From NCBI GenBank assembly GCA_010015585.1, contig ML975149.1: 64,000 nt of DNA. One strand, given 5' to 3'. How positions within the stretch are numbered: position 1 is the first letter of the stretch; each line of letters opens with the position of its first letter. Under the pieces are notes generated by a model. That model saw only the letters and a list, made by a program, of their open reading frames with translations, was not told the origin of the DNA and ran no database searches. The position numbers were made by a program, and so were the translations under genes. This document shows, one piece after another, positions 1 through 64,000 of the stretch. The stretch comes from Eremomyces bilateralis CBS 781.70 (taxonomy: Eukaryota).

Positions 1-1473
1 TCTGTGCGGTGTGTGGACCATTGAGCTAAGCTGTATGTGGTTTAGACTCATCACAGAAAATTTTCAATGTTAGGTAATGCGAACGCCTGAGGCTCCCAGG
101 CACTAACAGCATCCCCTCCCTCTTCCGGCCAGGCACCGATATGAGAATACATATCAATCAGGATTCGTCATTCGAGTTATAACAGACGTATCATGCACAC
201 CCATATCACGTCTATTTGCTAGTAACTCTGGTTCTGTTCTTTCAATGGGCAATCTCCTATTATGTCCATCAATGATCAACATGCCAGAACTGGAGGCTTA
301 AGCTACATTACATACTGTGTACGTAGTACGTACCACCTATTCCGGATTCCGTATTGTCCTTGTCGGCAAAGAGCACGGTACCTGGCGATGTGGAGCACTC
401 TAACGATTTTTGTACGAACTTCCAATCAGTCCTTGATTCCTTCCACCACTGCAAACCCTTTCGTATCCTACTGTCCGTATTTCGCTTCGGCTTTCTCCAA
501 CTAATGACACCGCAATTTAACAATTCAGAAGAATCCCACTGTCCACATTATGATTCATGCAAGTGAAAAGGGGTTGGATATTGAAAGGCTAAAAAGGGGT
601 CGCTCTCAAATCTCGCCAATAATGACGGGGTAATTCACGGCCGAAACCTACCCATGGTCCAATATCTGGTATCCTCCAACGTGAGCTTGCGCAAGTCGGC
701 AAGTCGTCCCCGACCTGGTGCCGACGCGCCGTGGTCGGTGGCAAGCTTGCGAAAGTTGCGATCCAAGACCGATGGACAATCTCGGCGGGCGAGCGGGACA
801 CAAGCGCCAACGAGAGGTCCGAAATGATGCTCCCAACTTCACGCCATCAGCAAAAGAAGCAATTGAACCTGGCCCCCTGCATTTTGCATGCCACGGGGCG
901 AATGTGAATCCTGGCATGAAATATTGATGATGTGAAAGCCGGAAGGAGCATCGATTCTTTCAGTATCGTGCCTTGACTCGGTGACGGCGGGCAATATCAA
1001 GTTATCAACTACTGATGGTGATGACAATCCGATCCCACCACGTAAAATAAATCCCGAATCGTGGCGGAACTCAGAAGGCGAAGTGGACCGCTGGCCGTGG
1101 AAGTGTCCTTCAGGGGTAGAAAACCAAGGTTCTCAATGAGTTGGGCACTTGAGCGATGGAACCGGCTAGCGGAAGTGCGGAACAATAGTCCCGTGGCTAA
1201 CGGCGTGACGGGACGACACTTGGAATCATGGACACGTCGGCATGGAGCAGCGTCGCGACGATACGAATTTGAAATGCCGAACGAGAAATATTACCATGCC
1301 GATGAGGATGCAAAATATTACGGTATCACCAGGAAGTCGGTTTATGTAGAATTAAACGCTTTCATGCGGGGTCGATTGATGTGGTGTAATACCTAATCCG
1401 AATATGATCATGCCCCGGGTCCCAGCTACTTATGTACATGAAGGATGAAAAAGAACCATACGCTATGAGGTTG

Positions 1474-3399
1474 TTACAAAATGGCTGCGAACGTCATCGC
1501 GATACAAGCCAGGCTCAATATGAACCTTGGACCTGCCACCGATGCGTCACCTGTTGTGGCGGGGGATAAAGGGGACGCGTTGGTGGACGGGCAGATTTTC
1601 TCCAGATCAGCCCCGGCCATGTCAATGGGAATCCAGACCTGGTTGATGGTTAGCATTACGTTGGGTAACAAGTGCGCGGTGTCCAGGCGTACCTGAGGCT
1701 CCCCCTTTGTCAGAGTGGTCAAAAACGACCCATATGCGCCCGTCTTGGTCGTTTGGCAGCTCAACACATCGACAATCGGAAGGCCGTCTTTCCAGTTGGT
1801 GTCACTGATAGTTAACGGACCGAAGTCCGGCGCAGTGGACCCCTTATTTGTCACAATGGATACTAAGCTCATATCAAACCCTTTTCGAGTCGCCACGACG
1901 TTGTTGTCAGAATAAACGAGCTTGCTCTTGTGCCTCCAGTAACCATTATATTGGGGGCTCTTCTCCCACCTCACAAACCAGTTGCGCGCCAAGTTGATTC
2001 GCTTTGTCATCTGGTACAGAGGGCTTGTGGTGTCGTAACCGGAGGTCCAGAGCGCCTCGCGGTTGTCTGGATCGGAGCCGCCAACGAATTCCTGTTCCTG
2101 TCCATAATATCCCACGGGGATTCCATCCCCCAGCATGGCGTAGACAATCGCGTTCTTGCGGTTCGAAATGTCCTGGATGGCGGAGCCGAAACGGGGGAGA
2201 TCGTGATTCTCGCTGAAGGTGCCGAGAAGGGTCGTGTCCGTGCAGTTGGCCTTTAGGTCGTCCAACGTTCCTTGTAAGTTGCCAGCGGGGTTCTCCGGAT
2301 GAGCGAAGATCTCCACGATGCGGTACAGGAGAGGGAAATTAAGGACGGCGTCCAGCCCATGGACCATGTATTCGCAGGCCTCTGATGGAACCTCCGTGTA
2401 GACTTCTCCGATGGTATAGGTGTTTTGGACGTGGTCATGGAAGTCCTCCCAGAAGTCCTTTCGCACGTGTTTCGTCGCGTCGATTCGGAATCCATCGACT
2501 TCAATCGGTCAGTATGTTTCCCAAGCTCGAACCGCCGGGTGTCCTTACTCGCGTATTTCTGGATGAAGTCGTTTGCCCAATCCTGGAAGAACTTGCGGAT
2601 TACGGGGGACTCGGTATTGATATCGGCGAGGGAGACCTCGTCATTTCCTAGCCAGCACTATCTCTATGTCAGATTGTGCTCCATGAACCTTGCGCGGAGA
2701 CATGCGTACCTGCTGGTAGTCCGTGGGATCGGTGTAATTGGTAATGGGGCAATAAGTGTGGAAAGAAGACTTTTGATTGAAAGGTGCGGGGAATTGGGCG
2801 TAATCGACTGAACTACCCGGGCCAGGCCATGCGAGGTTATTCATTAGGATATCGACCATTAAAAACTAGAGGAAACATGATAAGCGATGAGCATCGATAG
2901 CTGCTGGCAGGTCCACTCACCATGCCCCGGTCGTGAAGCGCTTTCGAAAGGTCCTTCAAGTCCTCATCGGTCCCGAAATGTGAGTTGAGTTGCGTGACAT
3001 CTTGCTGCCAGAAGCCATGATAGTTCTCTCCGGCCAGTGGCGAATCTACACCTTTGACAACTGGCGATATCCAGACCTTTTCGTTTGACGTTAGATTAGG
3101 AATAGGGGTAGTTGCACTGGGGAACATACGGCAGTGAAGCCCATATCTTGGATATAGTCCAAGTGGTCGATTATACCTCGCCATGATCCTCCACATCGCT
3201 TTTTGGCCTGCGTATCGCACAAGGCATCGGTACTGCCATCAGTGCGGGCGAAACGATCGGTGATAAGTTGGTAGATTGATCGGTCTCGCCAGTCATCGGG
3301 CGATGCCGCGCTGGCGCTGTGGATTAAGGCAAATAGTATTAAAATAACATTGAATAAAACGAATGGATTCGACAAAGCCGTCGAAGAAGCAGATACCAT
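1474..3399 (-). CDS. GH13 alpha-amylase-like protein, AgtA/AmyD type (secreted, likely GPI-anchored 4-alpha-glucanotransferase), 6 exons
   Basis: N-terminal signal peptide followed by [23 protein letters not shown]13 regions: DILMNN (I), [10 protein letters not shown] (II), GEVY (III), FSENHD (IV). Ser/Thr-rich linker and hydrophobic C-terminal tail (GPI-signal-like). Introns approximately 3129-3077, 2920-2866, 2709-2658, 2548-2499 and 1692-1639. Confidence 0.9.
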
Positions 3400-6300
3400 C
3401 GTGTTGATATCTCGTCAGGTCATCACGCAGATATGCTGAGTCGAAACGAGTTCCCCGGAGGTACCAAAGGGTGGAGGAGCTATAGGTAGTGGGACAGCCA
3501 CCACGAGAGATGAAATACGAGTGAGCACAAATCTGGAGAAGACGATGGGCGATCCTGGGAAGAAAAGCACTGGCACCAAACTCGACTCTTCCTCAAAAGT
3601 CAACACTCAGAAGCAGGACCTGTATTAACGAAAGACGGGAAACAAGTGGATCAAAAGAGGCCCAAAAGCACCGAGGGAACGACTGAAGAGTGAAGACTGA
3701 AGAGGTAGGAGGCTCAAACTGGACTGAGGGTCACAATGAAAAACCACAAAGCACGAGGAAAATCCTGCGATTCTAGCAAAGAGAAGGGGATCACACGCTA
3801 CCAGAAGAGACCCCATTGTGATTGGCGAAGGTCTGAACTCTGAACTCTGAAGGATCGAATGCCATGCCACAGTCGGTTGCCAGGTAGCCAATACAATAGC
3901 CAGTAGCGAAGTCTAGTGCCATCGATTGGATCCATTAATATTAGCCTCTCCCCAAAGCGGTAAGGAGGACTTTGAAGGGGGCTCCTTGTGAAGGCGAATA
4001 GCGAATTAGCGATAATGGAAGGGCAAATTTGATAGAGAATGCCCGCTGACCAGCAGCAGGGCGTTCGTATTAGGTAGAGAGTCGGAAGACCGAAGAGACA
4101 GAGAATTAATTCGGTTTGCTCTGTGATGATCCATTCATTGGCTTATGCCTGGGTCCGACGCTCAACCGCCAGGCAAGTCGGACCCCAACTGAGTTCGGGC
4201 GTTCAGGTGTTCAGGAAGAAGGGGCTTTGTTGTTCCTCTTCATATGATCAGATGAGGGCAAGCTTGACGGAAATCAGGGGATGTTCCTGGGAAGTGGGAC
4301 GTGAGAACTCTGGGGTGCTGCCCTATTAATAATGGTCGTGATCTCCATGGCCATCCAACGTTTGCAAACCCGACATGTAGATCTGCCACCTTTGATATGC
4401 TGATGTCCTACATTACATGTGGAAATACGGAAATCGGTTTCAACATCAAGGAACGGGAGGGAAGAGAATGGGTTAATTACTCCAATGAAGATTCTGGACT
4501 CTTGTGCGATTCGGATAGAATGGAACTCTCACGGCCCGGCTTCAGTACCTTAGCTTCTCCCCAGGGTCAGTAGTGGTAATGACAGATGAGAAATAAGCTC
4601 AACAAAGAGGATCCAACAGGGCGGTTCCTTGCGAAGATAAGCACTACCCAGTGCGGCTTGCACGAAATTCACGCTAACGGCCTTAGCCGCCGTTCTGTCG
4701 GAGGTATAGTGGGTCAGGCAAGAACTGAACCGGGATAAAGCTGACATTGTGTACTAGCTTGGCATGCTTGGTACAATGGAAATGGACTAACGCGCATTAA
4801 TCCCGCGCCACTCATTCTATTTCTCGGGACTCTCGCCTTCGGCCGTACAGGCATTACGGTCGTAGCGTGCCAATATTGCTTGACTGGTAATAAAAAGGTA
4901 CAAGATACTAGAAGTTACATAATAATACGTCAGCAGTCAGCATTGTACCAACCCCCTTGCCTAACAACCTGGCAGCCTTACTGCCTTCTGGTCCCAAACG
5001 AATGCAAGCGAACCAGCAGTTCGCGTTTAACTTGACGACAAAAATACTCTTCTGCTCCTCATCGTATTATCTGTCTCAGTATGATTGTATCAACCATTAA
5101 ATGTTTGTCATGTCATGGAGCGTGCTCTGTGATTCCAAACTGCATGTAGTTCCGTCTGAGTCTGATCTCTGAATATCCACCATGGATCCCCTTATTCTGG
5201 CCAGGTCCCTTTCGGCTGTAATTTGTTATTTTCCGCTACGGAACTTGCTTATTAGTTATTTGGGTCTAGTCCCTGCTCCATAATTTCTCCCTACCCTCGT
5301 CTTCGACGATGCACCGCCCGGGTCCCTAAAATACCTAAAATACCTCCCTACCAGGAAGCCGAGCCTGATGGGCTGGGAACTCCAAGCTCATCCAAGCCCT
5401 TGATCGAGAAAAAAAGTGCTTGGTGCTTGGCCTTGCTGATACCCTCGCCACAGTGAGCGGGAGCTACACACGTAATCCTAAGTATCCCGTTTTAGCTTCA
5501 CCGCCGTGCCCCGCCGGGACGCCTTGGATGTTTTCGATCGGTCCCGGTCCTTGTGTCAAGTCTATTGCATTCCCCCTGTATGAGCAGTTGAAGATCTGGT
5601 CAACTTCGAGAATGGTTCGACACCATCGTGCTGACATCTCCACCAACACCGGTGCTGGGTCAAGGGTGAGCCAAAAGTTTCTAGCGTAATCCCCTTTTGC
5701 CATATCGAGAACATTTACTCTGTGCTGTTGGACCTTCACTCGCCTCTGTCTTTTGATGATTATTATTGAGACTCCCCTGAGCCCTTCAGTTGGTACGCTG
5801 GTTGCTGTCGCCAGTTTCCATACACTTTCTTATCCCGCTTTAGCACAGCTCTTCAAACATCTTGCTTCCGTCCATGCCCTATTAGTATACCGCCACTACT
5901 CCTTAGTTGATCTTTAGACATTGAGGAATTCTCCGCTTTGTGGCAAGCTGAGTAAACATCATGCAGCGGGAAGACCCTTTTCCACTCAACGTGAACCCTG
6001 TCTAACTCCACATCCGGAAAAACACAACACATAGCTATTGTAATACAGTCCGGAGCTAGGGCATCGTGTCGCGAGCTCCGTTGTGTAAAGCAAAGCACGA
6101 TATTCACCCAGGAGAGCGTAATCAGCGAGTCCTTTCATCCCTCGTCAGCACCTTATTGTTCCAAGCAGATCGTGCGCCGCAGAACGTGATATACACAAGC
6201 CATGCTCTATCCGGTTGGGATAAGGATGAATAGACCCTGCAAACCTTGATCCGGGCATCCCCCGTGTTCGAAGGTCCTAACCAATTTTCGCACCCGCTAC

Positions 6301-6833
6301 AGGGAGACGGGCAGATGGCGTTCCAGCGATCCGTCACATTGGTCCGAACCCATCCCTGCTACTTCTCAGCCGCTTCGACATTGGTCTCGACACCGCCCTC
6401 TGCAAGTTGGCATGTCACCAACCTTATGGCTGTTGCACGCGGACTCGTCGGTCAACATGGAGACTGGACAGACTAGCCACCCAAAGCTAGTGTCCAAGAG
6501 GCTCAGGGCTGAGCCAAAAATACAACAAAGCTGATGTCTGTTGTCCGCCTGTCCCCTCATATCAAATTTCATTTAGTGGAGATCTGATGGTTAGGTAGGT
6601 AATCACCTTTCCTTACAGTCTTTTGGACAATCTTCGCAAGTCGCAACCTTCAACTTCAACTTCCCTAAACCTTCTGATATCGGGCGAAATGCCATTTGTC
6701 GTTTGACAAGTTAACCGCTATACACTCTCCGTCTTTTATTCTTGGATTTGTTGCATTTTGCGAGCCTCTTCGGTGTAATATTTGGAGCATCTTGCTTCGC
6801 CTAGGAGAGGCGAGGCATTCAAGCGATCTGGTC

Positions 6834-9800
6834 ATGTTTTACCGTTCATTTCTTTTCGGCTTCTTCACATTCGCCTCTGGTATCAATGCTTTGAGGTACG
6901 ACCCGGAATACGTGGATTGGAACCTGAACACGAATGAGTTCGCGACCAACCCGACCGACTATTCAGGGAAATGGGAAAACCATGATTTCCACATATCGCC
7001 TGATAACTGGCGGTTTCCATTTTACACCATCTTCTTGGATCGATTTGTCAATGGCGACCCCTCTAACGACAATATCAATGGAACGGCTTTCGAGGTGGAC
7101 ATACTTTCAAATCAGCTGCGCAATGGAGGGGACATCGCCGGTCTCCAGAATTCCTTGGACTACCTCCAGGGTATGGGTGTCCAGGTATGCGACATCTATC
7201 TTTGATGAAAGTCGCCTTATGCTAAGCTGTCTTTAGGGTATCTACTTAGCAGGTAGTCCTCACATCAATCAACCTTGGTCGGCCGATAGTTTCAGTCCCT
7301 TGGACCTTACGATGCTCGATTGGCACTATGGTAATATTACTGCGTGGCGGGATCTAATAGACGATATGCACGCCCGTGGGATGTATGTCGTACTGGATAA
7401 CACGATATCGACGTAAGTCTCTCCTCATGGTCTTCAACTAATGCTTGTGCTGACTTGCCTAAGTATGGGCGACCTGATTGGATTTGATGGATATTTGAAC
7501 ACTTCAACACCCTTCAGCTTCAAGGAACATAAAGCTGTATGGAAAACCGACCGACAATATCTCGATTTTGTGATCGACGAAGACGAGATGGAAGACTGCG
7601 AATACCCTCGCTTCTGGGACGAACGTGGTGAGCGCGTTGGCAGCAACGTCACTGACCTGATGACCTCGTGCAAGCGAAGCGACTTTGATCAGGTATGATC
7701 ATTTTCTACATCGATCTTGAGCAATAGCTGACATGGACATAGTACGGTGATGTCGCCTCCTTCGGTGAATACCCCGAGTGGCAGAAGCAACTCTCCAAGT
7801 TCGGTTTCGTACAGGACCGATTACGAGAATGGCAGCCGTCTGTTATGGATAAAATCGTTCGATTCTCCTGCCTTACCATTCAGATGTTGGACATCGACGG
7901 CTTCCGTATCGATAAAGCCTTAACCATCACCCTCGACGCCCAAGCCGAGTGGAGCAAACGGATGAGGGAGTGCGCAGCTGAAGTTGGGAAAACCAACTTC
8001 CTCATCACGGGCGAAATCGTCGCTGGTAATGCCCTCGCCGCTCTGTATCTCGGCCGAGGAAAGGAACCCCAAATGGCATACCGCGAAGTAGAGGATGCTT
8101 TCCTTGCTGACAACGACACCGACCTCGCCACCAACATTCGGGACATCAGTGCAATGGACTCAGCCACCTTCCATTATTCCGTCTATCGAAGTTTGACTCG
8201 GTTTCTGGGGATCGATGGTGTTTACGGTGCTCAAATGGATATCGCGATCAACTGGGCCAAAGGTTGGCAGGACATCCTGAAGACTAACGACATGATCAAC
8301 ACGAACACTGGCAAATTCGATCCACTCCATCTTTATGGAACCACGAATCAGGACGTTTTCCGCTGGCCTGGCATCACGAACGGAACTAAAAAGAATCTAC
8401 TCGGAAACTATGTGACGACTATGATCATGCCAGGCATTCCCATTCTGATGTGGGGCGAGGAGCAAGCCATGTATGTGCTTGAGAACACTGTAGGCAATTA
8501 CCTCTTCGGCCGTCAGCCATTGTCGTCCACGATTGCATGGCAACTCCACGGTTGCTACCGCGTGGGTTCCGAGAAATACGACAATTTCCCCTTCGACCAG
8601 TGTCTGTATGGCTGCGAGGACATGAATGTCAGCTTGGATCACCGCGATCCCTCGCACCCGATCCGCAATGTCATTAAGCGTATGTACGAGATCCGTCGTC
8701 AATTTCCAACGGTCAATGATGGATTTATGATGGAACAACTGTCCACTCAAACACATTGGGTCTACCTTCCCGGATCCGGTGGAACTGGTACCGAGCTCGG
8801 GATGTGGAGCAGCGTGCGTCGAAGACAGCCAGATCTCCAAGATTTCACCGGACAGGGTGCCGGAAACGAAATGGTTTGGCTTCTATTCAGCAACGAAAAC
8901 CAGCTGACGACCTTCAACTTCGACTGTGCCACTAAAGAGTCAAACCGCGAGGACAACAAGACACTTGTTGCCCCTTTCGACGCCGGCACCACGGTCAAGA
9001 ATCTCTTCTATCCCTACGAAGAGTACACACTAGAATCTGGGGGTGTCGAGCACAACTTCGAGAATACCACCGGCTCTGGATGCCTATCGGCCATCGACAT
9101 TCCTGCGTGGGGTTTTAAAGCCTTAGTTCAAAAGAAGGCGTTCAAGGAACCAGCACCGAGTGTCACCAAATTTCTCCCCGGACATGACTACAGACTCCAG
9201 TCGAGGGTGGGCCCCAACGATAAGGAGTCTATCAAGATCGAATTCCACTTCTCAGAAATAATGGATTGTGACTCCGTGAGGGACTCCATCTCGCTCACCT
9301 CTGAGACCCATGATGGCTCCGTTCCGATCGTCAATAGAGCCACTGTACAGTGCCTGACTTTGCCAGCGATCGATATGCCTGAATTTTCAGGAGAACCAGC
9401 GGGTGTTTGGCAATTTATCACCAACCTTGACAATTTGGCCAACGGTATCCACAGGATCACGCTGACGAACGCAACGAGCAAGGGGGGAGAGCCATCTGGA
9501 ACTAAAGACAACTTTTTTCTTCGAGTGGGACAAGTAGACAACCCCATGGTGTTCCCACAAGGCGCAAACTATTCCACCAGCCTCGTCAAGAAGAGTGGCG
9601 ACAAAATTCGTGTCGAACATCGCGCTCCCGGTGCGACCAAATTCCGTGTCAGTCGCGACTACCAATCCTCTTGGACCGATTGGATGCCATATGACGGTAA
9701 TACTCCTTATGAACCGGCGCCGCGGAACTGGACCGGAACGAAGAAGCAGGACTGGGAGGAGGAGCACATCATCGTTCAATACTGGAGTCACCTTGCTGGG

Positions 9801-12800
9801 AGCAGCCATCATCAACAGGAAGGTGACTTGATCGAGGGCAATGTTGAAGACTTTCCACCGCGACGGTTCCCCCACGTATTCATCAATGGCCTTTTCAACC
9901 AATTTGGCTTTGACTCCGGGATGAAGAACCAGATGTCACTCAACAAAACTGGCTTTTGGAATTTCGACTTCATGGCGGACTGGCCCACCAATTTCCAGTT
10001 CAACATCTGGGGCATGAATCCCAGCGGCCAGCCTGACAAGACCTGGATCTACGGTGACGTCAACAAAGACAAGGTCTTGGACCGCCTTCCCCCTGGATCG
10101 TTGCTCGTCAACGTCGTGAACATTACGGAGTTTCCTAAACCTCCTTTCGCTGCTTGGCGTATTGTCCTGGACGATCGTGCCTTCAAGTACACCCTCCTAC
10201 CTACGGGGTCAAGCTCCGCGCAGTTAGCTCTGTTCTGTTTACTGTGGTTCTTCCCGCTCGCAATTGCTGCCGCCGTTGTGTATATCTTCATCAAGTCCTA
10301 TTACCAAGTGAAGTTCAACGAGATCGGTGCCGAGGAAAAAAGTGGTGCCCTCATCCCGCTTGCTTTGCGAAACAAGCTCCGTCGCCTCTCATCCGATGGT
10401 CGGGAGAAGGACCGGGTGTTGGGTGCTGGCATCCGGGAATCCTTCGACTCTCACCGCAGTCCATTTGGTGCTCTTCAAGCAGACGCTGGAGATCCTGAAC
10501 GTCGCACCGTCTTGATTGCTACCATGGAGTACGACATTGAGGACTGGAAGATCAAGATCAAGATCGGTGGTCTTGGTGTCATGGCCCAGCTCATGGGGAA
10601 AAATCTCGGTCACCAGGACCTCATCTGGGTCGTCCCTTGTGTCGGTGGCATGGATTACCCGATTGATCAAGTCGCGGAACCCATGTATGTGACCATCCTA
10701 GGCAAAGATTACAAAATCGATGTCCAGTACCACAAGCTACGCAACATCACGTACGTCCTTCTTGACGCTCCGCTATTCCGACAGCAGACAAAGAACGACC
10801 CCTACCCTGCTCGTATGGACGACTTGGACAGTGCCATTCTCTACTCCGCATGGAACTCGTGTATCGCTGAAGCCATTCGGCGATTCCCTGTGGATATCTA
10901 CCACATCAACGACTATCACGGTGCCTTGGCACCTCTGCACCTTCTTCCCGAGGTCATCCCTGCCTGTCTGTCTCTGCATAACGCAGAGTTTCAAGGTCTC
11001 TGGCCGATGCGTACCGAGAAGGAGAAGGACGAAGTGTGCAAGGTGTTCAACATCGACCCTGACACTGCTGCCAAGTACGTCCAGTTTGGTGAGGTCTTCA
11101 ACCTCCTTCACGCTGGTGCCAGCTATATCCGCGTCCATCAGAAAGGTTTCGGCGCGGTTGGTGTCTCCAAGAAGTATGGTAAGCGTTCATATGCGCGTTA
11201 TCCCATTTTCTGGGGTCTGTCCAAGATTCGCAGTCTTCCCAACCCGGATCCTTCGGATACAGGAGAATGGAATCCGAATGAGTATGCCGGGGCAACCATC
11301 ACCGTCGATCGCGAATTCGAGGCAGGCCGAGGGGACCTCCGACGCCAGGCACAAGAATGGGCAGGATTGGAGCAGAATCCGACCGCGGAGCTATTCGTGT
11401 TTGTCGGCCGTTGGTCGATGCAGAAGGGCGTGGATCTCATTGCGGATGTGTTCCCATCGGTTCTGGCGAACAATCCCAATACCCAGATCATTGCAATCGG
11501 TCCAGTCATTGACTTGTACGGCCGGTTTGCGGCGCTGAAGCTTGAGAAACTGACGAAGCTCTACCCTGGCCGTGTGTTCTCCCGTCCTGAGTTCACACAA
11601 CTCCCTCCATACATCTTCAGCGGTGCCGAATTTGCTCTCATCCCGTCTCGTGATGAGCCTTTTGGTCTCGTCGCTGTCGAATTCGGTCGTAAAGGCGCAC
11701 TCGGTGTTGGCAGCAAAGTCGGTGGTTTGGGTCAAATGCCTGGTTGGTGGTTCACCATTGAGTCGAACGCAACGAAGCACTTGATCAAGCAGTTCAAGAC
11801 GGCCATTAATGAAGCTTTGGCTTCCTCCCAAGAGACTCGTTCGATGATGCGTGCTCGATCTGCCAAGCAACGATTCCCAGTCGCTCAATGGGTCGAAGAT
11901 CTCAGCAAGCTACAATCTACTGCGATCAGGACTTCCAGAGAGAATTGGAACAAGTCAAAGGCATCTTCTGTCAGGAATATTTTCTCCAGTCGCCCCGGTA
12001 GCCGAGCAGGTTCGCCAAATGCTAGCCAGCTGGACATCAGCTGGCCATTACACGGCAGCCCTGGCCAAGATCAAGCCTTGATGTCCGCACCTCCTTCTCC
12101 ACTCCTCACCCCGAGACTTCCATACAGCGACAATCCGTCTCCTCGTTTGTCGGTGGCGACCACAAGCTCGTTTGGCGACCTCGCGCCTCCTCCCATTTCC
12201 GAGCGTGGCCTTAGCATCTATGGCTCCGTGACGTCGGATCAGAAGAGGGAGAGGCGACTTTCAAATCTCAGTATCCATTCCGTTGTCGGTGAGCGGACAG
12301 ATTTCGCCCTTCAGAAGGTTGACCCTTTCTTCACCGATTCCAGCGGACACTATTACCGCGAGTTCGAGAAGAAGCTCGACAATCTTGGACCGAAGAACTC
12401 TGAGACAGACCTCTGCATTGAGGAAATTATCACAAAGAGCGAGAAAAAATGGTTCGAGGAATACAGAGGGGCGAAGCTGGGCCAGTCGTCCAAGAACGCC
12501 TCGTCGATTTCGCTGCACAAAGGGCTGAAGAGACCGAGTCCTGGACTTGAATCATCTGCCTCTTCCATCCGCTCGTTCAGCCGTAATGGCCGTGGTGGAG
12601 AGGATTCTTTCTTCCACCATTACTCCGACGATGAGCTCGACGACACGATGAGCACCACCAGTTCATACAATGAGGAGTTTGAACTCGGTGAGAACTACAT
12701 TCCTCCGACGGGCCTGCGTCGCTTCATGCTCCGCAAGGTCCTTGACTGGCCCATCTACACCTTCGTTCTTGCGTTCGGGCAAATCATCGCTGCCAACTCG

Positions 12801-14128
12801 TATCAAATTACGCTTCTCACTGGTGAGGTCGGTCAGGGGGCCAGCACGCTATACGTTATTGCTAGCATCTATGCGATCACATCTGTCCTATGGTGGTTCG
12901 CGTTCCGTCGTCTAAAATCGCTTTGGGTTCTTTCCTTACCATTCGCCCTCTATGGTGTCGCCTTCCTTTTCATCGGGGTGGCGCCGTTCGTCAGTATGGC
13001 TGGTCGTGGTTGGGTCCAAAAGGTCGCGTCTGGTTTCTACACGACAGCATCATCCAGCGGTAGTATTTATTTCGCCCTAAACTTCGGTGATGAAGGTATG
13101 TCGATTTATTTTCCCCCTATATTTCCATCTGGCCAGCGCTAACTCGATACAGGTGGTGCACCTGTCAAAACATGGGTCCTCCGGGCATGCATCATTCAAG
13201 GAACGCAACAGATCTACGTTAGCGCTCTTTGGTTTTGGGGATCGGCGCTTAGTCGCCTATCTGATGAAGGTGTCGAGACGACCAGTGTGGCTCCTACGGC
13301 AGTTATCGCTGGTGTTTGTCTGCCAGTTGCCGTCCTATTATTCGCACTAGCAGTGATCACCTTCATGGGGCTTCCAAAGTACTACCATCAAGTTCCTGGC
13401 GCTGTGCCGTCGTTCTATAAGTCCATCTACCGACGAAAGATCATTCTGGTAAGTTTTTAGCATTCCAATGTGTCTCCTGGCGTATCCTGACATGTTTCTA
13501 GTGGTTCTTCGTCGCCGTCGTGATTCAGAACTTTTGGCTAGCCTCCCAATACGGTCGCAATTGGCGTTTCCTCTGGACAAGCCACAACACCCACAGTTGG
13601 CAGATCCTCATTCTCCTCCTCTTCTTCTTCCTTGGCGTCTGGGCCTTCTCTCTCTGGGTCTTGGGCCGCCTCACCAAAGCGCATTCCTGGATCCTCCCTA
13701 TCTTCGCCATTGGTCTCGGCGCTCCTCGTTGGTGCCAGATGCTTTGGGGTACTTCTGGCGTCGCCGCCTACCTCCCCTGGACTTCCAGTCCAGTCACCTC
13801 CGCTCTTCTTGCCCGCGCCCTGTGGCTTTATCTCGGCGTGCTCGATGCTCTCCAGGGCGTCGGGTTCGGTATGATCTTGCTACAGACCATGACCCGGTTT
13901 CATAATACTTTCGCCCTCATCGCGGCACAGTTCCTCGGTTCCATCGCAACCATCATCGGTCGCGCTATCGCCCCCAACAACCTCGGTCCCGGCCCTGTAT
14001 TCCCGAATTTTGCGTTAGGAGCAGGTGGCTTGGCCAACGCTTGGTTTTGGATCTGCTTACTGATGCAAATCGCGATCTGCATCGGATTTGCCCTCTTCTT
14101 CAGAAGGGAACAACTTTCCAAGCCTTAA
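6834..14128 (+). CDS. alpha-1,3-glucan synthase (Ags/Mok family), multi-exon
   Basis: Signal peptide, extracellular GH13-like domain (DRFVNGDPSND, DGFRIDKA), a TM segment, a glycogen-synthase-like domain (KIKIGGLG, HNAEFQG, PSRDEPFGLV) and a C-terminal multi-TM domain ending EQLSKP. ATG at 6834; GT-AG introns join the ORF-track pieces. Confidence 0.97.
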
Positions 14129-14689
14129 AAGGCTCTCGGTTGGATATTTGTATGAAAATTAGGATGAGCTGGGAAATTGTAATGTCTACTTTCTTATATG
14201 ATAACCCTCCTTCATAAGGATCTCATTTGGTTCGGTTGCTTGGGTCGTTTTCGGCAACGGCATTTGGCAAACGCATGGCATTGGAGTTTTGAATGGAGAA
14301 GGTGGTTTTATTTTCTGTAAATAGATCAAGTAGATACAAAATGATCTCTTAATGATACCATATTGAACTCTACATGCTGCGCCTATGTACTTCTCGTCAA
14401 AATCACAATCCATTAATAACTACATCAAAACACGTCGTGTGTACTCCAAAATTCAATCAATTGTGTATCAAAGTATGCTCTACCTCATAATTTTTATTTT
14501 TTTACATGTCTATACTTGTGTCTAGTGGAAAACGCTAATATGTAGTGAACTTGGCCGCGCCGAAACCGTGATCTAGCCATGGTTCCCGAGTTACGGTCAA
14601 ATGCACCTGGAAAACACGCATTAGATGTCATATAACGCCTTTCTCGATCGGTATTCACGCGAATATCCCATTTTTATGCACGATTTATG

Positions 14690-15390
14690 TTCATATTTCC
14701 CATTCGAAGTAAGGCGATCTTTCGAAGGTGGATGCTATATAGCATTTAATATTTCTGGAGGACCTTCTTGCATCTAAGACACCCTTTGGCAAAAGTGTCA
14801 TATTCTAGGCAGTGCCGTTATTTTGCCGCGGTGGCATCGGGCTCATCATCCCTTTAGATCGAATTGGACAGAGGCAGTGGCTTCGGGGCGCGAGATCCGT
14901 GTTCATAAATGGTAGGACGGAGAAGACCTAGGAATTAGCCCAAGATATCAAAATGGGAGTGTATACTCATCTCATTATGGGCCAAGAGATCGCCGCCGGT
15001 TGGTTTCGGTCGATAGCAAGCAACCCGACTTTTAAGAAGCGCGTGTATATCGCGACTATGGATAGGCTCTCTTTGGTGACCTTCTGGGGAAGTAGTATCC
15101 GTCTACAGCATGTATGTCAATCTTAGTAGTAGTCTCGTCATAACTGCTGTATTAGAAGAGTATAGAAGATCCTCTATTAAAAGGGAAACCTCGGGCTGCA
15201 TCATTGACTGCTTTAAACCACGACAAGGGATACCATCCCCTCTGAAACCCCTTCCCATTGTCATAGAGCGCATTTCTGCGTGATTTGAAATGAGCTAGTG
15301 CTTAATATCTTCTCGATAGTCAAAATTATCATATATAAATATATAATATAGGCATTCAGTTGCTGACTATATCGATGGACCGTCCCCAAG
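14690..15390 (+). pseudogene. RecQ-like (SF2) helicase remnant, probably transposon-borne
   Basis: Frame +1 from 14722 reads KVDAI*HLIFLEDLLASKTPFGKSVIF*AVPLFCRGGIGLIIPLDRIGQRQ...GVYTHLIMGQEIAAGWFRS...KRVYIATMDRLSLVTFWGSSIRLQH. This gives a Walker A (KTxFGKS), motif Ia (IIPL..IG..Q), a motif Ib-like stretch, and a degenerate DExH plus the RecQ WGxxxR loop. TAG stops occur at 14740, 14806 and 14929. Confidence 0.8.
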
Positions 15391-15396
15391 TTATAA

Positions 15397-16287
15397 TCAG
15401 TCGACATCTATACTGAGAGGCGGTAAGGATGCCTCTGCTTGTTCTGCCACAGTTTCGAGATGCCTGTGGACTCCCTTGTAGCCTTCACAAACCCCAAACT
15501 GGTGAAGAAGATCGAGGATACACTGTTTCACGCCATTTGAATGTAGAAAAACACCAAATAAGTGGGGAAACTTGTTGCTCCCTTCTGACGCCCGAGAATA
15601 GCAGAGAATGGACGTGATTATCGCAATCCTGTGGTTGAACTTGGCAGGATCCCGTGGTGGTCGATCTTTTCTCTCTGTCTTGGGCGCCATGAGGCCTTTG
15701 AGCAATCCACATAGAAGAGGAGCACGAGTGTTAACTTGCTCGTACATCTGCCCAAACTGCATGTCGCCTAGCATGCGCTCGTAGTCCTTGACTTTCTGAC
15801 CCTCTGACTGTTTCTCCCTCCCCACACCGGCAGGTGAAGTCTCCTCTTGGACACGGTCGACTTGGTAGGCACTAAACATACCTCCGGCTCCTTCCAGTTC
15901 CTTCATTTCCTTCCTCAGAGCCTTTACAGTGATAATTCCTGCCGCACCAGACGCGGGATGTTCTCGCAGTGCGTCTAAGACCTCTGGCTGACCGTAGACG
16001 GCCTCTGCGAGCCGTTTAGCACGCGTGGCAGGGCGCTCCCCATAACCACTTGACCCTTGAGTCGTCGCGTAGACATGGATAAATTCTCGTAATGTAATGT
16101 TTTTTTTCCGCATGAATTGGCATATCTCATTTACTCTCTGCGCCTTACTGCGTCTTTGAGACCCTCTTACCTTCTGACGAGGTGTATTAGATGTGTTTGA
16201 GGGTGCAATATGCTGAGGACTTGGAGCGGCTGGCAGGGTGAGCGGGTTCAACTGCACGCTCTGACAATGCTGGTTTTGGGCCGACAT
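15397..16287 (-). CDS. transposase-like protein fragment (N-terminal part of a DUF6589/Academ-type transposase), truncated
   Basis: 296-aa intronless ORF with RAPLLCGLL...SILCYSR...SNKFPHLFGVFLHSNGVKQCILDLLHQFGVCEGY. I recall this motif as lying just upstream of the catalytic region in fungal DUF6589-type proteins. The ORF ends where that domain would start. Confidence 0.55.
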   Translation of the reverse strand: MSAQNQHCQSVQLNPLTLPAAPSPQHIAPSNTSNTPRQKVRGSQRRSKAQRVNEICQFMRKKNITLREFIHVYATTQGSSGYGERPATRAKRLAEAVYGQPEVLDALREHPASGAAGIITVKALRKEMKELEGAGGMFSAYQVDRVQEETSPAGVGREKQSEGQKVKDYERMLGDMQFGQMYEQVNTRAPLLCGLLKGLMAPKTERKDRPPRDPAKFNHRIAIITSILCYSRASEGSNKFPHLFGVFLHSNGVKQCILDLLHQFGVCEGYKGVHRHLETVAEQAEASLPPLSIDVD

Positions 16288-16460
16288 GGCCCAAAATTAA
16301 ACCAATTATGGAGAAAAAGCAGGGGAATCGAATTCTTATGTTTAATTGATGGAGCACTGTGTGGTTGTGGATAAAAATGGAGTTAAAGATGGTCTTCCAT
16401 TTGGGATGAAAGTTGCCCGCACACACGCAAAAACGATGGACAGAATCCTCAGGCTACATA

Positions 16461-17167
16461 TTTGTTACCTCAGCAAGCTGAGGCTATTTGTGGTCGTGCC
16501 TGAGGCAACTAACTACACTATACCTAATCGGTAAATGCAGTTCTCGAACAAATAGCGTGAGGATCCTGTCAATGACGCATACTGACTGTTCGATAATTTA
16601 TATGTGTTTTTCACAATTTTGGAAACCTCACTTTTGCATATTCTTCAATAACAACACGAGGACTTATTATAATTGCCCTTAAATTCACTGGGCTGTGCAG
16701 CAAGATATACTTTATCTAGAATTTGAATTTTTTCCACTCCGGATGCTTGTGACTTGCAAAAAAAGCTGATATGTAAGAAACCAAACTGCAACAGAATCGT
16801 CAACCAACCACCGCAGTTCGAGTACCAGTTCGTAGCTATTCTCTGCTCTCTGGAGACGTTGGGTTCAGTCGTACGCTGCGCCGAGAGGAGGTTCGATCTG
16901 AAATCGTCCAAATTTCACTGGGTTGTCAAGAAACGATAGAGGATTCGATTGAACGTGTCAATTTTACTGTGTGATAGCTCGTTGTGGAGGAAAACGAGGT
17001 TGAAGTGATAAAATTGCTCTCATACAAACGATCTCGACTTGGGCCAAAAATCAATGACAGGATCCTTAGGCTATTTGGTAGAGGACCATACCAATTAGGT
17101 ATAGCGCGGTTCGTTGCCTCAGGCACTACCACAGTCCACAATGGCCTGAGCTTGCTGAGGTAACAAA
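16461..17167. repeat. ~115-bp imperfect inverted repeat pair (16461-16575 / 17051-17167) around a ~475-bp spacer
   Basis: The left arm TTTGTTACCTCAGCAAGCTGAGGC...GTGCCTGAGGCAAC...CTATACCTAAT...CAAATAGC...AGGATCCTGTCAATGA matches the reverse complement of the right arm block by block. Confidence 0.85.
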
Positions 17168-17177
17168 GGGGTGAGCC

Positions 17178-17434
17178 GGTGAGGCTCATTTCACATCCTA
17201 CTGTGCTCCATTCACACCCGCACCCCGCTCCATTTATTACCTCAGACTCTCAGGCACTTCGTGTGGGTAACCCATTTTGGGTTAGCGCCTTGGCGTCCCA
17301 CGAAGGGCCTGAGAGTCTGAGGTAACTGTGAATGGAGCACAGAGAGAGAGAGAGATTCATACGCCCGTCAGGCCTCTCAGCGAGGCCCATGTGGGGGTGA
17401 ATGGAGCACAGCGGGGTGTGAAAGGAGCTTCACC
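17178..17434. repeat. nested inverted repeats (17178-17215/17397-17434 and 17237-17267/17297-17325)
   Basis: CTGTGCTCCATTCAC pairs with GTGAATGGAGCACAG (copies at 17328 and 17397). TTACCTCAGACTCTCAGGC pairs with GCCTGAGAGTCTGAGGTAA. Confidence 0.85.
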
Positions 17435-18237
17435 CGTTCCCAGCTGCTCAGGGCTCACCTGACACACAAGCCACGACCCCCTGAATCGCTCAAGCCACAC
17501 GGTCTGAGCTCCTCTACTCTATTTTCAACTTTGACCTCGTAAACATTCTGTCTTCTTCTTCACGCAACGTCTTGAACCTATCACGCTTAGCTAGTAGACG
17601 TAGCGGTAGACTTACTAATATAACTCTATTTACTCCACCTCTATTGGTTCCGTGACAGCTTGAATCTCTCTCTCTCTCTCTCACACAGAACAATCAATCA
17701 ATCATCATCACAACCAAACCAAACCATAGCGTTATGCAAGATTTTGGAATTTCCGGTTTTGGCTAATCAGAATATACTAGTATTTTTGTGTCACGTGATT
17801 TATCTGTGCAAGGGGGGTTATTGGAGGGATTAGAAGGGGTCATTCTAGCATTTCCCTATAAAGAATAGAATGAGCGTGTTTTCCTAATCTAGTTAGCTGG
17901 CACCGAGTGCCAGTATTCTCTCAGTGTGAAATCCAAGTCTCCATCTTAGGTCGAAATTGAAACCAAGCGAATGAATCATAACTATTGTTCTCGCTCCCGA
18001 GATAAGAACGATAAGAATTGAAAACGATTATGCCCGTCACTGTAAGGGTCTCACTGTAGGGAATCTCCAATCGTGAGGCAAACATAAAATTGTTGCTATG
18101 AAGGAGGCATCTATCTAAAGTGCGCGAGGCGTTATGTGTCCTCGTGCTGCAGAGCAAACGGGCCACAAGGCCACAAAACATCCAGGTCCACAGCCCTCTG
18201 ATCCATCACAGTCACCTCAACATCCTCTATCGTCCTC

Positions 18238-18548
18238 CTAGGGGAGGAGGTCCTGGCCCGGCAAGAGAGATCCGTTATACTTAGCCTCCTTATGGGCTCG
18301 AGCAACCATGGCAGCCGAAGGGAAGTATTTGTCCAAATATGGCCAGAGCTCCAGGGATCCTGGGGTGTTGCGCCAGTCGCGCATCAGCTCTCCAAAAAGG
18401 GCAAACAACGATACAACCTGCACTCCAGCGTTTCTCATGCGGTGGTTTGCTTCGTCTCGGATGAATGTCGACGTCGTTGAAGATGCCTCCTGGTTGGCCC
18501 AGACGCTGTATCCGGCCTCGCGAAGAGAGAGGGCGACGAAGGTTGTAC
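18238..18548 (-). pseudogene. orphan 3' exon of an isochorismatase-family (YcaC-like) hydrolase
   Basis: After a CTGAC branch point and CAG acceptor (18551-18549) the exon reads (C)TTFVALSLREAGYSVWANQEASSTTSTFIRDEANHRMRNAGVQVVSLFALFGELMRDWRNTPG...LLPGQDLLP*. No upstream coding exon is visible. Confidence 0.75.
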
Positions 18549-19523
18549 CTGAGTATGCCAGTCAGCAATCTAGTCCGGAACCTCGCAATGGGATACATTA
18601 TTTATTCATTCTGTCATTATTTCCCGCGTTTGAGCCCAGACCTTTGATGGGGCGATTAGACACTCTCTACAAGACGTAGAGGGGAATTTGGAATATCATT
18701 GTCAACAAAACGAAATTCGGGAGATGCTGGCCTTAACACCAGACGTTGACTGTACTCTAACGATAAGAGTCAGCGTGACATTCCGAACAAAATTATCAAG
18801 GACATTCGAATGGAAGCATTGGATTAGATATCACAGCGCCATGCTGCATAAGATGGCATCCCGATTCACATACCGGAATCATATTGTCGCTATTGGATAA
18901 AAGGCCTAGTATGCTCCCTACCGAGCTCCCTTAAATAATCGCGGGTGTGCTAGCCGCAAATCAGCCCAGGATTGATACCATATTGCGGGGGAACGAAATC
19001 CAGACCAACGGGATTTAAGACGAACATAAGTTACATGGAAGTTGGAACAGGCACATAGTTTGATCAGATCTTGGTTCGAGATCTACGTCGTAGCGAAATG
19101 AGGTGGTCGAACCGGTCTACGATTTATACGATGGAGGATCTTAGGATGAGCGTAGACTTGCTCAGAGTTGAAAATGAATTCCTTGCCAAATTATTCGAAA
19201 CGTTGGATTCTTGCTCCGAGCTAGGAAGAGGAATTCTGACCGTATGTATTAGAATATGAAGCCTTTGAAAATGTAAGCTGATTTGGAGTTCACCATGAAA
19301 GCAGGCAGAACACCCTCATCATGTGACCCTTGGTCATAGGACAGGAGGGTCAACCACCGCAACTTCAATCGCTGCAACACATGTAGCCTCTGAGCCCAGA
19401 GGGGACAGCACACCATTCGAGAGTGCAGACTCCTTGTCACTACCCTCCACATGTGTCTAGTCCGGCAGCTGCCCCCAGTTTCTGAACGTCCCCTTCGGCC
19501 TGTCTAGTCTCAGTCGCATGTTC

Positions 19524-22500
19524 CTACTGTGGTGCTTGAGGTTCATCGACCTGCTTGTCTTCGCGTTCCGAAACAGGTCCATCCAGTCGATCAGCAGACC
19601 CCTCATGTCCATTCTCAATCGTGTCCAGCGCATCACCTTTCTCAGCCTCGCCTTCCGGACCGGGTACATTGCCTGTCACCCCCTCGACGATGTTTCCCTC
19701 TGCAAACCGCACTTGTTTCCTGCCTGGAGAACCTTCGCCAGATTCTTCCCCGGATATATCAGCGGGTATAATCTCTGTGACAACGGTGACTAGCTCAGTG
19801 TCCTTGGAATCAACTTCTTTAGGTGGTAACTTCGATTCTTGACCATTCACTGGAGCTGTTTCTGCCTTGGCACCGTCTACTACGATTAGACCGGGGTCTG
19901 AAGTGTGGTCGATGTCTGTCTCCAATGCAGGATCAGGCACGGCGCCGTTGCTCTGAGAATGGTCTGGTGGGCCATCAAGTAAGTTGTCGTCTTCCGTGAC
20001 AATATCCGCTTCAAGAGGGTGGTTTGAAGCTAGCGTCTCATCATCGGCCCGCATTGATTCGCCTTGAACAGCTGATGAAGGCTGCGTCTCCGCAATTTTG
20101 TCTTCTGCACTGGCAGTGGCAGTTTTCTCCGTACCGGACGGTTGCTCCGTACCAGAAGGCTCCACCACAGTAGGAGGTTCCTCCACAGCAACAGGCTCCT
20201 CCACAGCAGCAGGCTCCTCCGTAGCTACAGATTCTACCGCAGCAGAAGGCTCCTCTACGGTTGGTTCCTCCGTAGCTGGTTCCACCGCGGGAGTGGGCCC
20301 CTTTGCAGAAGGTTCCTCTGCAGTGGAAGGCTCCTCCGTAGCAGAAGGCTCCTCCGCGGCTGGCTCCCCCACGGCTGGTTCCTCCGCAGTCGGTTCCGCA
20401 ACTGCAGAATCTTCTACTCCGTGCTTGTGCTCTTGGGAACCTTGTGGTGTCTGCGCCTCGACAGATTCATCAACCCCAGGTTCAGCCTGTTGACCTGGAG
20501 AGGGTGCATCCACCTCTTTATTTCCAGGAGTTGCCGAGCCGGCAGGTTCTTCATCTTCCGTGTTATCCGTAGCACTCTTTGCCACAGCACCGGCACCAAC
20601 AGTTCCCAAGGCTCCGGCGCCTGCAACAGCAGCTGCCTCGCCCAAGGGCAAACCATCCTTTCCTCCCTCCTTCTCCTTCTCCAAGGCGTCTTCCAGCTCT
20701 TTAATCCGCAGTTTCGTGGCTTCGACGCCCGTAGACTGCTCAGCCAGCTGTGATCTCAATTGATCTACCAGATCTGCCGCTTCTTTGAGTTTCTTGAACT
20801 CCGCTGTTGCGTCATCGCGCTCCTTCAGCAGCGTCTGGAGCTGGGCAGTGTTTTTCTCAAGCTCCCCTTGGGCCTCTGCATGGGCTTTCTGTGCCTCGCC
20901 CAGCGCAGCAGCAGACTGGGACAACTGTTCGGTAATGTTTGCTAGGCTGGCGCTCCCGGCTTCAATCTCGCTCTTCAGGGATTCAATCTGTGACCTCGCC
21001 GCTTTCAAGTCCGATTCGACAGCTGCGTGGCCCTGCGCTTCGCTCTTGATCTGGTCGAGGGTGGCTTGGAGCCTAGTGTTTATGGCAAGATGGCTCTCCA
21101 GATCTCCGTTCAATGTTCCCAACTTTTCATTCGCAGTCTCCAGCTCCACCTTCGTGCTGGCATGCCGTGTCGTCTCCTCGGAAAGATTCGTTTGATGAAT
21201 GGTCTGCGCCTGTTCGTAGTCTTTCGTGAGCCGTTCGAGCTTGTCCTTGACCGTAGCAAGCTCGGCGGTAGCACTAGTGTGATTTGTCTCCAGCTCACTG
21301 ATCTTCACATTTGCAGCTTCGAGATCCGATTTTGCAGTGGCATGGATAGCAGTGACTTGACTAAGCTCGGCCTCCACTTTCGAGAGGGCTTCTTTTGCGC
21401 AAAGCAGTTGTTCACTTGATGCCTCGCCATTGACAGAGTTACTCGCAATGGTCTCATTCAGCTTCGCTATATCCGCTTGAGCTGTTTCAAGCGCCGCTTT
21501 GGCCGCATCATCGCTCTTGATGGCCGTCTCCAAATCTGACGCCAAACTTCCCGCCTTCGTATTTGCATTTGCGAGCTCCTCTCTTGTGCTATTGAGATCC
21601 CCGGTTACTTCGGCAAGTCTTGCGTCGATTTTGCCGTGCTTGGTCGTCCACCCCGAGATCTCATTCTGATTCGATTCCTCGATGGCTCGAACCGCATCCG
21701 CATGTGTCGATGTTAGTTGTTCAATCTCCGCTTCCTTCTCCGCAGACCGCTTCTTCGTCTCCTCTAGCTCCTTTCGCACGTCGTTGAGGGTAATCTGGGC
21801 TCTCGCATGATCTTGTTCCAAAGACTGGAGCTTATCTGCGTGAGAAGTAACCTCGAGTCGTTTGGATTCGAGTTCCTCGTTGATTGACTGGAACTCCAAC
21901 GCCAATGCATCAGCTTTTGCCTGAAGATCCGTTTTAAACTTCTGGCTCGCTTCAAGCTCTCTGGAACCCTGCTCTAGCTTCAGTAAAGCGTCCTGATGTT
22001 GAACCTTTAACGATCCTCGTTCCATGGTGAGGGACTCAACCTGGGATACAAGAGACGCGTTCTGAGAGGACAACTCGGCGTTCTCTGCATTTGCAGCCTG
22101 TGATGAAACTTGCAACGATTCGAGCGCTTCTTTCGCAGCCTTCAGTTCATCTTTGATGGTCTGCAACTCCGCTCTCGCTTCGTCCAGTTCGGCTTTCGCT
22201 GGACTGTCCTCAACGTTGTCCCCGTTCAGCACCGCTTCACGCGAGGCATCTGGCGCAGCTCCATCGGAAACAACTAGCTTTTCCCCGTATTCTTGCTTCA
22301 CGCGATCCTGTTTGTCATCAGCACCACGTTTCGTGAAAAATGAAATCGCCAGGAGGTACCTACCAGCTCCTCTTGATGGGTTGCCTTCAATTTCTCCTCC
22401 ACCGCCTCCCTTTCCACCTTCTTTGCTTCGTCAATTTTCTCCACCACATCTGCCGCGATTATTTCCTCCAGCTTGCTTCTCCGTTCCTCCAGCGCCTTCT

Positions 22501-22960
22501 CCTTGGCCGCATATTCTGCTTCCAACGTCTTCACATGACTCTCCAACTCTGCCAACCGCTCATCTTTCTCTACGATGGTTTCGCTCCCGTTGTGCTGTTC
22601 GGTTTCCGGATCTGTCGGTGAACCGGAAGTTTGGGCGGGCTTCGGGCTTTGCGGCCGTTGTCCGATCGTGCCACCAGAGTCGTGTTGGGATACGCTCGAT
22701 TCGATCAGTCCATCGGCAATAGGAACTTTGCTGGCTCTAGATACTGCTCGTGTATTGGTTGCATCCGTGGATCTCTCAGTCACCCCTTTTCGCTCAACCG
22801 CCGACAAGTCTTTAGATTTGCTTTGCTTGTGTCCGAACACAAACCGGTATGCTTTCTTTAGACTATTCGTTCGCTTGTGGTTGAGACCATGAGCGGCCGA
22901 CTCCAAAGTTGATACTGGGCCGTCCATTTTGGGCGGTACGACTCTCGGCTTCTCGTGCAA
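19524..22960 (-). CDS. large coiled-coil protein with an acidic Pro/Glu/Ala-rich repetitive tail; function unknown; 5' end uncertain
   Basis: ORFs 22298-22960 and 19524-22301 are joined by an intron at ~22364-22308 (EEL|DRVKQEY). A long heptad-like E/K/L/A-rich stretch is followed by EEP(S/A/T)A repeats. Confidence 0.75.
20140..20405 (-). repeat. coding tandem repeat encoding (A/T/V)EEP(S/A/T)(A) units
   Basis: GG(C/T)TCCTCC(G/A)(C/T)AG units recur in the DNA. The protein reads AEEPAVGEPAAEEPSATEEPSTAEEPSA... Confidence 0.8.
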
Positions 22961-24694
22961 TTTCCCTCGTAGAAATGATGTTCGAATAGAAGTGGGATGT
23001 GCAATTCTAATGAAGTCTCTTGTGGCGTCAAATATCTATCTCCTGGCGAACTCATTGTTAGCTCTACTGCTGGAAGATTTGTTGTTTCCAAGGGACTTAC
23101 TCTACTCTCCTTCAAGAAAAAACATGCAGTGATCTCAAATGCTCATTGTACGATAATCGTCACTCAAGGGTCAAGATATCATGGAAAGAAAGGTGCCGAA
23201 AGATTGTACACAATTCCACATGCTTTGTATGTACAGCTAGCAGAAAAAGAAAATGGAAACGTACACGCGCCATCTCCTGCCATGACCACCATCTTGCTCC
23301 ATCGTTGCGTTCACATTGACTTTTCTCGTGCCGGTCCAATCACCAGCAGCCACAAATCATCCATGCGGACGTATATCACGGTGCATCGAATAAGGGGACA
23401 TCACGTTGCTCCTATGGGGTGACGCAAGGGCCTTTGGGCGCGAACGGTTCAGAAAATCAGCAAATGGACCGGAAGCTAAAAGGTAGAACAATGTATGGTT
23501 CGACTCCAGGAGGCTCCAAGGCCCGAGGAGAGGAAGAATGAAAGTAGCGGTGGAGGGCAGAGTGGAGAGACGTGGATTGATAGTTGGCGCAGGGATCGCT
23601 ATGTGTGATGAGCTGGTTCATGTCGGGTGGAAGGGAATTGGATATTGATGCATGAACAGTCGCAGGTTCGCAGTGGTGAAGGGGCACGCATGAAAAGCGT
23701 GATCTTAGACTGTGAGTTTGAATACTTTCGATGCTAGATGGTTCTCCAGTTCCGGTTCTCGACAGCTTGAAGTTCAAGCACCCTGTTCCTGAGCTGCTCA
23801 AGTTCTGCTACTGTGTACTAATACCCAGAACCAGAAGCGCCCGGATTAGCATTATTGTCCCGATACGGAAATTTGAACCGTGATTAGCAAGAAGCTATGT
23901 GATATCCCCTACCCCCTAGGTGGCTAGGCCATCTCGTTGTCATGGAGTGTAGAGGTATCTGACTCGTTCGAATTGAACTGTGAATTGAAAATTTAAATGT
24001 GTAGAAATTCGAATGGAGATGAGGTGTTGCAGATCCACGAGTCATGTGCTGGACAAGCGTGGATGGACCTGACAACCAAGACGTCGTACAAGAATCTCCA
24101 GGAGTCATTCTGCGACATCCATCTATCCTCAATTCTTCTTCGGCATATATTCCGTGCTCATTTTGTACTTATAATGTGCCTTAAGTACCAAATACCAAGT
24201 ACCAAGTATAGTCCTGCATTTCAATCCTGAAATGGAGACTATCAAACCTAGACCAGATTTGGTCTCCGTACAAGTGCGAATCTTATGACTCATATATATG
24301 GAACCTGCTGCGATCTGTAGGGCGCGAGCGTGAATCCGAACAGTTGGGTTCAGCAATCGACCAACACATGTTCAATCACTTCATCCATGACGCAAAACGC
24401 TTAGAAATCCAATCTCACCAAAACAAGCACAATGGAATGGTTGGATCTGTTAAGATGATTGAGATGGTATTGTGGAAGGGCGTACCACGATTTCCGCCGG
24501 TGATTTCTCCGTTAAATATTTATACGCTTCATATCTCCGGGGGGTAGCCTCTGAATACTCTTTGTCTCTTCATATTCCGTACTCATATTTCATTCTCAAC
24601 CCGAGCGTTTCTAATCATTGCTCTAGTCACATTTTTCATGTCAAATCCCTATTATCACGTCTGGCACGGTACTACTCCAGTTCAATAGAGCACC

Positions 24695-25918
24695 ATGGCA
24701 CCTGACATTCAGCCGTTCAAAATCCACGTCTCCGAGTCTGCCATCGAGTCGCTGAACGACAAACTCGATGCATCCCAATTTCCCGAGGAGACCACCTTCT
24801 CCGATGACTGGAAATACGGCACTCCCTTATCCGATATCAAGCACCTGGCCCAACACTGGCGCGAGAAGTTCAACTGGCGGCAACAGGAAGCCAAGCTGAA
24901 TGAATACCCGCAATACACTACGAGTGTCAACGTTGATGGCTTCGGCGAAGTCGAGCTTCATTTCCTCCATCAGCAGACCCGGAATGGGAACAGCATCCCT
25001 TTACTTTTTTGCCATGGCTGGCCGGGTTCCTTTCTCGAAGTTCTTCGCATCCTCCCCCTCTTGACCTCTACTGCCCCAGGAGCACCCTCCTTCCACATCG
25101 TCGCGCCGTCCCTCCCTAACTTCGGCTTTAGCTCGCTCATCCAAAAACCCGGCTTCTCGATCCCCCAATACGCCGAAGCCCTGCATTCCCTCATGCAAAA
25201 GCTCGGTTATTCGCACTACGCCGCGCAGGGGGGCGACTGGGGCTTCATTATCGTCCGCATGCTCGCCCAATTATATCCCTCCTCTCTGCTATTCCATCAC
25301 CTCAACTTCGTGCGTGCAAATCCGCCCTCACCTACAGCACATCCGTTGCTCTACCTTCAACACGCCCTGACACCGTACACCGCTGCCGAGAAAAATGGAA
25401 TCGAGCGCACCAAATGGTTCTGTGGCCCCGGTTTTGCGTACAACGACCTCCAGGCGCATAGCCCGCATACTATTGGGATAGCATTAAGAGATTCGCCACT
25501 CGCATTGCTAGCCTGGTTGCATGAACGGCTGGTGCAGTGGACGGACAATTATAAATGGGATCTAGACGAGGAGCTGACATGGGTGTCGTTATATTGGTTC
25601 TCAGTCGCAGGCCCCGGTGCAAGTGCGAGAATCTATCACGAGAGTCGATTCGCGGAGTTGGAGAAGCATGACAAGTGCTTCGAATATAATGCAGGCGTGT
25701 TGCTGGGATTAAGTTATTTTCCTAGGGATCTCGTCGTTCCACCTACCATTTGGGGCAGAACTTTAGGAAAGGTGGTCTTTGAGAGAAGGCATGCTGATGG
25801 TGGGCATTTCGCCGCGTGGGAACGTCCGAACCTGGTTGCAGGAGATTTGCAGGATATGGCAAAGAGGGACCCGGTGAGGAGGATAGTAGAACAGCGGTTA
25901 GCAATCAAGCTGGCGTGA
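24695..25918 (+). CDS. microsomal-type epoxide hydrolase (alpha/beta hydrolase with EHN N-terminus)
   Basis: IQPFKIHVS and FNWRQQEAKLN (EHN), HGWPGSF oxyanion motif, QGGDWG nucleophile, GGHFAAWE catalytic His. Intronless, 407 aa. Confidence 0.93.
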   Translation: MAPDIQPFKIHVSESAIESLNDKLDASQFPEETTFSDDWKYGTPLSDIKHLAQHWREKFNWRQQEAKLNEYPQYTTSVNVDGFGEVELHFLHQQTRNGNSIPLLFCHGWPGSFLEVLRILPLLTSTAPGAPSFHIVAPSLPNFGFSSLIQKPGFSIPQYAEALHSLMQKLGYSHYAAQGGDWGFIIVRMLAQLYPSSLLFHHLNFVRANPPSPTAHPLLYLQHALTPYTAAEKNGIERTKWFCGPGFAYNDLQAHSPHTIGIALRDSPLALLAWLHERLVQWTDNYKWDLDEELTWVSLYWFSVAGPGASARIYHESRFAELEKHDKCFEYNAGVLLGLSYFPRDLVVPPTIWGRTLGKVVFERRHADGGHFAAWERPNLVAGDLQDMAKRDPVRRIVEQRLAIKLA

Positions 25919-26298
25919 ACAATGCTAAGAAGGTCAGATCGTCGTGTTTGGGCAGCATTCTGATGCGCAAGGGCAATCGGTAGGTAATCAATAATATTGC
26001 ATGTCATTTTCTATGCTAACCTTTCCTCACTCCATCTTAGAATATTGTTTTGGCCGTCATTGAAGCTACGAACCCAGTCTTCAGTTCTAGCTCACCTGTA
26101 TCACCAGTGAGAATACAAGATCGGATCAGGCTTTCAGCAAAAGTGACATCAACATTGCGGCGAAAAAGAAAGCCAACCAAGGTCGAAAACGTAGTCATTT
26201 AACCTACGTCGAACATAGTCTACCGAGAAAAGTATAGGGTATCCTCCATCTTGCAACAGAACTCGATACTCAATGAAACCCGTAGTTATTTGCTTTTC

Positions 26299-27316
26299 TT
26301 ATAGTCTGGAGTAGACAGTTGAGCGCGAAGGGCCGTCCGTGAAGTCTGTACTCGATGCGAATGACTCCCATCCCTTCAATTCTTCGAGTGTGTCTGTACA
26401 TTTTCTTTTTATTACCGTCAAAGCGTCGCTTCCTAATGGGATTCGTAAGGGGAACGTAGCAGGACTCGCGTACATCAAAGCCACCACATCAAACACCTTT
26501 TGCGCAGCGAGAACTGGATTTCCCGGCTGCTTTCCGTCACTGTTTCGGTGCCTGCATCGTAGTTCTTCCTGAACATTAGCGTAGTCCGGGATCGCCGTCA
26601 AATTTATGGTCTTATTCTTGTTCGAGGGACTCAGAATGCCCGTACGGAACATTCCAAGCACAAGGACGTGGACGCGTATGCCTAAGTGTGTGATCTCTCG
26701 CGAAAGGCTTTCGGCAGCACCTGCCGATAATCATGTCAGTGTATGCTACACACAATGAGTACAGAAGCTACCTTCGACAGCGAATTTTGACGCGCTGTAT
26801 GGTCCACCTGCTGCAACTCCGTGCCACCCAGCTATGCTTCCCATGAAAAGTATGACGCCCGAGCGTCTTGCCCGCATGTATGGAAGCACGCACCGCACCA
26901 TTTTCAGGGAACCATAAAAGTTGGTGTCGAATTGTCTACGTATATCGTTGTCGCTAACGAAGGTCAGTGAAATAACACTGTCGTCCTTGATAGGATCAAT
27001 ACCTGACTTCCTCCCAGACGCCCGAGAACACAAAACCGGCATTGTTGACCAAGACATCGATATGTCCTAAATGTCCGACTGCTCCGCGGATTTTAATGTA
27101 GAGTTCGCGCTCCGGCATGGTCACGTCCAGCTCGATCGGATGAACATTGTCGGCTGCGCCGTCAAGGGAATACATGTATTCTAGGTCCGAAAGCTTTCGT
27201 GCCGTTGGAATGACTTTATCTCCTCGACCAAGTATGGCAGTGACAAGCTCACGTCCGAGTCCCGACGAGCAGCCTGTGACGAGCCATACCTTGGATGTCG
27301 AGGGCGTCTGAACCAT
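26299..27316 (-). CDS. classical short-chain dehydrogenase/reductase, 3 exons
   Basis: VWLVTGCSSGLG, LVNNAG and YSASKFA motifs; C-terminal QPGNP...LRIPLGSDA. Confidence 0.92.
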
Positions 27317-28110
27317 ACTAACTAGTTTACTCGGGTTTAAAAAAGAGTAGAAGAGACTGTGGCCTGAATCAATGTTGACAAAAGAGTATCGGCACCAGTC
27401 AGACCTTTCTCCCCAATCGATGGATGATGTGACTTGTAGGGGGCATGGACCTATAGATCATAGGGTAAAGTCAAATAAAGTCAAATTTTGCAAATTTTCG
27501 AAGCACATGAAGCGAAGATCGTATGTAACCTTGTATACAAATGCTCATAAATCATGGTGTAGCTTATCGGGGGTTAGTTAGTCGCGTTGCAGGGAAGACG
27601 GCGCACTCTAGGTTTCTTCATCGGTTCAAGAGCTTCTCTTGGTATATCAAGAAGAGATATTTGGTGTACGCACCGCGGCATGAGGTGTCAGTGGTCATCC
27701 TGTGTCAAAGTTGTTTGTCGACCAGAACTTCATGTTGTCTGTGGACGTTGGAGGTTGATTGTGGAGCCTTGAGTCCGGGCTTATCCATATGGTCTGGCAT
27801 GACTCATTCAAATCAGGGACTGCTGTGCTACCAGTCAGGGATCATTCAGGGGTCACTCAGGGGCGGCAGACCACGGCATAGTACATGACAAACAATGGAG
27901 CACTCTGCAAATATTTGCCCGACAACATATCACCGATGTTCTATTAAATCTATGTAACTAGATGACAGTTCCCATTGACTGCAGATGGTAGCGGGCGCCT
28001 CCAGAAGAGCAGTCCTAGAGGCTAGAAGTCAGCATTACGAGCCAGTCACTTGTCCTGATCTCAAAATTGCCAATAATAATAATGATATTATCATCTACGC
28101 CGATGTTTTC

Positions 28111-29263
28111 CTAACCCTTGCTAAGAAATTCATCGCTGAAGTTGTAGTCGATATATCCATGCGGGTGCTTGGGCGTGTAGAATGTGTCTCTGTTGTACTC
28201 ATTCAACTCGATTCCGGACCGGATCCTGAAAGGCAGATCTGGTGTCGAGATGAAGAATCGTCCGAACATGACAACAATATTCCTGTTCTTCTCCTCTTTG
28301 TCCACAAGACGACGAGCCGAATCCGGCCGGAAGCCACCAGCAACAAGAAGTGGTCCATTCCATATGTCATATGCAAAGTGGAGCTTGTCCGATGCCTCTA
28401 CATCGGCGTTGCCAGAAATTCTCGACTCAACAAGGTGCAGGTAGGCAAGACCGAGTTTGTCCAATTTTTGTATAATGTCTGAAAATTGCGGCACTGGCTC
28501 GTCCATCCTCATGCTGTTGAAGCTACTCCAAGGACTGAGGCGAATGGCCGTGCGATCAGCACCGATCGCATCAATCACAGCTTGAACAGCCTGTACGCCA
28601 AACCGCGAGCGATTCTCGATACTACCGCCGTATTCATCCGCTCGCTGATTGCACTTGTCCTGGAGGAATTGATCGATCAAATAGCCGTTAGCACCATGTA
28701 GTTCAACGCCATCGAAGCCGGCCTCGATTGCGTTTCGGGCTGCCTGCGCGTAATCTTCGATGGTAGATTTGATCTGCTCGATAGTCAAAGAAGTTGGGAC
28801 TGCATGCGCTGAGCTAACAGGGATGTCGCTTGAACTCGTGATGGTAATGTTCTCGGTTTTGGCGACGTCAGGGTTGGCGGTGCGCCCAAGCGCCCACAAC
28901 TGACAGAAAATATGGCTTCCTTTGGCGTGCACGACTTTCGTTATTTTGCGCCATGCTTCGATTTGTGCGTCGTTATAGATCCCAGGAACATTGGCGTATC
29001 CGCCTTGCTGCGGTGAGATGAATGTAGCTTGAGTCGTCTTAGTTATTGTGCGCTTACAGTTACAATAGGATGATTGGGAACTCACCCTCTGAGACTAAGA
29101 GCGTTCCTGGCACCGAGGCGCGTTGCTCGTAATATGTGGCCATTAAGTCTAGAGGTACATGCTCATCCGAAGCTCGATATCGGGTCAGAGGAGACATGCC
29201 CATTCTATGCCGCAACTCCACCCTCCCAACGGTAAGCGGCTCGAAAAGTCGTGAGTTGGCCAT
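28111..29263 (-). CDS. NADH:flavin oxidoreductase / old yellow enzyme (ene-reductase), 2 exons
   Basis: MSPLTRYRA, QLWALGR, GFDGVELHGANGYLIDQF, RADEYGGSIENRSRF, GRFFISTPDL and YNRDTFY...GYIDY. Confidence 0.95.
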
Positions 29264-29439
29264 GATCGCTTTCGTGTATGGAAAAATGTCTGCTTCATCT
29301 TGGAAATCACAGAAGATATATACACATTAGCAATTTCACCCATCTCAGGTTCCACACGAGCATTTTTTGGTTTCCGAATTTGTCAGCTCAATATTGCCGC
29401 CATGATTAATAATGCGGAATATCACGTCCACTCTGAGAC

Positions 29440-29982
29440 GCTTGGACTTCAGGGGCGAAAACACCGAAACATCTAGGGGCTGCAGGAGGTGAGACGTATG
29501 AGCCGGCAGAAACAAAAGAAATACTTGGTTTTCCTTGGCCAACTTCATGAACTCTACTGTAGCGTGAGAACCGTGTCCATCGCACACTAGAAGCCGCCAT
29601 TCGTCCGCGGGGAAGTCTAGGGGAGTCCTGGCGGCGACGTCTTCTTCTATAATCCATTCGACGAGCCATTTCTCCTGATCTGGAGACAATTTTTGAAACC
29701 TTTTGGCTCCATCCTGGTGGGATATTGAGCCATTCAGTCGGGAGCGAAGCGTTGATCTCTTGATGCCGTATTCATCCGCACCTTGGTTTAAGGAATCGAA
29801 TTTTTCATCATGAAACGCCTGTATAGCGAGCTGTATAGCGACTTCATTCACACGAGGCATTTTCAGTATAGCATCTCATTTTGTTGAATTAATTGATGAA
29901 GTAGAGGATAGATCTATAGAAATCTACCTATCTTGGTTGGGTGCACGAAAATAGGGGTGCACGAAAACGGGGGTCGCTGACT
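29440..29982 (-). mobile_element. Fot1/pogo (Tc1-mariner) transposon remnant with one TIR and an internally deleted transposase
   Basis: ORF 29860 has HTH motifs (YGIKRSTLRSRLNG, KLSPDQEKWLVEWI) fused directly to RLLVCDGHGSH...LPAHTSHLLQPLDVSVFSPLK. A Fot1-like TIR AGTCAGCGACCCCCG... starts at 29982 next to TA and contains two GGGTGCACGAAAA repeats. Confidence 0.9.
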
Positions 29983-30612
29983 TAGGCCTGATACGGTTAT
30001 CGAGTAGCTATCGGGGCTTCCTGATACCGATTATCTAATAATACACGATAGTTTACGCATGTATCGTTATTTTAAACCCGGCTGGAGAGAATCCCCCCCC
30101 GTTTTTGGGATTTTCCCCCCTCAGAGGTATCAAAACCATCATATTTCAACTTCAACTCCAAGCAGCTCAACGCTAGCTTCGAAATAATATAATTTTTAAA
30201 AACTAAGAAGAATACTAAAGCCTGGATAACCGATCCTGCTATTTTAGAGCTCCAAATCCCCGTTGCGTTGTGGTTGAATTGTGTGTTGAACTTGATGAGT
30301 TGTATGAAAAAACTACCACGACGACTTCAATTCCAAATCACGCAACCCCGCAGCTTATTAGAATCAAATTTCGGGGTCCAAGAGCAAGAGGGAATTCTAA
30401 AGAACTCTCTCTGAGTTTTGAATTTGAAAATAATGGTGAAAATGTGGCTACATTGCCTTGTAAATTTCAAAACTGGTGATTTTGGTACTTCTGAGGGGGG
30501 AAAATCTCAAAAACAGGGGGGAAAATCTCACCAGCCAATAAACCCCAGCCCTCACAATCGTCGTGATATTTAATACCGATTATCGTATCAGATTACCCGA
30601 TAAAAATTATCG
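29983..30612. mobile_element. degenerate palindromic MITE-like element (starts TAGGCCTG, TATCG/CGATA-rich arms), split by a nested insertion
   Basis: Arms ~29999-30050 and ~30557-30612 align as inverted repeats (ATCGA..TATCGGG..CTGATAC.GAT.ATC..CACGA). Confidence 0.5.
30080..30536. mobile_element. Mutator-like MITE (~457 bp) with ~58-bp TIRs and a 9-bp TSD
   Basis: GGCTGGAGAGAATCCCCCCCCGTTTTTGGGATTTTCCCCCCTCAGAGGTATCAAAA at 30080 is the near reverse complement of 30475-30536. The flanks are TTTAAACCC and AATAAACCC (7/9 identical). Confidence 0.8.
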
Positions 30613-30872
30613 ATGAAGCTCTGCACGTCAGAGGCAACTCCGAGCATCGGCCGATTTTGAGCTGGCTCTGAACATGAGTAATGCAATGCGCTAAAAAGAT
30701 CGGCGTATGGAGAATCTGGGGTTCCTTCTCCCAAAGTGAGTTACGGATAGCAGACGGATATTCGGCGCAGCACGATGCTTGCCGTGCGAATGATTGCCAG
30801 TGGTATAACTTGATAGTTGATACGCTCATTCGCAACAGCGTTTGAGCTCTTGAGAATGAACGAACTTTCGCG

Positions 30873-32831
30873 ATGGGCTCTGTCACAGACTTCAAACTAC
30901 GCATTGCCTCAGCCTCTGGCGCGGTCACAGATCGCCGTCATGGCTTTGCTGACCTTGCAAAGAACGAAGATGTCAAGTACATCGTTGGCGACTGGATGTC
31001 TGAGTACAACATGACCACTCGCGGTGGTAGCAAGATCAACAACAGCGGAGCTTCGGACGAGTTCGAGGATTCATTCCTGGAAGCACTCGAGCCAGCCTTG
31101 CCATATCTGGCATCGAGGGGGATAAAGGTCGCTGTCAACGCCGGAGCCAGCGACACTCAGAAGCTATACGATATCGTGGTTGAAAAGGTCAAGGCTGCCG
31201 GCTTGGACCTGAAAGTTGCCTGGGTCGGTGGCGACGAGGTCATCGACTTGGTCAAGAGTGCCTCGAAAGAAGGAAACGATTTCAAGAACTTAACCACCGG
31301 TACTGAGTTTGTCGCATTACTTTTTGGATATAACTAACGTATTTCCAGGCAAGGTCTTGAGCGACTGGGAATTCGAGCCCATCTATGCTCAGTGCTACCT
31401 GGGATGCTGGGGCATCGTCGAAGCTTTCAAGCATGGCGTAGATATCGTCTTGTGCGGTCGAGTTGCCGACGCCTCTCCAACGATCGCCTCCGCAGCGTAC
31501 CACTTCGGTTGGGGCCGTGAAGACTACGAGCAACTCGCTCATGCTTTTGTTGCCGGACACTTTATCGAATGCTCTACTTACACTACAGGCGGAAATTTCT
31601 CCGGCTTCAAAAGTCTACCAGGCGCGTCCTTAAATCTTGGATATCCCATTGCTGAAATCGGCGCCAACGGCCAGTTCGATGTCACGATGCAGAAAGAATG
31701 TGATGGTATGGTTACCATTGATACATGCAAGGCGCAGCTGCTGTACGAGATTCAAGGTCCACTCTATTACAATTCAGATGTAGTCGCTGTGTTGGACGGG
31801 ATTAAGATCGAGCAAAACGGAGAAAACCGAGTGTGAGTCTGTCTCTATTTCGCAAATCGCGCTGCTGACTTCCTACAGACACGTTAGTAATGTGGGTTAT
31901 CTGCGGCCTCCACCAACGACAAAGGTTGGCATCACGGCCAAAGGTGGTTACCAAGCAGAGGCACACTACTTCCTCTGTGGCCTTGACATCGAGGAGAAGG
32001 CCCGCATGCTAGAGAGACAGGTGCGTGCGTCTCTAGACGAATCGAAATACCATTGCCTCAAGTTCAGGGTCAGTGGCCGATGCCCGGTCGATCCTAAAAA
32101 TCAGGACGCCGCTACCGTTGATCTCCGGATTTTCGCGCAAGCTAGGAATGAAGCGGATCTAGCTACTGCAAAGTTCCTCCGACCTATCACAAACACTGTC
32201 ATGCAGAGCTATCCTGGAGCCACATTTGGTGTCGACTCCAGACAAGCAATTCCCAAACCGTACTACGAGTACTGGGTAGCGTTGCTTTCCCAAAGCAGTG
32301 TGAAGCATGTGTGCCATATTCCATCGGCGAAACTGGAAGTTCCCATTGCTGCCCCCACCAGTACACAGGACTTCCTGTATGTTCAAAGCACATATGAGAC
32401 GGCAGATCCTCGCAAGCTTTCTGAATTCGGACCAACGACTCGGGTGCCTCTGGGTTACATTGTCCATGCGCGTTCAGGGGACAAAGGCTCGGATTGCAAT
32501 GTTGGGCTATTCGTTCGCCAAGCTGACGAGTACGAGTGGCTTAGAAGCCTCCTGACTGTGGACAAAGTCCGCCAATTTTTGAACGAAGATGATACAGGGA
32601 AGCCGATATTCCGCTTCGAACTTCCCAATATCTGGGGTAAGTGAACACGCTCATCTGAAGTTGGAATTCTACTGATTAAGTCTAGCCGTACATTTTCTTT
32701 TGAAAGATCACCTTGATCGAGGTGTATCGTCCAGCTCGACATACGATGTGCTAGGCAAGAATCTAGCAGAATATCTGCGTTGCAAACTGGTCGATGTCCC
32801 CGACAAGTTCCTTATCAGGGGCAATATTTAG
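30873..32831 (+). CDS. acyclic terpene utilisation AtuA-family protein (DUF1446), 4 exons
   Basis: RIASASGAVTDR, VGDWMSEYNM, AVNAGA, AQCYLG, CGRVADAS, AGHFIECSTYTTGGNFSGF, AQLLYEIQG, HARSGDKG and LDRGVSSSSTYDVLGKNLAEYLR. Confidence 0.9.
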
Positions 32832-32951
32832 GTGCAATATGCTCCGCAGGTCATCGTTCGTTATATGTGTATGAAATTATAAAGCTGAATGAACACATCA
32901 AGAGTTCTTGCAAGTTCGGCACTGTAAAGATTATCAAGGCCAACCAGAATT

Positions 32952-33374
32952 TAGGGCTGGACACGAATATTCGACTGCGAAAAATTTAGAATTTCCGCTT
33001 ACTAATATTCGTAATTATTCGTCTATCTCTGAAGCTATTTCCATGTATCTCGCATCGGAAAGATGGTCGACAGAGAGCTTTGAGCTGGGGTCACTTGGCT
33101 TGCTGAATCGTCAGGAGTGATCAATTCGACGCTATTGATATGCTTTGTATCTCTTAGAGCTCAAATCCTCCAGATCGTGTTCGGGTAAACAAAAGTCGCG
33201 ACTGCTGGGCATTCATTCATTGGCTCGGCTTTTGCCGAATAAGTCTTGGCATTATTTACGAATATTCGCGAATAATACGAATAAAACGTCTCAAAACTTA
33301 GTCGAATACGAATAATCGTTCAAGAGGAAAAGTCGAATACGAATAGCCAAAATCCTTATTCGTGTCTAGCCCTA
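32952..33374. mobile_element. hAT-like MITE (423 bp)
   Basis: 18-bp TIRs TAGGGCTGGACACGAATA / TATTCGTGTCTAGCCCTA (17/18 match), many subterminal CGAATA/TATTCG repeats, and AACCAGA on both flanks (degenerate TSD). Confidence 0.85.
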
Positions 33375-33597
33375 AACCAGATGGTCATCTTTCATGTCCA
33401 AGTCTGGAGGGCCGCACTCAATTTCAGAAGGTTTTTGAATTTCTCCACAGTAGCCAGGGAAATATGTATGATCCACGGTCCATACGAAGTAATTGTTGTA
33501 CACATACGCGTTAGTCGAAGTTTTCGCTTAATAATAATAGGGGCAGAGAGCAGCTGCAAAAATAAAGAAAAGTTCAAGGAGTTACGTACCCCTGACA

Positions 33598-34017
33598 TTA
33601 GTCATGTCACTCATGACTAAGTCTGCTCATCAGTTCCTTACCTCCGGACAATCTGGGCGAGGTACACAAGAGGTCAACCGCGTTGGGGAATGACTCATGT
33701 AATCTCTAGTATTTTCATCCATCCAATGTCCATCTCCGGGATGGCACGTGTAAAAAGATCTGACTTGCAATAATGGCGCACGTCAGTCCACAACAAAAAT
33801 TGAAGAGGGTCAGGCTAGGCTAACGCGCATGAAACCATACTCAATTAACTCTAAGGTCCATAAGCTATGGACTAACTTACCCACAGCGTCACGTCATTAA
33901 GTGAGCTATTCCCTGCATTTACGCACGATTTTATTGCGAATTTCAGCCCCTTCCCACATCAAGCCCAGAAATATATTCAGCCAGGGAGAGAGTGCCCAAT
34001 TCGAATCATGAGTCATG
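33598..34017. promoter_or_regulatory. cluster of AP-1/Yap-type bZIP sites upstream of the MFS gene
   Basis: Palindrome TTAGTCATG-N5-CATGACTAA (33598-33620), ATGACTCATG (33690) and CATGAGTCATG (34007). Confidence 0.6.
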
Positions 34018-34503
34018 TATGATAACAGTGCGGGGAAAGATATACCGGGAAACGGGGAAAGCTATGCGGGGAAGGATATGGGGGGAAAGGTGTACCGAAC
34101 GGTTGGAATCAGGGGTTTGTTCGACGACGTGGAGCCTTCCCCAGGTTTTGATCTTCACTTTCTTGACTCTTTCCGTGGCAATTGCCGGCAGCAAAGCTCA
34201 TTCTCCTCTCGGAACACGGCTGGGCATCTACCATGCAGGCAAGCTACCTCTAAACGATGGGGAGGCTCACAGTAAGCGTGTGTGCCGTGGGTATTCGGCT
34301 GAAGCGCCATATGCTGTCGCCACAACAGCAAACCTCCCTTATAATGGACAAGCGGACCATCCGCATGTGTGGAGATCGGCACAGGACGGATGCTGTATCT
34401 TGGAATGGGAGACTAATTCAAACGTCTGATTTTCATATTCACCGTTTTCCTCCTTCTCCAGCGCGTCACATATTCTCCTCTTGTTTACATGTCCTTCTGA
34501 GCA

Positions 34504-36432
34504 ATGCCAGAGAAAGTCATTGATAACGTCAAGCGGGTGGAGGATGTCTCTGAGAAGCCCACGATCGTGAAGGATTTCTCCGATAAGCCCGCGATCATAG
34601 AGGATGCCTCTGAAAACTCGCTCTCTCTAGACAAGACCGAAGTGGAGGAGGGCGATGTCGTTGTCAACCTTTCGGAAGCAGAACAGAAGGCGGCTATCCG
34701 CAAGGTTGATTGGCGAGTAGTGCCGTTACTCACTTTTCTTTACCTTGTTTCGTTCATTGACCGGTCCAATAGTAAGTTCCCAACCTAAACCTTTACTGTA
34801 CAGCACTGATTGCTGTTGTGTAGTTGGCAATGCAAAGATTGCCGGCATGAATGATGACCTCAATCTTCATGGTCTGCAGTACAATGCTGCCGTCACTTTA
34901 TTCTACGTGCCGTACACACTCCTAGAAGTCCCTTCCAACATAGTACTCAAGCTTATGCGGCCCTCGCTGTGGATATCGATCCTGTTGTTCACTTGGGGCC
35001 TGGTAATGACGTAGGTTTCAATTGCCATGTCGCAACTCAACATGGATCTGACTTGAATAACAGTCTCATGGGGTTGGTAGAGTCATACCAGGGCTTGCTA
35101 GCTGCTCGGTGGTTTTTGGGTGTCGCTGAAGTTCGTTGTTACCCAGACTCACTCGCACGGAAACTGACCGGCATTCTAGGCGGGATTCTTCCCAGCGGCG
35201 ACTTATCTTCTGACTATCTGGTATAAGCGATACGAATATCAAAAGCGATTCGCGATATTCTTTTCCATGGCTTCTATGGCCGGAGCCTTCTCAGGTTTAC
35301 TTGCATTCGCTATTGAGAAGATGGACGGAGTTGGCGGCCGGAAAGGATGGCAATGGATCTTCATCCTCGAAGGCTTGGTTCCTATCGCCACGTCTCTGGT
35401 CCTCTGGAAGATTCTTCCTGATTCCCCTGAGACAGCGACATTCTTAAACAAGCACGAGAAGAGATTCGTGATCGAAAGATTAGCTACCGATACCGGATCA
35501 GGAGAGGGTCGAGTTACCAACAATGAACGGATCAAGAAACACCACATTTACAGCGCGTTCAAGGAGTGGCGAGTCTGGGCTATGATCTTAGTATACTGGG
35601 GCAATAGTGTTGGTGTATATGGGTGAGATTCTTCTTGATAATTTCGTCGATGTGTACCGTGCTTATCATTTCCAGCTTCTCTGCAACGGTACCGACAGTG
35701 ATTAACGAGTTGGGCTACACACAAGCTCAAGCGCAACTCCTTACTGTTCCAATCTACTTCTTTGCTGTTATCCTGGTCCTTGTTTTCGCTTTCCTATCCG
35801 ACCATTATCAGGTTAGGTGGATCTTTATTATCATACCTTATACTATTGCATCCTGCAGCTTCATTGCTCAGCTTGCTATCCCACACCCTAGATACCCTGG
35901 TGTAGCTCTCGGATTCCTGTTCGGAATCGCAGGCGGTTTATATTCTGGGTTCCCGCCAACGGTCGCTTGGGTTGCCAACAACTTAGCCCCTTCGTCAAAG
36001 CGAGCTGTTGCAATGGTACGTTATTCCGAAATTTCCATAAGAAAGCAGAAAACACAGAGTGTCACCTTTTGGTGTTCTTCCATGATACCAGCCTTCTCAG
36101 CTGTTAGTAGGCCCTCTGCTGTCAACAAAACTAACCGCTACGACCAGGCGCTGCTCATTTCTGTGGGCAATATGGGTGCAATCGCTGGTTCGAATGTCTA
36201 TCTTGCACGTGAAGCTCCCGTGTACCACCTCGGGTTCGGAGCTTGCTTGGCTTTTCTGTGTGTTTCAATTATCATGACCGTTGTCTTGCGCTTGTCATAT
36301 GGGCGGGAGAATGCTCGAAGAGACAGATTGGTGGAGGAGCTCGGCGGTGAGGTGGGTGTGAAGAGTCGCTACTCTGAACAGGAATTGCTCGATATGGGAG
36401 ACCGCAGTCCATTCTTCAGGTACGCTCTTTGA
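34504..36432 (+). CDS. MFS transporter, allantoate permease/DAL5 (anion:cation symporter) family
   Basis: RKVDWRVVPLL...SFIDRSN, EVPSN, GWQWIFILEG, LPDSPETA.FL and LLDMGDRSPFFRY; multi-exon. Confidence 0.93.
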
Positions 36433-37043
36433 TCAGTTCGATGATCAGTTGCACGCGGTTGGAGGATGAAGCTTTTATGACGACGATTCAGAGGGTAGAG
36501 AATGAGCTTGTAGTAAATTAAGGGTTCAGCGTGTAGGCCGCTGCTCGTTCAGCCCCTATATAACATATACATTTTCATCATTTGATGCGCATCATGTGCA
36601 TCATGTGCAAGAGCGTCCATACTTGCCAACCATCGGAGCAAAAGTAGCCTTCTCGTGCGGTCGGGGTCGGAAGGGGATCCTGCTGGGGCCGGGACACTTG
36701 TTTGCTCTGTTATTTATTCCACCCGTTACCATAATTGTGCCTTCTCGTGATTCATTAGCGTGTAAAATCGTCATGGGCATCGATTGACCAGCACTGGATG
36801 ATACGAGCACAATGAAAGGACTGAATTATGAGCAATTCTTGCAGTATGTACAAGAATTGCACAAGAAGTGTACCATGCACGCATGGCAGCGAATGGCTAT
36901 GAGCACGTCCACTGCCCAGTCCATTAAGATCTCCAGTAGAACATTGGGAGACATGCTGTCATCAATTGTCTGGTTACCGATGTCACCCAGTGCAGTCTAA
37001 ACAGATGCGATGACTGGCGCGAACTACACAAAAGCGGTCGCGC

Positions 37044-38801
37044 TCATGTACCATAAATTGCTGATGCCATTGCAGGAAACCCCTCCAGAAATGTAGGTGA
37101 GACCGTCCAGTTTTTAAGATTTCGAAGGTGCTTCTCGAAGATGGAGTGTATTCGCTCATCACCATTGGCGTCTTCCACTGCGTCAAGGCTATCGAAGCCC
37201 CAGTTCACAGTGACATGCTCGGTGTAATATTTACCGACAACTTCGTAAGGGTACCGTTCAGGCTCTTCGATTAGCATATCTCGTACTCCAGGCCTTGACA
37301 TCGTCAGCGCCTTTTACAATTGCGTGTCATTTTCATACCATGGAATGTTGGTGATCCAAATAGCATGCGGTACCGTCATCTGTATCGCGGTAGGCCGTAG
37401 CCAGGGCGGCATGTAGAGGTAATCCTTTTTATCGCGCGATATCAGCCACTGAAATTGTGAGTATGTATTGCATGATTCGCACAGTATGAAGTAGGACAAG
37501 CACCATACCCTCATCGTCTGACTCATCACCCAGAAGAAGGTCATCTTCTCCGCCATTTTCGTTGTCAAATACTTCGACAAGATTTCCCCTATGAGCCCAG
37601 CAAGAGCATGAGTGGGATCCCCCGTTTTCGGATTGAGCAGCTTTCGAAGAGTTGGCCTTTGCGGACCAATTACGTCTTGAACAGGCTCACCATTCGCTAT
37701 CATTGCTCTACGAGAGTTCATAAAGTTCAGTAGTATGTCGTCCAAGGGACATACGGGGGACGTAAATGGAGGGGTGACGGTGAAAATGGTAGGACTGGGT
37801 GAGGATTCAGGTCTCCGCTCGGGAATATCGGGTCGATTGATGGTTACTGTGCTGCTGGGGGTCGGAAGTGATACCGGAGGATCGTTTTGAGGCACCTCGC
37901 TCATGGTCCCGTCGAATTCACCACCCAGTGAGAGATGCGAGTCACTTGATCGCACAAGAGAGAGAAGATGGCCAACTGGCGTCGTAGATGTGTGCCCATC
38001 ACTGGCGCTCTGTGATGCATTTGGCGATGGATGGAAGGCCCAACTTCCTCGGCCTACCAGAGTCTCATGAGGACCGGCACTATGTGGATCTGCAACCGGG
38101 GCTCGCTCGCACGCGTTGACGTGCATAGACATAGAATTTGTCCGAGGCTGGATTTCCTGGTGACTTCTCTCATCGTGCATAATGCCCGCTGACAGATGAA
38201 AAGCAGCACCGCCGGCAACAACTGAGTCGGTGACGGTCATACGGCTAGTGTCCTCATCAGGATGCGAAGTTGCCATCTGTAGACCCTGGACTCCAGATGA
38301 AGGAGCAACAATACCATTCTGCTCCAGCCGATCGCGTATAGATTCGATTTCATGCCTGAATTCGGACCCGTAACCATCATTTTGGCTACCTGCGACGTAC
38401 ATTAGTATTGCTAAGAAGATCACCCGATTTGAGAGCGTACCTTCAGAGCGGCTTGTCAAGGCATCTTCGGAGGTCGTCACGCCAAGTGCCGTGGAGGTAG
38501 TATCAAGGATATTCCCGAGGGATTGAGACATAATTCGAACCCGCTCGCGCAGCATGGTTATCTGCTGCTGTAGCTCATTTTCCCTCTGACTGGAAGCCTC
38601 TTGTAGACGAGCGTTCTCTTGCTCCAGGCTGATGATACTGTCTTTCATTCGCTGGCGAAAAGCGTGCTGAGCTTTCCTGTCCACCTGACGTTTGTGTTGA
38701 ACTTGTTCTTCGGTCAGGTTGGCTATCGTTCTCGATCTCTTGTTTGGGTTGGCCAGACGCTCCATGGCTGCTGCATCGCTCGCATCCCGATTTGCAGCCA
38801 T
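37044..38801 (-). CDS. bZIP transcription factor with C-terminal DUF3425 domain
   Basis: Basic region QHKRQVDRKAQHAFRQRMKD followed by a leucine zipper. C-terminal CPLDDIL, MPPWLRPTAIQMTVPHAIWITNIPW(P)GVRD, VTVNW and FEKHLRNLKNWTVSPTF. Confidence 0.88.
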
Positions 38802-39992
38802 TATCGCACCACGGTCTCAAGCAAGAGCCACCGCCGACGTCTACAGCCTGGCGACTGTCATGTATAACTACCGTCCACAGAAGAAGCCATTAGCATCCGG
38901 ATTGTGAGGTTGAGTGCAGCTTTCCGTTGGATGGTCCGTGATTCTGAAATTGCGGGGACGGGGTACCCCACAGCGTGGCCCTGCCGAACGGCTAAGGAAA
39001 CGGGGACCATTCCAACACATCAGGACCAAAGGGCACGAACTGGTCTATGTATAATGAAAGTGGAAAATCATATCCAGCGACAGCGTTGTACCGAATATAC
39101 CCTCTGCGGAGAGCTTCGGGCCTCAATTCAAACTTCGGCCAACACCCACTGGATTTAAGCGGAGACAAGGACTTTGAGATGAGGTCAAAATCGGGGGTTT
39201 CCTCCGCACCGAACTCTCTGGAAGGAGTTTCTCTTCACACTTCAGTCACACTAGACACGCAATTGTGTAGACAGCCACAGCTCCGCATAGAAGAAGTGGA
39301 CAAAAAGGGTTGTTAAGCAAGAAGACGACTGACGATGTAGCCACCATCGGTGGCGAATGATTCAGCAGGCGGGTCCTTAAAGAACGGAAGAGCATGAAGA
39401 TTGATAGACAAGCCCGATCGCAAGGCATTGCTGAATGCCGATACTAGGTATTGGGTCCAACAGAGAGTGCTTGCCGAACGCGGATAACATCTCGGCTCTT
39501 CCAACCCAGTATGCTCGCTACTCAAACGACCTCCATATTACCCCGCACGGCATCATCTACAAGATGCAGATCCTGAGAATAATGTACTATGTATGTAGAG
39601 CATCGAAGATCCGCAGTTCGCATTCCGGCCACCAACTATCCTTCGGGATTTAGAACATTGGCGTTGGGCTGGACTAGCGCGAATGAGGGCCAGCTGGTCC
39701 TTGCCGGCTTGCCCACGCATGAGTAATGTCAATGGCTGGGGCTCGGCGTTTCTGCATGTGATCACTTGCCCTGCGAGGACTGGGGAATCGTCATATCGCT
39801 CCATAGAAAATCCAAAGGAGTGCAGCTACTAGCAACTAGCAAGGAATGGAGAAAGTAAAAGTGTGAGCGACATACTATGTTATTGTTACTATGCTAACAC
39901 GAAGTTATGGTACGTACTCCATGTGAAGATGCGCCAGCAAATACATACCTAGATGCACCAAAAGCCATGTCAGGTCCTTAGGTGCTTTGCAT

Positions 39993-41949
39993 TTAGTTCC
40001 GCAGTTGTACGCAGGCTTCTTGCAACAACAACCCAAGGTCCCGCTCCTTAGCCAGAAACCCCAAGCCTACGGCATAACACACGATGGCAGATTTCGATTG
40101 CAATAACCCAACAATTGATCTCCAGGCGCGTCTCAACCGCCAAAAGCTGTCTCCTCCTTTGAGTTTGAAGTCACTCCACTTGGGGAAGAGAGTCCGTCGC
40201 CAGAATGTAGCCGCGTAACCAGGCCACGAAGCGGAGTTCCTACCGGCTTTGTTGATGTACCAGTTGGAGCATCCAGCCGAGAAGACTGTATCATGAAGCT
40301 CGAGATCAATGCCTTCAACGAAGTAGTCTTCAGCGGCCTTCTCAACCTCCACAGTCCTCGCTCTTCTGTCCAGTAAGGGTTCGAATAGTGTCTTTGCAAG
40401 GTAATCAACTTGAACTTCCGAAGCAAAAATGACTGAATTGTGGGCCGGGAAGGTGTTTGGCCCAAACCTAAAATCGGATCAGCTTTCTTCTAACATATGG
40501 CCATCAATAGGCTCACATCAATGCGAAGTTGGGGAAGTTGTGGATGTGCATGCCCATGTAGGCTTGCGCACCAACGTGTGCATCCCATTGCTTATGCAAA
40601 TCGATACCACTTCTCCCAACAACTTTCAATGGCCCGAGGAAGCTCGAGACTTCGAAGCCTGTGGCGAGGACAATCACATCGAAGTCGTCATGCACACCAG
40701 ACTCGCTAACAACACCAGTTGCGTCAAACTTCTGTATACCTTCAGCACGAAGAGTCATGTTGTGTGTGTGCAAGGCCTCGAGATAGCCGGGATCGAAAAT
40801 TCGCCTCTTGCAGCCTGTACGACTGTTAGCCAATTGTGCCCAGGATGGACCTGCGTAGTGTTCTAAGTACCTAGTGGAAATTTCGGGATGAGAATATCGT
40901 GGTACTTCTTTGGTGCCGTTGCCAAAATGTACTCCCTCGCAGCGCGCTCCGTGGCCTCACGCTGCTTTTGAGAGGCTTCGGAAGCTCCGTACGTTGTCAT
41001 CAAGGCATCACTTGAGCTGAAAATCTGGTACCGATGATACCTCTGCCAGAGGGGGACATAGGTAAAACAGAACTTCTCGATGGCTGAGAACTCGCGATTC
41101 GGTCGTTCATGATACCACTGTTGGCCTCGCGCATATCTGCGTCAAAATTAGACGGATCATCTATATTCATAGGTCATGGACTTACTGAGTAACGTGCTTC
41201 ACGTCTTTGACGACGCTAGGCACTACCTGGGCGGCCGAGCAGCCGTTACCGATAACGGCCATTCGCTTGCCCCTATAATCATACTTCGTGTTCCATCGTG
41301 CGGTATGAAAAATGGTCCCTTGGAATTCATCTTGGCCTGGAAATTTCGTCTTTCTGGGTTCTGATATACTACCAATAGCCGAGATGAAGATAGTCGCCTT
41401 CTTCGTGTACTTCCGCTTTGTTCTCTCGTCCAGAAGATGAACTTCCCATTTGTTTTCCTTCTCATTCCAAGTCGCACCTTCGCATGATGTATTGAAAACC
41501 ATATGGGGCCGCAAGCGAAACTTGTCTACCGTTGATTCCATATCTACGCCCATGGAATCAATCGTGTGAACGATAGGCACAGGCTGGGTCACTTACATTC
41601 AAGAATCTCCTCACGGTCGCAAAGCTCTTTCGACCACCGAGGATTCAAATTGAAACTGAAGGAGTACAAATGGGTGGGAATATCACAACCACTGCGCACA
41701 AGATAAGCCTCAACTGGCGCCTTTGCAGTCAGACAATTGAATACGCACCATCCTGGATAAACATTGGTCCTCCATGTGCCGCCAGGTCCATCCAATTTCT
41801 CATACATCTGGACGCCCATTAGCAGAACTTCTTGCATGAAAGGCTTCACTAACCGTGAAGTTGTCGAATCCCAGCTTCTGCTTCAACTTGTGCGCCATAG
41901 CAATCCCCGACGGCCCGCCGCCGATGATAATCGCGTCAATAGAAGTCAT
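39993..41949 (-). CDS. type I Baeyer-Villiger-type flavin monooxygenase, multi-exon
   Basis: MTSIDAIIIGGGPSG (ATG 41949), GGTWRTNVYPG.GCDIP, BVMO fingerprint FQGTIFHTARW, VIGNGCSAAQ, GCKR, VLATGF and CSNWY. Confidence 0.92.
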
Positions 41950-42528
41950 CTTGAGCTGTTGCAGCACAATCGGTCACTCTCAGACGAATGAAGGATGCTC
42001 ACAGTAAAAGTTTTGGAGTATGGGGTAAACCACGGAGTATACTTGGAAATATAACAACGCATTAGTAGCTCACTAGAGTGGCCACTCTAGACACCATGTT
42101 ATTCGACTGCCATTGCCCATTCCACATCGAGAATACGTCGCCTTGCACAGGGACCAGTCGTCAACGGCTGTACATACTGGGATCCGCAAACATGAGTAAT
42201 GTCTAATGTCTATCATGATTTCGCGCTTGCATACCCATGACTCGTGTGCCCCGGATCTTTGGTTAATACTACCTGGATGGTGCCGATGGCCACTTGCCGA
42301 CTTGCCGTGCATTCCTGTACGGCAGCGGTCTATAACCCGTCCATGGTCTGTTAGACTGTAGACACAGTGGATCAAAATTGCTCTTCAGATGGCAGCGTCA
42401 TGCCACGCCAGGTAGGATATAGAGATGGAGATTGGAGTTAGGATCGTAGAGGTGGAGATTGAAGTTTATTTCTTGAGCCTACTATCCGCTTCATCGTCCA
42501 AATTTACAGGAAAGGGGAAAAATAAAAA

Positions 42529-43722
42529 ATGGCCACAGCGGGGTTGACGCCAGAAGCCGCACCAAGACTCAATTTGCCGAAAGGGGTCGTCTCCTGCACA
42601 ATCGCCGCTATCAATACAACATGCGACTTGACGGTTCCTATCGATACGCTGTGCGAACCATCGATAGACGACCATAACCTACTAAATTTGCCAACGATCG
42701 CTTTTCTGATCACGCATCAGCCCTCTGGGCGGCAGGTGCTCTTCGATCTAGGATGTCGAAAGGATTTCTGGAATCTGCCTCTTCCAATCGCAGAAACTAT
42801 CAAGGCAAAGGTGCCTGGTATCAGAGTTGACAAAAATCTGATCGACGTCTTGGTCGAAGGTGGTAGCGATATCGCAAACATTGAAGCAGCGATACTCAGC
42901 CATCATCACTACGATCATATTGGCCATCCGAGTACATTCCCGAAATCCTTAGATCTTATAGTTGGTCCTGGGTTCTCCGAAGAATTCTTGCCTGGCTACC
43001 CAACAATTACAACATCCCCCTTCTTCGAGAACGATTTCGATCGGAACGTGCGCGAGCTCGACTTCTCGGGCGGACTCATCATCGTCGGCTTCCGCGCCAT
43101 CGACTATTTCGAAGATGGGAGTCTGTATCTCCTGGATTCTCCGGGCCATGCAGTTGGACATATTTCAGCCCTAGTGAGAACCACCGATTCAATAGCAGCT
43201 ATTGACACCTTCGTGTTTCTGGGGGGAGATATCTGCCATTTCGGCGGCTCTTTCAGAGCCACAAGATACCTGCCAATGCCATATATGCTTAGTCCATACG
43301 ATGTGGGACAGAGCCCTGACAAATCGCCGACTCTGTGTTGCACACAGTTCACTGCCTGCCATCCACAGCAGGAAAATGCGAGAACATCGCCATACTACAA
43401 AGTTTGTAGCGGGTCCGACTCGTGGTATGAAAACCCGCCACTTGCACAGCAGAGCATCGAGAAGTTGAAGGTGATTGATGCCGACGATCGGGTTCTCGTC
43501 TTGATCGCTCACGATTTGGCCATGCTGGACGTCATCTCTTTCTTTCCCAAAGGCACGATTAACGATTGGCACAACTTGGGATGGAAACAGAAGCTACGTT
43601 GGCGATTCTTGAATGAGCTTCCCGTGGAAGGAAATGAGCGGAAAGAAGTTCTTGTCAACGGAACATACGTGGATGGGAAGCGTGTGAAGGACTTAGATGG
43701 CAAGTGTATGCAGCATCAATGA
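42529..43722 (+). CDS. metallo-beta-lactamase-fold hydrolase (AHL-lactonase/lactamase-like)
   Basis: LFDLG.RKD, zinc motif SHHHYDHIG, DYFEDGSLYLLDSPGHAVGH, GGDICH and IAHD. Intronless. Confidence 0.9.
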   Translation: MATAGLTPEAAPRLNLPKGVVSCTIAAINTTCDLTVPIDTLCEPSIDDHNLLNLPTIAFLITHQPSGRQVLFDLGCRKDFWNLPLPIAETIKAKVPGIRVDKNLIDVLVEGGSDIANIEAAILSHHHYDHIGHPSTFPKSLDLIVGPGFSEEFLPGYPTITTSPFFENDFDRNVRELDFSGGLIIVGFRAIDYFEDGSLYLLDSPGHAVGHISALVRTTDSIAAIDTFVFLGGDICHFGGSFRATRYLPMPYMLSPYDVGQSPDKSPTLCCTQFTACHPQQENARTSPYYKVCSGSDSWYENPPLAQQSIEKLKVIDADDRVLVLIAHDLAMLDVISFFPKGTINDWHNLGWKQKLRWRFLNELPVEGNERKEVLVNGTYVDGKRVKDLDGKCMQHQ

Positions 43723-44320
43723 GGGGAGTGGACACTCCGTTTGTTTTGCAATGAGTGACTTAGACATATGATAGGGGAGCTTCAATACACCATTTTTGGT
43801 CAAGTTGCGATTTGCCCAGCTGCAAAGCGGTCACGCGACATCTTCGTGTTGAGCCGAGCGATCTTCGCTTATAGAGTGATATGACTGTACAGGAGGGACG
43901 GAAGAAGCTACCTAACAAGTGTTGACCATTGCTGAGATTCGGTGAAGTCTAGGCAAGGACGACTTTAGGAATGAAATAAGAGTTCAATCGGATGTCACTT
44001 GAATCGGGTGGGATTTCCAAAATCCAATTCCGTGCTTTGTAAGGAACATCAACAATCAAGAAATCGGGGTGCACCAATAATTGTGGCCGGATCTAATATA
44101 TCGAGATATGTAAGCGTTGCTAAGCAAGGTTGGACTAGTTTCCTGTCTCCCAGAGTGCTGATCCCTGGATTGATGTCAGTCGACATCTTCATGACCACAC
44201 AATGAGTAATATCAACCGGTCAGGGTCCTGACTAACAAGACTGGCTTGGAGTATTTAAATCAGAGGGGAAGAATTGTATAAAACACAGAGGTGATCTGTA
44301 CGAACGTTGAAATCGCTGGA

Positions 44321-45527
44321 ATGTCAAGTCTGCTTCGCCGATTGCCACAACTAAGAAACCAGTTAACACCTCGATCTCCACCCACCATAATCCTGTCCGC
44401 AAAGATGTCGACACACGATCCAGCCAAGAAGAACATCCTCAACTGGGTCGACCCCAAAGACAAGAGCGGGGAATTCAGGCGCCAACAGTCCCAATTCCGC
44501 GACGTCATCTCCTCCGATCCCAACGCCGCCTTCCCCGCCGAAAAGGACCGGTATCATCTCTATGTCTCGTATGCCTGCCCCTGGGCCCACCGGACCCTCA
44601 TCGTCCGGAAGCTCAAGGGCCTGGAGGAGCTGATCCCGTTCACGGCGGTGCACTGGCACATGGGCGAGCGAGGCTGGCGGTTCGTGACGCCGGACGAGAC
44701 GGTGCCGGGGGAGAACGCGGTGCCAGATCCGCTGCACCCGGAGTACACGCATCTGCGGGACATTTACTTCGAGAATGATAAGGAGTACGGTGGACGGTTC
44801 ACCGTGCCGACCTTGTATGACAAGAAACAGAAGCGGATCGTGAACAACGAGAGCAGCGAGATCATTCGCATGTTCTACCATGCCTTCGACGCGTTGCTGC
44901 CGGAGAAGCACAGGAATCTCGATCTGTTCCCGAAAGCGTTGCAGCAAAAGATTGAGGAGACGAATGATTGGACGTACAACGATATCAACAATGGTGTCTA
45001 CAAGTCCGGGTTTGCGACGTAAGTAACACCTCCGCCAAAACGATTCAGGACACTAATTGTTTGACCAGTTCACAAGAAGCCTACGAGAAGGCGTGCACAC
45101 AGCTGTTCAAGTCTTTGGACCGTGTTGAGGCACATCTCTCCTCATCTCCCGGACCCTACTATTTCGGCACCGAGATCACGGAGGCAGATGTCCGGCTGTA
45201 CACGACAATCGTCCGCTTTGACCCCGTGTACGTCCAGCACTTCAAGTGCAATATCCGCGACATCCGATCGGGATATCCTGCCATTCACGCGTGGCTCCGG
45301 AAGCTGTATTGGGACGTCCCGGCGTTCCGCGAGACGACCCAGTTCGAACACATCAAATATCACTACACGAAGAGCCATAAGCAGATCAATCAATTCGTAT
45401 GTTGGCGCGTTCTAACTGTATGTGGCGCGAAGGCTGACATGACGTGCAGAGCATCACCCCTATAGGACCCCTTCCAGACATTCTTCCGAAGGATCAAGAA
45501 GTGGCGGCAGGAAAGGCATCAAAATGA
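44321..45527 (+). CDS. omega-like glutathione transferase / glutathionyl-hydroquinone reductase (ECM4/YqjG family), 3 exons
   Basis: [63 protein letters not shown] and [10 protein letters not shown]. Introns 45019-45068 and 45397-45449. Confidence 0.95.
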
Positions 45528-45960
45528 GTGAGGTGAATGGGAATCCACGCTTAGTTTCGGAATAATAACGAGTAGTCTTTCATATTGCAAAGTCTTATCA
45601 CGAGTTCACGACCATGTTGAATGAACTACGTAGCGTTATTTCACTACCTATGATTAATATACACATTCCCTCTACTTGGATGTCTCCGCGTAAGGCATTG
45701 CAGGTCATTAGCTCGTAAAGGCGTCACCATCTTCTCGCAAAGCGACTCTAAGCTCGCCTGGAAGCGTGCTGTACCGACCCATAACGCCAAATCATCAAGC
45801 TAGTGGCAACTGCCCCTCCTGCTAGTGGTATTGCCACGCCAAGCCCTAAGGCATGCTGTCGAACGCCAAAGTGAAAAAGTCCTCTATAACCCAACGTATC
45901 GAGCCACCGACCTCAACGAAGGGAAAGTTGTATTAGTAAAGAAAGACATCAGCATCCTGC

Positions 45961-48900
45961 TCACGACGAGAATCTATCCGCATCTTGCATCCACCTGCGC
46001 ACCCCCTCCCGCAAAATGGAGGAGTTGGTAGACACTTTGTGGCGATGACCCGGATTCCCCACCACCTCGGCCTCGACACTCTCGCCCTTTCCTCGCGCCA
46101 TGTCCGCCGCGACGCTCTTGACGATATCTTCGAGAGCATCCATGACGAGCTGCTTGCATTCATAGTTGGTGAAGCCGAGCATGTTGACGCCCGGCCCGAC
46201 GTCCGGCTCGATTCCTGGGACTGCGGTCTCCATTGGAGGGCCGATGTCGATGCCGTTGGATGGAGTGGGCACGGTGGTATCCTCGGACTGACGAGTCTGG
46301 TCTCTGCCGCGGCGAGAGCTCGATCTCGAGGAAGCAAGTGAAAGTGACAAATGTTGCTTGTCCGGCGAGAGTAGCTTCTTAAGGCACCGGGTTAGGATTG
46401 GATCCCGATCCGTCAGATTCTCCTCTGAAAACCTCTCCTCGACCACCGTCTCGCCTAAGTTGGAATATAGTGAGTGTGGTGCATCTGTGTGTGTATTCGG
46501 ACGGAAACCACGGTGAGGCATGCCCCCAAAGCCGATTCCTGGAGTAGGATTCAATGCCGGGGTCACGGGCATGGACAACGGGAATATCTCGGAGAATGAT
46601 GGCTTGACCAGCCGCTTCAACGTGAGTTTACGCACGGTAAATGTGGCCGTATCTGCAATGATCGTCGAGCAAACATTGACCCACCGCTCATGTGGCTTGA
46701 CTTCGGCGGGATCGGGAGTATTCGATGGGCTAGTACAGGGAAGGCTGTTGGTTGGAGTAGGCTCGGCTCTCATGGTGTTGCGGATGTCTTTCTCGAGATC
46801 GGAGTATGGCAACACCGATTGCAGCTCGAAGTCCGGGTGGAATTTCTTGAGCCATCCAGCGACGTTTACTGCGTTGATATCCTTGCTGTGAAGACATGGG
46901 TTCATCGATGGGAAGGTACCTAGTTGACTGCCTGATCCGAACGAGCCAGGATCCACGCAATCAGACCCTCCAGCACTTGAAGATGAATTGAAACCGGGGA
47001 GGAAAGGAGACTGGGCTGGTGAGGCCAACCCGAAGCCCGTTTCGAGTGTCGAGTCGAAGAATGGTATCTCGACGTCGATAACACCATCAGTCTCATTGAC
47101 GGACATCTTCAGGGGCGAATAAGAGCTTTGAGAGCGCTTGCGCTCTGGTATCGCACGAGCCGCCGACGTTGCGGATGTCCCGGTGGTTGCTGTCGCCGAC
47201 ACGTTTGAAGTTGTATCCGAAGTGGCAATGCGTTGTTCCGGCGAGTCTTGTTCTGGGTCGAGGGCCGAAACATCCGGAGATAGAGCGCCAACCGAATCTT
47301 GCAGATCTTCGGGATACAGATCGCGATCAACGCCGGACAGCTGTTCGACCATACGTTCAAGCTCGTTTGGTTGGCGGTACGCGCTCCGGTTCGCCGTGGA
47401 AATTCCGAGGCCTTCGTCCGGTGTGTGCATGATGTCGCCGTAATCCGTAGAAGAGTCTTGACGGGTTCCGAGACTCCACAAGCTTTTGAAACTGCCCCAT
47501 CGGCTTGCGGATTGGGACTCGTTGCTTTCATGGGCTGAGGTGGACCGATTGAGGTTGCTCATCAGATTCGCAGATGCGAGGCTACTACTGCTACCAGGGC
47601 GAGGCAAAATGGAGGTTGCAGAGGGAGTACGTGGCATAGCGAAACGGACAGGGGTAGAAGAGGTCGGAGTAACCGTCGATGGTGTGGCAGCGCCGCTCTT
47701 TCGGACGGATGGATCGACATCAGCCGCTAGAGATAACTTAGGCAGGATTGGTCGTCCCTCCGACGCTGGACGGGATCCTGTCTCGTGAGCTGCCTCCCGG
47801 TCGTTGACCTTTGCAGGACTCCGTTCGTCAAGGGTATCTATGGTGGAGGTGCTATTGTTCCGTCCTCCAACCTGCTGCGGAGCCATGGAGGATGCACTCT
47901 TTCCTCTTCGATTGATCGTTCGCCGAAGGGATTCATTGCGGGAGAGTCCTACATTCATAGGCGGGGACTGAGAGTATGCTCGGAAAGATGCGGACGTCGC
48001 CGGCCGACGCGGTGAGAACGCACCAGTTGGTTTGGGAGACGATGGCAGAAACTCAGAAAGAAAGAACACTAACCGCCGAGCTGCGATGGCATTGTTTGAC
48101 ACGATAACGGTTCTTGACGCGATGTCCTGGCTGTCTCCAGTTGAACGTCGTCGCTCCCAGTGCTTCTTGCGGTACTGCTTCGGACCTAGCGTATCAAGCC
48201 ACTCTGTGTGACTTCCAAGGAACGAAGTTAAAAACGTTGCGAGGAAGTCATCTTTCGACCCGTTGAGGTTACTAAGCCACTTGGCCTCCTCTCGCCACAG
48301 CGCCCATTTCCCTTGGCCGGTCCGTACTCGAGGGATTATCATGCCTCGAACGATTCTCTCACCGGCAGACGTTGCAGCCCTTTTCAAGTCGTCGTCGAAG
48401 GCAAGGGTATAAGGCTTGAGGTAGACTCGTCTACGATATCGTGTGTTTGTAGATTGAGGTCCATTCGGGCTGGGCGAGCCAACATCCACCGCCCTTAGTC
48501 TTGCTACGATTTTCTCTGCAGCAAGTTCGTGCAACGTAGCTAGACTCCTCACGATGACATCCCAGTGCCTTCCAACCAGGTCCACATTGTCATCCACATC
48601 ACTCCCGAATGGCGACGAGAAGGAGTCGGAGCCGTAGATCGGGTCAACGAGCATCCACCCAGCTCTCCTGTCGGAGTCGAATGAAGAAGGTAATGATTCG
48701 GGACCAGGGGCAGAGGTTGGCCATTTGGCGTTCCATCGAGTTGCGGAACGACTCGCCAGAGATTGCGCCACCGGCAATTGGATAGCGATGCATACACCGT
48801 ACATCGGGGTTCTGGTCGTATTTCCGGCTATCGAACTCCTCCTGCTAGAAGCAGCTCTTGCGTTCATTGTAGGGAATGGAAATTCATGTGTTTTTCCGAG

Positions 48901-49797
48901 CGAGTTGGACGGCGTTGGTGTGCGATCATCGGCCAAGGCACCATCCTCGGATTCTGGTAGAGCAATCGAGAAGGTCCGCATCAGTAGCACCGTCCTTCGT
49001 CGTGGGTCCTTTCGGTCTTGCGCGGAGAAGCCCAATCCCGCTGAAGTTTTGTCCGCGGGGGGGTCCGCGGGAGTGTAAGATATCGCGAGATTACTGCGTT
49101 TCCGACCATCAGCTCTACCGAAAGAGCCGAATCCGTCACCGAGAGAAGAGCTTTGTACGGCCGACCCATACTGCCTAGGCTCGAGTGGGATGACTTTGAT
49201 CTTATTGCTTACCCCGCGATACCTGGAATATGCATTTTCGAACATGCATCCCAGCGCCACTTCCACTATCTTTTCCGACTCCTTCGCTCTGCTCTGTGAT
49301 CCCTCGTCGATATTGGGCAGCGCCGAAGAAATGGAACCAGCTCGCGTTCGGCCCCATTGTAGCGGCCCCGCTGTCGGAGTGGTAGGCGAGCGAATTGCGC
49401 TGCTTTCGGAGGCGGTGGAGGACTTTCGAATGTGTCCGCGTGCAAATTTGGAATCGGAAGGGCGAGGGACCTGTTTATTCGAGCGAAGAACCGGGGATGT
49501 GGGAGATGAGGCGTTTGAATCAAACAGGACCACTTCCGGAAGAGCGCCGAACTCCCCTTGAGCAATGATTATGCGGATGTCTCGGGGATTCTGTAAGTCA
49601 TCGTGGGTGTCATTGCCGTCACACGACGCGGAAAGCGAAGGGCCATCGAGAGCTTCGAAGGGACGAGATAGAGTGTCCGGGAACAGGAGGTGTTGTGTAT
49701 GTGCGGTTTCGGCGTATAGCTCAGTCTGAGAGAGATTCCGCGGGGTGGCGGTGTTCCGTCGAGCGGGATTGAAGGAATTGAGCAGATGGCCAAGCAT
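45961..49797 (-). CDS. folliculin-interacting protein (FNIP/Lst4-like)
   Basis: About 1280 aa starting MLGHLL. Conserved blocks DIRIIIAQ, GCMFE, VLLMRTFS, YGVCIAIQLP, FLGSHTEWL, RTVIVS..ARRLVFFLS.FLP and VAGWLKKFHPDFELQ are typical of fungal FNIP homologues. Confidence 0.7.
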   Translation of the reverse strand: MLGHLLNSFNPARRNTATPRNLSQTELYAETAHTQHLLFPDTLSRPFEALDGPSLSASCDGNDTHDDLQNPRDIRIIIAQGEFGALPEVVLFDSNASSPTSPVLRSNKQVPRPSDSKFARGHIRKSSTASESSAIRSPTTPTAGPLQWGRTRAGSISSALPNIDEGSQSRAKESEKIVEVALGCMFENAYSRYRGVSNKIKVIPLEPRQYGSAVQSSSLGDGFGSFGRADGRKRSNLAISYTPADPPADKTSAGLGFSAQDRKDPRRRTVLLMRTFSIALPESEDGALADDRTPTPSNSLGKTHEFPFPTMNARAASSRRSSIAGNTTRTPMYGVCIAIQLPVAQSLASRSATRWNAKWPTSAPGPESLPSSFDSDRRAGWMLVDPIYGSDSFSSPFGSDVDDNVDLVGRHWDVIVRSLATLHELAAEKIVARLRAVDVGSPSPNGPQSTNTRYRRRVYLKPYTLAFDDDLKRAATSAGERIVRGMIIPRVRTGQGKWALWREEAKWLSNLNGSKDDFLATFLTSFLGSHTEWLDTLGPKQYRKKHWERRRSTGDSQDIASRTVIVSNNAIAARRLVFFLSEFLPSSPKPTGAFSPRRPATSASFRAYSQSPPMNVGLSRNESLRRTINRRGKSASSMAPQQVGGRNNSTSTIDTLDERSPAKVNDREAAHETGSRPASEGRPILPKLSLAADVDPSVRKSGAATPSTVTPTSSTPVRFAMPRTPSATSILPRPGSSSSLASANLMSNLNRSTSAHESNESQSASRWGSFKSLWSLGTRQDSSTDYGDIMHTPDEGLGISTANRSAYRQPNELERMVEQLSGVDRDLYPEDLQDSVGALSPDVSALDPEQDSPEQRIATSDTTSNVSATATTGTSATSAARAIPERKRSQSSYSPLKMSVNETDGVIDVEIPFFDSTLETGFGLASPAQSPFLPGFNSSSSAGGSDCVDPGSFGSGSQLGTFPSMNPCLHSKDINAVNVAGWLKKFHPDFELQSVLPYSDLEKDIRNTMRAEPTPTNSLPCTSPSNTPDPAEVKPHERWVNVCSTIIADTATFTVRKLTLKRLVKPSFSEIFPLSMPVTPALNPTPGIGFGGMPHRGFRPNTHTDAPHSLYSNLGETVVEERFSEENLTDRDPILTRCLKKLLSPDKQHLSLSLASSRSSSRRGRDQTRQSEDTTVPTPSNGIDIGPPMETAVPGIEPDVGPGVNMLGFTNYECKQLVMDALEDIVKSVAADMARGKGESVEAEVVGNPGHRHKVSTNSSILREGVRRWMQDADRFSS

Positions 49798-50053
49798 GAT
49801 GGCTTGAACTTGGGAATGGCTCCATGCAGGATGCTGGAGTACCACTATTGGAGACAGGATGGCAACTGAATGGGAGGAATGGAGAGAGGCTTGGACATGT
49901 TAACTGAAGAAAGCAGCATTTCTAGATCGTGTTCGGTGGGATGGCGCGGAGGAGTGGTTGGTGGGATGTGGTGGGATGCGGGCGGACAGGGACATGCACC
50001 GAGCATCACAAGCTCGTGGGTGTATAATCACTTGTCAGTAGCAATTTCGGAAG

Positions 50054-50189
50054 TGAAGAGGTGAAGGGATGAAGAGGTGAAGGGATGAAGAGGTGAAGGG
50101 ATGAAGAGGTGAAGGGATGAAGAGGTGAAGGGATGAAGAGGTGAAGAGGTGAAGAGGTGGAGAGGTGAAGAGGTGAAGTAGTGAAGCCG
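50054..50189. repeat. 8/16-bp purine-rich minisatellite: (TGAAGAGG TGAAGGGA)x5 then TGAAGAGG variants
   Basis: Read directly from the sequence; 17 8-mer units. Confidence 0.95.
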
Positions 50190-50790
50190 TGGAGTCTGGA
50201 CTCTGAAGACGCGGTGAAGACGGCGAAGCTTGCCGCCCACTCACTATCTATCTCTCTCTGTCTCTAACCCATTCAAGAAACGCCTTGCATACTGTAGTGA
50301 CACTCAACTTGCAGCCAAACTCGAGGGGTGGTGCATTAAAGCTATTAATATTAATCTTCATTTCCCACATGTCATCGAAATGGCTTATCGTCCGGGTAGT
50401 TACGAGTTAGGCTACACAGTTGAATGTGCCGTACAAGGCCGGGCCTGGCCCGGCATCCGGCTCCTGCGTACCCTAGTTGCTGTTGAAATATTGATAGGGC
50501 ATTGATACGAAATATTGAATGGGGGTATAGATGATGAGTTGACGCTCGCCATCGGACAAGCCAGAACGTGGTATCACAGAGACTAGACACGTTGGGCATA
50601 CACCGCAGTATCATATATTACGGACTTACGGACTATATCAGTCATCCTTATTCCATACAATCCTCTTCTCTGGATGCACTATCATTCTTCTCATCGCTGA
50701 ATCTGTCCTAGTCATTAGAATATGGTGGCCATTGTCAATGACTGGGTTCTCGGGACTTGAACCGTGTCTTTGAACCTTTACCACGGCCAA

Positions 50791-51642
50791 CTATTGATTG
50801 GTTGTACGGATGAATATCCCGCCCAACGAATCGCTGCCAGAGTCAATTTGAACGCGCCCTCCTGCCGGCGAATCACCCTTTCGGCCCATCGTCAAATCCG
50901 ACAAAAGATTCGCCGGCGCTCGATCCCCACTGCCCTGCCTTTGGATCCGGATGACAGGCTTGGGTGCTCCAGCGATCTCGTTGACTCTTCCCACAGTGAA
51001 TACAGCGACGTCCGGCTCATCCGACGAGCTGCGGACTCCAAGCGCTGCCTCGTACGCCTGAGTGACCGACTGGAATCGATCCGACGGGACGGTGACCACC
51101 AAGGATTCGACCCCGTATGTGCCCTCGGCCTGCCCGCGATGAGTCGTGGCCCGGTCCGATAATGGGATGCGAAGGTCCCGCGCTGTCACGTCGTGGCAAA
51201 AGAACGGCATCTCTCCACGGGGACAGTTGGTGGGGAAGGTGATCTCCCACTTCACATCGACTCCGTCATCGCGCTTCCGGCCACCGGCCCTGGGAGGGTT
51301 GTAGCCGATGGAGGGGTCGCTCTGGTCGAGATCGCCGAAGCGCTGGGTCATGGAAGTGTAGTTGAATTGAGCACCGTCGGACGTTGTCAAGGCAAAGTCG
51401 ATGGTTCCATAGCTCTTTTCCCCCCACCAATGCCCTTCTCTATTCTTCGGGTCATCGTCCACGAACGCAATCAGTTCAAGATAGCTGCCGTCACTGAAGA
51501 GGACGAGCTTGTTTTCAGTCTTCCCGTCCGCATGTCTTCCACCGGGAGAGATGGTGAAATGATTGGGTAGCCAGTCGGGAGAGTTTGCAAGGAATTTGTA
51601 GGGGACCAGAATGATGATGTGATCGAGAGACGGGAGAGGCAT
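50791..51642 (-). CDS. glyoxalase-like (VOC superfamily) domain protein
   Basis: LDHIIILVP, GGRHADGKTENKLVLFSDGSYLELIAF, GGRKRDDG..VKW and PFFCHDVTARDLRIP. Confidence 0.88.
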   Translation of the reverse strand: MPLPSLDHIIILVPYKFLANSPDWLPNHFTISPGGRHADGKTENKLVLFSDGSYLELIAFVDDDPKNREGHWWGEKSYGTIDFALTTSDGAQFNYTSMTQRFGDLDQSDPSIGYNPPRAGGRKRDDGVDVKWEITFPTNCPRGEMPFFCHDVTARDLRIPLSDRATTHRGQAEGTYGVESLVVTVPSDRFQSVTQAYEAALGVRSSSDEPDVAVFTVGRVNEIAGAPKPVIRIQRQGSGDRAPANLLSDLTMGRKGDSPAGGRVQIDSGSDSLGGIFIRTTNQ

Positions 51643-52377
51643 ACTGATGACTTGATCTTTATGGTTTGAATTGTTCGATATACAGACTGATAGTTCGTAT
51701 AGGGATCTTGGAACTGTAGTCTTCCGCTGTACTGATCTCAAGCCATTTACAAGATCGGCACAAACGAACGAGGCAACGGGAAGGATTTAAATGTCGATGG
51801 TTGAGAAGGTTTTGATGCCGAGATGTGCCCTACAGTTACTTACTCCGACTCTTTGAGTCACCATTCAGCATTCCGTATTGGTTTAGCGTACTCGTACTCT
51901 GGCAGCCCTACATACTATGTAGTGCAACCGCAACACAGCAATTGTCCAGCCATCCATCAAGTCCAGATCACCCTTCTCTAACGCCTAGTCGAACATGATT
52001 TCCGACAAGAAAGACGAAATCGGTGTGGCGGATGGTCAAATACGGATTGCTGGGGCATAACTTAGAAGTAATCAATATCAATATTAGGGGTTTTGGTTCG
52101 TTGAAACTTGGTTGAAGGTTGAAGGTTCAAGGGAGAAAAGCAGCCAGACCCTCACGCGGCCTCTAACCCAATGAGGCAAGCGCCGGTAATTAGCCACGCC
52201 ACCAGTTGAGAGTTGAGATCCGTTCAACTCCGCCAACCCTCTGAATACCAGAATCTCCCTTTCAACTTCGACATACTTCATGAAATATACCACAGTGCCA
52301 ACAGTGATCCGTTCTTAATTCTCGACGTCGTTTCCCGTGGTCTCGACCCGGCCCTTGAATCGCATCGATCCCTCAAA

Positions 52378-53427
52378 ATGGCTCGTCTAAGATCCCTCCG
52401 GGTCCCTCGCCCCAAGGTAACCTTCCCATCCCCGAATCACCGCTGTCCGTGACGATGCTCACCTCCGCAGAAATTCCTTCTCCTCCTCCCCATCTCCACC
52501 GCTAACACCCTCCTCCTCTTCGTCCTCCTCCTCAACAAGGCCTCCGGCATCTATGGCCTGCTCGCGCCCCTCACCGGCGCCCCCCTCTCCTCGCTACAAG
52601 CGACCATGTACATCTACTCCGTCCTCAGCCTCGTCTTCGTCCTCTTCTACCTCGTCCCTCACATCCGCGCCACCTCCTCCACCACGCCCGCCGACCCGTT
52701 CAAGACCCTCCTCTGGGCCTACTTCTACGCCCTCGACGCCCTCGTCAACATGCTCTTCACCGTCGCCTTCGCCTTCGCCTGGTTCTTCGTCGTCGCCCAG
52801 CACGACAGCAAGCCTGTCCCCGGCGCCCAAGGCGTCGAACAAAATGCGGGGTTCACCGCCCCAGAGCTCAACGTGTCGCGGGTCGAGATCCTCGCGACCC
52901 CAAAACCAGGCCTCACACCGGGGCAGGAGGCAGTCGCGGTCGGGGCGCCCGACGGGCAGCCGACTGGTGACGCGTCCCTCGGGACGGTGCTCCTCCACAG
53001 CAGCAGCATCTTTAGCATCATGATCGTCGCCATCCTCTGGAGCCTGCGGATCTACTCGATCCTCGTGGTCATGGCGTACGCGCGCATGGTGGTGCGCAAG
53101 CACGTCGCACGCAGCGGGGAAAACACGTTCGACATTGCGTCCGGGAGCGGAACGGCGGAGATCGCGGAGGATCCGTTCCGCGCGGGGCGACCGGAAGGGG
53201 AGGGATGGAAGGGGAGAATGGGGCGGGCGTTCGTCGGGGTGAATCGGTCGTATTGGCTGGGGAAGGAGGAGACGGACGATGAGGAGGCGAGGTGGATGGA
53301 GCCGTTTAGCACGAGGTTTAAGAGGAGCGACGACCATATTGGCGTCAAGGAGAGGGAACGGAGGCGGAGGAGTGGGACCGACCCGCCGAAGCCGCGAGGC
53401 TTACCAGATGCGATCGAATTGCGGTGA
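52378..53427 (+). CDS. KEI1: inositolphosphorylceramide synthase regulatory subunit Kei1 (DUF1753)
   Basis: MARLRSLRVPRPK|KFLLLLP...LLNKASGIYGLLA.LTGAPLS.LQ..MYIYS; intron 52417-52470; C-terminal ERERRRRSGT.PP. Confidence 0.8.
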
Positions 53428-53875
53428 GGTGGATGAGGTGTGTAGTTTAGATAACTACTTGGGTGCAGCGAAGCATTTGTGGGTGGCATGGCAGAGGCGC
53501 TTCTAATGAGTCGATTTTTGGTGTATTTTAGGCGGTTTGGCCAGCCGGAGTAACGGTTCTGCGATTCTTGCAGATGGGGGAATCCCACACATCATTGTCA
53601 TGGTGAATCCGCTATTTCAACCCCTGCCCCACGACCAATGATGCATGTATCTGTACAAGTTCGACGAACCAAGGATTGGGGTACAAATCAATATCGGCGG
53701 TAGCCAAGTCCTCGCGACTCTAGATGCCATGCTCTCCATGCTCTCCTTCAATCACCGTCCGGAACGCCATGCATCAAAGCAGTAGTCACACCATCAGGAC
53801 CCCAATGCGCCCGGAATTCAAATCCGGGGTCTCTCGCACCGCCATGTCCAAGTCGGAAACCTCGCTCAAATGGTA

Positions 53876-54757
<882 letters not shown>

Positions 54758-54965
54758 GGTGACGGGAAATAACCAGGCACGTTTCGTTGGCGCCTGGTGG
54801 AGGCGGATGGGGATGGGACAAAGGCGTCACGATGGGGAGCGTGTAGTAGTTGGAGAGGGGGTGGAGATCAGGACGAGAGGAGAATTGAATATACGTTAAA
54901 TTGATATATTAAGTTCAAAGAAGGGAGCGAGAAAGAGAAAAGAAATTGAACCTCCGGATGGGGGA

Positions 54966-55017
54966 TTAGAACAGGTCATTGGAACAGGTAATCGGAACAG
55001 GTAATTGGAACAATGCA
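54966..55017. repeat. 13-bp tandem repeat x4 (consensus TTGGAACAGGTAA)
   Basis: TTAGAACAGGTCA TTGGAACAGGTAA TCGGAACAGGTAA TTGGAACAATGCA. Confidence 0.8.
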
Positions 55018-55461
55018 GCGGGTCTACCCTGACTTTACTTAGGGACAGTCGACACAGCCTTCGTCGGTTCGTCCGTGACTCTGTGTCAGACTGCCATGAT
55101 TCTGTTGGATTGGGGGATGGTTACGTACCGTCACCACTCCACTAACTAAGTAACTAGCAATCACACAAGCAAGACTCCCACAGAAAAGACAGGCACTCCT
55201 TAACGGTGCAGAATACTATTGTGACTATGCACTATTATGTAGAGCCTAGAGGGGCCCCGCCTGAGCCACCGCCCACAGCGGGCAATTCTATCCGCCACAT
55301 CCCTGCACCGCCAAATCGATAATTTTTGCAGACGCTTCATCCTTCTGATATTGCTCCCACTTCCTTCATAAATCACCGTATAACCTCTCCGGAGCCACTG
55401 CAACCACTGCCTTCGTCCCTTCTGTCCTTGCCGTGACGGAATCAATCCCATCCATCCCATC

Positions 55462-56911
55462 ATGGCCTCCCTTCTCCCCCCACAGCAGCACTCGCAGCCG
55501 TCGAGAAAGGGCAAGAAGGCCTGGCGCAAAAATGTCGACGTTTCCGACGTGCAATCCGGTTTGGACGAGATCCGAGAGGAGATCATTCAAGGGTATATAT
55601 CGTCTGGGTCCGCTGCTTCGGCGCCTATCCACGGAAACTAATTCGTCTCTCAGCGGAACGGCGCTCGCTTCCCGCGACCTCGCCGACCTTTTCGCCCTCG
55701 ACACCAAGGGCGACACGCACGCCCGACTCCAGTACCAGCGTGACCATCGCCTGAAGAAGCCCCTCAAGTCCGAGGAGATCCTCGCGCAACGCTCGGCTGT
55801 GCCGGCCGTCGGCTCGAAAAAGCGACCGGCCCAGACCACTGATGGCGTCTTGCGGACGACGAAGAAGCAGCGCGGGGAAGGCATCTCCTATAAGGAGCTA
55901 GAACGGCTGCGGAAGATCGCATACGCAGGGACGCAAGGCCCGTCTCACGAGATCGGGAAGCCGGATCTGCACGAGCGAGCGAGCAAAAACGAACTGAGCG
56001 ATTTGTGGGCCGCGCCGGCCAAGGAACCCGCCACGGATGCGGAAAAATTCGATTTCCTCCCGAAGAAAAAGCCCACGCGGGCCCCCAACACCATCAAGCG
56101 CGCACCGCTTGCGCTGTCCGCGAGCGGGAAACCAGTACGGTCGGTCGCGAAGCCGGACCCGGGCCGGAGCTACAATCCCCTGTTCGACGACTGGACCAAC
56201 CTGTTCGACCGGGAGGGCGCGAAGGAGGTGGAGAAGGAACGGCAGCGGCTCGCCAGCGAGGAGCGGGAGCAGGAGCGACTCGCGCGGGTGGCGGCTTCGG
56301 CGGCGGAGGCGGAGCGGAAGGAGGCGGAGGAGGACGCGTACTTCACGGAGAGCGAGTGGGAGGGGTTCAACAGCGAGCATGAGGAGGGGGAGGCGAAGAC
56401 CGTGAAGGCATCGAAGCTGAAGTCGCAAGCAGAGCGGAACAAGATCAATCGGCGGAAGGAGGCGGAGCGAAAAGCGGTGCACGAGAAGAAAATGAAGCAG
56501 AAGGATGAGCAGTTGCGACGGGTGAAGGCGTTTGCGCAGGAGGTGCGCGAGAAGGAAAAGGCGAGGCAGGAGAAGTTGCGGCAGAAGGGCGAGATTAGTG
56601 ATGAGGATAGCGCGGACGAGGAGACGTTGAGGCGAAAGAGTTTCGGCAAATCACAGTAAGTGGATCAACCACTATCGTTCTGGATCATCGCTAACAGTAT
56701 CAGAATCCCGGATCAACCGCTTGAGCTCGTCCTTGCCGACGAGTTACAGGAGTCCCTCCGCCTGTTGAAGCCGGAAGGCAACATATTGAAGGACCGTTTC
56801 CGAAGCATGATCGTCCGGGGCAAAATCGAGTCGAGGAAGCGGATCTCCCAGCACAAGAAACCCCAGCGCAAGGCCACGGAGAAGTGGACCTACAAGGACT
56901 GGAAGCTGTAG
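55462..56911 (+). CDS. NOP53: 60S ribosome biogenesis protein Nop53, 3 exons
   Basis: QPSRKGKKAWRKNVD, exosome-recruiting AIM-like LFALDTKG, GRSYNP, LKPEGNILKDRFRSMIVRGKIE and EKWTYKDW. Confidence 0.95.
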
Positions 56912-57191
56912 ATATGAGCAGGTGTATATCGACGAGCTTAAAATTCCATCTCTATTACGAGAATTTCTATTTCATATCTCTACATATCGGATTACGTGAT
57001 CTCTGGAGATACCAAGTAGCTCTGACGGGGGTTGAAAAGCCAGACCTCCTGTGGATGCACTAGCTTTTGTACGACACATCCTTTGACAGATGCCCAAAAC
57101 CTGCGATACGCTCAACGACCATGGGAACTCTTTCTAACTCCGTAAAGCACTTTTCCAAATCCGCTAAATGGACAATTGCCGGCTCCCAGCA

Positions 57192-58651
57192 TCAGAGTCG
57201 CGGCCGGTCCTTCTCCGGCGTCACCTTCTCGCCGCATTGCAGTCTCGCGCACCACGATGTGAGCCATTTCTCAATCTCCGAGCAGATCCCTTCGATCTGC
57301 TCCTCATTATTGCCGGCGTGCAAGCATACGCGGATCCGCGACGTGCCCTCCGGTACAGTGGGCGGCACTACAGCCCTTACCATATACCCGGCCTTCTGAC
57401 AGTGCGTCGCTAGGCTCCGCGGATGGTCCGTCAACAGCGCAAAAACGGGGCTGCCTGGAATCTCGGACGGAACGGTCAACAGCCCATTGCGTTGGAGGGA
57501 CTCGACGCCGCCGAATTTGGCCGCAAGGGCTTGGAGGCGGTGGAAGAGGATCTGCACTAGCTCATGCAATCGAGCGGCCAGCTAGACCCGGAGAAAAGAG
57601 ATTGTCAACGCATGAAGAAAGAAGGCACTTACCGGACTAGTGGACTTACCGGTTCGGCTTCACCCGACTTGAGGAGCGAGTAGGAGGCTTGGATAGCGGC
57701 GAGGTTGGGGAAGGGCATGAAGGTGGTGTAGATCACGGGGCGGGAGTAGTTGATCAGATAAGATCGGACTAGAGGAGAACAGAGGATGATTGCTGGAATG
57801 GACAATCAGTAAACCAATCTCAACGATCCAAAAAGAGCTGTTGGCCTACCACCGCTGCACGCCATCGATTTCCCAAACGTGTGAAGGCGGGCGAATATCC
57901 GGTTCTCCAATCCCTCCTGACAAACCAACCCTTTGCCTAGCGGGCCCAGGACGCCGGTTGAATGTGCTTCATCCACGATGATATGGCCATTACCACGCGG
58001 TAGGACTTCGTCAACGACGTCGACCACCCGCTTCAACGGTACCAAATCCCCGTCCATGGAGTAGATTGCCTCGACCGCCACAAACACGCTCGCCTTCCCA
58101 TCTCTTACTTTCTCGTCTTTTCCCCTCACATCCGTCAACACCCTCCTCAAATCCGCACAGTCATTATGCCGAAACATCACCGTCCGCCCCGCCGCCCGAC
58201 TCAACCGCATCCCCTCCCGCACGCTCGCATGCACCAGCTCATCCCACACCACGACGTCCCCCGCCTGCGGCACGCAGCCGAACAAACCGACGTTCGCATC
58301 GTACCCCGAATTGCACAGCAGCCCGGCCTCCGCGCCATGGAATTCCGCGGTCGACCGCTCCAGCGCCTCCGCATACGGGGAGTTGCCGTCGAGGAGGCGC
58401 GAGCCGCCGGAGCCGACGGGGAAGGCGGGGTGGGCGTGGAGTTCGGAGAGGAAGGCGGTGCGGAGGAGCGGGCTATGGGAGAGGGAGAGGAAGTCATTGG
58501 AGGAGAAGTCGATGGAGTCGGGGGGTGGGATGGTGAGGGTGCGGTAGGTGGAGTTTTGGCGGCGGATGTGGAGGGCGGTAGTGAGGGTGGTGGTGAGAGA
58601 GGATGGGGATGACGAGGGGAGAGGGGAAGGGGGAGCTTTAAGATTAGGCAT
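57192..58651 (-). CDS. bioF: 8-amino-7-oxononanoate (KAPA) synthase, 3 exons, C-terminal PRL (PTS1-like)
   Basis: DFSSNDFL, GSGGSRLLDGN, DELVHAS, EAIYSMDGD, VDEAHSTG, HTFGKS and PPTVP.GTSRIRVCLHAGN. Confidence 0.93.
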
Positions 58652-59065
58652 CGTATTGGATGCTCTATTGTAGGTCAAAATGAGCGACAAGATGATTGAT
58701 TCTTTGTTTAGTAGTCAAGTCAATGAGATGATGCGGATGCTGAACGACTGCTCCATATTACATTTATTTAGAGCCTGGAGCTATCACCGGCCGACCTCGG
58801 ACGAGCTGACCAGACGGAAGGACGGAGTATGTATTACGGTCTGCAACGGTCCGGTCGCTCGACAAGCATGCACGTCCATCACGATTCATCGCCAACACAT
58901 GCCGGCCAGAATGCACTCTTCCTTAACCTTGCGAGACAGTGAGACATTGATACCCTAAGACCTACTGAATATATAGCGATTCCACGTATTTGGTTGTCCC
59001 GAAATCCATCCGTCCCACGCATGTTGGCAGCTCAACCCGTCCGGCCGTTTCGACCCGCCGTTCAT

Positions 59066-59725
59066 CTAGTCATCCTTCACGGGATTCTCGTTCGCTGTCC
59101 GCCGTCAGCCTCAACATCCCCTGCATCCAGTTCCCCATCGATCACCCAAGCTTACCTTCCAGAATCCCCTGCTGTACCAGCTCCTTCGGGTCGGGACGGT
59201 GCTGCAACCGCTTCTCCAAGCTGTCCTTCCGCATGTGCATCTCCAGCTCCTTCTGATGTCCCTGGAGTGCCGGGGCCGCGCTGGAGTCGGGGAGGATGTT
59301 GCCTGGGTCGCACCATTAGTGTCGAGGTATCTCACGGTATATAGGTGAGGTTCCATTACGTTCGACCAAGTCGTCGCGCTCGGGACGGCTCGCCAGATGC
59401 TTCTTCAGCGAGTCCGCCGCGCGTTGGCGCTCGAGCTCCTGCTGAGCGGACTGGAGGGCTCTACAGACGTGGTAAGTTTCATGGCACTCCTAAAGCATAC
59501 GGCGGAATCCCGCGGTTCCGTGGGGTAGACGTACGGAGCGGCACTGGTGTCCAACAGGATATGGCGGTTCTTCAGATCCTGAGGCTCCGGGCGAAGTTGG
59601 AGTTGCTTCTCCAGCGAGTTCCTCCTTTCGAGACCCGCCTTGGACTGGATGGGGGAAATTGGAGTGTCGTCGACGGTGGGAGGGGCGGGGGAGTTGCTGG
59701 TGTTGATGGGTTGGGTAGACGTCAT
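59066..59725 (-). CDS. RPEL-repeat protein, 4 exons
   Basis: Three repeats: LEKQLQLRPEPQDLKNRHIL, LKKHLASRPERDDLVERNIL and LEKRLQHRPDPKELVQQGIL. Confidence 0.88.
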
Positions 59726-60290
59726 AGTGGGCGTTAAGCAGCGAGGGGTGTTGGACTCTTTGTTGGATCACCAAATGGTATCGGATTTACAGATGGGTTG
59801 TAGGACACGATTGATTGAGTCGGCGTAATGTTGAATAAAGCAGGAGTGAGTACTGTAGGCAGGTAGATATCTGGGGGAGCGAAGGGAAGGAGAGCAATAG
59901 GATGTTGGCTGCTTTGTTTGTTGCTATGGCGGTGCTGACCTGCTTGCTGCTTGCTCCCTTCCGGTTGCTCACCTGTTCACGTTGCAACAACAGAGGGCCG
60001 GTACACAACACTCAACGTTTCATCCCCGCATCCGACATGGAACAGGACATGGAACTGGATGACAGGAATGCGGGCCACGCCACATGCATTGACCGATTCT
60101 TGGATGAAATGCAAATGAGTACATATATTGACATTGAACGAGATATGGAATTGAGAGAGATGGGTTTCCTATGATTTTCGCTCATATCACAATATAACCC
60201 GTCAAATCGATTTCAGCCAAAGTACATGTCGGTGATATCACAAATACATCCCCTAGCCTCCAGAAACACATGAACGAAACGCTGTCCCAC

Positions 60291-62524
60291 TTATAACTTG
60301 GCCTCTCCCGCCACCAAAAGTTTCCACTCCCGCTCCCCAAACTTCTCATACGTATCGCTGCCCGGGCGCAGCCAGAAAAGATCCTCCGGAACCTTGCTCG
60401 GGTCCACGCCCTGGTCCCGCAAGTGGGTCTTCTGTTGCTTATTCGTCCCCGTGGTATTGGCGTCCGCATCCGTCGACATGCGCAAGAAGAGGGGCACGGC
60501 ATACCGTGGTAGTCCCTTCGTCACGTGCTTCGCTACCTTTCGCAGCGTCACCGGGTCCGCCGATTTGCCCGCGTGGAAGACGATGGCCGCGCAGCCGGCA
60601 CGACCGTCGTGGCCGGGGACCTCGACGCCATAGACGTTAGCTTCGGCGACGTCGTCGGCGCGGCCCAGCACCTCGGCCACCTCGGCCGTCGACACATTCT
60701 CCGACTTCCACCGGAAGGTGTCGCCGATGCGGTCGCAGAAATAGATGAGGCCGTCCTCGTCGCGGAGGACGTCGCCGGTGCTGAACCAGGCGTCGCCCTT
60801 GACGAGCACATCGCGGAGCACCTTCTTGGATGTGGCGCCGTCGTTGCGGTAGTAGCCCTGGAACCGCTCGTTGATGTTCTTCTCGTCCAGCTTGTAGATC
60901 AGCTCCCCGGGCTGTCCATCGGCGACTTTCGAGCAGAGGCCCGTTTTCGGGTCACGGACGGGCAGGTTGGTCTCGAAATCCAGCTTGATGAACGCGATGC
61001 TCGAGCCGACGATCAGCTTGGCGAGGGCGCCGTTCCGTCCGACGGCACCGGTTGAAAACCCGTTGACGTCGCGATTCCACATGCCGGACGGTCCCTCGGT
61101 GGCGGCGTAGAACTCGCAGACTTCTGCGACGTCGAATCGCTGCTTGAACTTGTTCCAGACATCGGGACGCATGCCGTTGCCATACGCGAGGCGTACCCGA
61201 TTCTGCTTGTCGACGGGGGACTCCGGAGCGGACAACAGATAGCGGCAGGTTTCCCCGACATACTGGACCACGGATGCGTTGTGCTTCCGCACGTCGGCCC
61301 AGAACCCGGCACGTTGGAACTTCCGTCCAATGGCAATGGTGGAGCCTTGCGTGAGAGTGGACACGACTCCCAAGATTGCGGCGGAAGAATGGTATAAGGG
61401 CATGCACTGCAATGTGTGAGTGACGTCCAGGACGAACGGACGATCAGCATACCGTGTAAACCACATCCCCCTGCTTCAATGGCAGCCATTGCCCGATGAA
61501 ACCCGCTCCTAGTCGGCACTTCCCCCAACTAACGATCGCAGGCTTCGGCAAGCCGGTAGTGCCGCTGGTGTAAATGAGGTTTGCCATGTCAGGCATCTTG
61601 TCTCCACTGCGATCCTCATCCGGAGCCCGGTATGGCTCCAGAGCCTCCACGTGGGCTCGGAGCGCGGCATCAAAGACGACAACCTCCGTGCTGCCTTCCC
61701 CATTTCCAAGGAAGTCAGGCGCCTCGAGAGCCGCCTTGATCTCCGGGGTGAGAGAGTTTTGCGCGGGTTCCTCCTCGATGACCAGCAGGTGCGTGCCCGC
61801 GGCGCGCACCGAGTGCAGGAGTGGCTCGTCCGTCAGGTTGTAGTTAATGAACGCTGGCTTCGCACCAATGCTCCATAGCCCGAACCAGATGAACACGAAC
61901 GCGTCGCCATTCATGAAATCCATCGCGATGACCTGGCCGGGTTGGACGCCCTTGGATTTGAACCATGCGCCATACCGTAGAGACATCTCATATGCTTGCT
62001 TGTACGTGTAGGAGTTGTCCCCGTACAGGACGAACGCCTGATCGGCTCGGTTGCTCTGGGCCCATTGTTCCAAGATATAAAAGACTGAAATGCGGTCTTT
62101 GTATTCGTTCCATCGTGCCTTGAAGATGTTACTGAAGAACTTCCCGAGGAGGTCCCAATCGTTCGAGATGCCGTAACGCGCGTCTACATAGGATGCGGCT
62201 GCCGCGACGGCGGGTACGGTGAAGCTGAGAGGGACGGATCCCAAATATGGGAGAATCGACGCTGGGGGAGTTGGAATGTTAGCAACAATAGAGGTCGGGG
62301 AAGTGGAGTAAATGCATTTGTGGAGCTGCAGCAACTGGAGCTTCGGCAGGAAACCGCCGCGGCTCCAGGCTCCTAGCATGCAGTAGTACTACCAGACACC
62401 AGTCTACCACCAAGACAAGCCAGATGTATCATGTAAGAGAGGGATGGTGTTGAGGTTCAACGACACTTGGTTAGGGACGACCACACCAAGCGTCTACTTG
62501 AAGGACAAAGTACTCACAAGCCAT
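60291..62524 (-). CDS. FAT1: very-long-chain fatty acid transport protein / acyl-CoA synthetase with PTS1 (AKL)
   Basis: IYTSGTTGLPK, MPLYHSSA, QYVGETCRYL, EFYAATEG and DRIGDTFRWKSENVST. Probable 7-nt first exon ATGGCTT (62524-62518), GTGAGT donor, GCTAAC branch point and CAG acceptor at 62262. Confidence 0.93.
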
Positions 62525-64000
62525 GATAATCAAGCCGGTAGTCCCTAGCTATTCCAACCCGGTGGGTATCAATTCTAAGGCGACAAGAGACCTCGGGATG
62601 CGGAAAATGTCCCAAGAGCCACCAATGTACAATTGACGGTTCCTCTCGAAAGATAGCGATGATCAACGAGGGCGATGTATCATGATCGGCCAAGTTTGCA
62701 TGATATTACGACAAAGTCGAAAAATGCAAAGCCGACGCTCGACCGCGGATGGGCTGAGCAGATATATGACCCAGGGCCAGGAACGGCAAGTCTCTTGTCC
62801 GGATGGATTGTAAATGACACCTGTGACCTGTGACAATTGTGAGTACCGAGCAGGTAGCGTCACTGGCCTCCGCTGTCAGTGCTGGGCCAGGGGGTGGGCC
62901 GCGGGTATCGCTCGTATAGGTAAGGTAGCCAAACAACAAATGGGTCTGGGGTTGAACGTGAATCTCATGAATGAGATGTCCCCAGTTTTACGGCGGTAGG
63001 GTGCTATTAGTGGTGATATGAAAGTGATATGTATATTATTACTGTAGACAATAAAGACATGGCAGGATTGCTGAATTGAAAGACCAGCCATACCTAGGTA
63101 GGCAATTACGTTCCGAATTACACCATCACTGGCCTGACCCGTCATCTCCTGTCCACAGCGCAGGCGACATGGAAGACCTAGACTGGACTGGATCCTCCAC
63201 ATGAAAGCCAAGGCAACACCGAAATAAGGTATGGACAAATAGGAATCATGGATGGGATCGTTGGACCGGTACGATGCCCGTCGAACGCCGATGAGGCGCA
63301 CTACAGCGTCCCGGTGGGCACGGGACCGGAAACAGGAAGGCCGAACAGGCTGGTCGAATAAATAGAGACCGGCGAGAATCTAATGCATGTTGCAAGGATG
63401 CAAGGATGAAGGAAAGAGGAGCAGAACGTGATGCCGAGTTACCATTTGCGTGGAAACCGGAATGGGTGGAGATGTTTAAGTCACGTGATTTTAGGGAAAT
63501 GTGGTGGAGCGGGGCGGGGCGGGAAAGTGGAGCGTTTGACATCAGACTGGATTGGAGTGAGATTCCACTCATGCGGTCAGGTCTTGGCTCAACAGTGATT
63601 CTGCGAATTCATAAATCGAATTATCATCATATCGATATAAGATGGCTATCGCGTCGAAATGAGTGAGATCCAAGCAGGTGTTAGATGCATTCTCACATCC
63701 GCCGTCGCTATGTGCGCGAAGGACCATCAATCCCCCCAACTACCCGCTAGAGAGATACGATCCCCCATGTAGGAACGAACAATGGTGCGCCTTCAAAGCA
63801 AACCCGCCACCGTGGTACGCCGATGAACACGCTTTCGAAGAAATCTTGCCATTGCCCATATTTTCCTCGCCGATAAGATCGCATCGGCTCAAACTACCCT
63901 TCATTATCTCCCCGCTTAACCCGTCCCCTTATCCTCCACTAACGTCGGCGCAATCCTCCTCTTCTTCGTCTGCCTCGTCTCCCCATCTTCCCCCTCATCC

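Follow-up and report, generated by a model that had tools for sequence, protein, structure and literature searches.

A probable dead copy of a DNA transposon with relics of a RecQ-like helicase gene and a DUF6589 gene in Eremomyces bilateralis

The window analyzed was a 64,000-nucleotide stretch of contig ML975149.1 from Eremomyces bilateralis CBS 781.70. At 14396-16464 it holds two decayed genes that meet tail to tail, a RecQ-like helicase relic on the plus strand and a DUF6589 relic on the minus strand. This region is very probably a dead copy (copy A) of a family of cut-and-paste DNA transposons of about 6.3 kb in filamentous ascomycetes. We consider the homologies, the two-gene architecture of the intact copies, their ends, and the deletion in copy A to be established. 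The locus is flanked by a glucan-synthase-like gene and a coiled-coil gene, and no more than about 300 bp separate copy A from the 3' end of the former. Searches found no tRNA in 12000-20000 and no Rfam family in 13500-18500; therefore, there is no sign of targeting to small-RNA genes.

Alignment of the window with L003, an intact element, placed the first ~9 codons of the helicase gene at 14702-14729 (plus strand). The start codon at 14702 has changed from ATG to ATT, and from this position the window reads ATT CGA AGT AAG GCG ATC TTT CGA AGG compared to ATG CGG AAC AAG GCG AGC ATT CGA AGA in L003. A frameshifting deletion of ~180 bp follows, with helicase residues ~10-69 gone. The rest of the relic, at 14728-15112 (plus strand), represents residues ~70-214 of a ~900-aa RecQ-like SF2 helicase, from motif I to motif II with the aromatic loop, and matched L003 840-1250 at 75% by blastn. 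An earlier note on this DNA, made from the sequence alone, had read a RecQ-type helicase through the stops of frame +1. Database searches bore this out, as the read-through translation had 147 matches at E<=1e-3, the best being P0010, an 895-aa "DEAD-like helicase" of Metarhizium robertsii (E 1.9e-47, 69% identity, query 25-162 to residues 69-214). Pfam DEAD and Helicase_C were found in all 11 full-length matches scanned (P0010 and 10 others). Motif I aligned as AKTSFGKSV/SKTPFGKSV, the IIPLDRIGQ block was present in the same alignment, the RecQ-type WGxxIRPQY loop was visible, and motif II has decayed from VDELH to MDRLS. Pfam and PDB sequence searches with the relic translations returned no matches, so the helicase homology is visible only by way of close relatives. 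The three stops in the relic (14740, 14806, and 14929) correspond to TGG>TAG, CAG>TAG, and GAT>TAG changes when compared to 5 other copies. The dN/dS of the relic versus L003 was 0.24, and that between intact copies was 0.155. The same note had also seen a motif IV trace, KIIIY, near 15320, and this was not upheld: helicase homology ends at 15112, and 15116-15386 is antisense sequence of the second-exon relic of DUF6589, which reads IYDNFDYRE... on its own strand (tblastn and hmmsearch).

The minus-strand ORF at 15397-16296 shared 65-73% identity with DUF6589 proteins over their N-terminal part (best E 4e-112), in agreement with the earlier description of an ORF of this kind lying tail to tail with the helicase relic. 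PF20231 was carried by 7 of the 7 matches of the ORF and by both full-length proteins scanned (E ~2e-67). The ORF itself gets no Pfam match because it covers only the stretch preceding the DUF6589 domain. By tblastn, residues 1-363 of P0003 mapped onto 16287-15142 (E 3e-141), and 16287-15116 on the minus strand corresponds to the first ~360-370 residues of a DUF6589 protein. The first exon, at 15397-16287 (minus strand), is still open, with 296 codons from the ATG at 16287 plus a stop. Its frame reads into a short intron remnant at 15387-15430 (minus strand; defined by comparison with the exon and intron of L003, with an uncertain 5' border) and stops at 15399-15397, and the first-exon ORF of L003 ends likewise. 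On this comparison, the stop at 15397 is read-through into the intron rather than a truncation point. The 3' splice AG of L003 is TG in the window. The second-exon relic, at 15116-15386 (minus strand; tblastn and hmmsearch), reads ...IYDNFDYREDIKH*LISNHAEMRS... and contains two stops, whose first bases are 15369 and 15297 (CGT>TAG and CAG>TAG changes), and a frameshift near 15142. Its dN/dS was 0.48, and that between intact copies was 0.11.

The dN/dS of the first exon versus L003 was 0.146, and among 125 columns that are otherwise invariant it had 8 changes unique to it, a count equal to that of intact L003. Selection keeping the 296-codon ORF open was considered, given the dN/dS of 0.15 and the absence of stops compared to 5 in 225 neighboring relic codons. 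However, five of the 8 unique changes cluster beside the mutated zone and the 3' splice site is lost; such selection is unsupported. None of the contigs listed in a presumed RNA run was identical to the window's copy of exon 1.

Two soil-metagenome contigs, L003 and L004, contain intact 6.3-kb elements in which the helicase gene and a two-exon DUF6589 gene converge tail to tail. The helicase ORF of L003 spans 632-3439 and its DUF6589 gene lies on the minus strand at 6175-5378 plus 5271-3448; L004 is arranged alike. Both the helicases (933-935 aa, with Pfam DEAD and Helicase_C) and the DUF6589 genes (encoding proteins of ~860-900 aa) are inside inverted ends of 20-24 nt (TTACCTCAGGCACTCAGGCC; 86-88% complementary over 22-24 nt), located at 133-154/6413-6434 in L003 and at 122-145/6387-6410 in L004. 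The likeness among L002, L003, L004, and L006 begins exactly at these ends. Five loci extend past the helicase on its downstream side, and the tail-to-tail junction was found in 4 of them (L003, L004, L008, and, marginally, L005); no DUF6589 gene was found in the 600 bp downstream of the helicase in L001. Many relatives are on metagenome contigs of 6.1-7.0 kb. Genomes that came up in the searches included those of Metarhizium, Dactylonectria, Ilyonectria, Fusarium, Stachybotrys, Eremomyces, and Halenospora.

The window was collinear by blastn with L003 840-1250 and then with L003 5008-6321 (window 15116-16433). The first match runs up to 15112 (L003 1250) and the second starts at 15116 (L003 5008), with the internal-deletion junction at 15113-15115. 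L003 1251-5007 is absent, the helicase being lost after residue ~214 and the DUF6589 protein after residue ~360-370. Because the window is collinear with these two segments, one 3.76-kb deletion took both 3' halves, as the earlier note had suggested. These data support the two relics being parts of one mobile element.

The left subterminal region of copy A, upstream of the helicase gene, is at 14396-14701 (plus strand; blastn and alignment), where 14408-14585 matched L003 317-494 and 14422-14731 matched L007 2-295 by blastn. No left inverted end was recognizable in copy A, as 14129-14400 aligned no better than shuffles to the first ~200 bp of 4 elements; copy A is therefore truncated or eroded on the left. 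A TIR-like 20-mer at 14227 (18/20 counting transitions) was rejected as the left end since it was not significant. The region upstream of the DUF6589 gene, at 16288-16464 (minus strand), was defined by blastn and then by eye, the likeness extending by eye to about L003 6343. Copy A stops ~90 bp before the right end of the element and therefore lacks the right inverted end.

Two miniature relatives follow. Copy B, at 16465-17163, is a 699-bp non-coding derivative identified by inverted repeats (83-93% complementary) and blastn. Its inverted ends measure about 110 bp, its left subterminal piece matches L003 230-491, and its right subterminal piece matches L004 6086-6410; the parts that it shares with copy A are only 57-60% alike. 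Copy C, at 17237-17325, is an 89-bp mini-element with two perfect canonical ends (TTACCTCAGACTCTCAGGC) around 51 bp. In DNA runs of the same organism, exon 1 was overlain by contigs with 5-15 differences, and up to 16 different contigs of one run overlay copy B. The element family is therefore multi-copy.

RIP is indicated by TpA/ApT above 0.89 and (CpA+TpG)/(ApC+GpT) below 1.03. The first index was 0.47-0.91 and the second 1.15-1.75 across the relic parts, and nowhere were both RIP thresholds reached; only segment 15116-15396 came to 0.91 on the first index, with 1.25 on the second. An excess of transitions was present only in 15116-15396, where 32 of 51 differences were C>T or G>A and GC was 0.39; CpA was the context of 9 of 15 C>T changes, and TpG that of 7 of 17 G>A changes. 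The earlier note had taken the stops as consistent with RIP. Changes of the TGG>TAG or CAG>TAG kind account for 2 of the 3 stops in the helicase relic and for 1 of the 2 in exon 2, but the indices did not agree with RIP. The case for RIP at copy A is weak.

Taken together, in copy A one 3.76-kb deletion has joined the 5' parts of the two convergent genes tail to tail. The helicase start was inactivated by a further, smaller deletion together with the ATG>ATT change, and point mutations, some of them RIP-type, brought the five stops. Both inverted ends of copy A are gone. The relic is an ordinary dead element.

The DUF6589 protein is the probable transposase of the element, and we infer that it is of the DDE type and that the RecQ-like helicase would assist transposition. 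DUF6589 has an invariant DNF[D/E], and the candidate catalytic residues (P0162 numbering) are D286 in DNFD, D445 in GDQ, and E655 or E699. The Academ RNase H-like profile given in Supplementary File S1 of PMC5751038 has its strongest positions at D3-N4-[W/F/I]5-D6 and D450...E454. Our comparison used 23 of the 465 positions of RNase_H_Academ.hmm in a collinear three-block score, with 200 shuffles for each protein. Scores were 31 bits for P0162, P0006, and P0008; of the 200 shuffles of each, 0, 1, and 0 did as well. Shuffles scored as well in 0 of 200 for P0177, 1 of 200 for P0176, and 18 of 200 for the distant member P0175, although members of the DUF6589 family are not independent tests of the profile. 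The 52 unrelated proteins reached at most 22 bits. DN[WFI][DE] was present in 51 of 79 family proteins compared to 3 matches in 67,901 residues of other proteins. Single blocks were weak: block 1 was equaled at 22 of 188,027 background positions, block 2 at 141 of 186,587, and block 3 at 11 of 186,747. The second block (profile positions 399-415) was not significant by itself. Scoring did not support a by-eye pairing of NYAFEML with profile position 401, and it placed the last block best at NYAFEMLYLK (E655) rather than at the by-eye choice DRSLE (E699). Profile positions 16-66 had no clear likeness to DUF6589. The DUF6589 profile searched against PDB sequences had only a chance match (NUP93, E 0.42), and a protein-cluster search with P0007 returned only DUF6589 clusters; one with P0176 that excluded PF20231 yielded no usable match. 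The DUF6589 clusters were commonest in Basidiomycota, with one cluster in Mucoromycota, and the family is found in ascomycetes here.

The element family is likely a member of the AcademH lineage within the Academ superfamily, although this is not proven. AcademH (Kojima 2020, Mob DNA 11:15) is described in passages of PMC10799480, PMC10045372, and PMC12210899. The relevant text of PMC10799480 names AcademH and KolobokH as the fungal DNA transposons carrying a helicase (DEAD, Helicase_C), and a passage in PMC10045372 gives the AcademH target-site duplication as 9 or 10 bp. The helicase/transposase layout, the DEAD and Helicase_C domains, and the partial profile match fit the AcademH-like element proposed in the earlier note. 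In contrast, no target-site duplication of 9-10 bp or another length was found in the 3 copies with both flanks (L004, copy B, and copy C), and duplications of 2-10 bp were absent besides an ambiguous TA. All three copies were compromised for this purpose, none being a clean insertion with an empty site. The flanks of L004 are aggattttcg/tcacgttt, the right one only 8 bp and at the contig end; those of copy B, which is nested and abuts copy A, are tacatatttg/caaaggggtg; and those of copy C, within a nest of repeats, are gctccattta/ctgtgaatgg.

These flanks leave room for a reading, unlikely in our judgment but deserving weight, in which the element is real yet not Academ, and DUF6589 marks a separate, undescribed helicase-carrying lineage with no duplication or a TA-only one. 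Besides the absence of 9-10-bp or 3-4-bp duplications, it is favored by the uniformity of the 10 ends, all of which read T-TA-CCTCAG/CTGAGG-TA-A, and by CACGTG lying 25-55 bp outside 4 of the 5 left ends. The profile match rests on few positions, and literature searched by name (DUF6589, PF20231/IPR046496, and AcademH) yielded no link of DUF6589 or PF20231 to Academ or any other transposon; DUF6589, PF20231, and Academ were likewise not found in the supplements of PMC10799480. Both DN[WFI]D and the score over the collinear blocks nevertheless fit Academ, the fungal range of the DUF6589 clusters agrees with the AcademH range in the portion of PMC10799480 that describes it, and the duplication test was limited by the state of its three copies. 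The more specific form of this reading, that DUF6589-plus-helicase elements are a distinct lineage whose ends (TTACCTCAG...CTGAGGTAA) insert without a classical duplication, or with TA within TTAA, beside ATCACGTG, is speculative and would be doubtful on present evidence. If true, it would suggest either that CACGTG-bearing (E-box-like) sites are targeted or that insertion is helicase-assisted and proceeds by a chemistry different from that of known DDE transposons.

Kolobok transposons duplicate TTAA at their targets, and TTAA flanked 0 of 10 ends of the present element. It is highly improbable that the element is KolobokH, the fungal Kolobok lineage encoding a RecQ helicase, even though this helicase is shared and Kolobok-1_CCri has its helicase on the complementary strand (text of PMC9587614). 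The same text has the transposase domain followed downstream by the helicase on the same strand, whereas the genes here converge from opposite strands. It also describes a C/DxxH motif common to Kolobok, and no conserved instance of this was found between the candidate second D and the E of DUF6589; position -3 to the conserved H480, H493, H533, and H608 is A/S, Q/K, L, and F. KolobokH core sequences in the supplement of that paper (FDCSWSH... and IDGDLDSNK) look unlike DUF6589, and 4 DUF6589 motifs sought there were not found. It is hardly conceivable that the helicase relic represents a pseudogene of cellular or telomere-linked RecQ origin lying by chance beside an unrelated gene fragment. 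The sign of a RecQ helicase is an SF2 core with a DExH motif II followed by an aromatic WGxxFRPxY-type loop, and the intact L003 helicase has both (VDELHLVALWGSGIRPQY). Its nearest solved relatives are indeed cellular, as the best 31 PDB matches were all RecQ-family (RECQ1, WRN, RecQ, and RECQ5; E 2e-17 to 2e-11), with RECQ4 and BLM coming next. Fungi also carry repeated subtelomeric RecQ helicase genes, according to part of PMC4522978. However, only DEAD and Helicase_C passed Pfam cut-offs on the intact helicase, with no RQC or HRDC at E<=1, and no telomere repeat (TTAGGG array) was present in the 64-kb window. Two results contradict the pseudogene reading: independent contigs link the helicase to DUF6589 between inverted ends, and one deletion accounts for both truncations.

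DUF6589, which is widespread in fungi, gains a concrete and testable role as the putative transposase partner of a RecQ-like helicase in a 6.3-kb element with inverted repeats at its ends. A passage of a preprint (bioRxiv 10.1101/2025.10.24.684071) suggested that DUF6589 may act as a virulence factor or as an epigenetic regulator, whereas the present evidence indicates a transposon gene. Annotating repeats and cleaning up gene models in fungal genomes would be helped, for example with fused Piwi-DUF6589 models and with helicase or DUF6589 fragments called genes. L003 and L004 provide intact reference copies for asking what the helicase does for a cut-and-paste element, and the window copy, being dead, is of local interest only.

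In Pfam, PF20231 (DUF6589) is a family of unknown function, and the window ORF covers only the part before its domain. Telomere-linked RecQ helicases of fungi, as described in part of PMC4522978, are also repeated and often degraded RecQ-like genes; unlike them, the present locus is non-telomeric, and DUF6589 accompanies the helicase between inverted ends. KolobokH, from the text of PMC9587614, is likewise a fungal DNA transposon with TIRs and a RecQ helicase. AcademH differs in its reported 9-10-bp duplication, absent from the three readable but compromised copies here, and its profile likeness to DUF6589 is partial, comprising D-N-[W/F/I]-D, the first catalytic motif, plus two more blocks. 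AcademH elements, compared here by description rather than by sequence, are low-copy and reported in Ascomycota, Basidiomycota, and Mucoromycota in the passages cited. Like the present element, in which terminal inverted repeats were found, AcademH is a fungal DNA transposon with a transposase and a DEAD/Helicase_C helicase.

The relic at 14396-16464 derives from a DNA transposon with inverted repeats that has a helicase gene and, as its second gene, one for a DUF6589 protein (Pfam PF20231); this copy has an internal deletion and is dead. It sits between a large glycosyltransferase gene with starch-synthase-like and GT1 domains, which ends at 14128 and which we take to be an alpha-1,3-glucan synthase, and a minus-strand coiled-coil gene (22430 to 19524). 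GC between 14000 and 18000 is 0.42-0.48, down from about 0.54. A glycosyltransferase-gene contig of 8.4 kb from run X3, whose RNA nature is a guess, stops at 14259 (window 13800-14259), some 130 nt beyond the stop codon and shortly ahead of the relic, and then continues as adapter sequence.

The helicase part lies in frame +1. Its translation, with X at stops, had no matches in Pfam or PDB sequences. When it was run in full with HMMER against 1.84 billion representative proteins, it returned 147 matches at E<=1e-3. The best was P0010 (895 aa; E 1.9e-47), named 'DEAD-like helicase' and from Metarhizium robertsii; residues 25-162 of the relic are 69% identical to its residues 69-214. Pfam DEAD and Helicase_C were present in 11 of 11 full-length matches (P0010 and ten more), with a weak RecQ zinc-binding match in two of them. 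The twelfth protein scanned, P0139, was assigned no family and aligns only to relic residues 188-234; from its sequence it looks like an ORF annotated antisense to a DUF6589 gene. Motif I, the following strand, motif II, and the RecQ-type aromatic loop are all visible in the alignment. For the intact helicase of L003, a metagenome reference element, the nearest solved proteins were RECQ1, WRN, bacterial RecQ, and RECQ5 (E about 2e-17). The hidden RecQ-type pseudogene described in the earlier note is therefore real.

The ORF at 15397-16296, tail to tail with the helicase, was said to resemble the N-terminal half of DUF6589 proteins, and it does: identity to the N-terminal part of seven proteins was 65-73%, and PF20231 was found in 7/7. 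By tblastn and the family HMM, the match goes through stops to about 15116 and includes the invariant YDNFDYRE, so that the DUF6589 relic extends beyond the ORF. A supposed motif IV (KIIIY) near 15320 is therefore a misreading of the antisense of this relic. The ORF stops at 15397 because a short intron lies there in the DUF6589 gene. The first-exon frame of intact L003 likewise enters the intron and then stops, and the 3' splice AG is TG in the window.

Metagenome contigs were scanned with P0010, giving eight loci (L001-L008). L003 (6435 bp) and L004 (6418 bp) have open helicase genes of 935 and 933 codons and a complete two-exon DUF6589 gene on the opposite strand, the two 3' ends lying less than about 140 bp apart. 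The same tail-to-tail junction occurs in L008 and, marginally, in L005 (20 residues of DUF6589 before the contig end, E 9e-4), and thus in 4/5 loci that have downstream sequence. L001 had no DUF6589 within 600 bp downstream of the helicase; tandem repeats of about 110 bp (2580-2950) take the place that the DUF6589 gene has in the other copies. Inverted ends of 22-24 nt with the tip TTACCTCAGGCACTCAGGCC bound units of 6300 bp in L003 (133-154/6413-6434) and 6289 bp in L004 (122-145/6387-6410), and similarity among L002, L003, L004, and L006 begins exactly at this tip. Many close DUF6589 relatives were on metagenome contigs, with a longest length of 6.1-7.0 kb. The helicase and DUF6589 relics are parts of one element, and the convergent two-gene architecture proposed earlier was borne out by these longer copies with their inverted ends.

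Two DUF6589 proteins, P0188 of Bisporella sp. (Leotiomycetes) and P0189 of Ilyonectria destructans (Sordariomycetes), share 91% identity across 250 residues, suggesting that the element moved horizontally from one fungal class to another. Gene models P0005 and P0229 of Metarhizium anisopliae have a Piwi domain fused to DUF6589; an element copy in or beside an Argonaute-type gene was likely merged with it by the gene caller.

At the DNA level, window 14726-15112 corresponds to L003 840-1250 (75% identity) and window 15116-16433 to L003 5008-6321 (76%). These matches are collinear and therefore indicate one deletion of 3757 bp, which cost the helicase gene three quarters of its length and the DUF6589 gene three fifths, in both cases from the 3' end; the single internal deletion suggested earlier was thus confirmed. 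The helicase start ATG is ATT at 14702, and after codon 9 about 180 bp are missing through a second deletion, which shifts the frame. The helicase part is interrupted by three stops, and the exon-2 part (15116-15386) by two stops and a frameshift near 15142. No left inverted end was recognisable in this copy, and its right end is missing from about 16464.

The stops had been read as consistent with RIP. Two of the three in the helicase part are indeed TGG>TAG and CAG>TAG, but no part of the relic scored as RIP-affected by the RIP indices, and a RIP-like bias was confined to 15116-15396 (32/51 changes C>T or G>A, often in a CpA or TpG context). Exon 1 (15397-16287) and the helicase part had transitions equal in both directions. 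We regard the RIP reading as weak. L007, a decayed metagenome helicase copy (266-1378; seven stops in 371 codons, 7/7 at W or Q codons), shares with the window both of these stops and several derived residues (HLIF, KKRVYI, IRLQ), reflecting either parallel RIP-type changes or common ancestry of a dead lineage. Against L003, dN/dS was 0.146 in exon 1, 0.24 in the helicase part, and 0.48 in the exon-2 part; the corresponding values for intact copies against each other were 0.31, 0.155, and 0.11. At 125 columns that are invariant in the other sequences, exon 1 has 8 changes of its own, the same count as intact L003, and we read it as still open through youth and chance.

Two miniature relatives adjoin the relic. 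Copy B (16465-17163; 699 bp) combines inverted ends of about 110 bp with left and right subterminal pieces; it is only 57-60% like the relic where they overlap, and so is a separate insertion. Copy C (17237-17325; 89 bp) consists of two perfect end sequences. DNA sequencing runs of this organism contain contigs that match the window exactly over 13872-15465; others differ from it at 5-15 positions in the exon-1 region, and copy B is overlain by up to 16 different contigs. The differing contigs therefore indicate further family copies. In exon 1, 14/30 listed differences were synonymous. In contigs of DNA run X1, a B-like copy's right end (17163) is followed after 7 letters by the left end of another (16465), and therefore two miniature copies lie head to tail somewhere in that genome. 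Around copy C and an (AG)n run, window 17173-17439 holds a further 50-nt inverted-repeat pair (82% complementary), with GTGAATGGAGCACAG twice direct and once inverted. Contigs are stacked many deep at 17284-17417, and the stretch has the look of a further small repeat family.

L004, copy B, and copy C, all three of which are compromised, had no flanking direct repeat of any length. The ends read T-TA-CCTCAG or its complement in 10/10 cases, and therefore a TA duplication in a TTAA target is indistinguishable from an end starting TTA. CACGTG, found only 7 times in the 64-kb window, occurs mostly as ATCACGTG 25-55 bp beyond the left element end in L002 (1-157; three copies, 12-bp period), L003 (1-133), and L004 (1-121). 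Further occurrences are in the flank of another copy, visible as a loose contig end (window 16465), and in the L001 tail (~3048), about 50 bp before a TTACTCAG; L006 had no CACGTG. These flanks could mark a target preference or a true terminus further out.

According to PMC10799480, fungal DNA transposons with DEAD/Helicase_C helicases are AcademH and KolobokH. The C/DxxH signature is common to Kolobok (PMC9587614); this element has none of the Kolobok features (TTAA, C/DxxH, same-strand gene order), and KolobokH core sequences look different from DUF6589. No paper in the literature searched linked DUF6589 to a transposon. The Academ link, which the earlier note had suggested, was assessed with parts of RNase_H_Academ.hmm (supplement of PMC5751038), in which only D3, N4, D6, D450, and E454 are given as near-invariant, position 5 is W/F/I, and Y401 is also invariant. 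Twenty-three profile positions, not the whole model, were scored as three collinear blocks. Single blocks were weak, profile positions 16-66 had no clear likeness to DUF6589, and no 9-10-bp duplication, as made by AcademH (3-4 bp by AcademX; PMC10045372), was seen at the compromised L004 and copies B and C. For the third block, NYAFEMLYLK placed better than DRSLE, picked by eye. On the same partial profile, three close DUF6589 members scored 31 bits, equalled by 0, 1, and 0 of 200 shuffles, and three distant members 21-26 bits (18, 1, and 0 of 200), against at most 22 bits for 52 unrelated proteins. The match supports the Academ link but does not prove it. The invariant DNF[D/E] of DUF6589 compares with D3-N4-[W/F/I]5-D6 of the Academ profile, and we consider the link likely.

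Follow-up and report, generated by a model that had tools for sequence, protein, structure and literature searches.

A Yap/AP-1-class promoter word shared across a nine-gene cluster and its candidate reader, a bZIP-DUF3425 protein

The gene cluster and its transcripts

The window, by which we mean the whole 64-kb stretch of fungal DNA that was analysed, carries nine adjacent genes for an epoxide hydrolase (EH), a short-chain dehydrogenase (SDR), an old-yellow-enzyme (OYE), an AtuA-family protein, an MFS transporter, a bZIP-DUF3425 regulator, a Baeyer-Villiger/flavin monooxygenase (BVMO), a metallo-beta-lactamase-fold (MBL) hydrolase and a glutathione S-transferase (GST) (Table 1). Since there is no PKS, NRPS or terpene cyclase among these genes, the cluster looks like one for xenobiotic breakdown and detoxification. 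An orthologous cluster was looked for and none was found.

Table 1. Cluster genes and sites of the shared element, in window coordinates
Feature	Position	Strand	Remarks
Variant site CATGACTCGTG (also listed as CACGAGTCATG at 24036)	24036..24046	-	EH ATG 655 bp downstream
Site TATGACTCATA	24284..24294	.	407 bp upstream of EH ATG (24696)
Epoxide hydrolase (EHN + alpha/beta hydrolase)	24696..25918	+	Pfam; nearest relatives 60% identical
Short-chain dehydrogenase	26299..27316	-	Introns 26719-26769, 26954-27002
Site CATGACTCATT	27798..27808	.	487 bp upstream of SDR ATG (27316, - strand)
Old-yellow-enzyme (Oxidored_FMN)	28111..29263	-	Intron 29028-29085
Site CATGAGTAATG, OYE/AtuA divergent spacer	30673..30683	+	195 bp upstream of AtuA ATG (30873), 1415 bp from OYE ATG (29263)
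AtuA-family gene	30873..32831	+	3' end approximate
Paired sites CATTAGTCATG and CATGACTAAGT, 27-bp inverted arrangement	33596..33622	.	~890-900 bp upstream of MFS ATG (34504)
Site AATGACTCATG	33689..33699	.	810 bp upstream of MFS ATG
Perfect palindrome CATGAGTCATG	34007..34017	.	492 bp upstream of MFS ATG
MFS transporter	34504..36432	+	Five introns
Regulator: Pap1-like basic region, coiled coil, DUF3425	37044..38801	-	Introns 37293-37337, 37449-37508, 38387-38437
Site CATGAGTAATG	39718..39728	+	922 bp upstream of bZIP ATG (38801)
Baeyer-Villiger/flavin monooxygenase	39993..41949	-	3'UTR intron 39875-39948
Site CATGAGTAATG, BVMO/MBL divergent spacer	42191..42201	+	247 bp from BVMO ATG (41949), 333 bp from MBL ATG (42529)
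Variant site CATGACTCGTG	42236..42246	+	45 bp from 42191 site; matches BIP1 consensus CATGACTCG
MBL-fold hydrolase (putative lactonase in the initial annotation)	42529..43722	+	
Site AATGAGTAATA (9-mer ATGAGTAAT at 44202)	44201..44211	+	115 bp upstream of first in-frame GST ATG (44321)
Glutathione S-transferase	44321..45022	+	Second in-frame ATG at 44405

Transcript contigs from an independent run of another study (X3) cover eight of the cluster genes with depth in 30 of 30 bins; all of this depth comes from one run and shows co-occurrence of transcripts, not co-regulation. Contig joints of the GT..AG or CT..AC type on the correct strand were found for SDR, OYE, MFS, bZIP and BVMO, while EH and MBL are covered by unspliced contigs.

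A recurrent pseudo-palindrome in the cluster promoters

The initial annotation had reported that one 9-mer family recurs in the promoters of essentially every cluster gene, with eight exact matches. All of the sites it listed lie where it had placed them and the recurrence holds, but the pattern ATGA[CG]T[CA]AT (ATGASTMAT) has nine exact sites rather than eight, since ATTAGTCAT at 33597 also fits. These nine places (13 strand matches) are all intergenic and fall within 24285-44210, and a scan of the whole 64 kb revealed no further site outside this interval. The word ATGACTCAT occurs at 24285, 27799 and 33690, and one 11-mer is common to the sites at 30673, 39718 and 42191. For the variants listed at 24036 and 42236 the positions were correct, but both proved to be a single 11-mer on opposite strands rather than separate forms; the arrangement TTAGTCATG-N5-CATGACTAA (33598-33620) falls within the paired MFS sites. 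A further variant, CATGATTAAT, had also been placed correctly (29401..29410), with the OYE ATG 142 bp downstream. Its membership is doubtful and we dropped it from the count: the central C/G is missing, and a transposase-remnant ORF stands immediately 5' of it. The nearest good site to the OYE gene is more than 1.4 kb away.

Twelve sites, nine exact and three near, yield the consensus CATGA(C/G)T(C/A)ATG, an 11-bp pseudo-palindrome that was found in 7/7 promoter-bearing cluster spacers, including the one upstream of the bZIP-DUF3425 gene, and in 0/2 convergent spacers. Beyond about 13 nt the aligned sites have unrelated flanks, so the element is not a dispersed repeat. Among the half-sites (n = 24), position -1 is A in 24, -2 is G in 18 and T in six, -3 is T in 22, -4 is A in 23 and -5 is C in 17; the last two positions are conserved although they lie outside the definition of the 9-mer.

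In relation to the transcripts, sites lie 75-276 bp past the contig ends of SDR (inferred), MFS, bZIP and MBL, such ends not being transcript starts. The SDR site is about 97 bp past its contig end (record 2; end inferred from the record length), the paired MFS sites are 250-276 bp past the 5' end (33872) of the MFS contig (record 3), and the site at 42191 is 119 bp past the 5' end (42320) of the MBL contig (record 4). The site at 24284 is located inside a stretch covered by an X3 contig (record 1), the palindrome at 34007 inside the transcribed MFS leader, and the site at 39718 in the gap that separates the BVMO contig end (~39723, given a side of 152 at the joint 39874) from the bZIP transcript contig, which ends at 39578.

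Considering that the motif was defined after the data had been seen, its recurrence might be functionless, with the post-hoc choice of motif picking up chance or compositional effects. Two statistics that do not discriminate are in keeping with this reading: one exact 9-mer seen four times was reproduced in 28/120 simulations, and the one-mismatch neighbourhood count of 14 is inside the simulated range of 11-19. On the other hand, 100 dinucleotide shuffles gave a mean of 2.4 strand matches with a largest value of 10 (0/100 reached the observed 13), and the intergenic 8,390 bp of the cluster should hold at most 0.26 sites on a composition-aware basis against nine seen (Poisson ~1e-11). As a correction for post-hoc choice, we scanned this intergenic 8.39 kb with every 9-mer pattern that has 2-fold degeneracy at two positions. 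ATGASTMAT ranked top in this unbiased scan, its 13 matches exceeding the best pattern (6-8 matches) in 60/60 second-order Markov simulations. In 15 real control chunks of 8.39 kb each, the best pattern ranged from 6 to 14 matches; the one chunk that reached 14 is accounted for by an 8-bp tandem array at 50053-50186, and the chunks at 12 and 11 have.CTG.CAGC and.GCTGC.GC, of untraced origin, as their top patterns. The other ~43 kb of the window contain 0 sites, in line with the initial remark that housekeeping promoters seemed free of the word, and two are present in 166.9 kb of metagenome contigs from unrelated fungi. Together with the spacer distribution and the conserved extra flanks, these data bear out the excess over chance that had been claimed, and we regard a functionless recurrence as very improbable.

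The candidate reader and its rivals

Because the word stands in front of every cluster gene and nowhere else nearby, the genes are probably activated jointly, and the sequence describes a credible co-regulated cluster. Of the regulon proposed in the initial annotation, the shared Yap/AP-1-class element and the co-occurrence of eight genes' transcripts in one run stand. A cis-regulatory role of the element is very likely, and recognition by a bZIP can be assumed with equally high confidence. In the model that we favour, CATGA(C/G)T(C/A)ATG would be an upstream activating element shared by the nine genes, all of which would be controlled by a single bZIP-type dimer, most likely the Pap1/Yap-like bZIP-DUF3425 protein from within the cluster acting as a homodimer. 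Of its two subunits, one would sit on the strict CATGA half-site and the other on a relaxed CATGA, CATTA or CACGA half-site, with overlap at the central C/G; the site upstream of the regulator's own transcript would provide positive autoregulation, and the C-terminal DUF3425 domain would represent the regulatory part. We assign this whole chain a probability of about 0.47, and the identity of the reader with the in-cluster protein, taken by itself, is a tentative assignment that comes close to an even chance.

In the PDB, residues 32-91 of the regulator match best to the Pap1 bZIP-DNA complex (1gd2, E 0.0029), in which NRAAQRAFRKR of Pap1 aligns with DRKAQHAFRQR. DUF3425 was detected with 33.1 bits against a Pfam cut-off of 27.1, and Pfam bZIP_1 stayed below threshold (E 0.23; 12.1 bits versus 27.6). 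Since Asp replaces the invariant base-contacting bZIP Asn in the regulator, its three homologues and 25 loci, the DNA specificity is not readable from Pap1. The model of homologue P0002 contains one continuous helix (residues 20-96, pLDDT ~90) and a folded DUF3425 domain (pLDDT 80-90).

OYE, GST, MFS and SDR are gene classes under Yap1 and Cap1 control, and the cluster could belong to the global Yap1/NapA (AP-1) electrophile/oxidant stress regulon with its sites being ordinary Yap response elements, which we consider unlikely. All 12 sites fit the Yap1/Cap1 consensus MTKASTMA (PMC3111461) with a 5' adenine, as expected from the initial assignment of the word to the AP-1/Yap class; the available part of that report gives TGACTCA, TTACTCA and TTAGTCA as experimentally characterised Yap1 sites, and redox enzymes and drug transporters as Yap1 and Cap1 targets. 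PcYap1 of a Penicillium binds TTAGTAA and TTACTAA (PMC8977021). However, the clear preference of Yap1 is for TTA(C/G)TAA (PMC3111461), yet two TTA halves occur in 0/12 sites, while six have one TTA half and four have two TGA halves; near the cluster, TTASTAA words are confined to a MITE (32999) and AtuA coding DNA (31884). Moreover, a global factor would leave unexplained why the 9-mer is absent from about ten other window promoters, and the lone AP-1 core in the non-cluster spacers, TGAGTCA at 51854, is without A/T flanks.

Exact matches to the optimal Gcn4/CpcA element, ATGA(C/G)TCAT, make up 4/12 sites, which would suit cross-pathway control by CpcA/Gcn4 in amino-acid starvation, as would the description of the BIP1 motif as GCN4-like (PMC10833574). 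We find this highly unlikely, as a TTA half-site is present in five of the nine exact sites, two near sites end in TCG, and Pfam identified no amino-acid biosynthesis gene in the cluster.

BIP1 was missing from the alternative binders named initially (Yap1/NapA and CpcA), and it provides the closest published match. BIP1 belongs to a small bZIP clade that is conserved throughout the Pezizomycotina, and its orthologue could be the reader, with the in-cluster bZIP-DUF3425 gene as its target or co-factor. BIP1 is reported to bind TGACTC in vitro, its aligned bound oligonucleotides give CATGACTCG, the core of the window's variant 11-mer, and a pair of these sites in a bidirectional promoter mediates its control of ACE1 cluster genes (PMC10833574). 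In the window, CATGACTC is present in 4/12 sites, and the frequent C at -5 lies outside the Yap consensus. In contrast, the majority of sites in the window are palindromes of two half-sites (CATGA...TCATG or ...TAATG) instead of the one-sided BIP1 word, 5/12 have TAAT in place of TC[AG], and a factor described as appressorium-specific in Magnaporthe (PMC10833574) is an odd fit for detoxification genes; overall, we judge a BIP1 orthologue to be an improbable reader.

One distant bZIP-DUF3425 orthogroup, with housekeeping genes (Nic96/FGGY) as its context, is represented by seven independent loci from metagenomes, and in 7/7 of these a conserved CATGACTC[AG] block lies 243-423 bp upstream of the match, whereas only 1/17 of the remaining loci has such a word; in one of the seven (L019) the block is reversed (TGACTCATG) and followed by a second CATGAC block. 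These upstream footprints are a family hint for the in-cluster reader, and they fit control by another bZIP, such as BIP1, equally well.

Comparison with known systems

Four window sites match the Gcn4/CpcA element exactly, whereas the other eight deviate in Gcn4-weakening ways and the cluster genes have no connection with amino-acid control. The Yap1/Cap1/Pap1 response elements of the YRE-O class (PMC3111461), as far as described in the available part of the source, share with the cluster element a 7-bp pseudo-palindrome with overlapping half-sites round a central C/G, the TGA or TTA start and the 5' adenine, and their targets likewise include redox enzymes and drug transporters. The Pap1 A-Q-x-x-F-R basic-region residues are retained in the cluster's regulator. 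The two systems differ in that the cluster sites lack TTA(C/G)TAA, are dominated by the TGA half (18/24) and carry the extra C at -5, and in that the candidate reader combines Asp at the position of the invariant Asn with a DUF3425 domain, is the product of a gene inside its target cluster and scores below the Pfam bZIP_1 threshold.

Magnaporthe oryzae BIP1 (MGG_08118), a 266-aa bZIP without DUF3425 whose consensus was derived by EMSA (PMC10833574), shares the extended half-site CATGAC-TC, and in both systems paired sites stand in a bidirectional cluster promoter. According to the accessible text, the BIP1 gene is located outside its cluster; among the window sites, full palindromes or CATGA/CATTA hybrids predominate.

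The initial annotation knew of no defined site for the cluster's own bZIP-DUF3425 protein. Sites of such factors are in print, however: in the literature available, Curvularia lunata A7370 is the sole DUF3425 bZIP whose site, ACGGCTGAC, has been published (PMC13113314), and the Aspergillus fumigatus in-cluster bZIP XanC acts through AGTCAGCA in the xan cluster (PMC8406171). Both words differ from the cluster element, an observation that counts against the in-cluster reader. A7370 resembles the regulator in its bZIP-like plus DUF3425 architecture, its binding to the promoter of a cluster regulator and its link to oxidative stress, but its site is a non-palindromic 9-mer with only TGAC in common (Kd 10.6 uM), and A7370, as portrayed there, is not in the cluster and acts through another regulator. 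The xan cluster is biosynthetic and the one described here catabolic, and the XanC promoter is given as lacking the motif in the available part of that report, whereas our regulator has a site upstream. Nevertheless, in the xan system too the activator is a bZIP-type protein from within the cluster and a motif search revealed one short word common to the cluster promoters, and XanC offers by analogy a precedent for an in-cluster reader.

Distribution and anatomy of the element

We scanned the whole window for the Yap/AP-1-type 9-mer ATGA[CG]T[CA]AT and found it at nine places (13 strand hits), all within 24285-44210; dinucleotide-shuffled versions of the window (100) averaged 2.4 strand hits with a maximum of 10, and none reached 13. 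The initial annotation had placed the word in the promoters of essentially all cluster genes and had not noticed it by eye in housekeeping promoters, and both statements held. Each of the seven spacers bearing a gene 5' end carries at least one exact site, the remaining approximately 43 kb of the window hold none, and every coordinate proved correct when re-checked. None of the nine exact sites lies in coding DNA, and neither of the two convergent 3'-3' spacers (25916-26298 and 36430-37043) holds one. This placement, in promoter-bearing as opposed to convergent spacers, is the most telling feature of the element. Three near sites bring the total to 12: the 11-mer CATGACTCGTG, which recurs unchanged at 24036 (- strand) and 42236 (+ strand), and CATGACTAAGT at 33612; CATGATTAAT at 29401, which is without the central C/G, was not counted. 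Similarity between the sites extends over no more than about 13 nt, and hence the element is not a dispersed repeat. Outside the cluster, a TGAGTCA without A/T flanks at 51854, approximately 70 bp upstream of the glyoxalase-like ORF, is the sole TGASTCA (AP-1) core (1/6 in the window).

Genes of the cluster between 24.7 and 45.0 kb, with gene content from Pfam and start codons placed separately, and the reach of contigs from sequencing run X3, whose ends mark the minimum reach of transcription and not transcript starts
Gene product	Coordinates	Strand	Basis	X3 contig reaches	Sites relative to contig end
Epoxide hydrolase (EH)	24696-25918	+	Pfam, start codon		
Short-chain dehydrogenase (SDR)	26299-27316	-	Pfam, start codon	~27703 (inferred from record length)	27798 about 95 bp beyond
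Old-yellow-enzyme reductase (OYE)	28111-29263	-	Pfam, start codon		
AtuA-family protein	30873 to about 32831	+	Pfam, start codon		
MFS transporter	34504-36432	+	Pfam, start codon	33872	33596-33699 lie 173-276 bp beyond; 34007 inside leader
Basic-zipper/DUF3425 protein (regulator)	37044-38801	-	Pfam, start codon	39578	39718 140 bp beyond, in gap before BVMO contig end ~39723
Flavin (Baeyer-Villiger type) monooxygenase (BVMO)	39993-41949	-	Pfam, start codon		
Metallo-beta-lactamase-fold hydrolase (MBL)	42529-43722	+	Pfam, start codon	42320	42191 and 42236 lie 75-129 bp beyond
Glutathione transferase (GST)	44321-45022	+	Pfam, start codon		

As a control for post-hoc definition of the motif, we took the 8,390 bp of intergenic DNA in the cluster and counted all 9-mer patterns in which two positions are 2-fold degenerate; among these, ATGA[CG]T[AC]AT ranked first with 13 hits. 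The best pattern in each of 60 second-order Markov simulations scored 6 in 29 runs, 7 in 29 and 8 in two, and that in 15 real chunks of 8.39 kb (four from the rest of the window, 11 from metagenome loci) ranged from 6 to 14. The chunk scoring 14 is accounted for by an 8-bp (16-bp) tandem array, GTGAAGAG, present in 16.8 copies at 50053-50186 in the DNA separating the FNIP-like from the glyoxalase-like gene; the chunks scoring 12 and 11 owe this to the patterns.CTG.CAGC and.GCTGC.GC. The composition-aware expectation for cluster intergenic DNA is at most 0.26 sites, compared with nine observed. Two further statistics do not discriminate: one exact 9-mer was seen four times in 28 of 120 simulations, and the one-mismatch neighbourhood count of 14 falls among the simulated values (11-19). 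Two exact 9-mers occur in 166.9 kb of fungal metagenome contigs; one locus (L016) has two within 5.3 kb, a density without significance when all 25 loci are considered. Taken together, we give hardly any credence to chance as the source of the recurrence, regard the cis-element as real with near certainty, and consider it very probably functional.

The element belongs to the Yap/AP-1 overlapping-half-site class, and the consensus of the 12 sites is CATGA(C/G)T(C/A)ATG. When the 24 half-sites were read outward-in, position -5 was C in 17, A in four and T in three, position -4 was A in 23, position -3 T in 22, position -2 G in 18 and T in six, and position -1 A in all 24. Every site combines one strict CATGA half with a partner half that is CATGA, CATTA or CACGA, and the orientation of the non-palindromic sites relative to the genes is not fixed. 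Two pairs of sites lie close together, 33596/33612 (16 bp apart) and 42191/42236 (45 bp apart).

Gene content and transcription of the cluster

The window consists of fungal DNA of ~50% G+C with short spliceosomal introns. The genes on the left of the cluster (amylase, alpha-glucan synthase and a coiled-coil protein) and on its right (FNIP-like, glyoxalase-like, Kei1, Nop53 and further genes) are unrelated to it. Since no PKS, NRPS or terpene cyclase was seen among the nine genes, the cluster looks like one for breakdown and detoxification rather than biosynthesis. Its content of EH, OYE, BVMO, hydrolase, GST and AtuA suggests a terpenoid, lactone or electrophile as possible inducer. The terpenoid idea draws in part on a review table (PMC8120277) and in part on general background. 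A literature search for the combination of AtuA, Baeyer-Villiger and epoxide hydrolase genes in fungi gave nothing specific.

To follow transcription we used run X3 (labelled 'RNA?'), produced from the same organism in another study, over a 20-kb stretch that covers the eight genes from EH to MBL. X3 contigs skip short stretches with GT..AG ends on + genes and CT..AC ends on - genes (15 joints listed out of 33), and these strand-correct splice ends indicate that X3 contains spliced RNA of SDR, OYE, MFS, regulator and BVMO. EH and MBL are covered by unspliced contigs, and there is depth in all 30 bins, AtuA included. We conclude that the genes of this stretch are real and are expressed together in at least one condition, that of the single run X3. 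The convergent pairs EH/SDR and MFS/regulator are each spanned by single contigs, and thus their 3' ends overlap; spliced 3'UTR introns were found at 25979-26039 (EH) and 39875-39948 (BVMO). No contig of a further run, X5, aligned to the stretch.

The EH contig starts from about 23265, ~1.4 kb upstream of the EH ATG, and both EH sites lie inside transcribed DNA. No ORF in 23265-24695 had a Pfam match, and this DNA could represent an overlapping divergent transcript, an unannotated transcript, a long leader or an overlap from the left neighbour. The regulator contig includes 777 nt upstream of the ATG (38802-39578, -) with 14 upstream ATGs and uORFs of 4-60 codons, which could reflect translational control or a separate upstream transcript. 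Translational control through upstream ORFs occurs in other bZIP genes.

Several structural features were noted in the spacers. A transposase remnant (DDE_1 and HTH_psq, a 176-aa open frame) occupies 29348-29875 (-) directly upstream of the OYE start codon at 29263 and puts 1.4 kb between OYE and the nearest good site at 30673; OYE still has a spliced X3 contig. Between AtuA and MFS lies a MITE-like element (32950-33376) with 20-nt terminal inverted repeats, TTTAGGGCTGGACACGAATA, that are 95% complementary, and with CGAATA repeats inside; the high depth, insertions and loose ends of its X3 contigs indicate that it is multi-copy and transcribed somewhere. We rejected CGAATA / GAATATTCG as a second promoter motif, as it represents the internal repeats of this element and not a dispersed site. 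At 30496-30537, contigs of X3 and of X4, a DNA run of another organism, both break, leaving loose ends to either side, which points to a short segment that is repeated or conserved; a search for a tRNA there was negative.

The in-cluster regulator and its relatives

Within the window, a regulator gene lies inside the cluster and its presumed site is restricted to cluster promoters, as in a cluster-specific regulon. Exon 1 of this gene encodes KRQVDRKAQHAFRQRMKD, followed by a heptad-rich helix, and the best solved-structure match of the protein was the Pap1 bZIP-DNA complex (1gd2, E 0.0029). In the alignment with 1gd2, Pap1's A-Q-x-x-F-R is kept and Asp stands in place of Asn, the residue that classical bZIPs all have at this basic-region position. 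Asp instead of the invariant Asn of the pattern N-x2-A-[AQ]-x2-[SCF]-R was found in the window protein, in three database homologues and in 25/25 metagenome loci encoding distant relatives, and A, Q, F/I and R of the basic region are kept in the regulator and its relatives. Most metagenome members have Asn one residue before the Asp position (KRANDREAQRAIR). The Pfam bZIP_1 profile stayed below its cut-off for regulator residues 1-120 (E 0.23, 12.1 bits vs 27.6), and the homologues are named 'BZIP domain-containing' by one source. Judged from its sequence, the regulator may thus work like a Yap/Pap1-type bZIP, yet it departs from bZIPs in both the Pfam profile and the invariant Asn, and its DNA specificity cannot simply be copied from Pap1.

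DUF3425 (PF11905) scored above cut-off in the regulator (33.1 bits vs 27.1, for the portion encoded ahead of an intron) and reached 67-118 bits in relatives. The model of the Verruconis gallopava homologue (P0002) shows a continuous 77-residue helix (residues 20-96, pLDDT about 90), a basic helix running into a coiled coil, then a disordered linker, and ends in a C-terminal domain that is folded with confidence. A Foldseek search of the PDB with this DUF3425 domain returned no significant match (best E 0.8), and the VIA-align list for the whole model was filled by the long helix (Z about 7) and non-specific. In one ESM Atlas cluster, 86% of the members combine DUF3425 with Zn2Cys6 domains, which suggests, as a lead, that DUF3425 may be a regulatory module independent of the DNA-binding head.

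Neither the database relatives of the regulator, EH and MBL nor the metagenome scan yielded an orthologous cluster. The regulator had three database relatives: PV09_08675 of V. gallopava (48% identity, covering 37% of the query), BU24DRAFT_425069 of Aaosphaeria arxii (31%) and one from Pyricularia (28%). EH and MBL have their nearest relatives in other taxa, at 60-66% identity; within the best 120 matches for each, A. arxii appeared once (EH, 53%) and V. gallopava in neither. X4, from an organism (B) that carries the same species label as run X1, aligns in coding DNA of SDR, MFS and BVMO only, at 80-90% identity, and so offers no promoter comparison. In its 9.7-kb contig about 650 nt separate the BVMO and MFS pieces, too little to accommodate the regulator gene of the window; a short SDR-like fragment is present ~4 kb away. 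We regard this module as related to the cluster but organised differently.

The 25 metagenome loci with distant regulator relatives have unrelated neighbourhoods (Nic96/FGGY or Gig2/GH1/2OG oxygenase). In one bZIP-DUF3425 orthogroup, located between the housekeeping genes for Nic96 and FGGY kinase and with the basic region ANLTP[DE]QLAKKRANDREAQRAIRERTK[NK]QIE, the word CATGACTC[AG] is present in 7/7 independent loci (L015, L018, L019, L020, L021, L022=L023 and L025), reversed in L019 as TGACTCATG. The word forms a conserved block within poorly alignable DNA, 243-423 bp ahead of the matched coding start, with a second CATGAC block about 25 nt later. A comparable word occurs within 800 bp in 1/17 other loci, several of which have little upstream DNA. 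On sequence grounds, these words would fit family-wide autoregulation.

Candidate readers and published systems

At least four candidates come into question as readers of AP-1-like words in fungal promoters: Yap1/NapA, CpcA, DUF3425 proteins and the BIP1 clade. As the most likely one we propose, at a probability of roughly 0.45-0.5, the in-cluster Pap1-like/DUF3425 protein, which would read the element as a dimer and would autoregulate through the copy upstream of its own gene. CpcA we consider very improbable.

No published site that we compared, whether of Yap1, BIP1, A7370 or XanC, equals the element. Closest comes the word of BIP1 from Magnaporthe, a 266-aa bZIP in which Pfam finds no domain; BIP1 binds TGACTC, its bound probes align to CATGACTCG, and two BIP1 sites in the bidirectional ACE1-cluster promoter are needed for expression (PMC10833574). 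The core CATGACTCG is exact in 2/12 window sites and CATGACTC occurs in 4/12, and the orthogroup block would fit BIP1-like control as well as autoregulation. A BIP1-clade bZIP is the strongest rival, albeit an unlikely reader in our estimate. For Yap1/Cap1, the consensus is MTKASTMA with a 5' adenine, and TGACTCA, TTACTCA and TTAGTCA are experimentally characterised Yap1 sites (PMC3111461). The window sites fit this consensus but not the preference of Yap1 for TTA(C/G)TAA (PMC3111461), a form also represented by the PcYap1 sites TTAGTAA and TTACTAA (PMC8977021): two TGA halves occur in 4/12 sites, one TTA half in 6/12 and two TTA halves in 0/12. We regard Yap1/NapA, too, as an unlikely reader.

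Returning to the in-cluster protein, the initial annotation had held that no binding site is defined for such factors, a statement that is out of date given the published sites of the Curvularia lunata DUF3425 protein A7370, which binds ACGGCTGAC (PMC13113314), and of the in-cluster bZIP XanC, which works through AGTCAGCA (PMC8406171); both differ from the element. For the DUF3425 protein TeSrdA no defined site is reported (PMC12765306), and the literature found contained just one EMSA-defined site for DUF3425 bZIPs, different from the element. Asn-to-Asp Pap1-like DUF3425 'bZIP' proteins form a large, almost unstudied family of fungal regulators, and since the promoters of the window cluster and the orthogroup upstream blocks would both fit, we tentatively raise the possibility that this family recognises CATGA(C/G)T-type overlapping palindromes and autoregulates through them. 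If so, the window would offer the cleanest regulator-and-site pair for the DNA code of the DUF3425 family and a test of DUF3425 as a signal sensor. The 11-mer, if confirmed, could serve to locate the remaining members of the regulon across the genome, to seek the inducer and to drive the cluster on purpose.

Among known elements, the window sites resemble the YRE-O as defined in PMC3111461, a 7-bp (pseudo)palindrome with a TTA/TGA start and central C/G, in 10/12 cases, and the adenine/cytosine 5' flank of the YRE-O has its counterpart in the near-invariant A at -4 (23/24 half-sites); both CATGACTCGTG variants deviate in having one CGA half. A cluster with its own regulator and a common promoter word is a known kind of system, as for AflR and XanC, to which the window adds a case, and what it contributes is an unusually clean catabolic/detoxification example with a testable regulator-and-site pair for the little-studied DUF3425 family.
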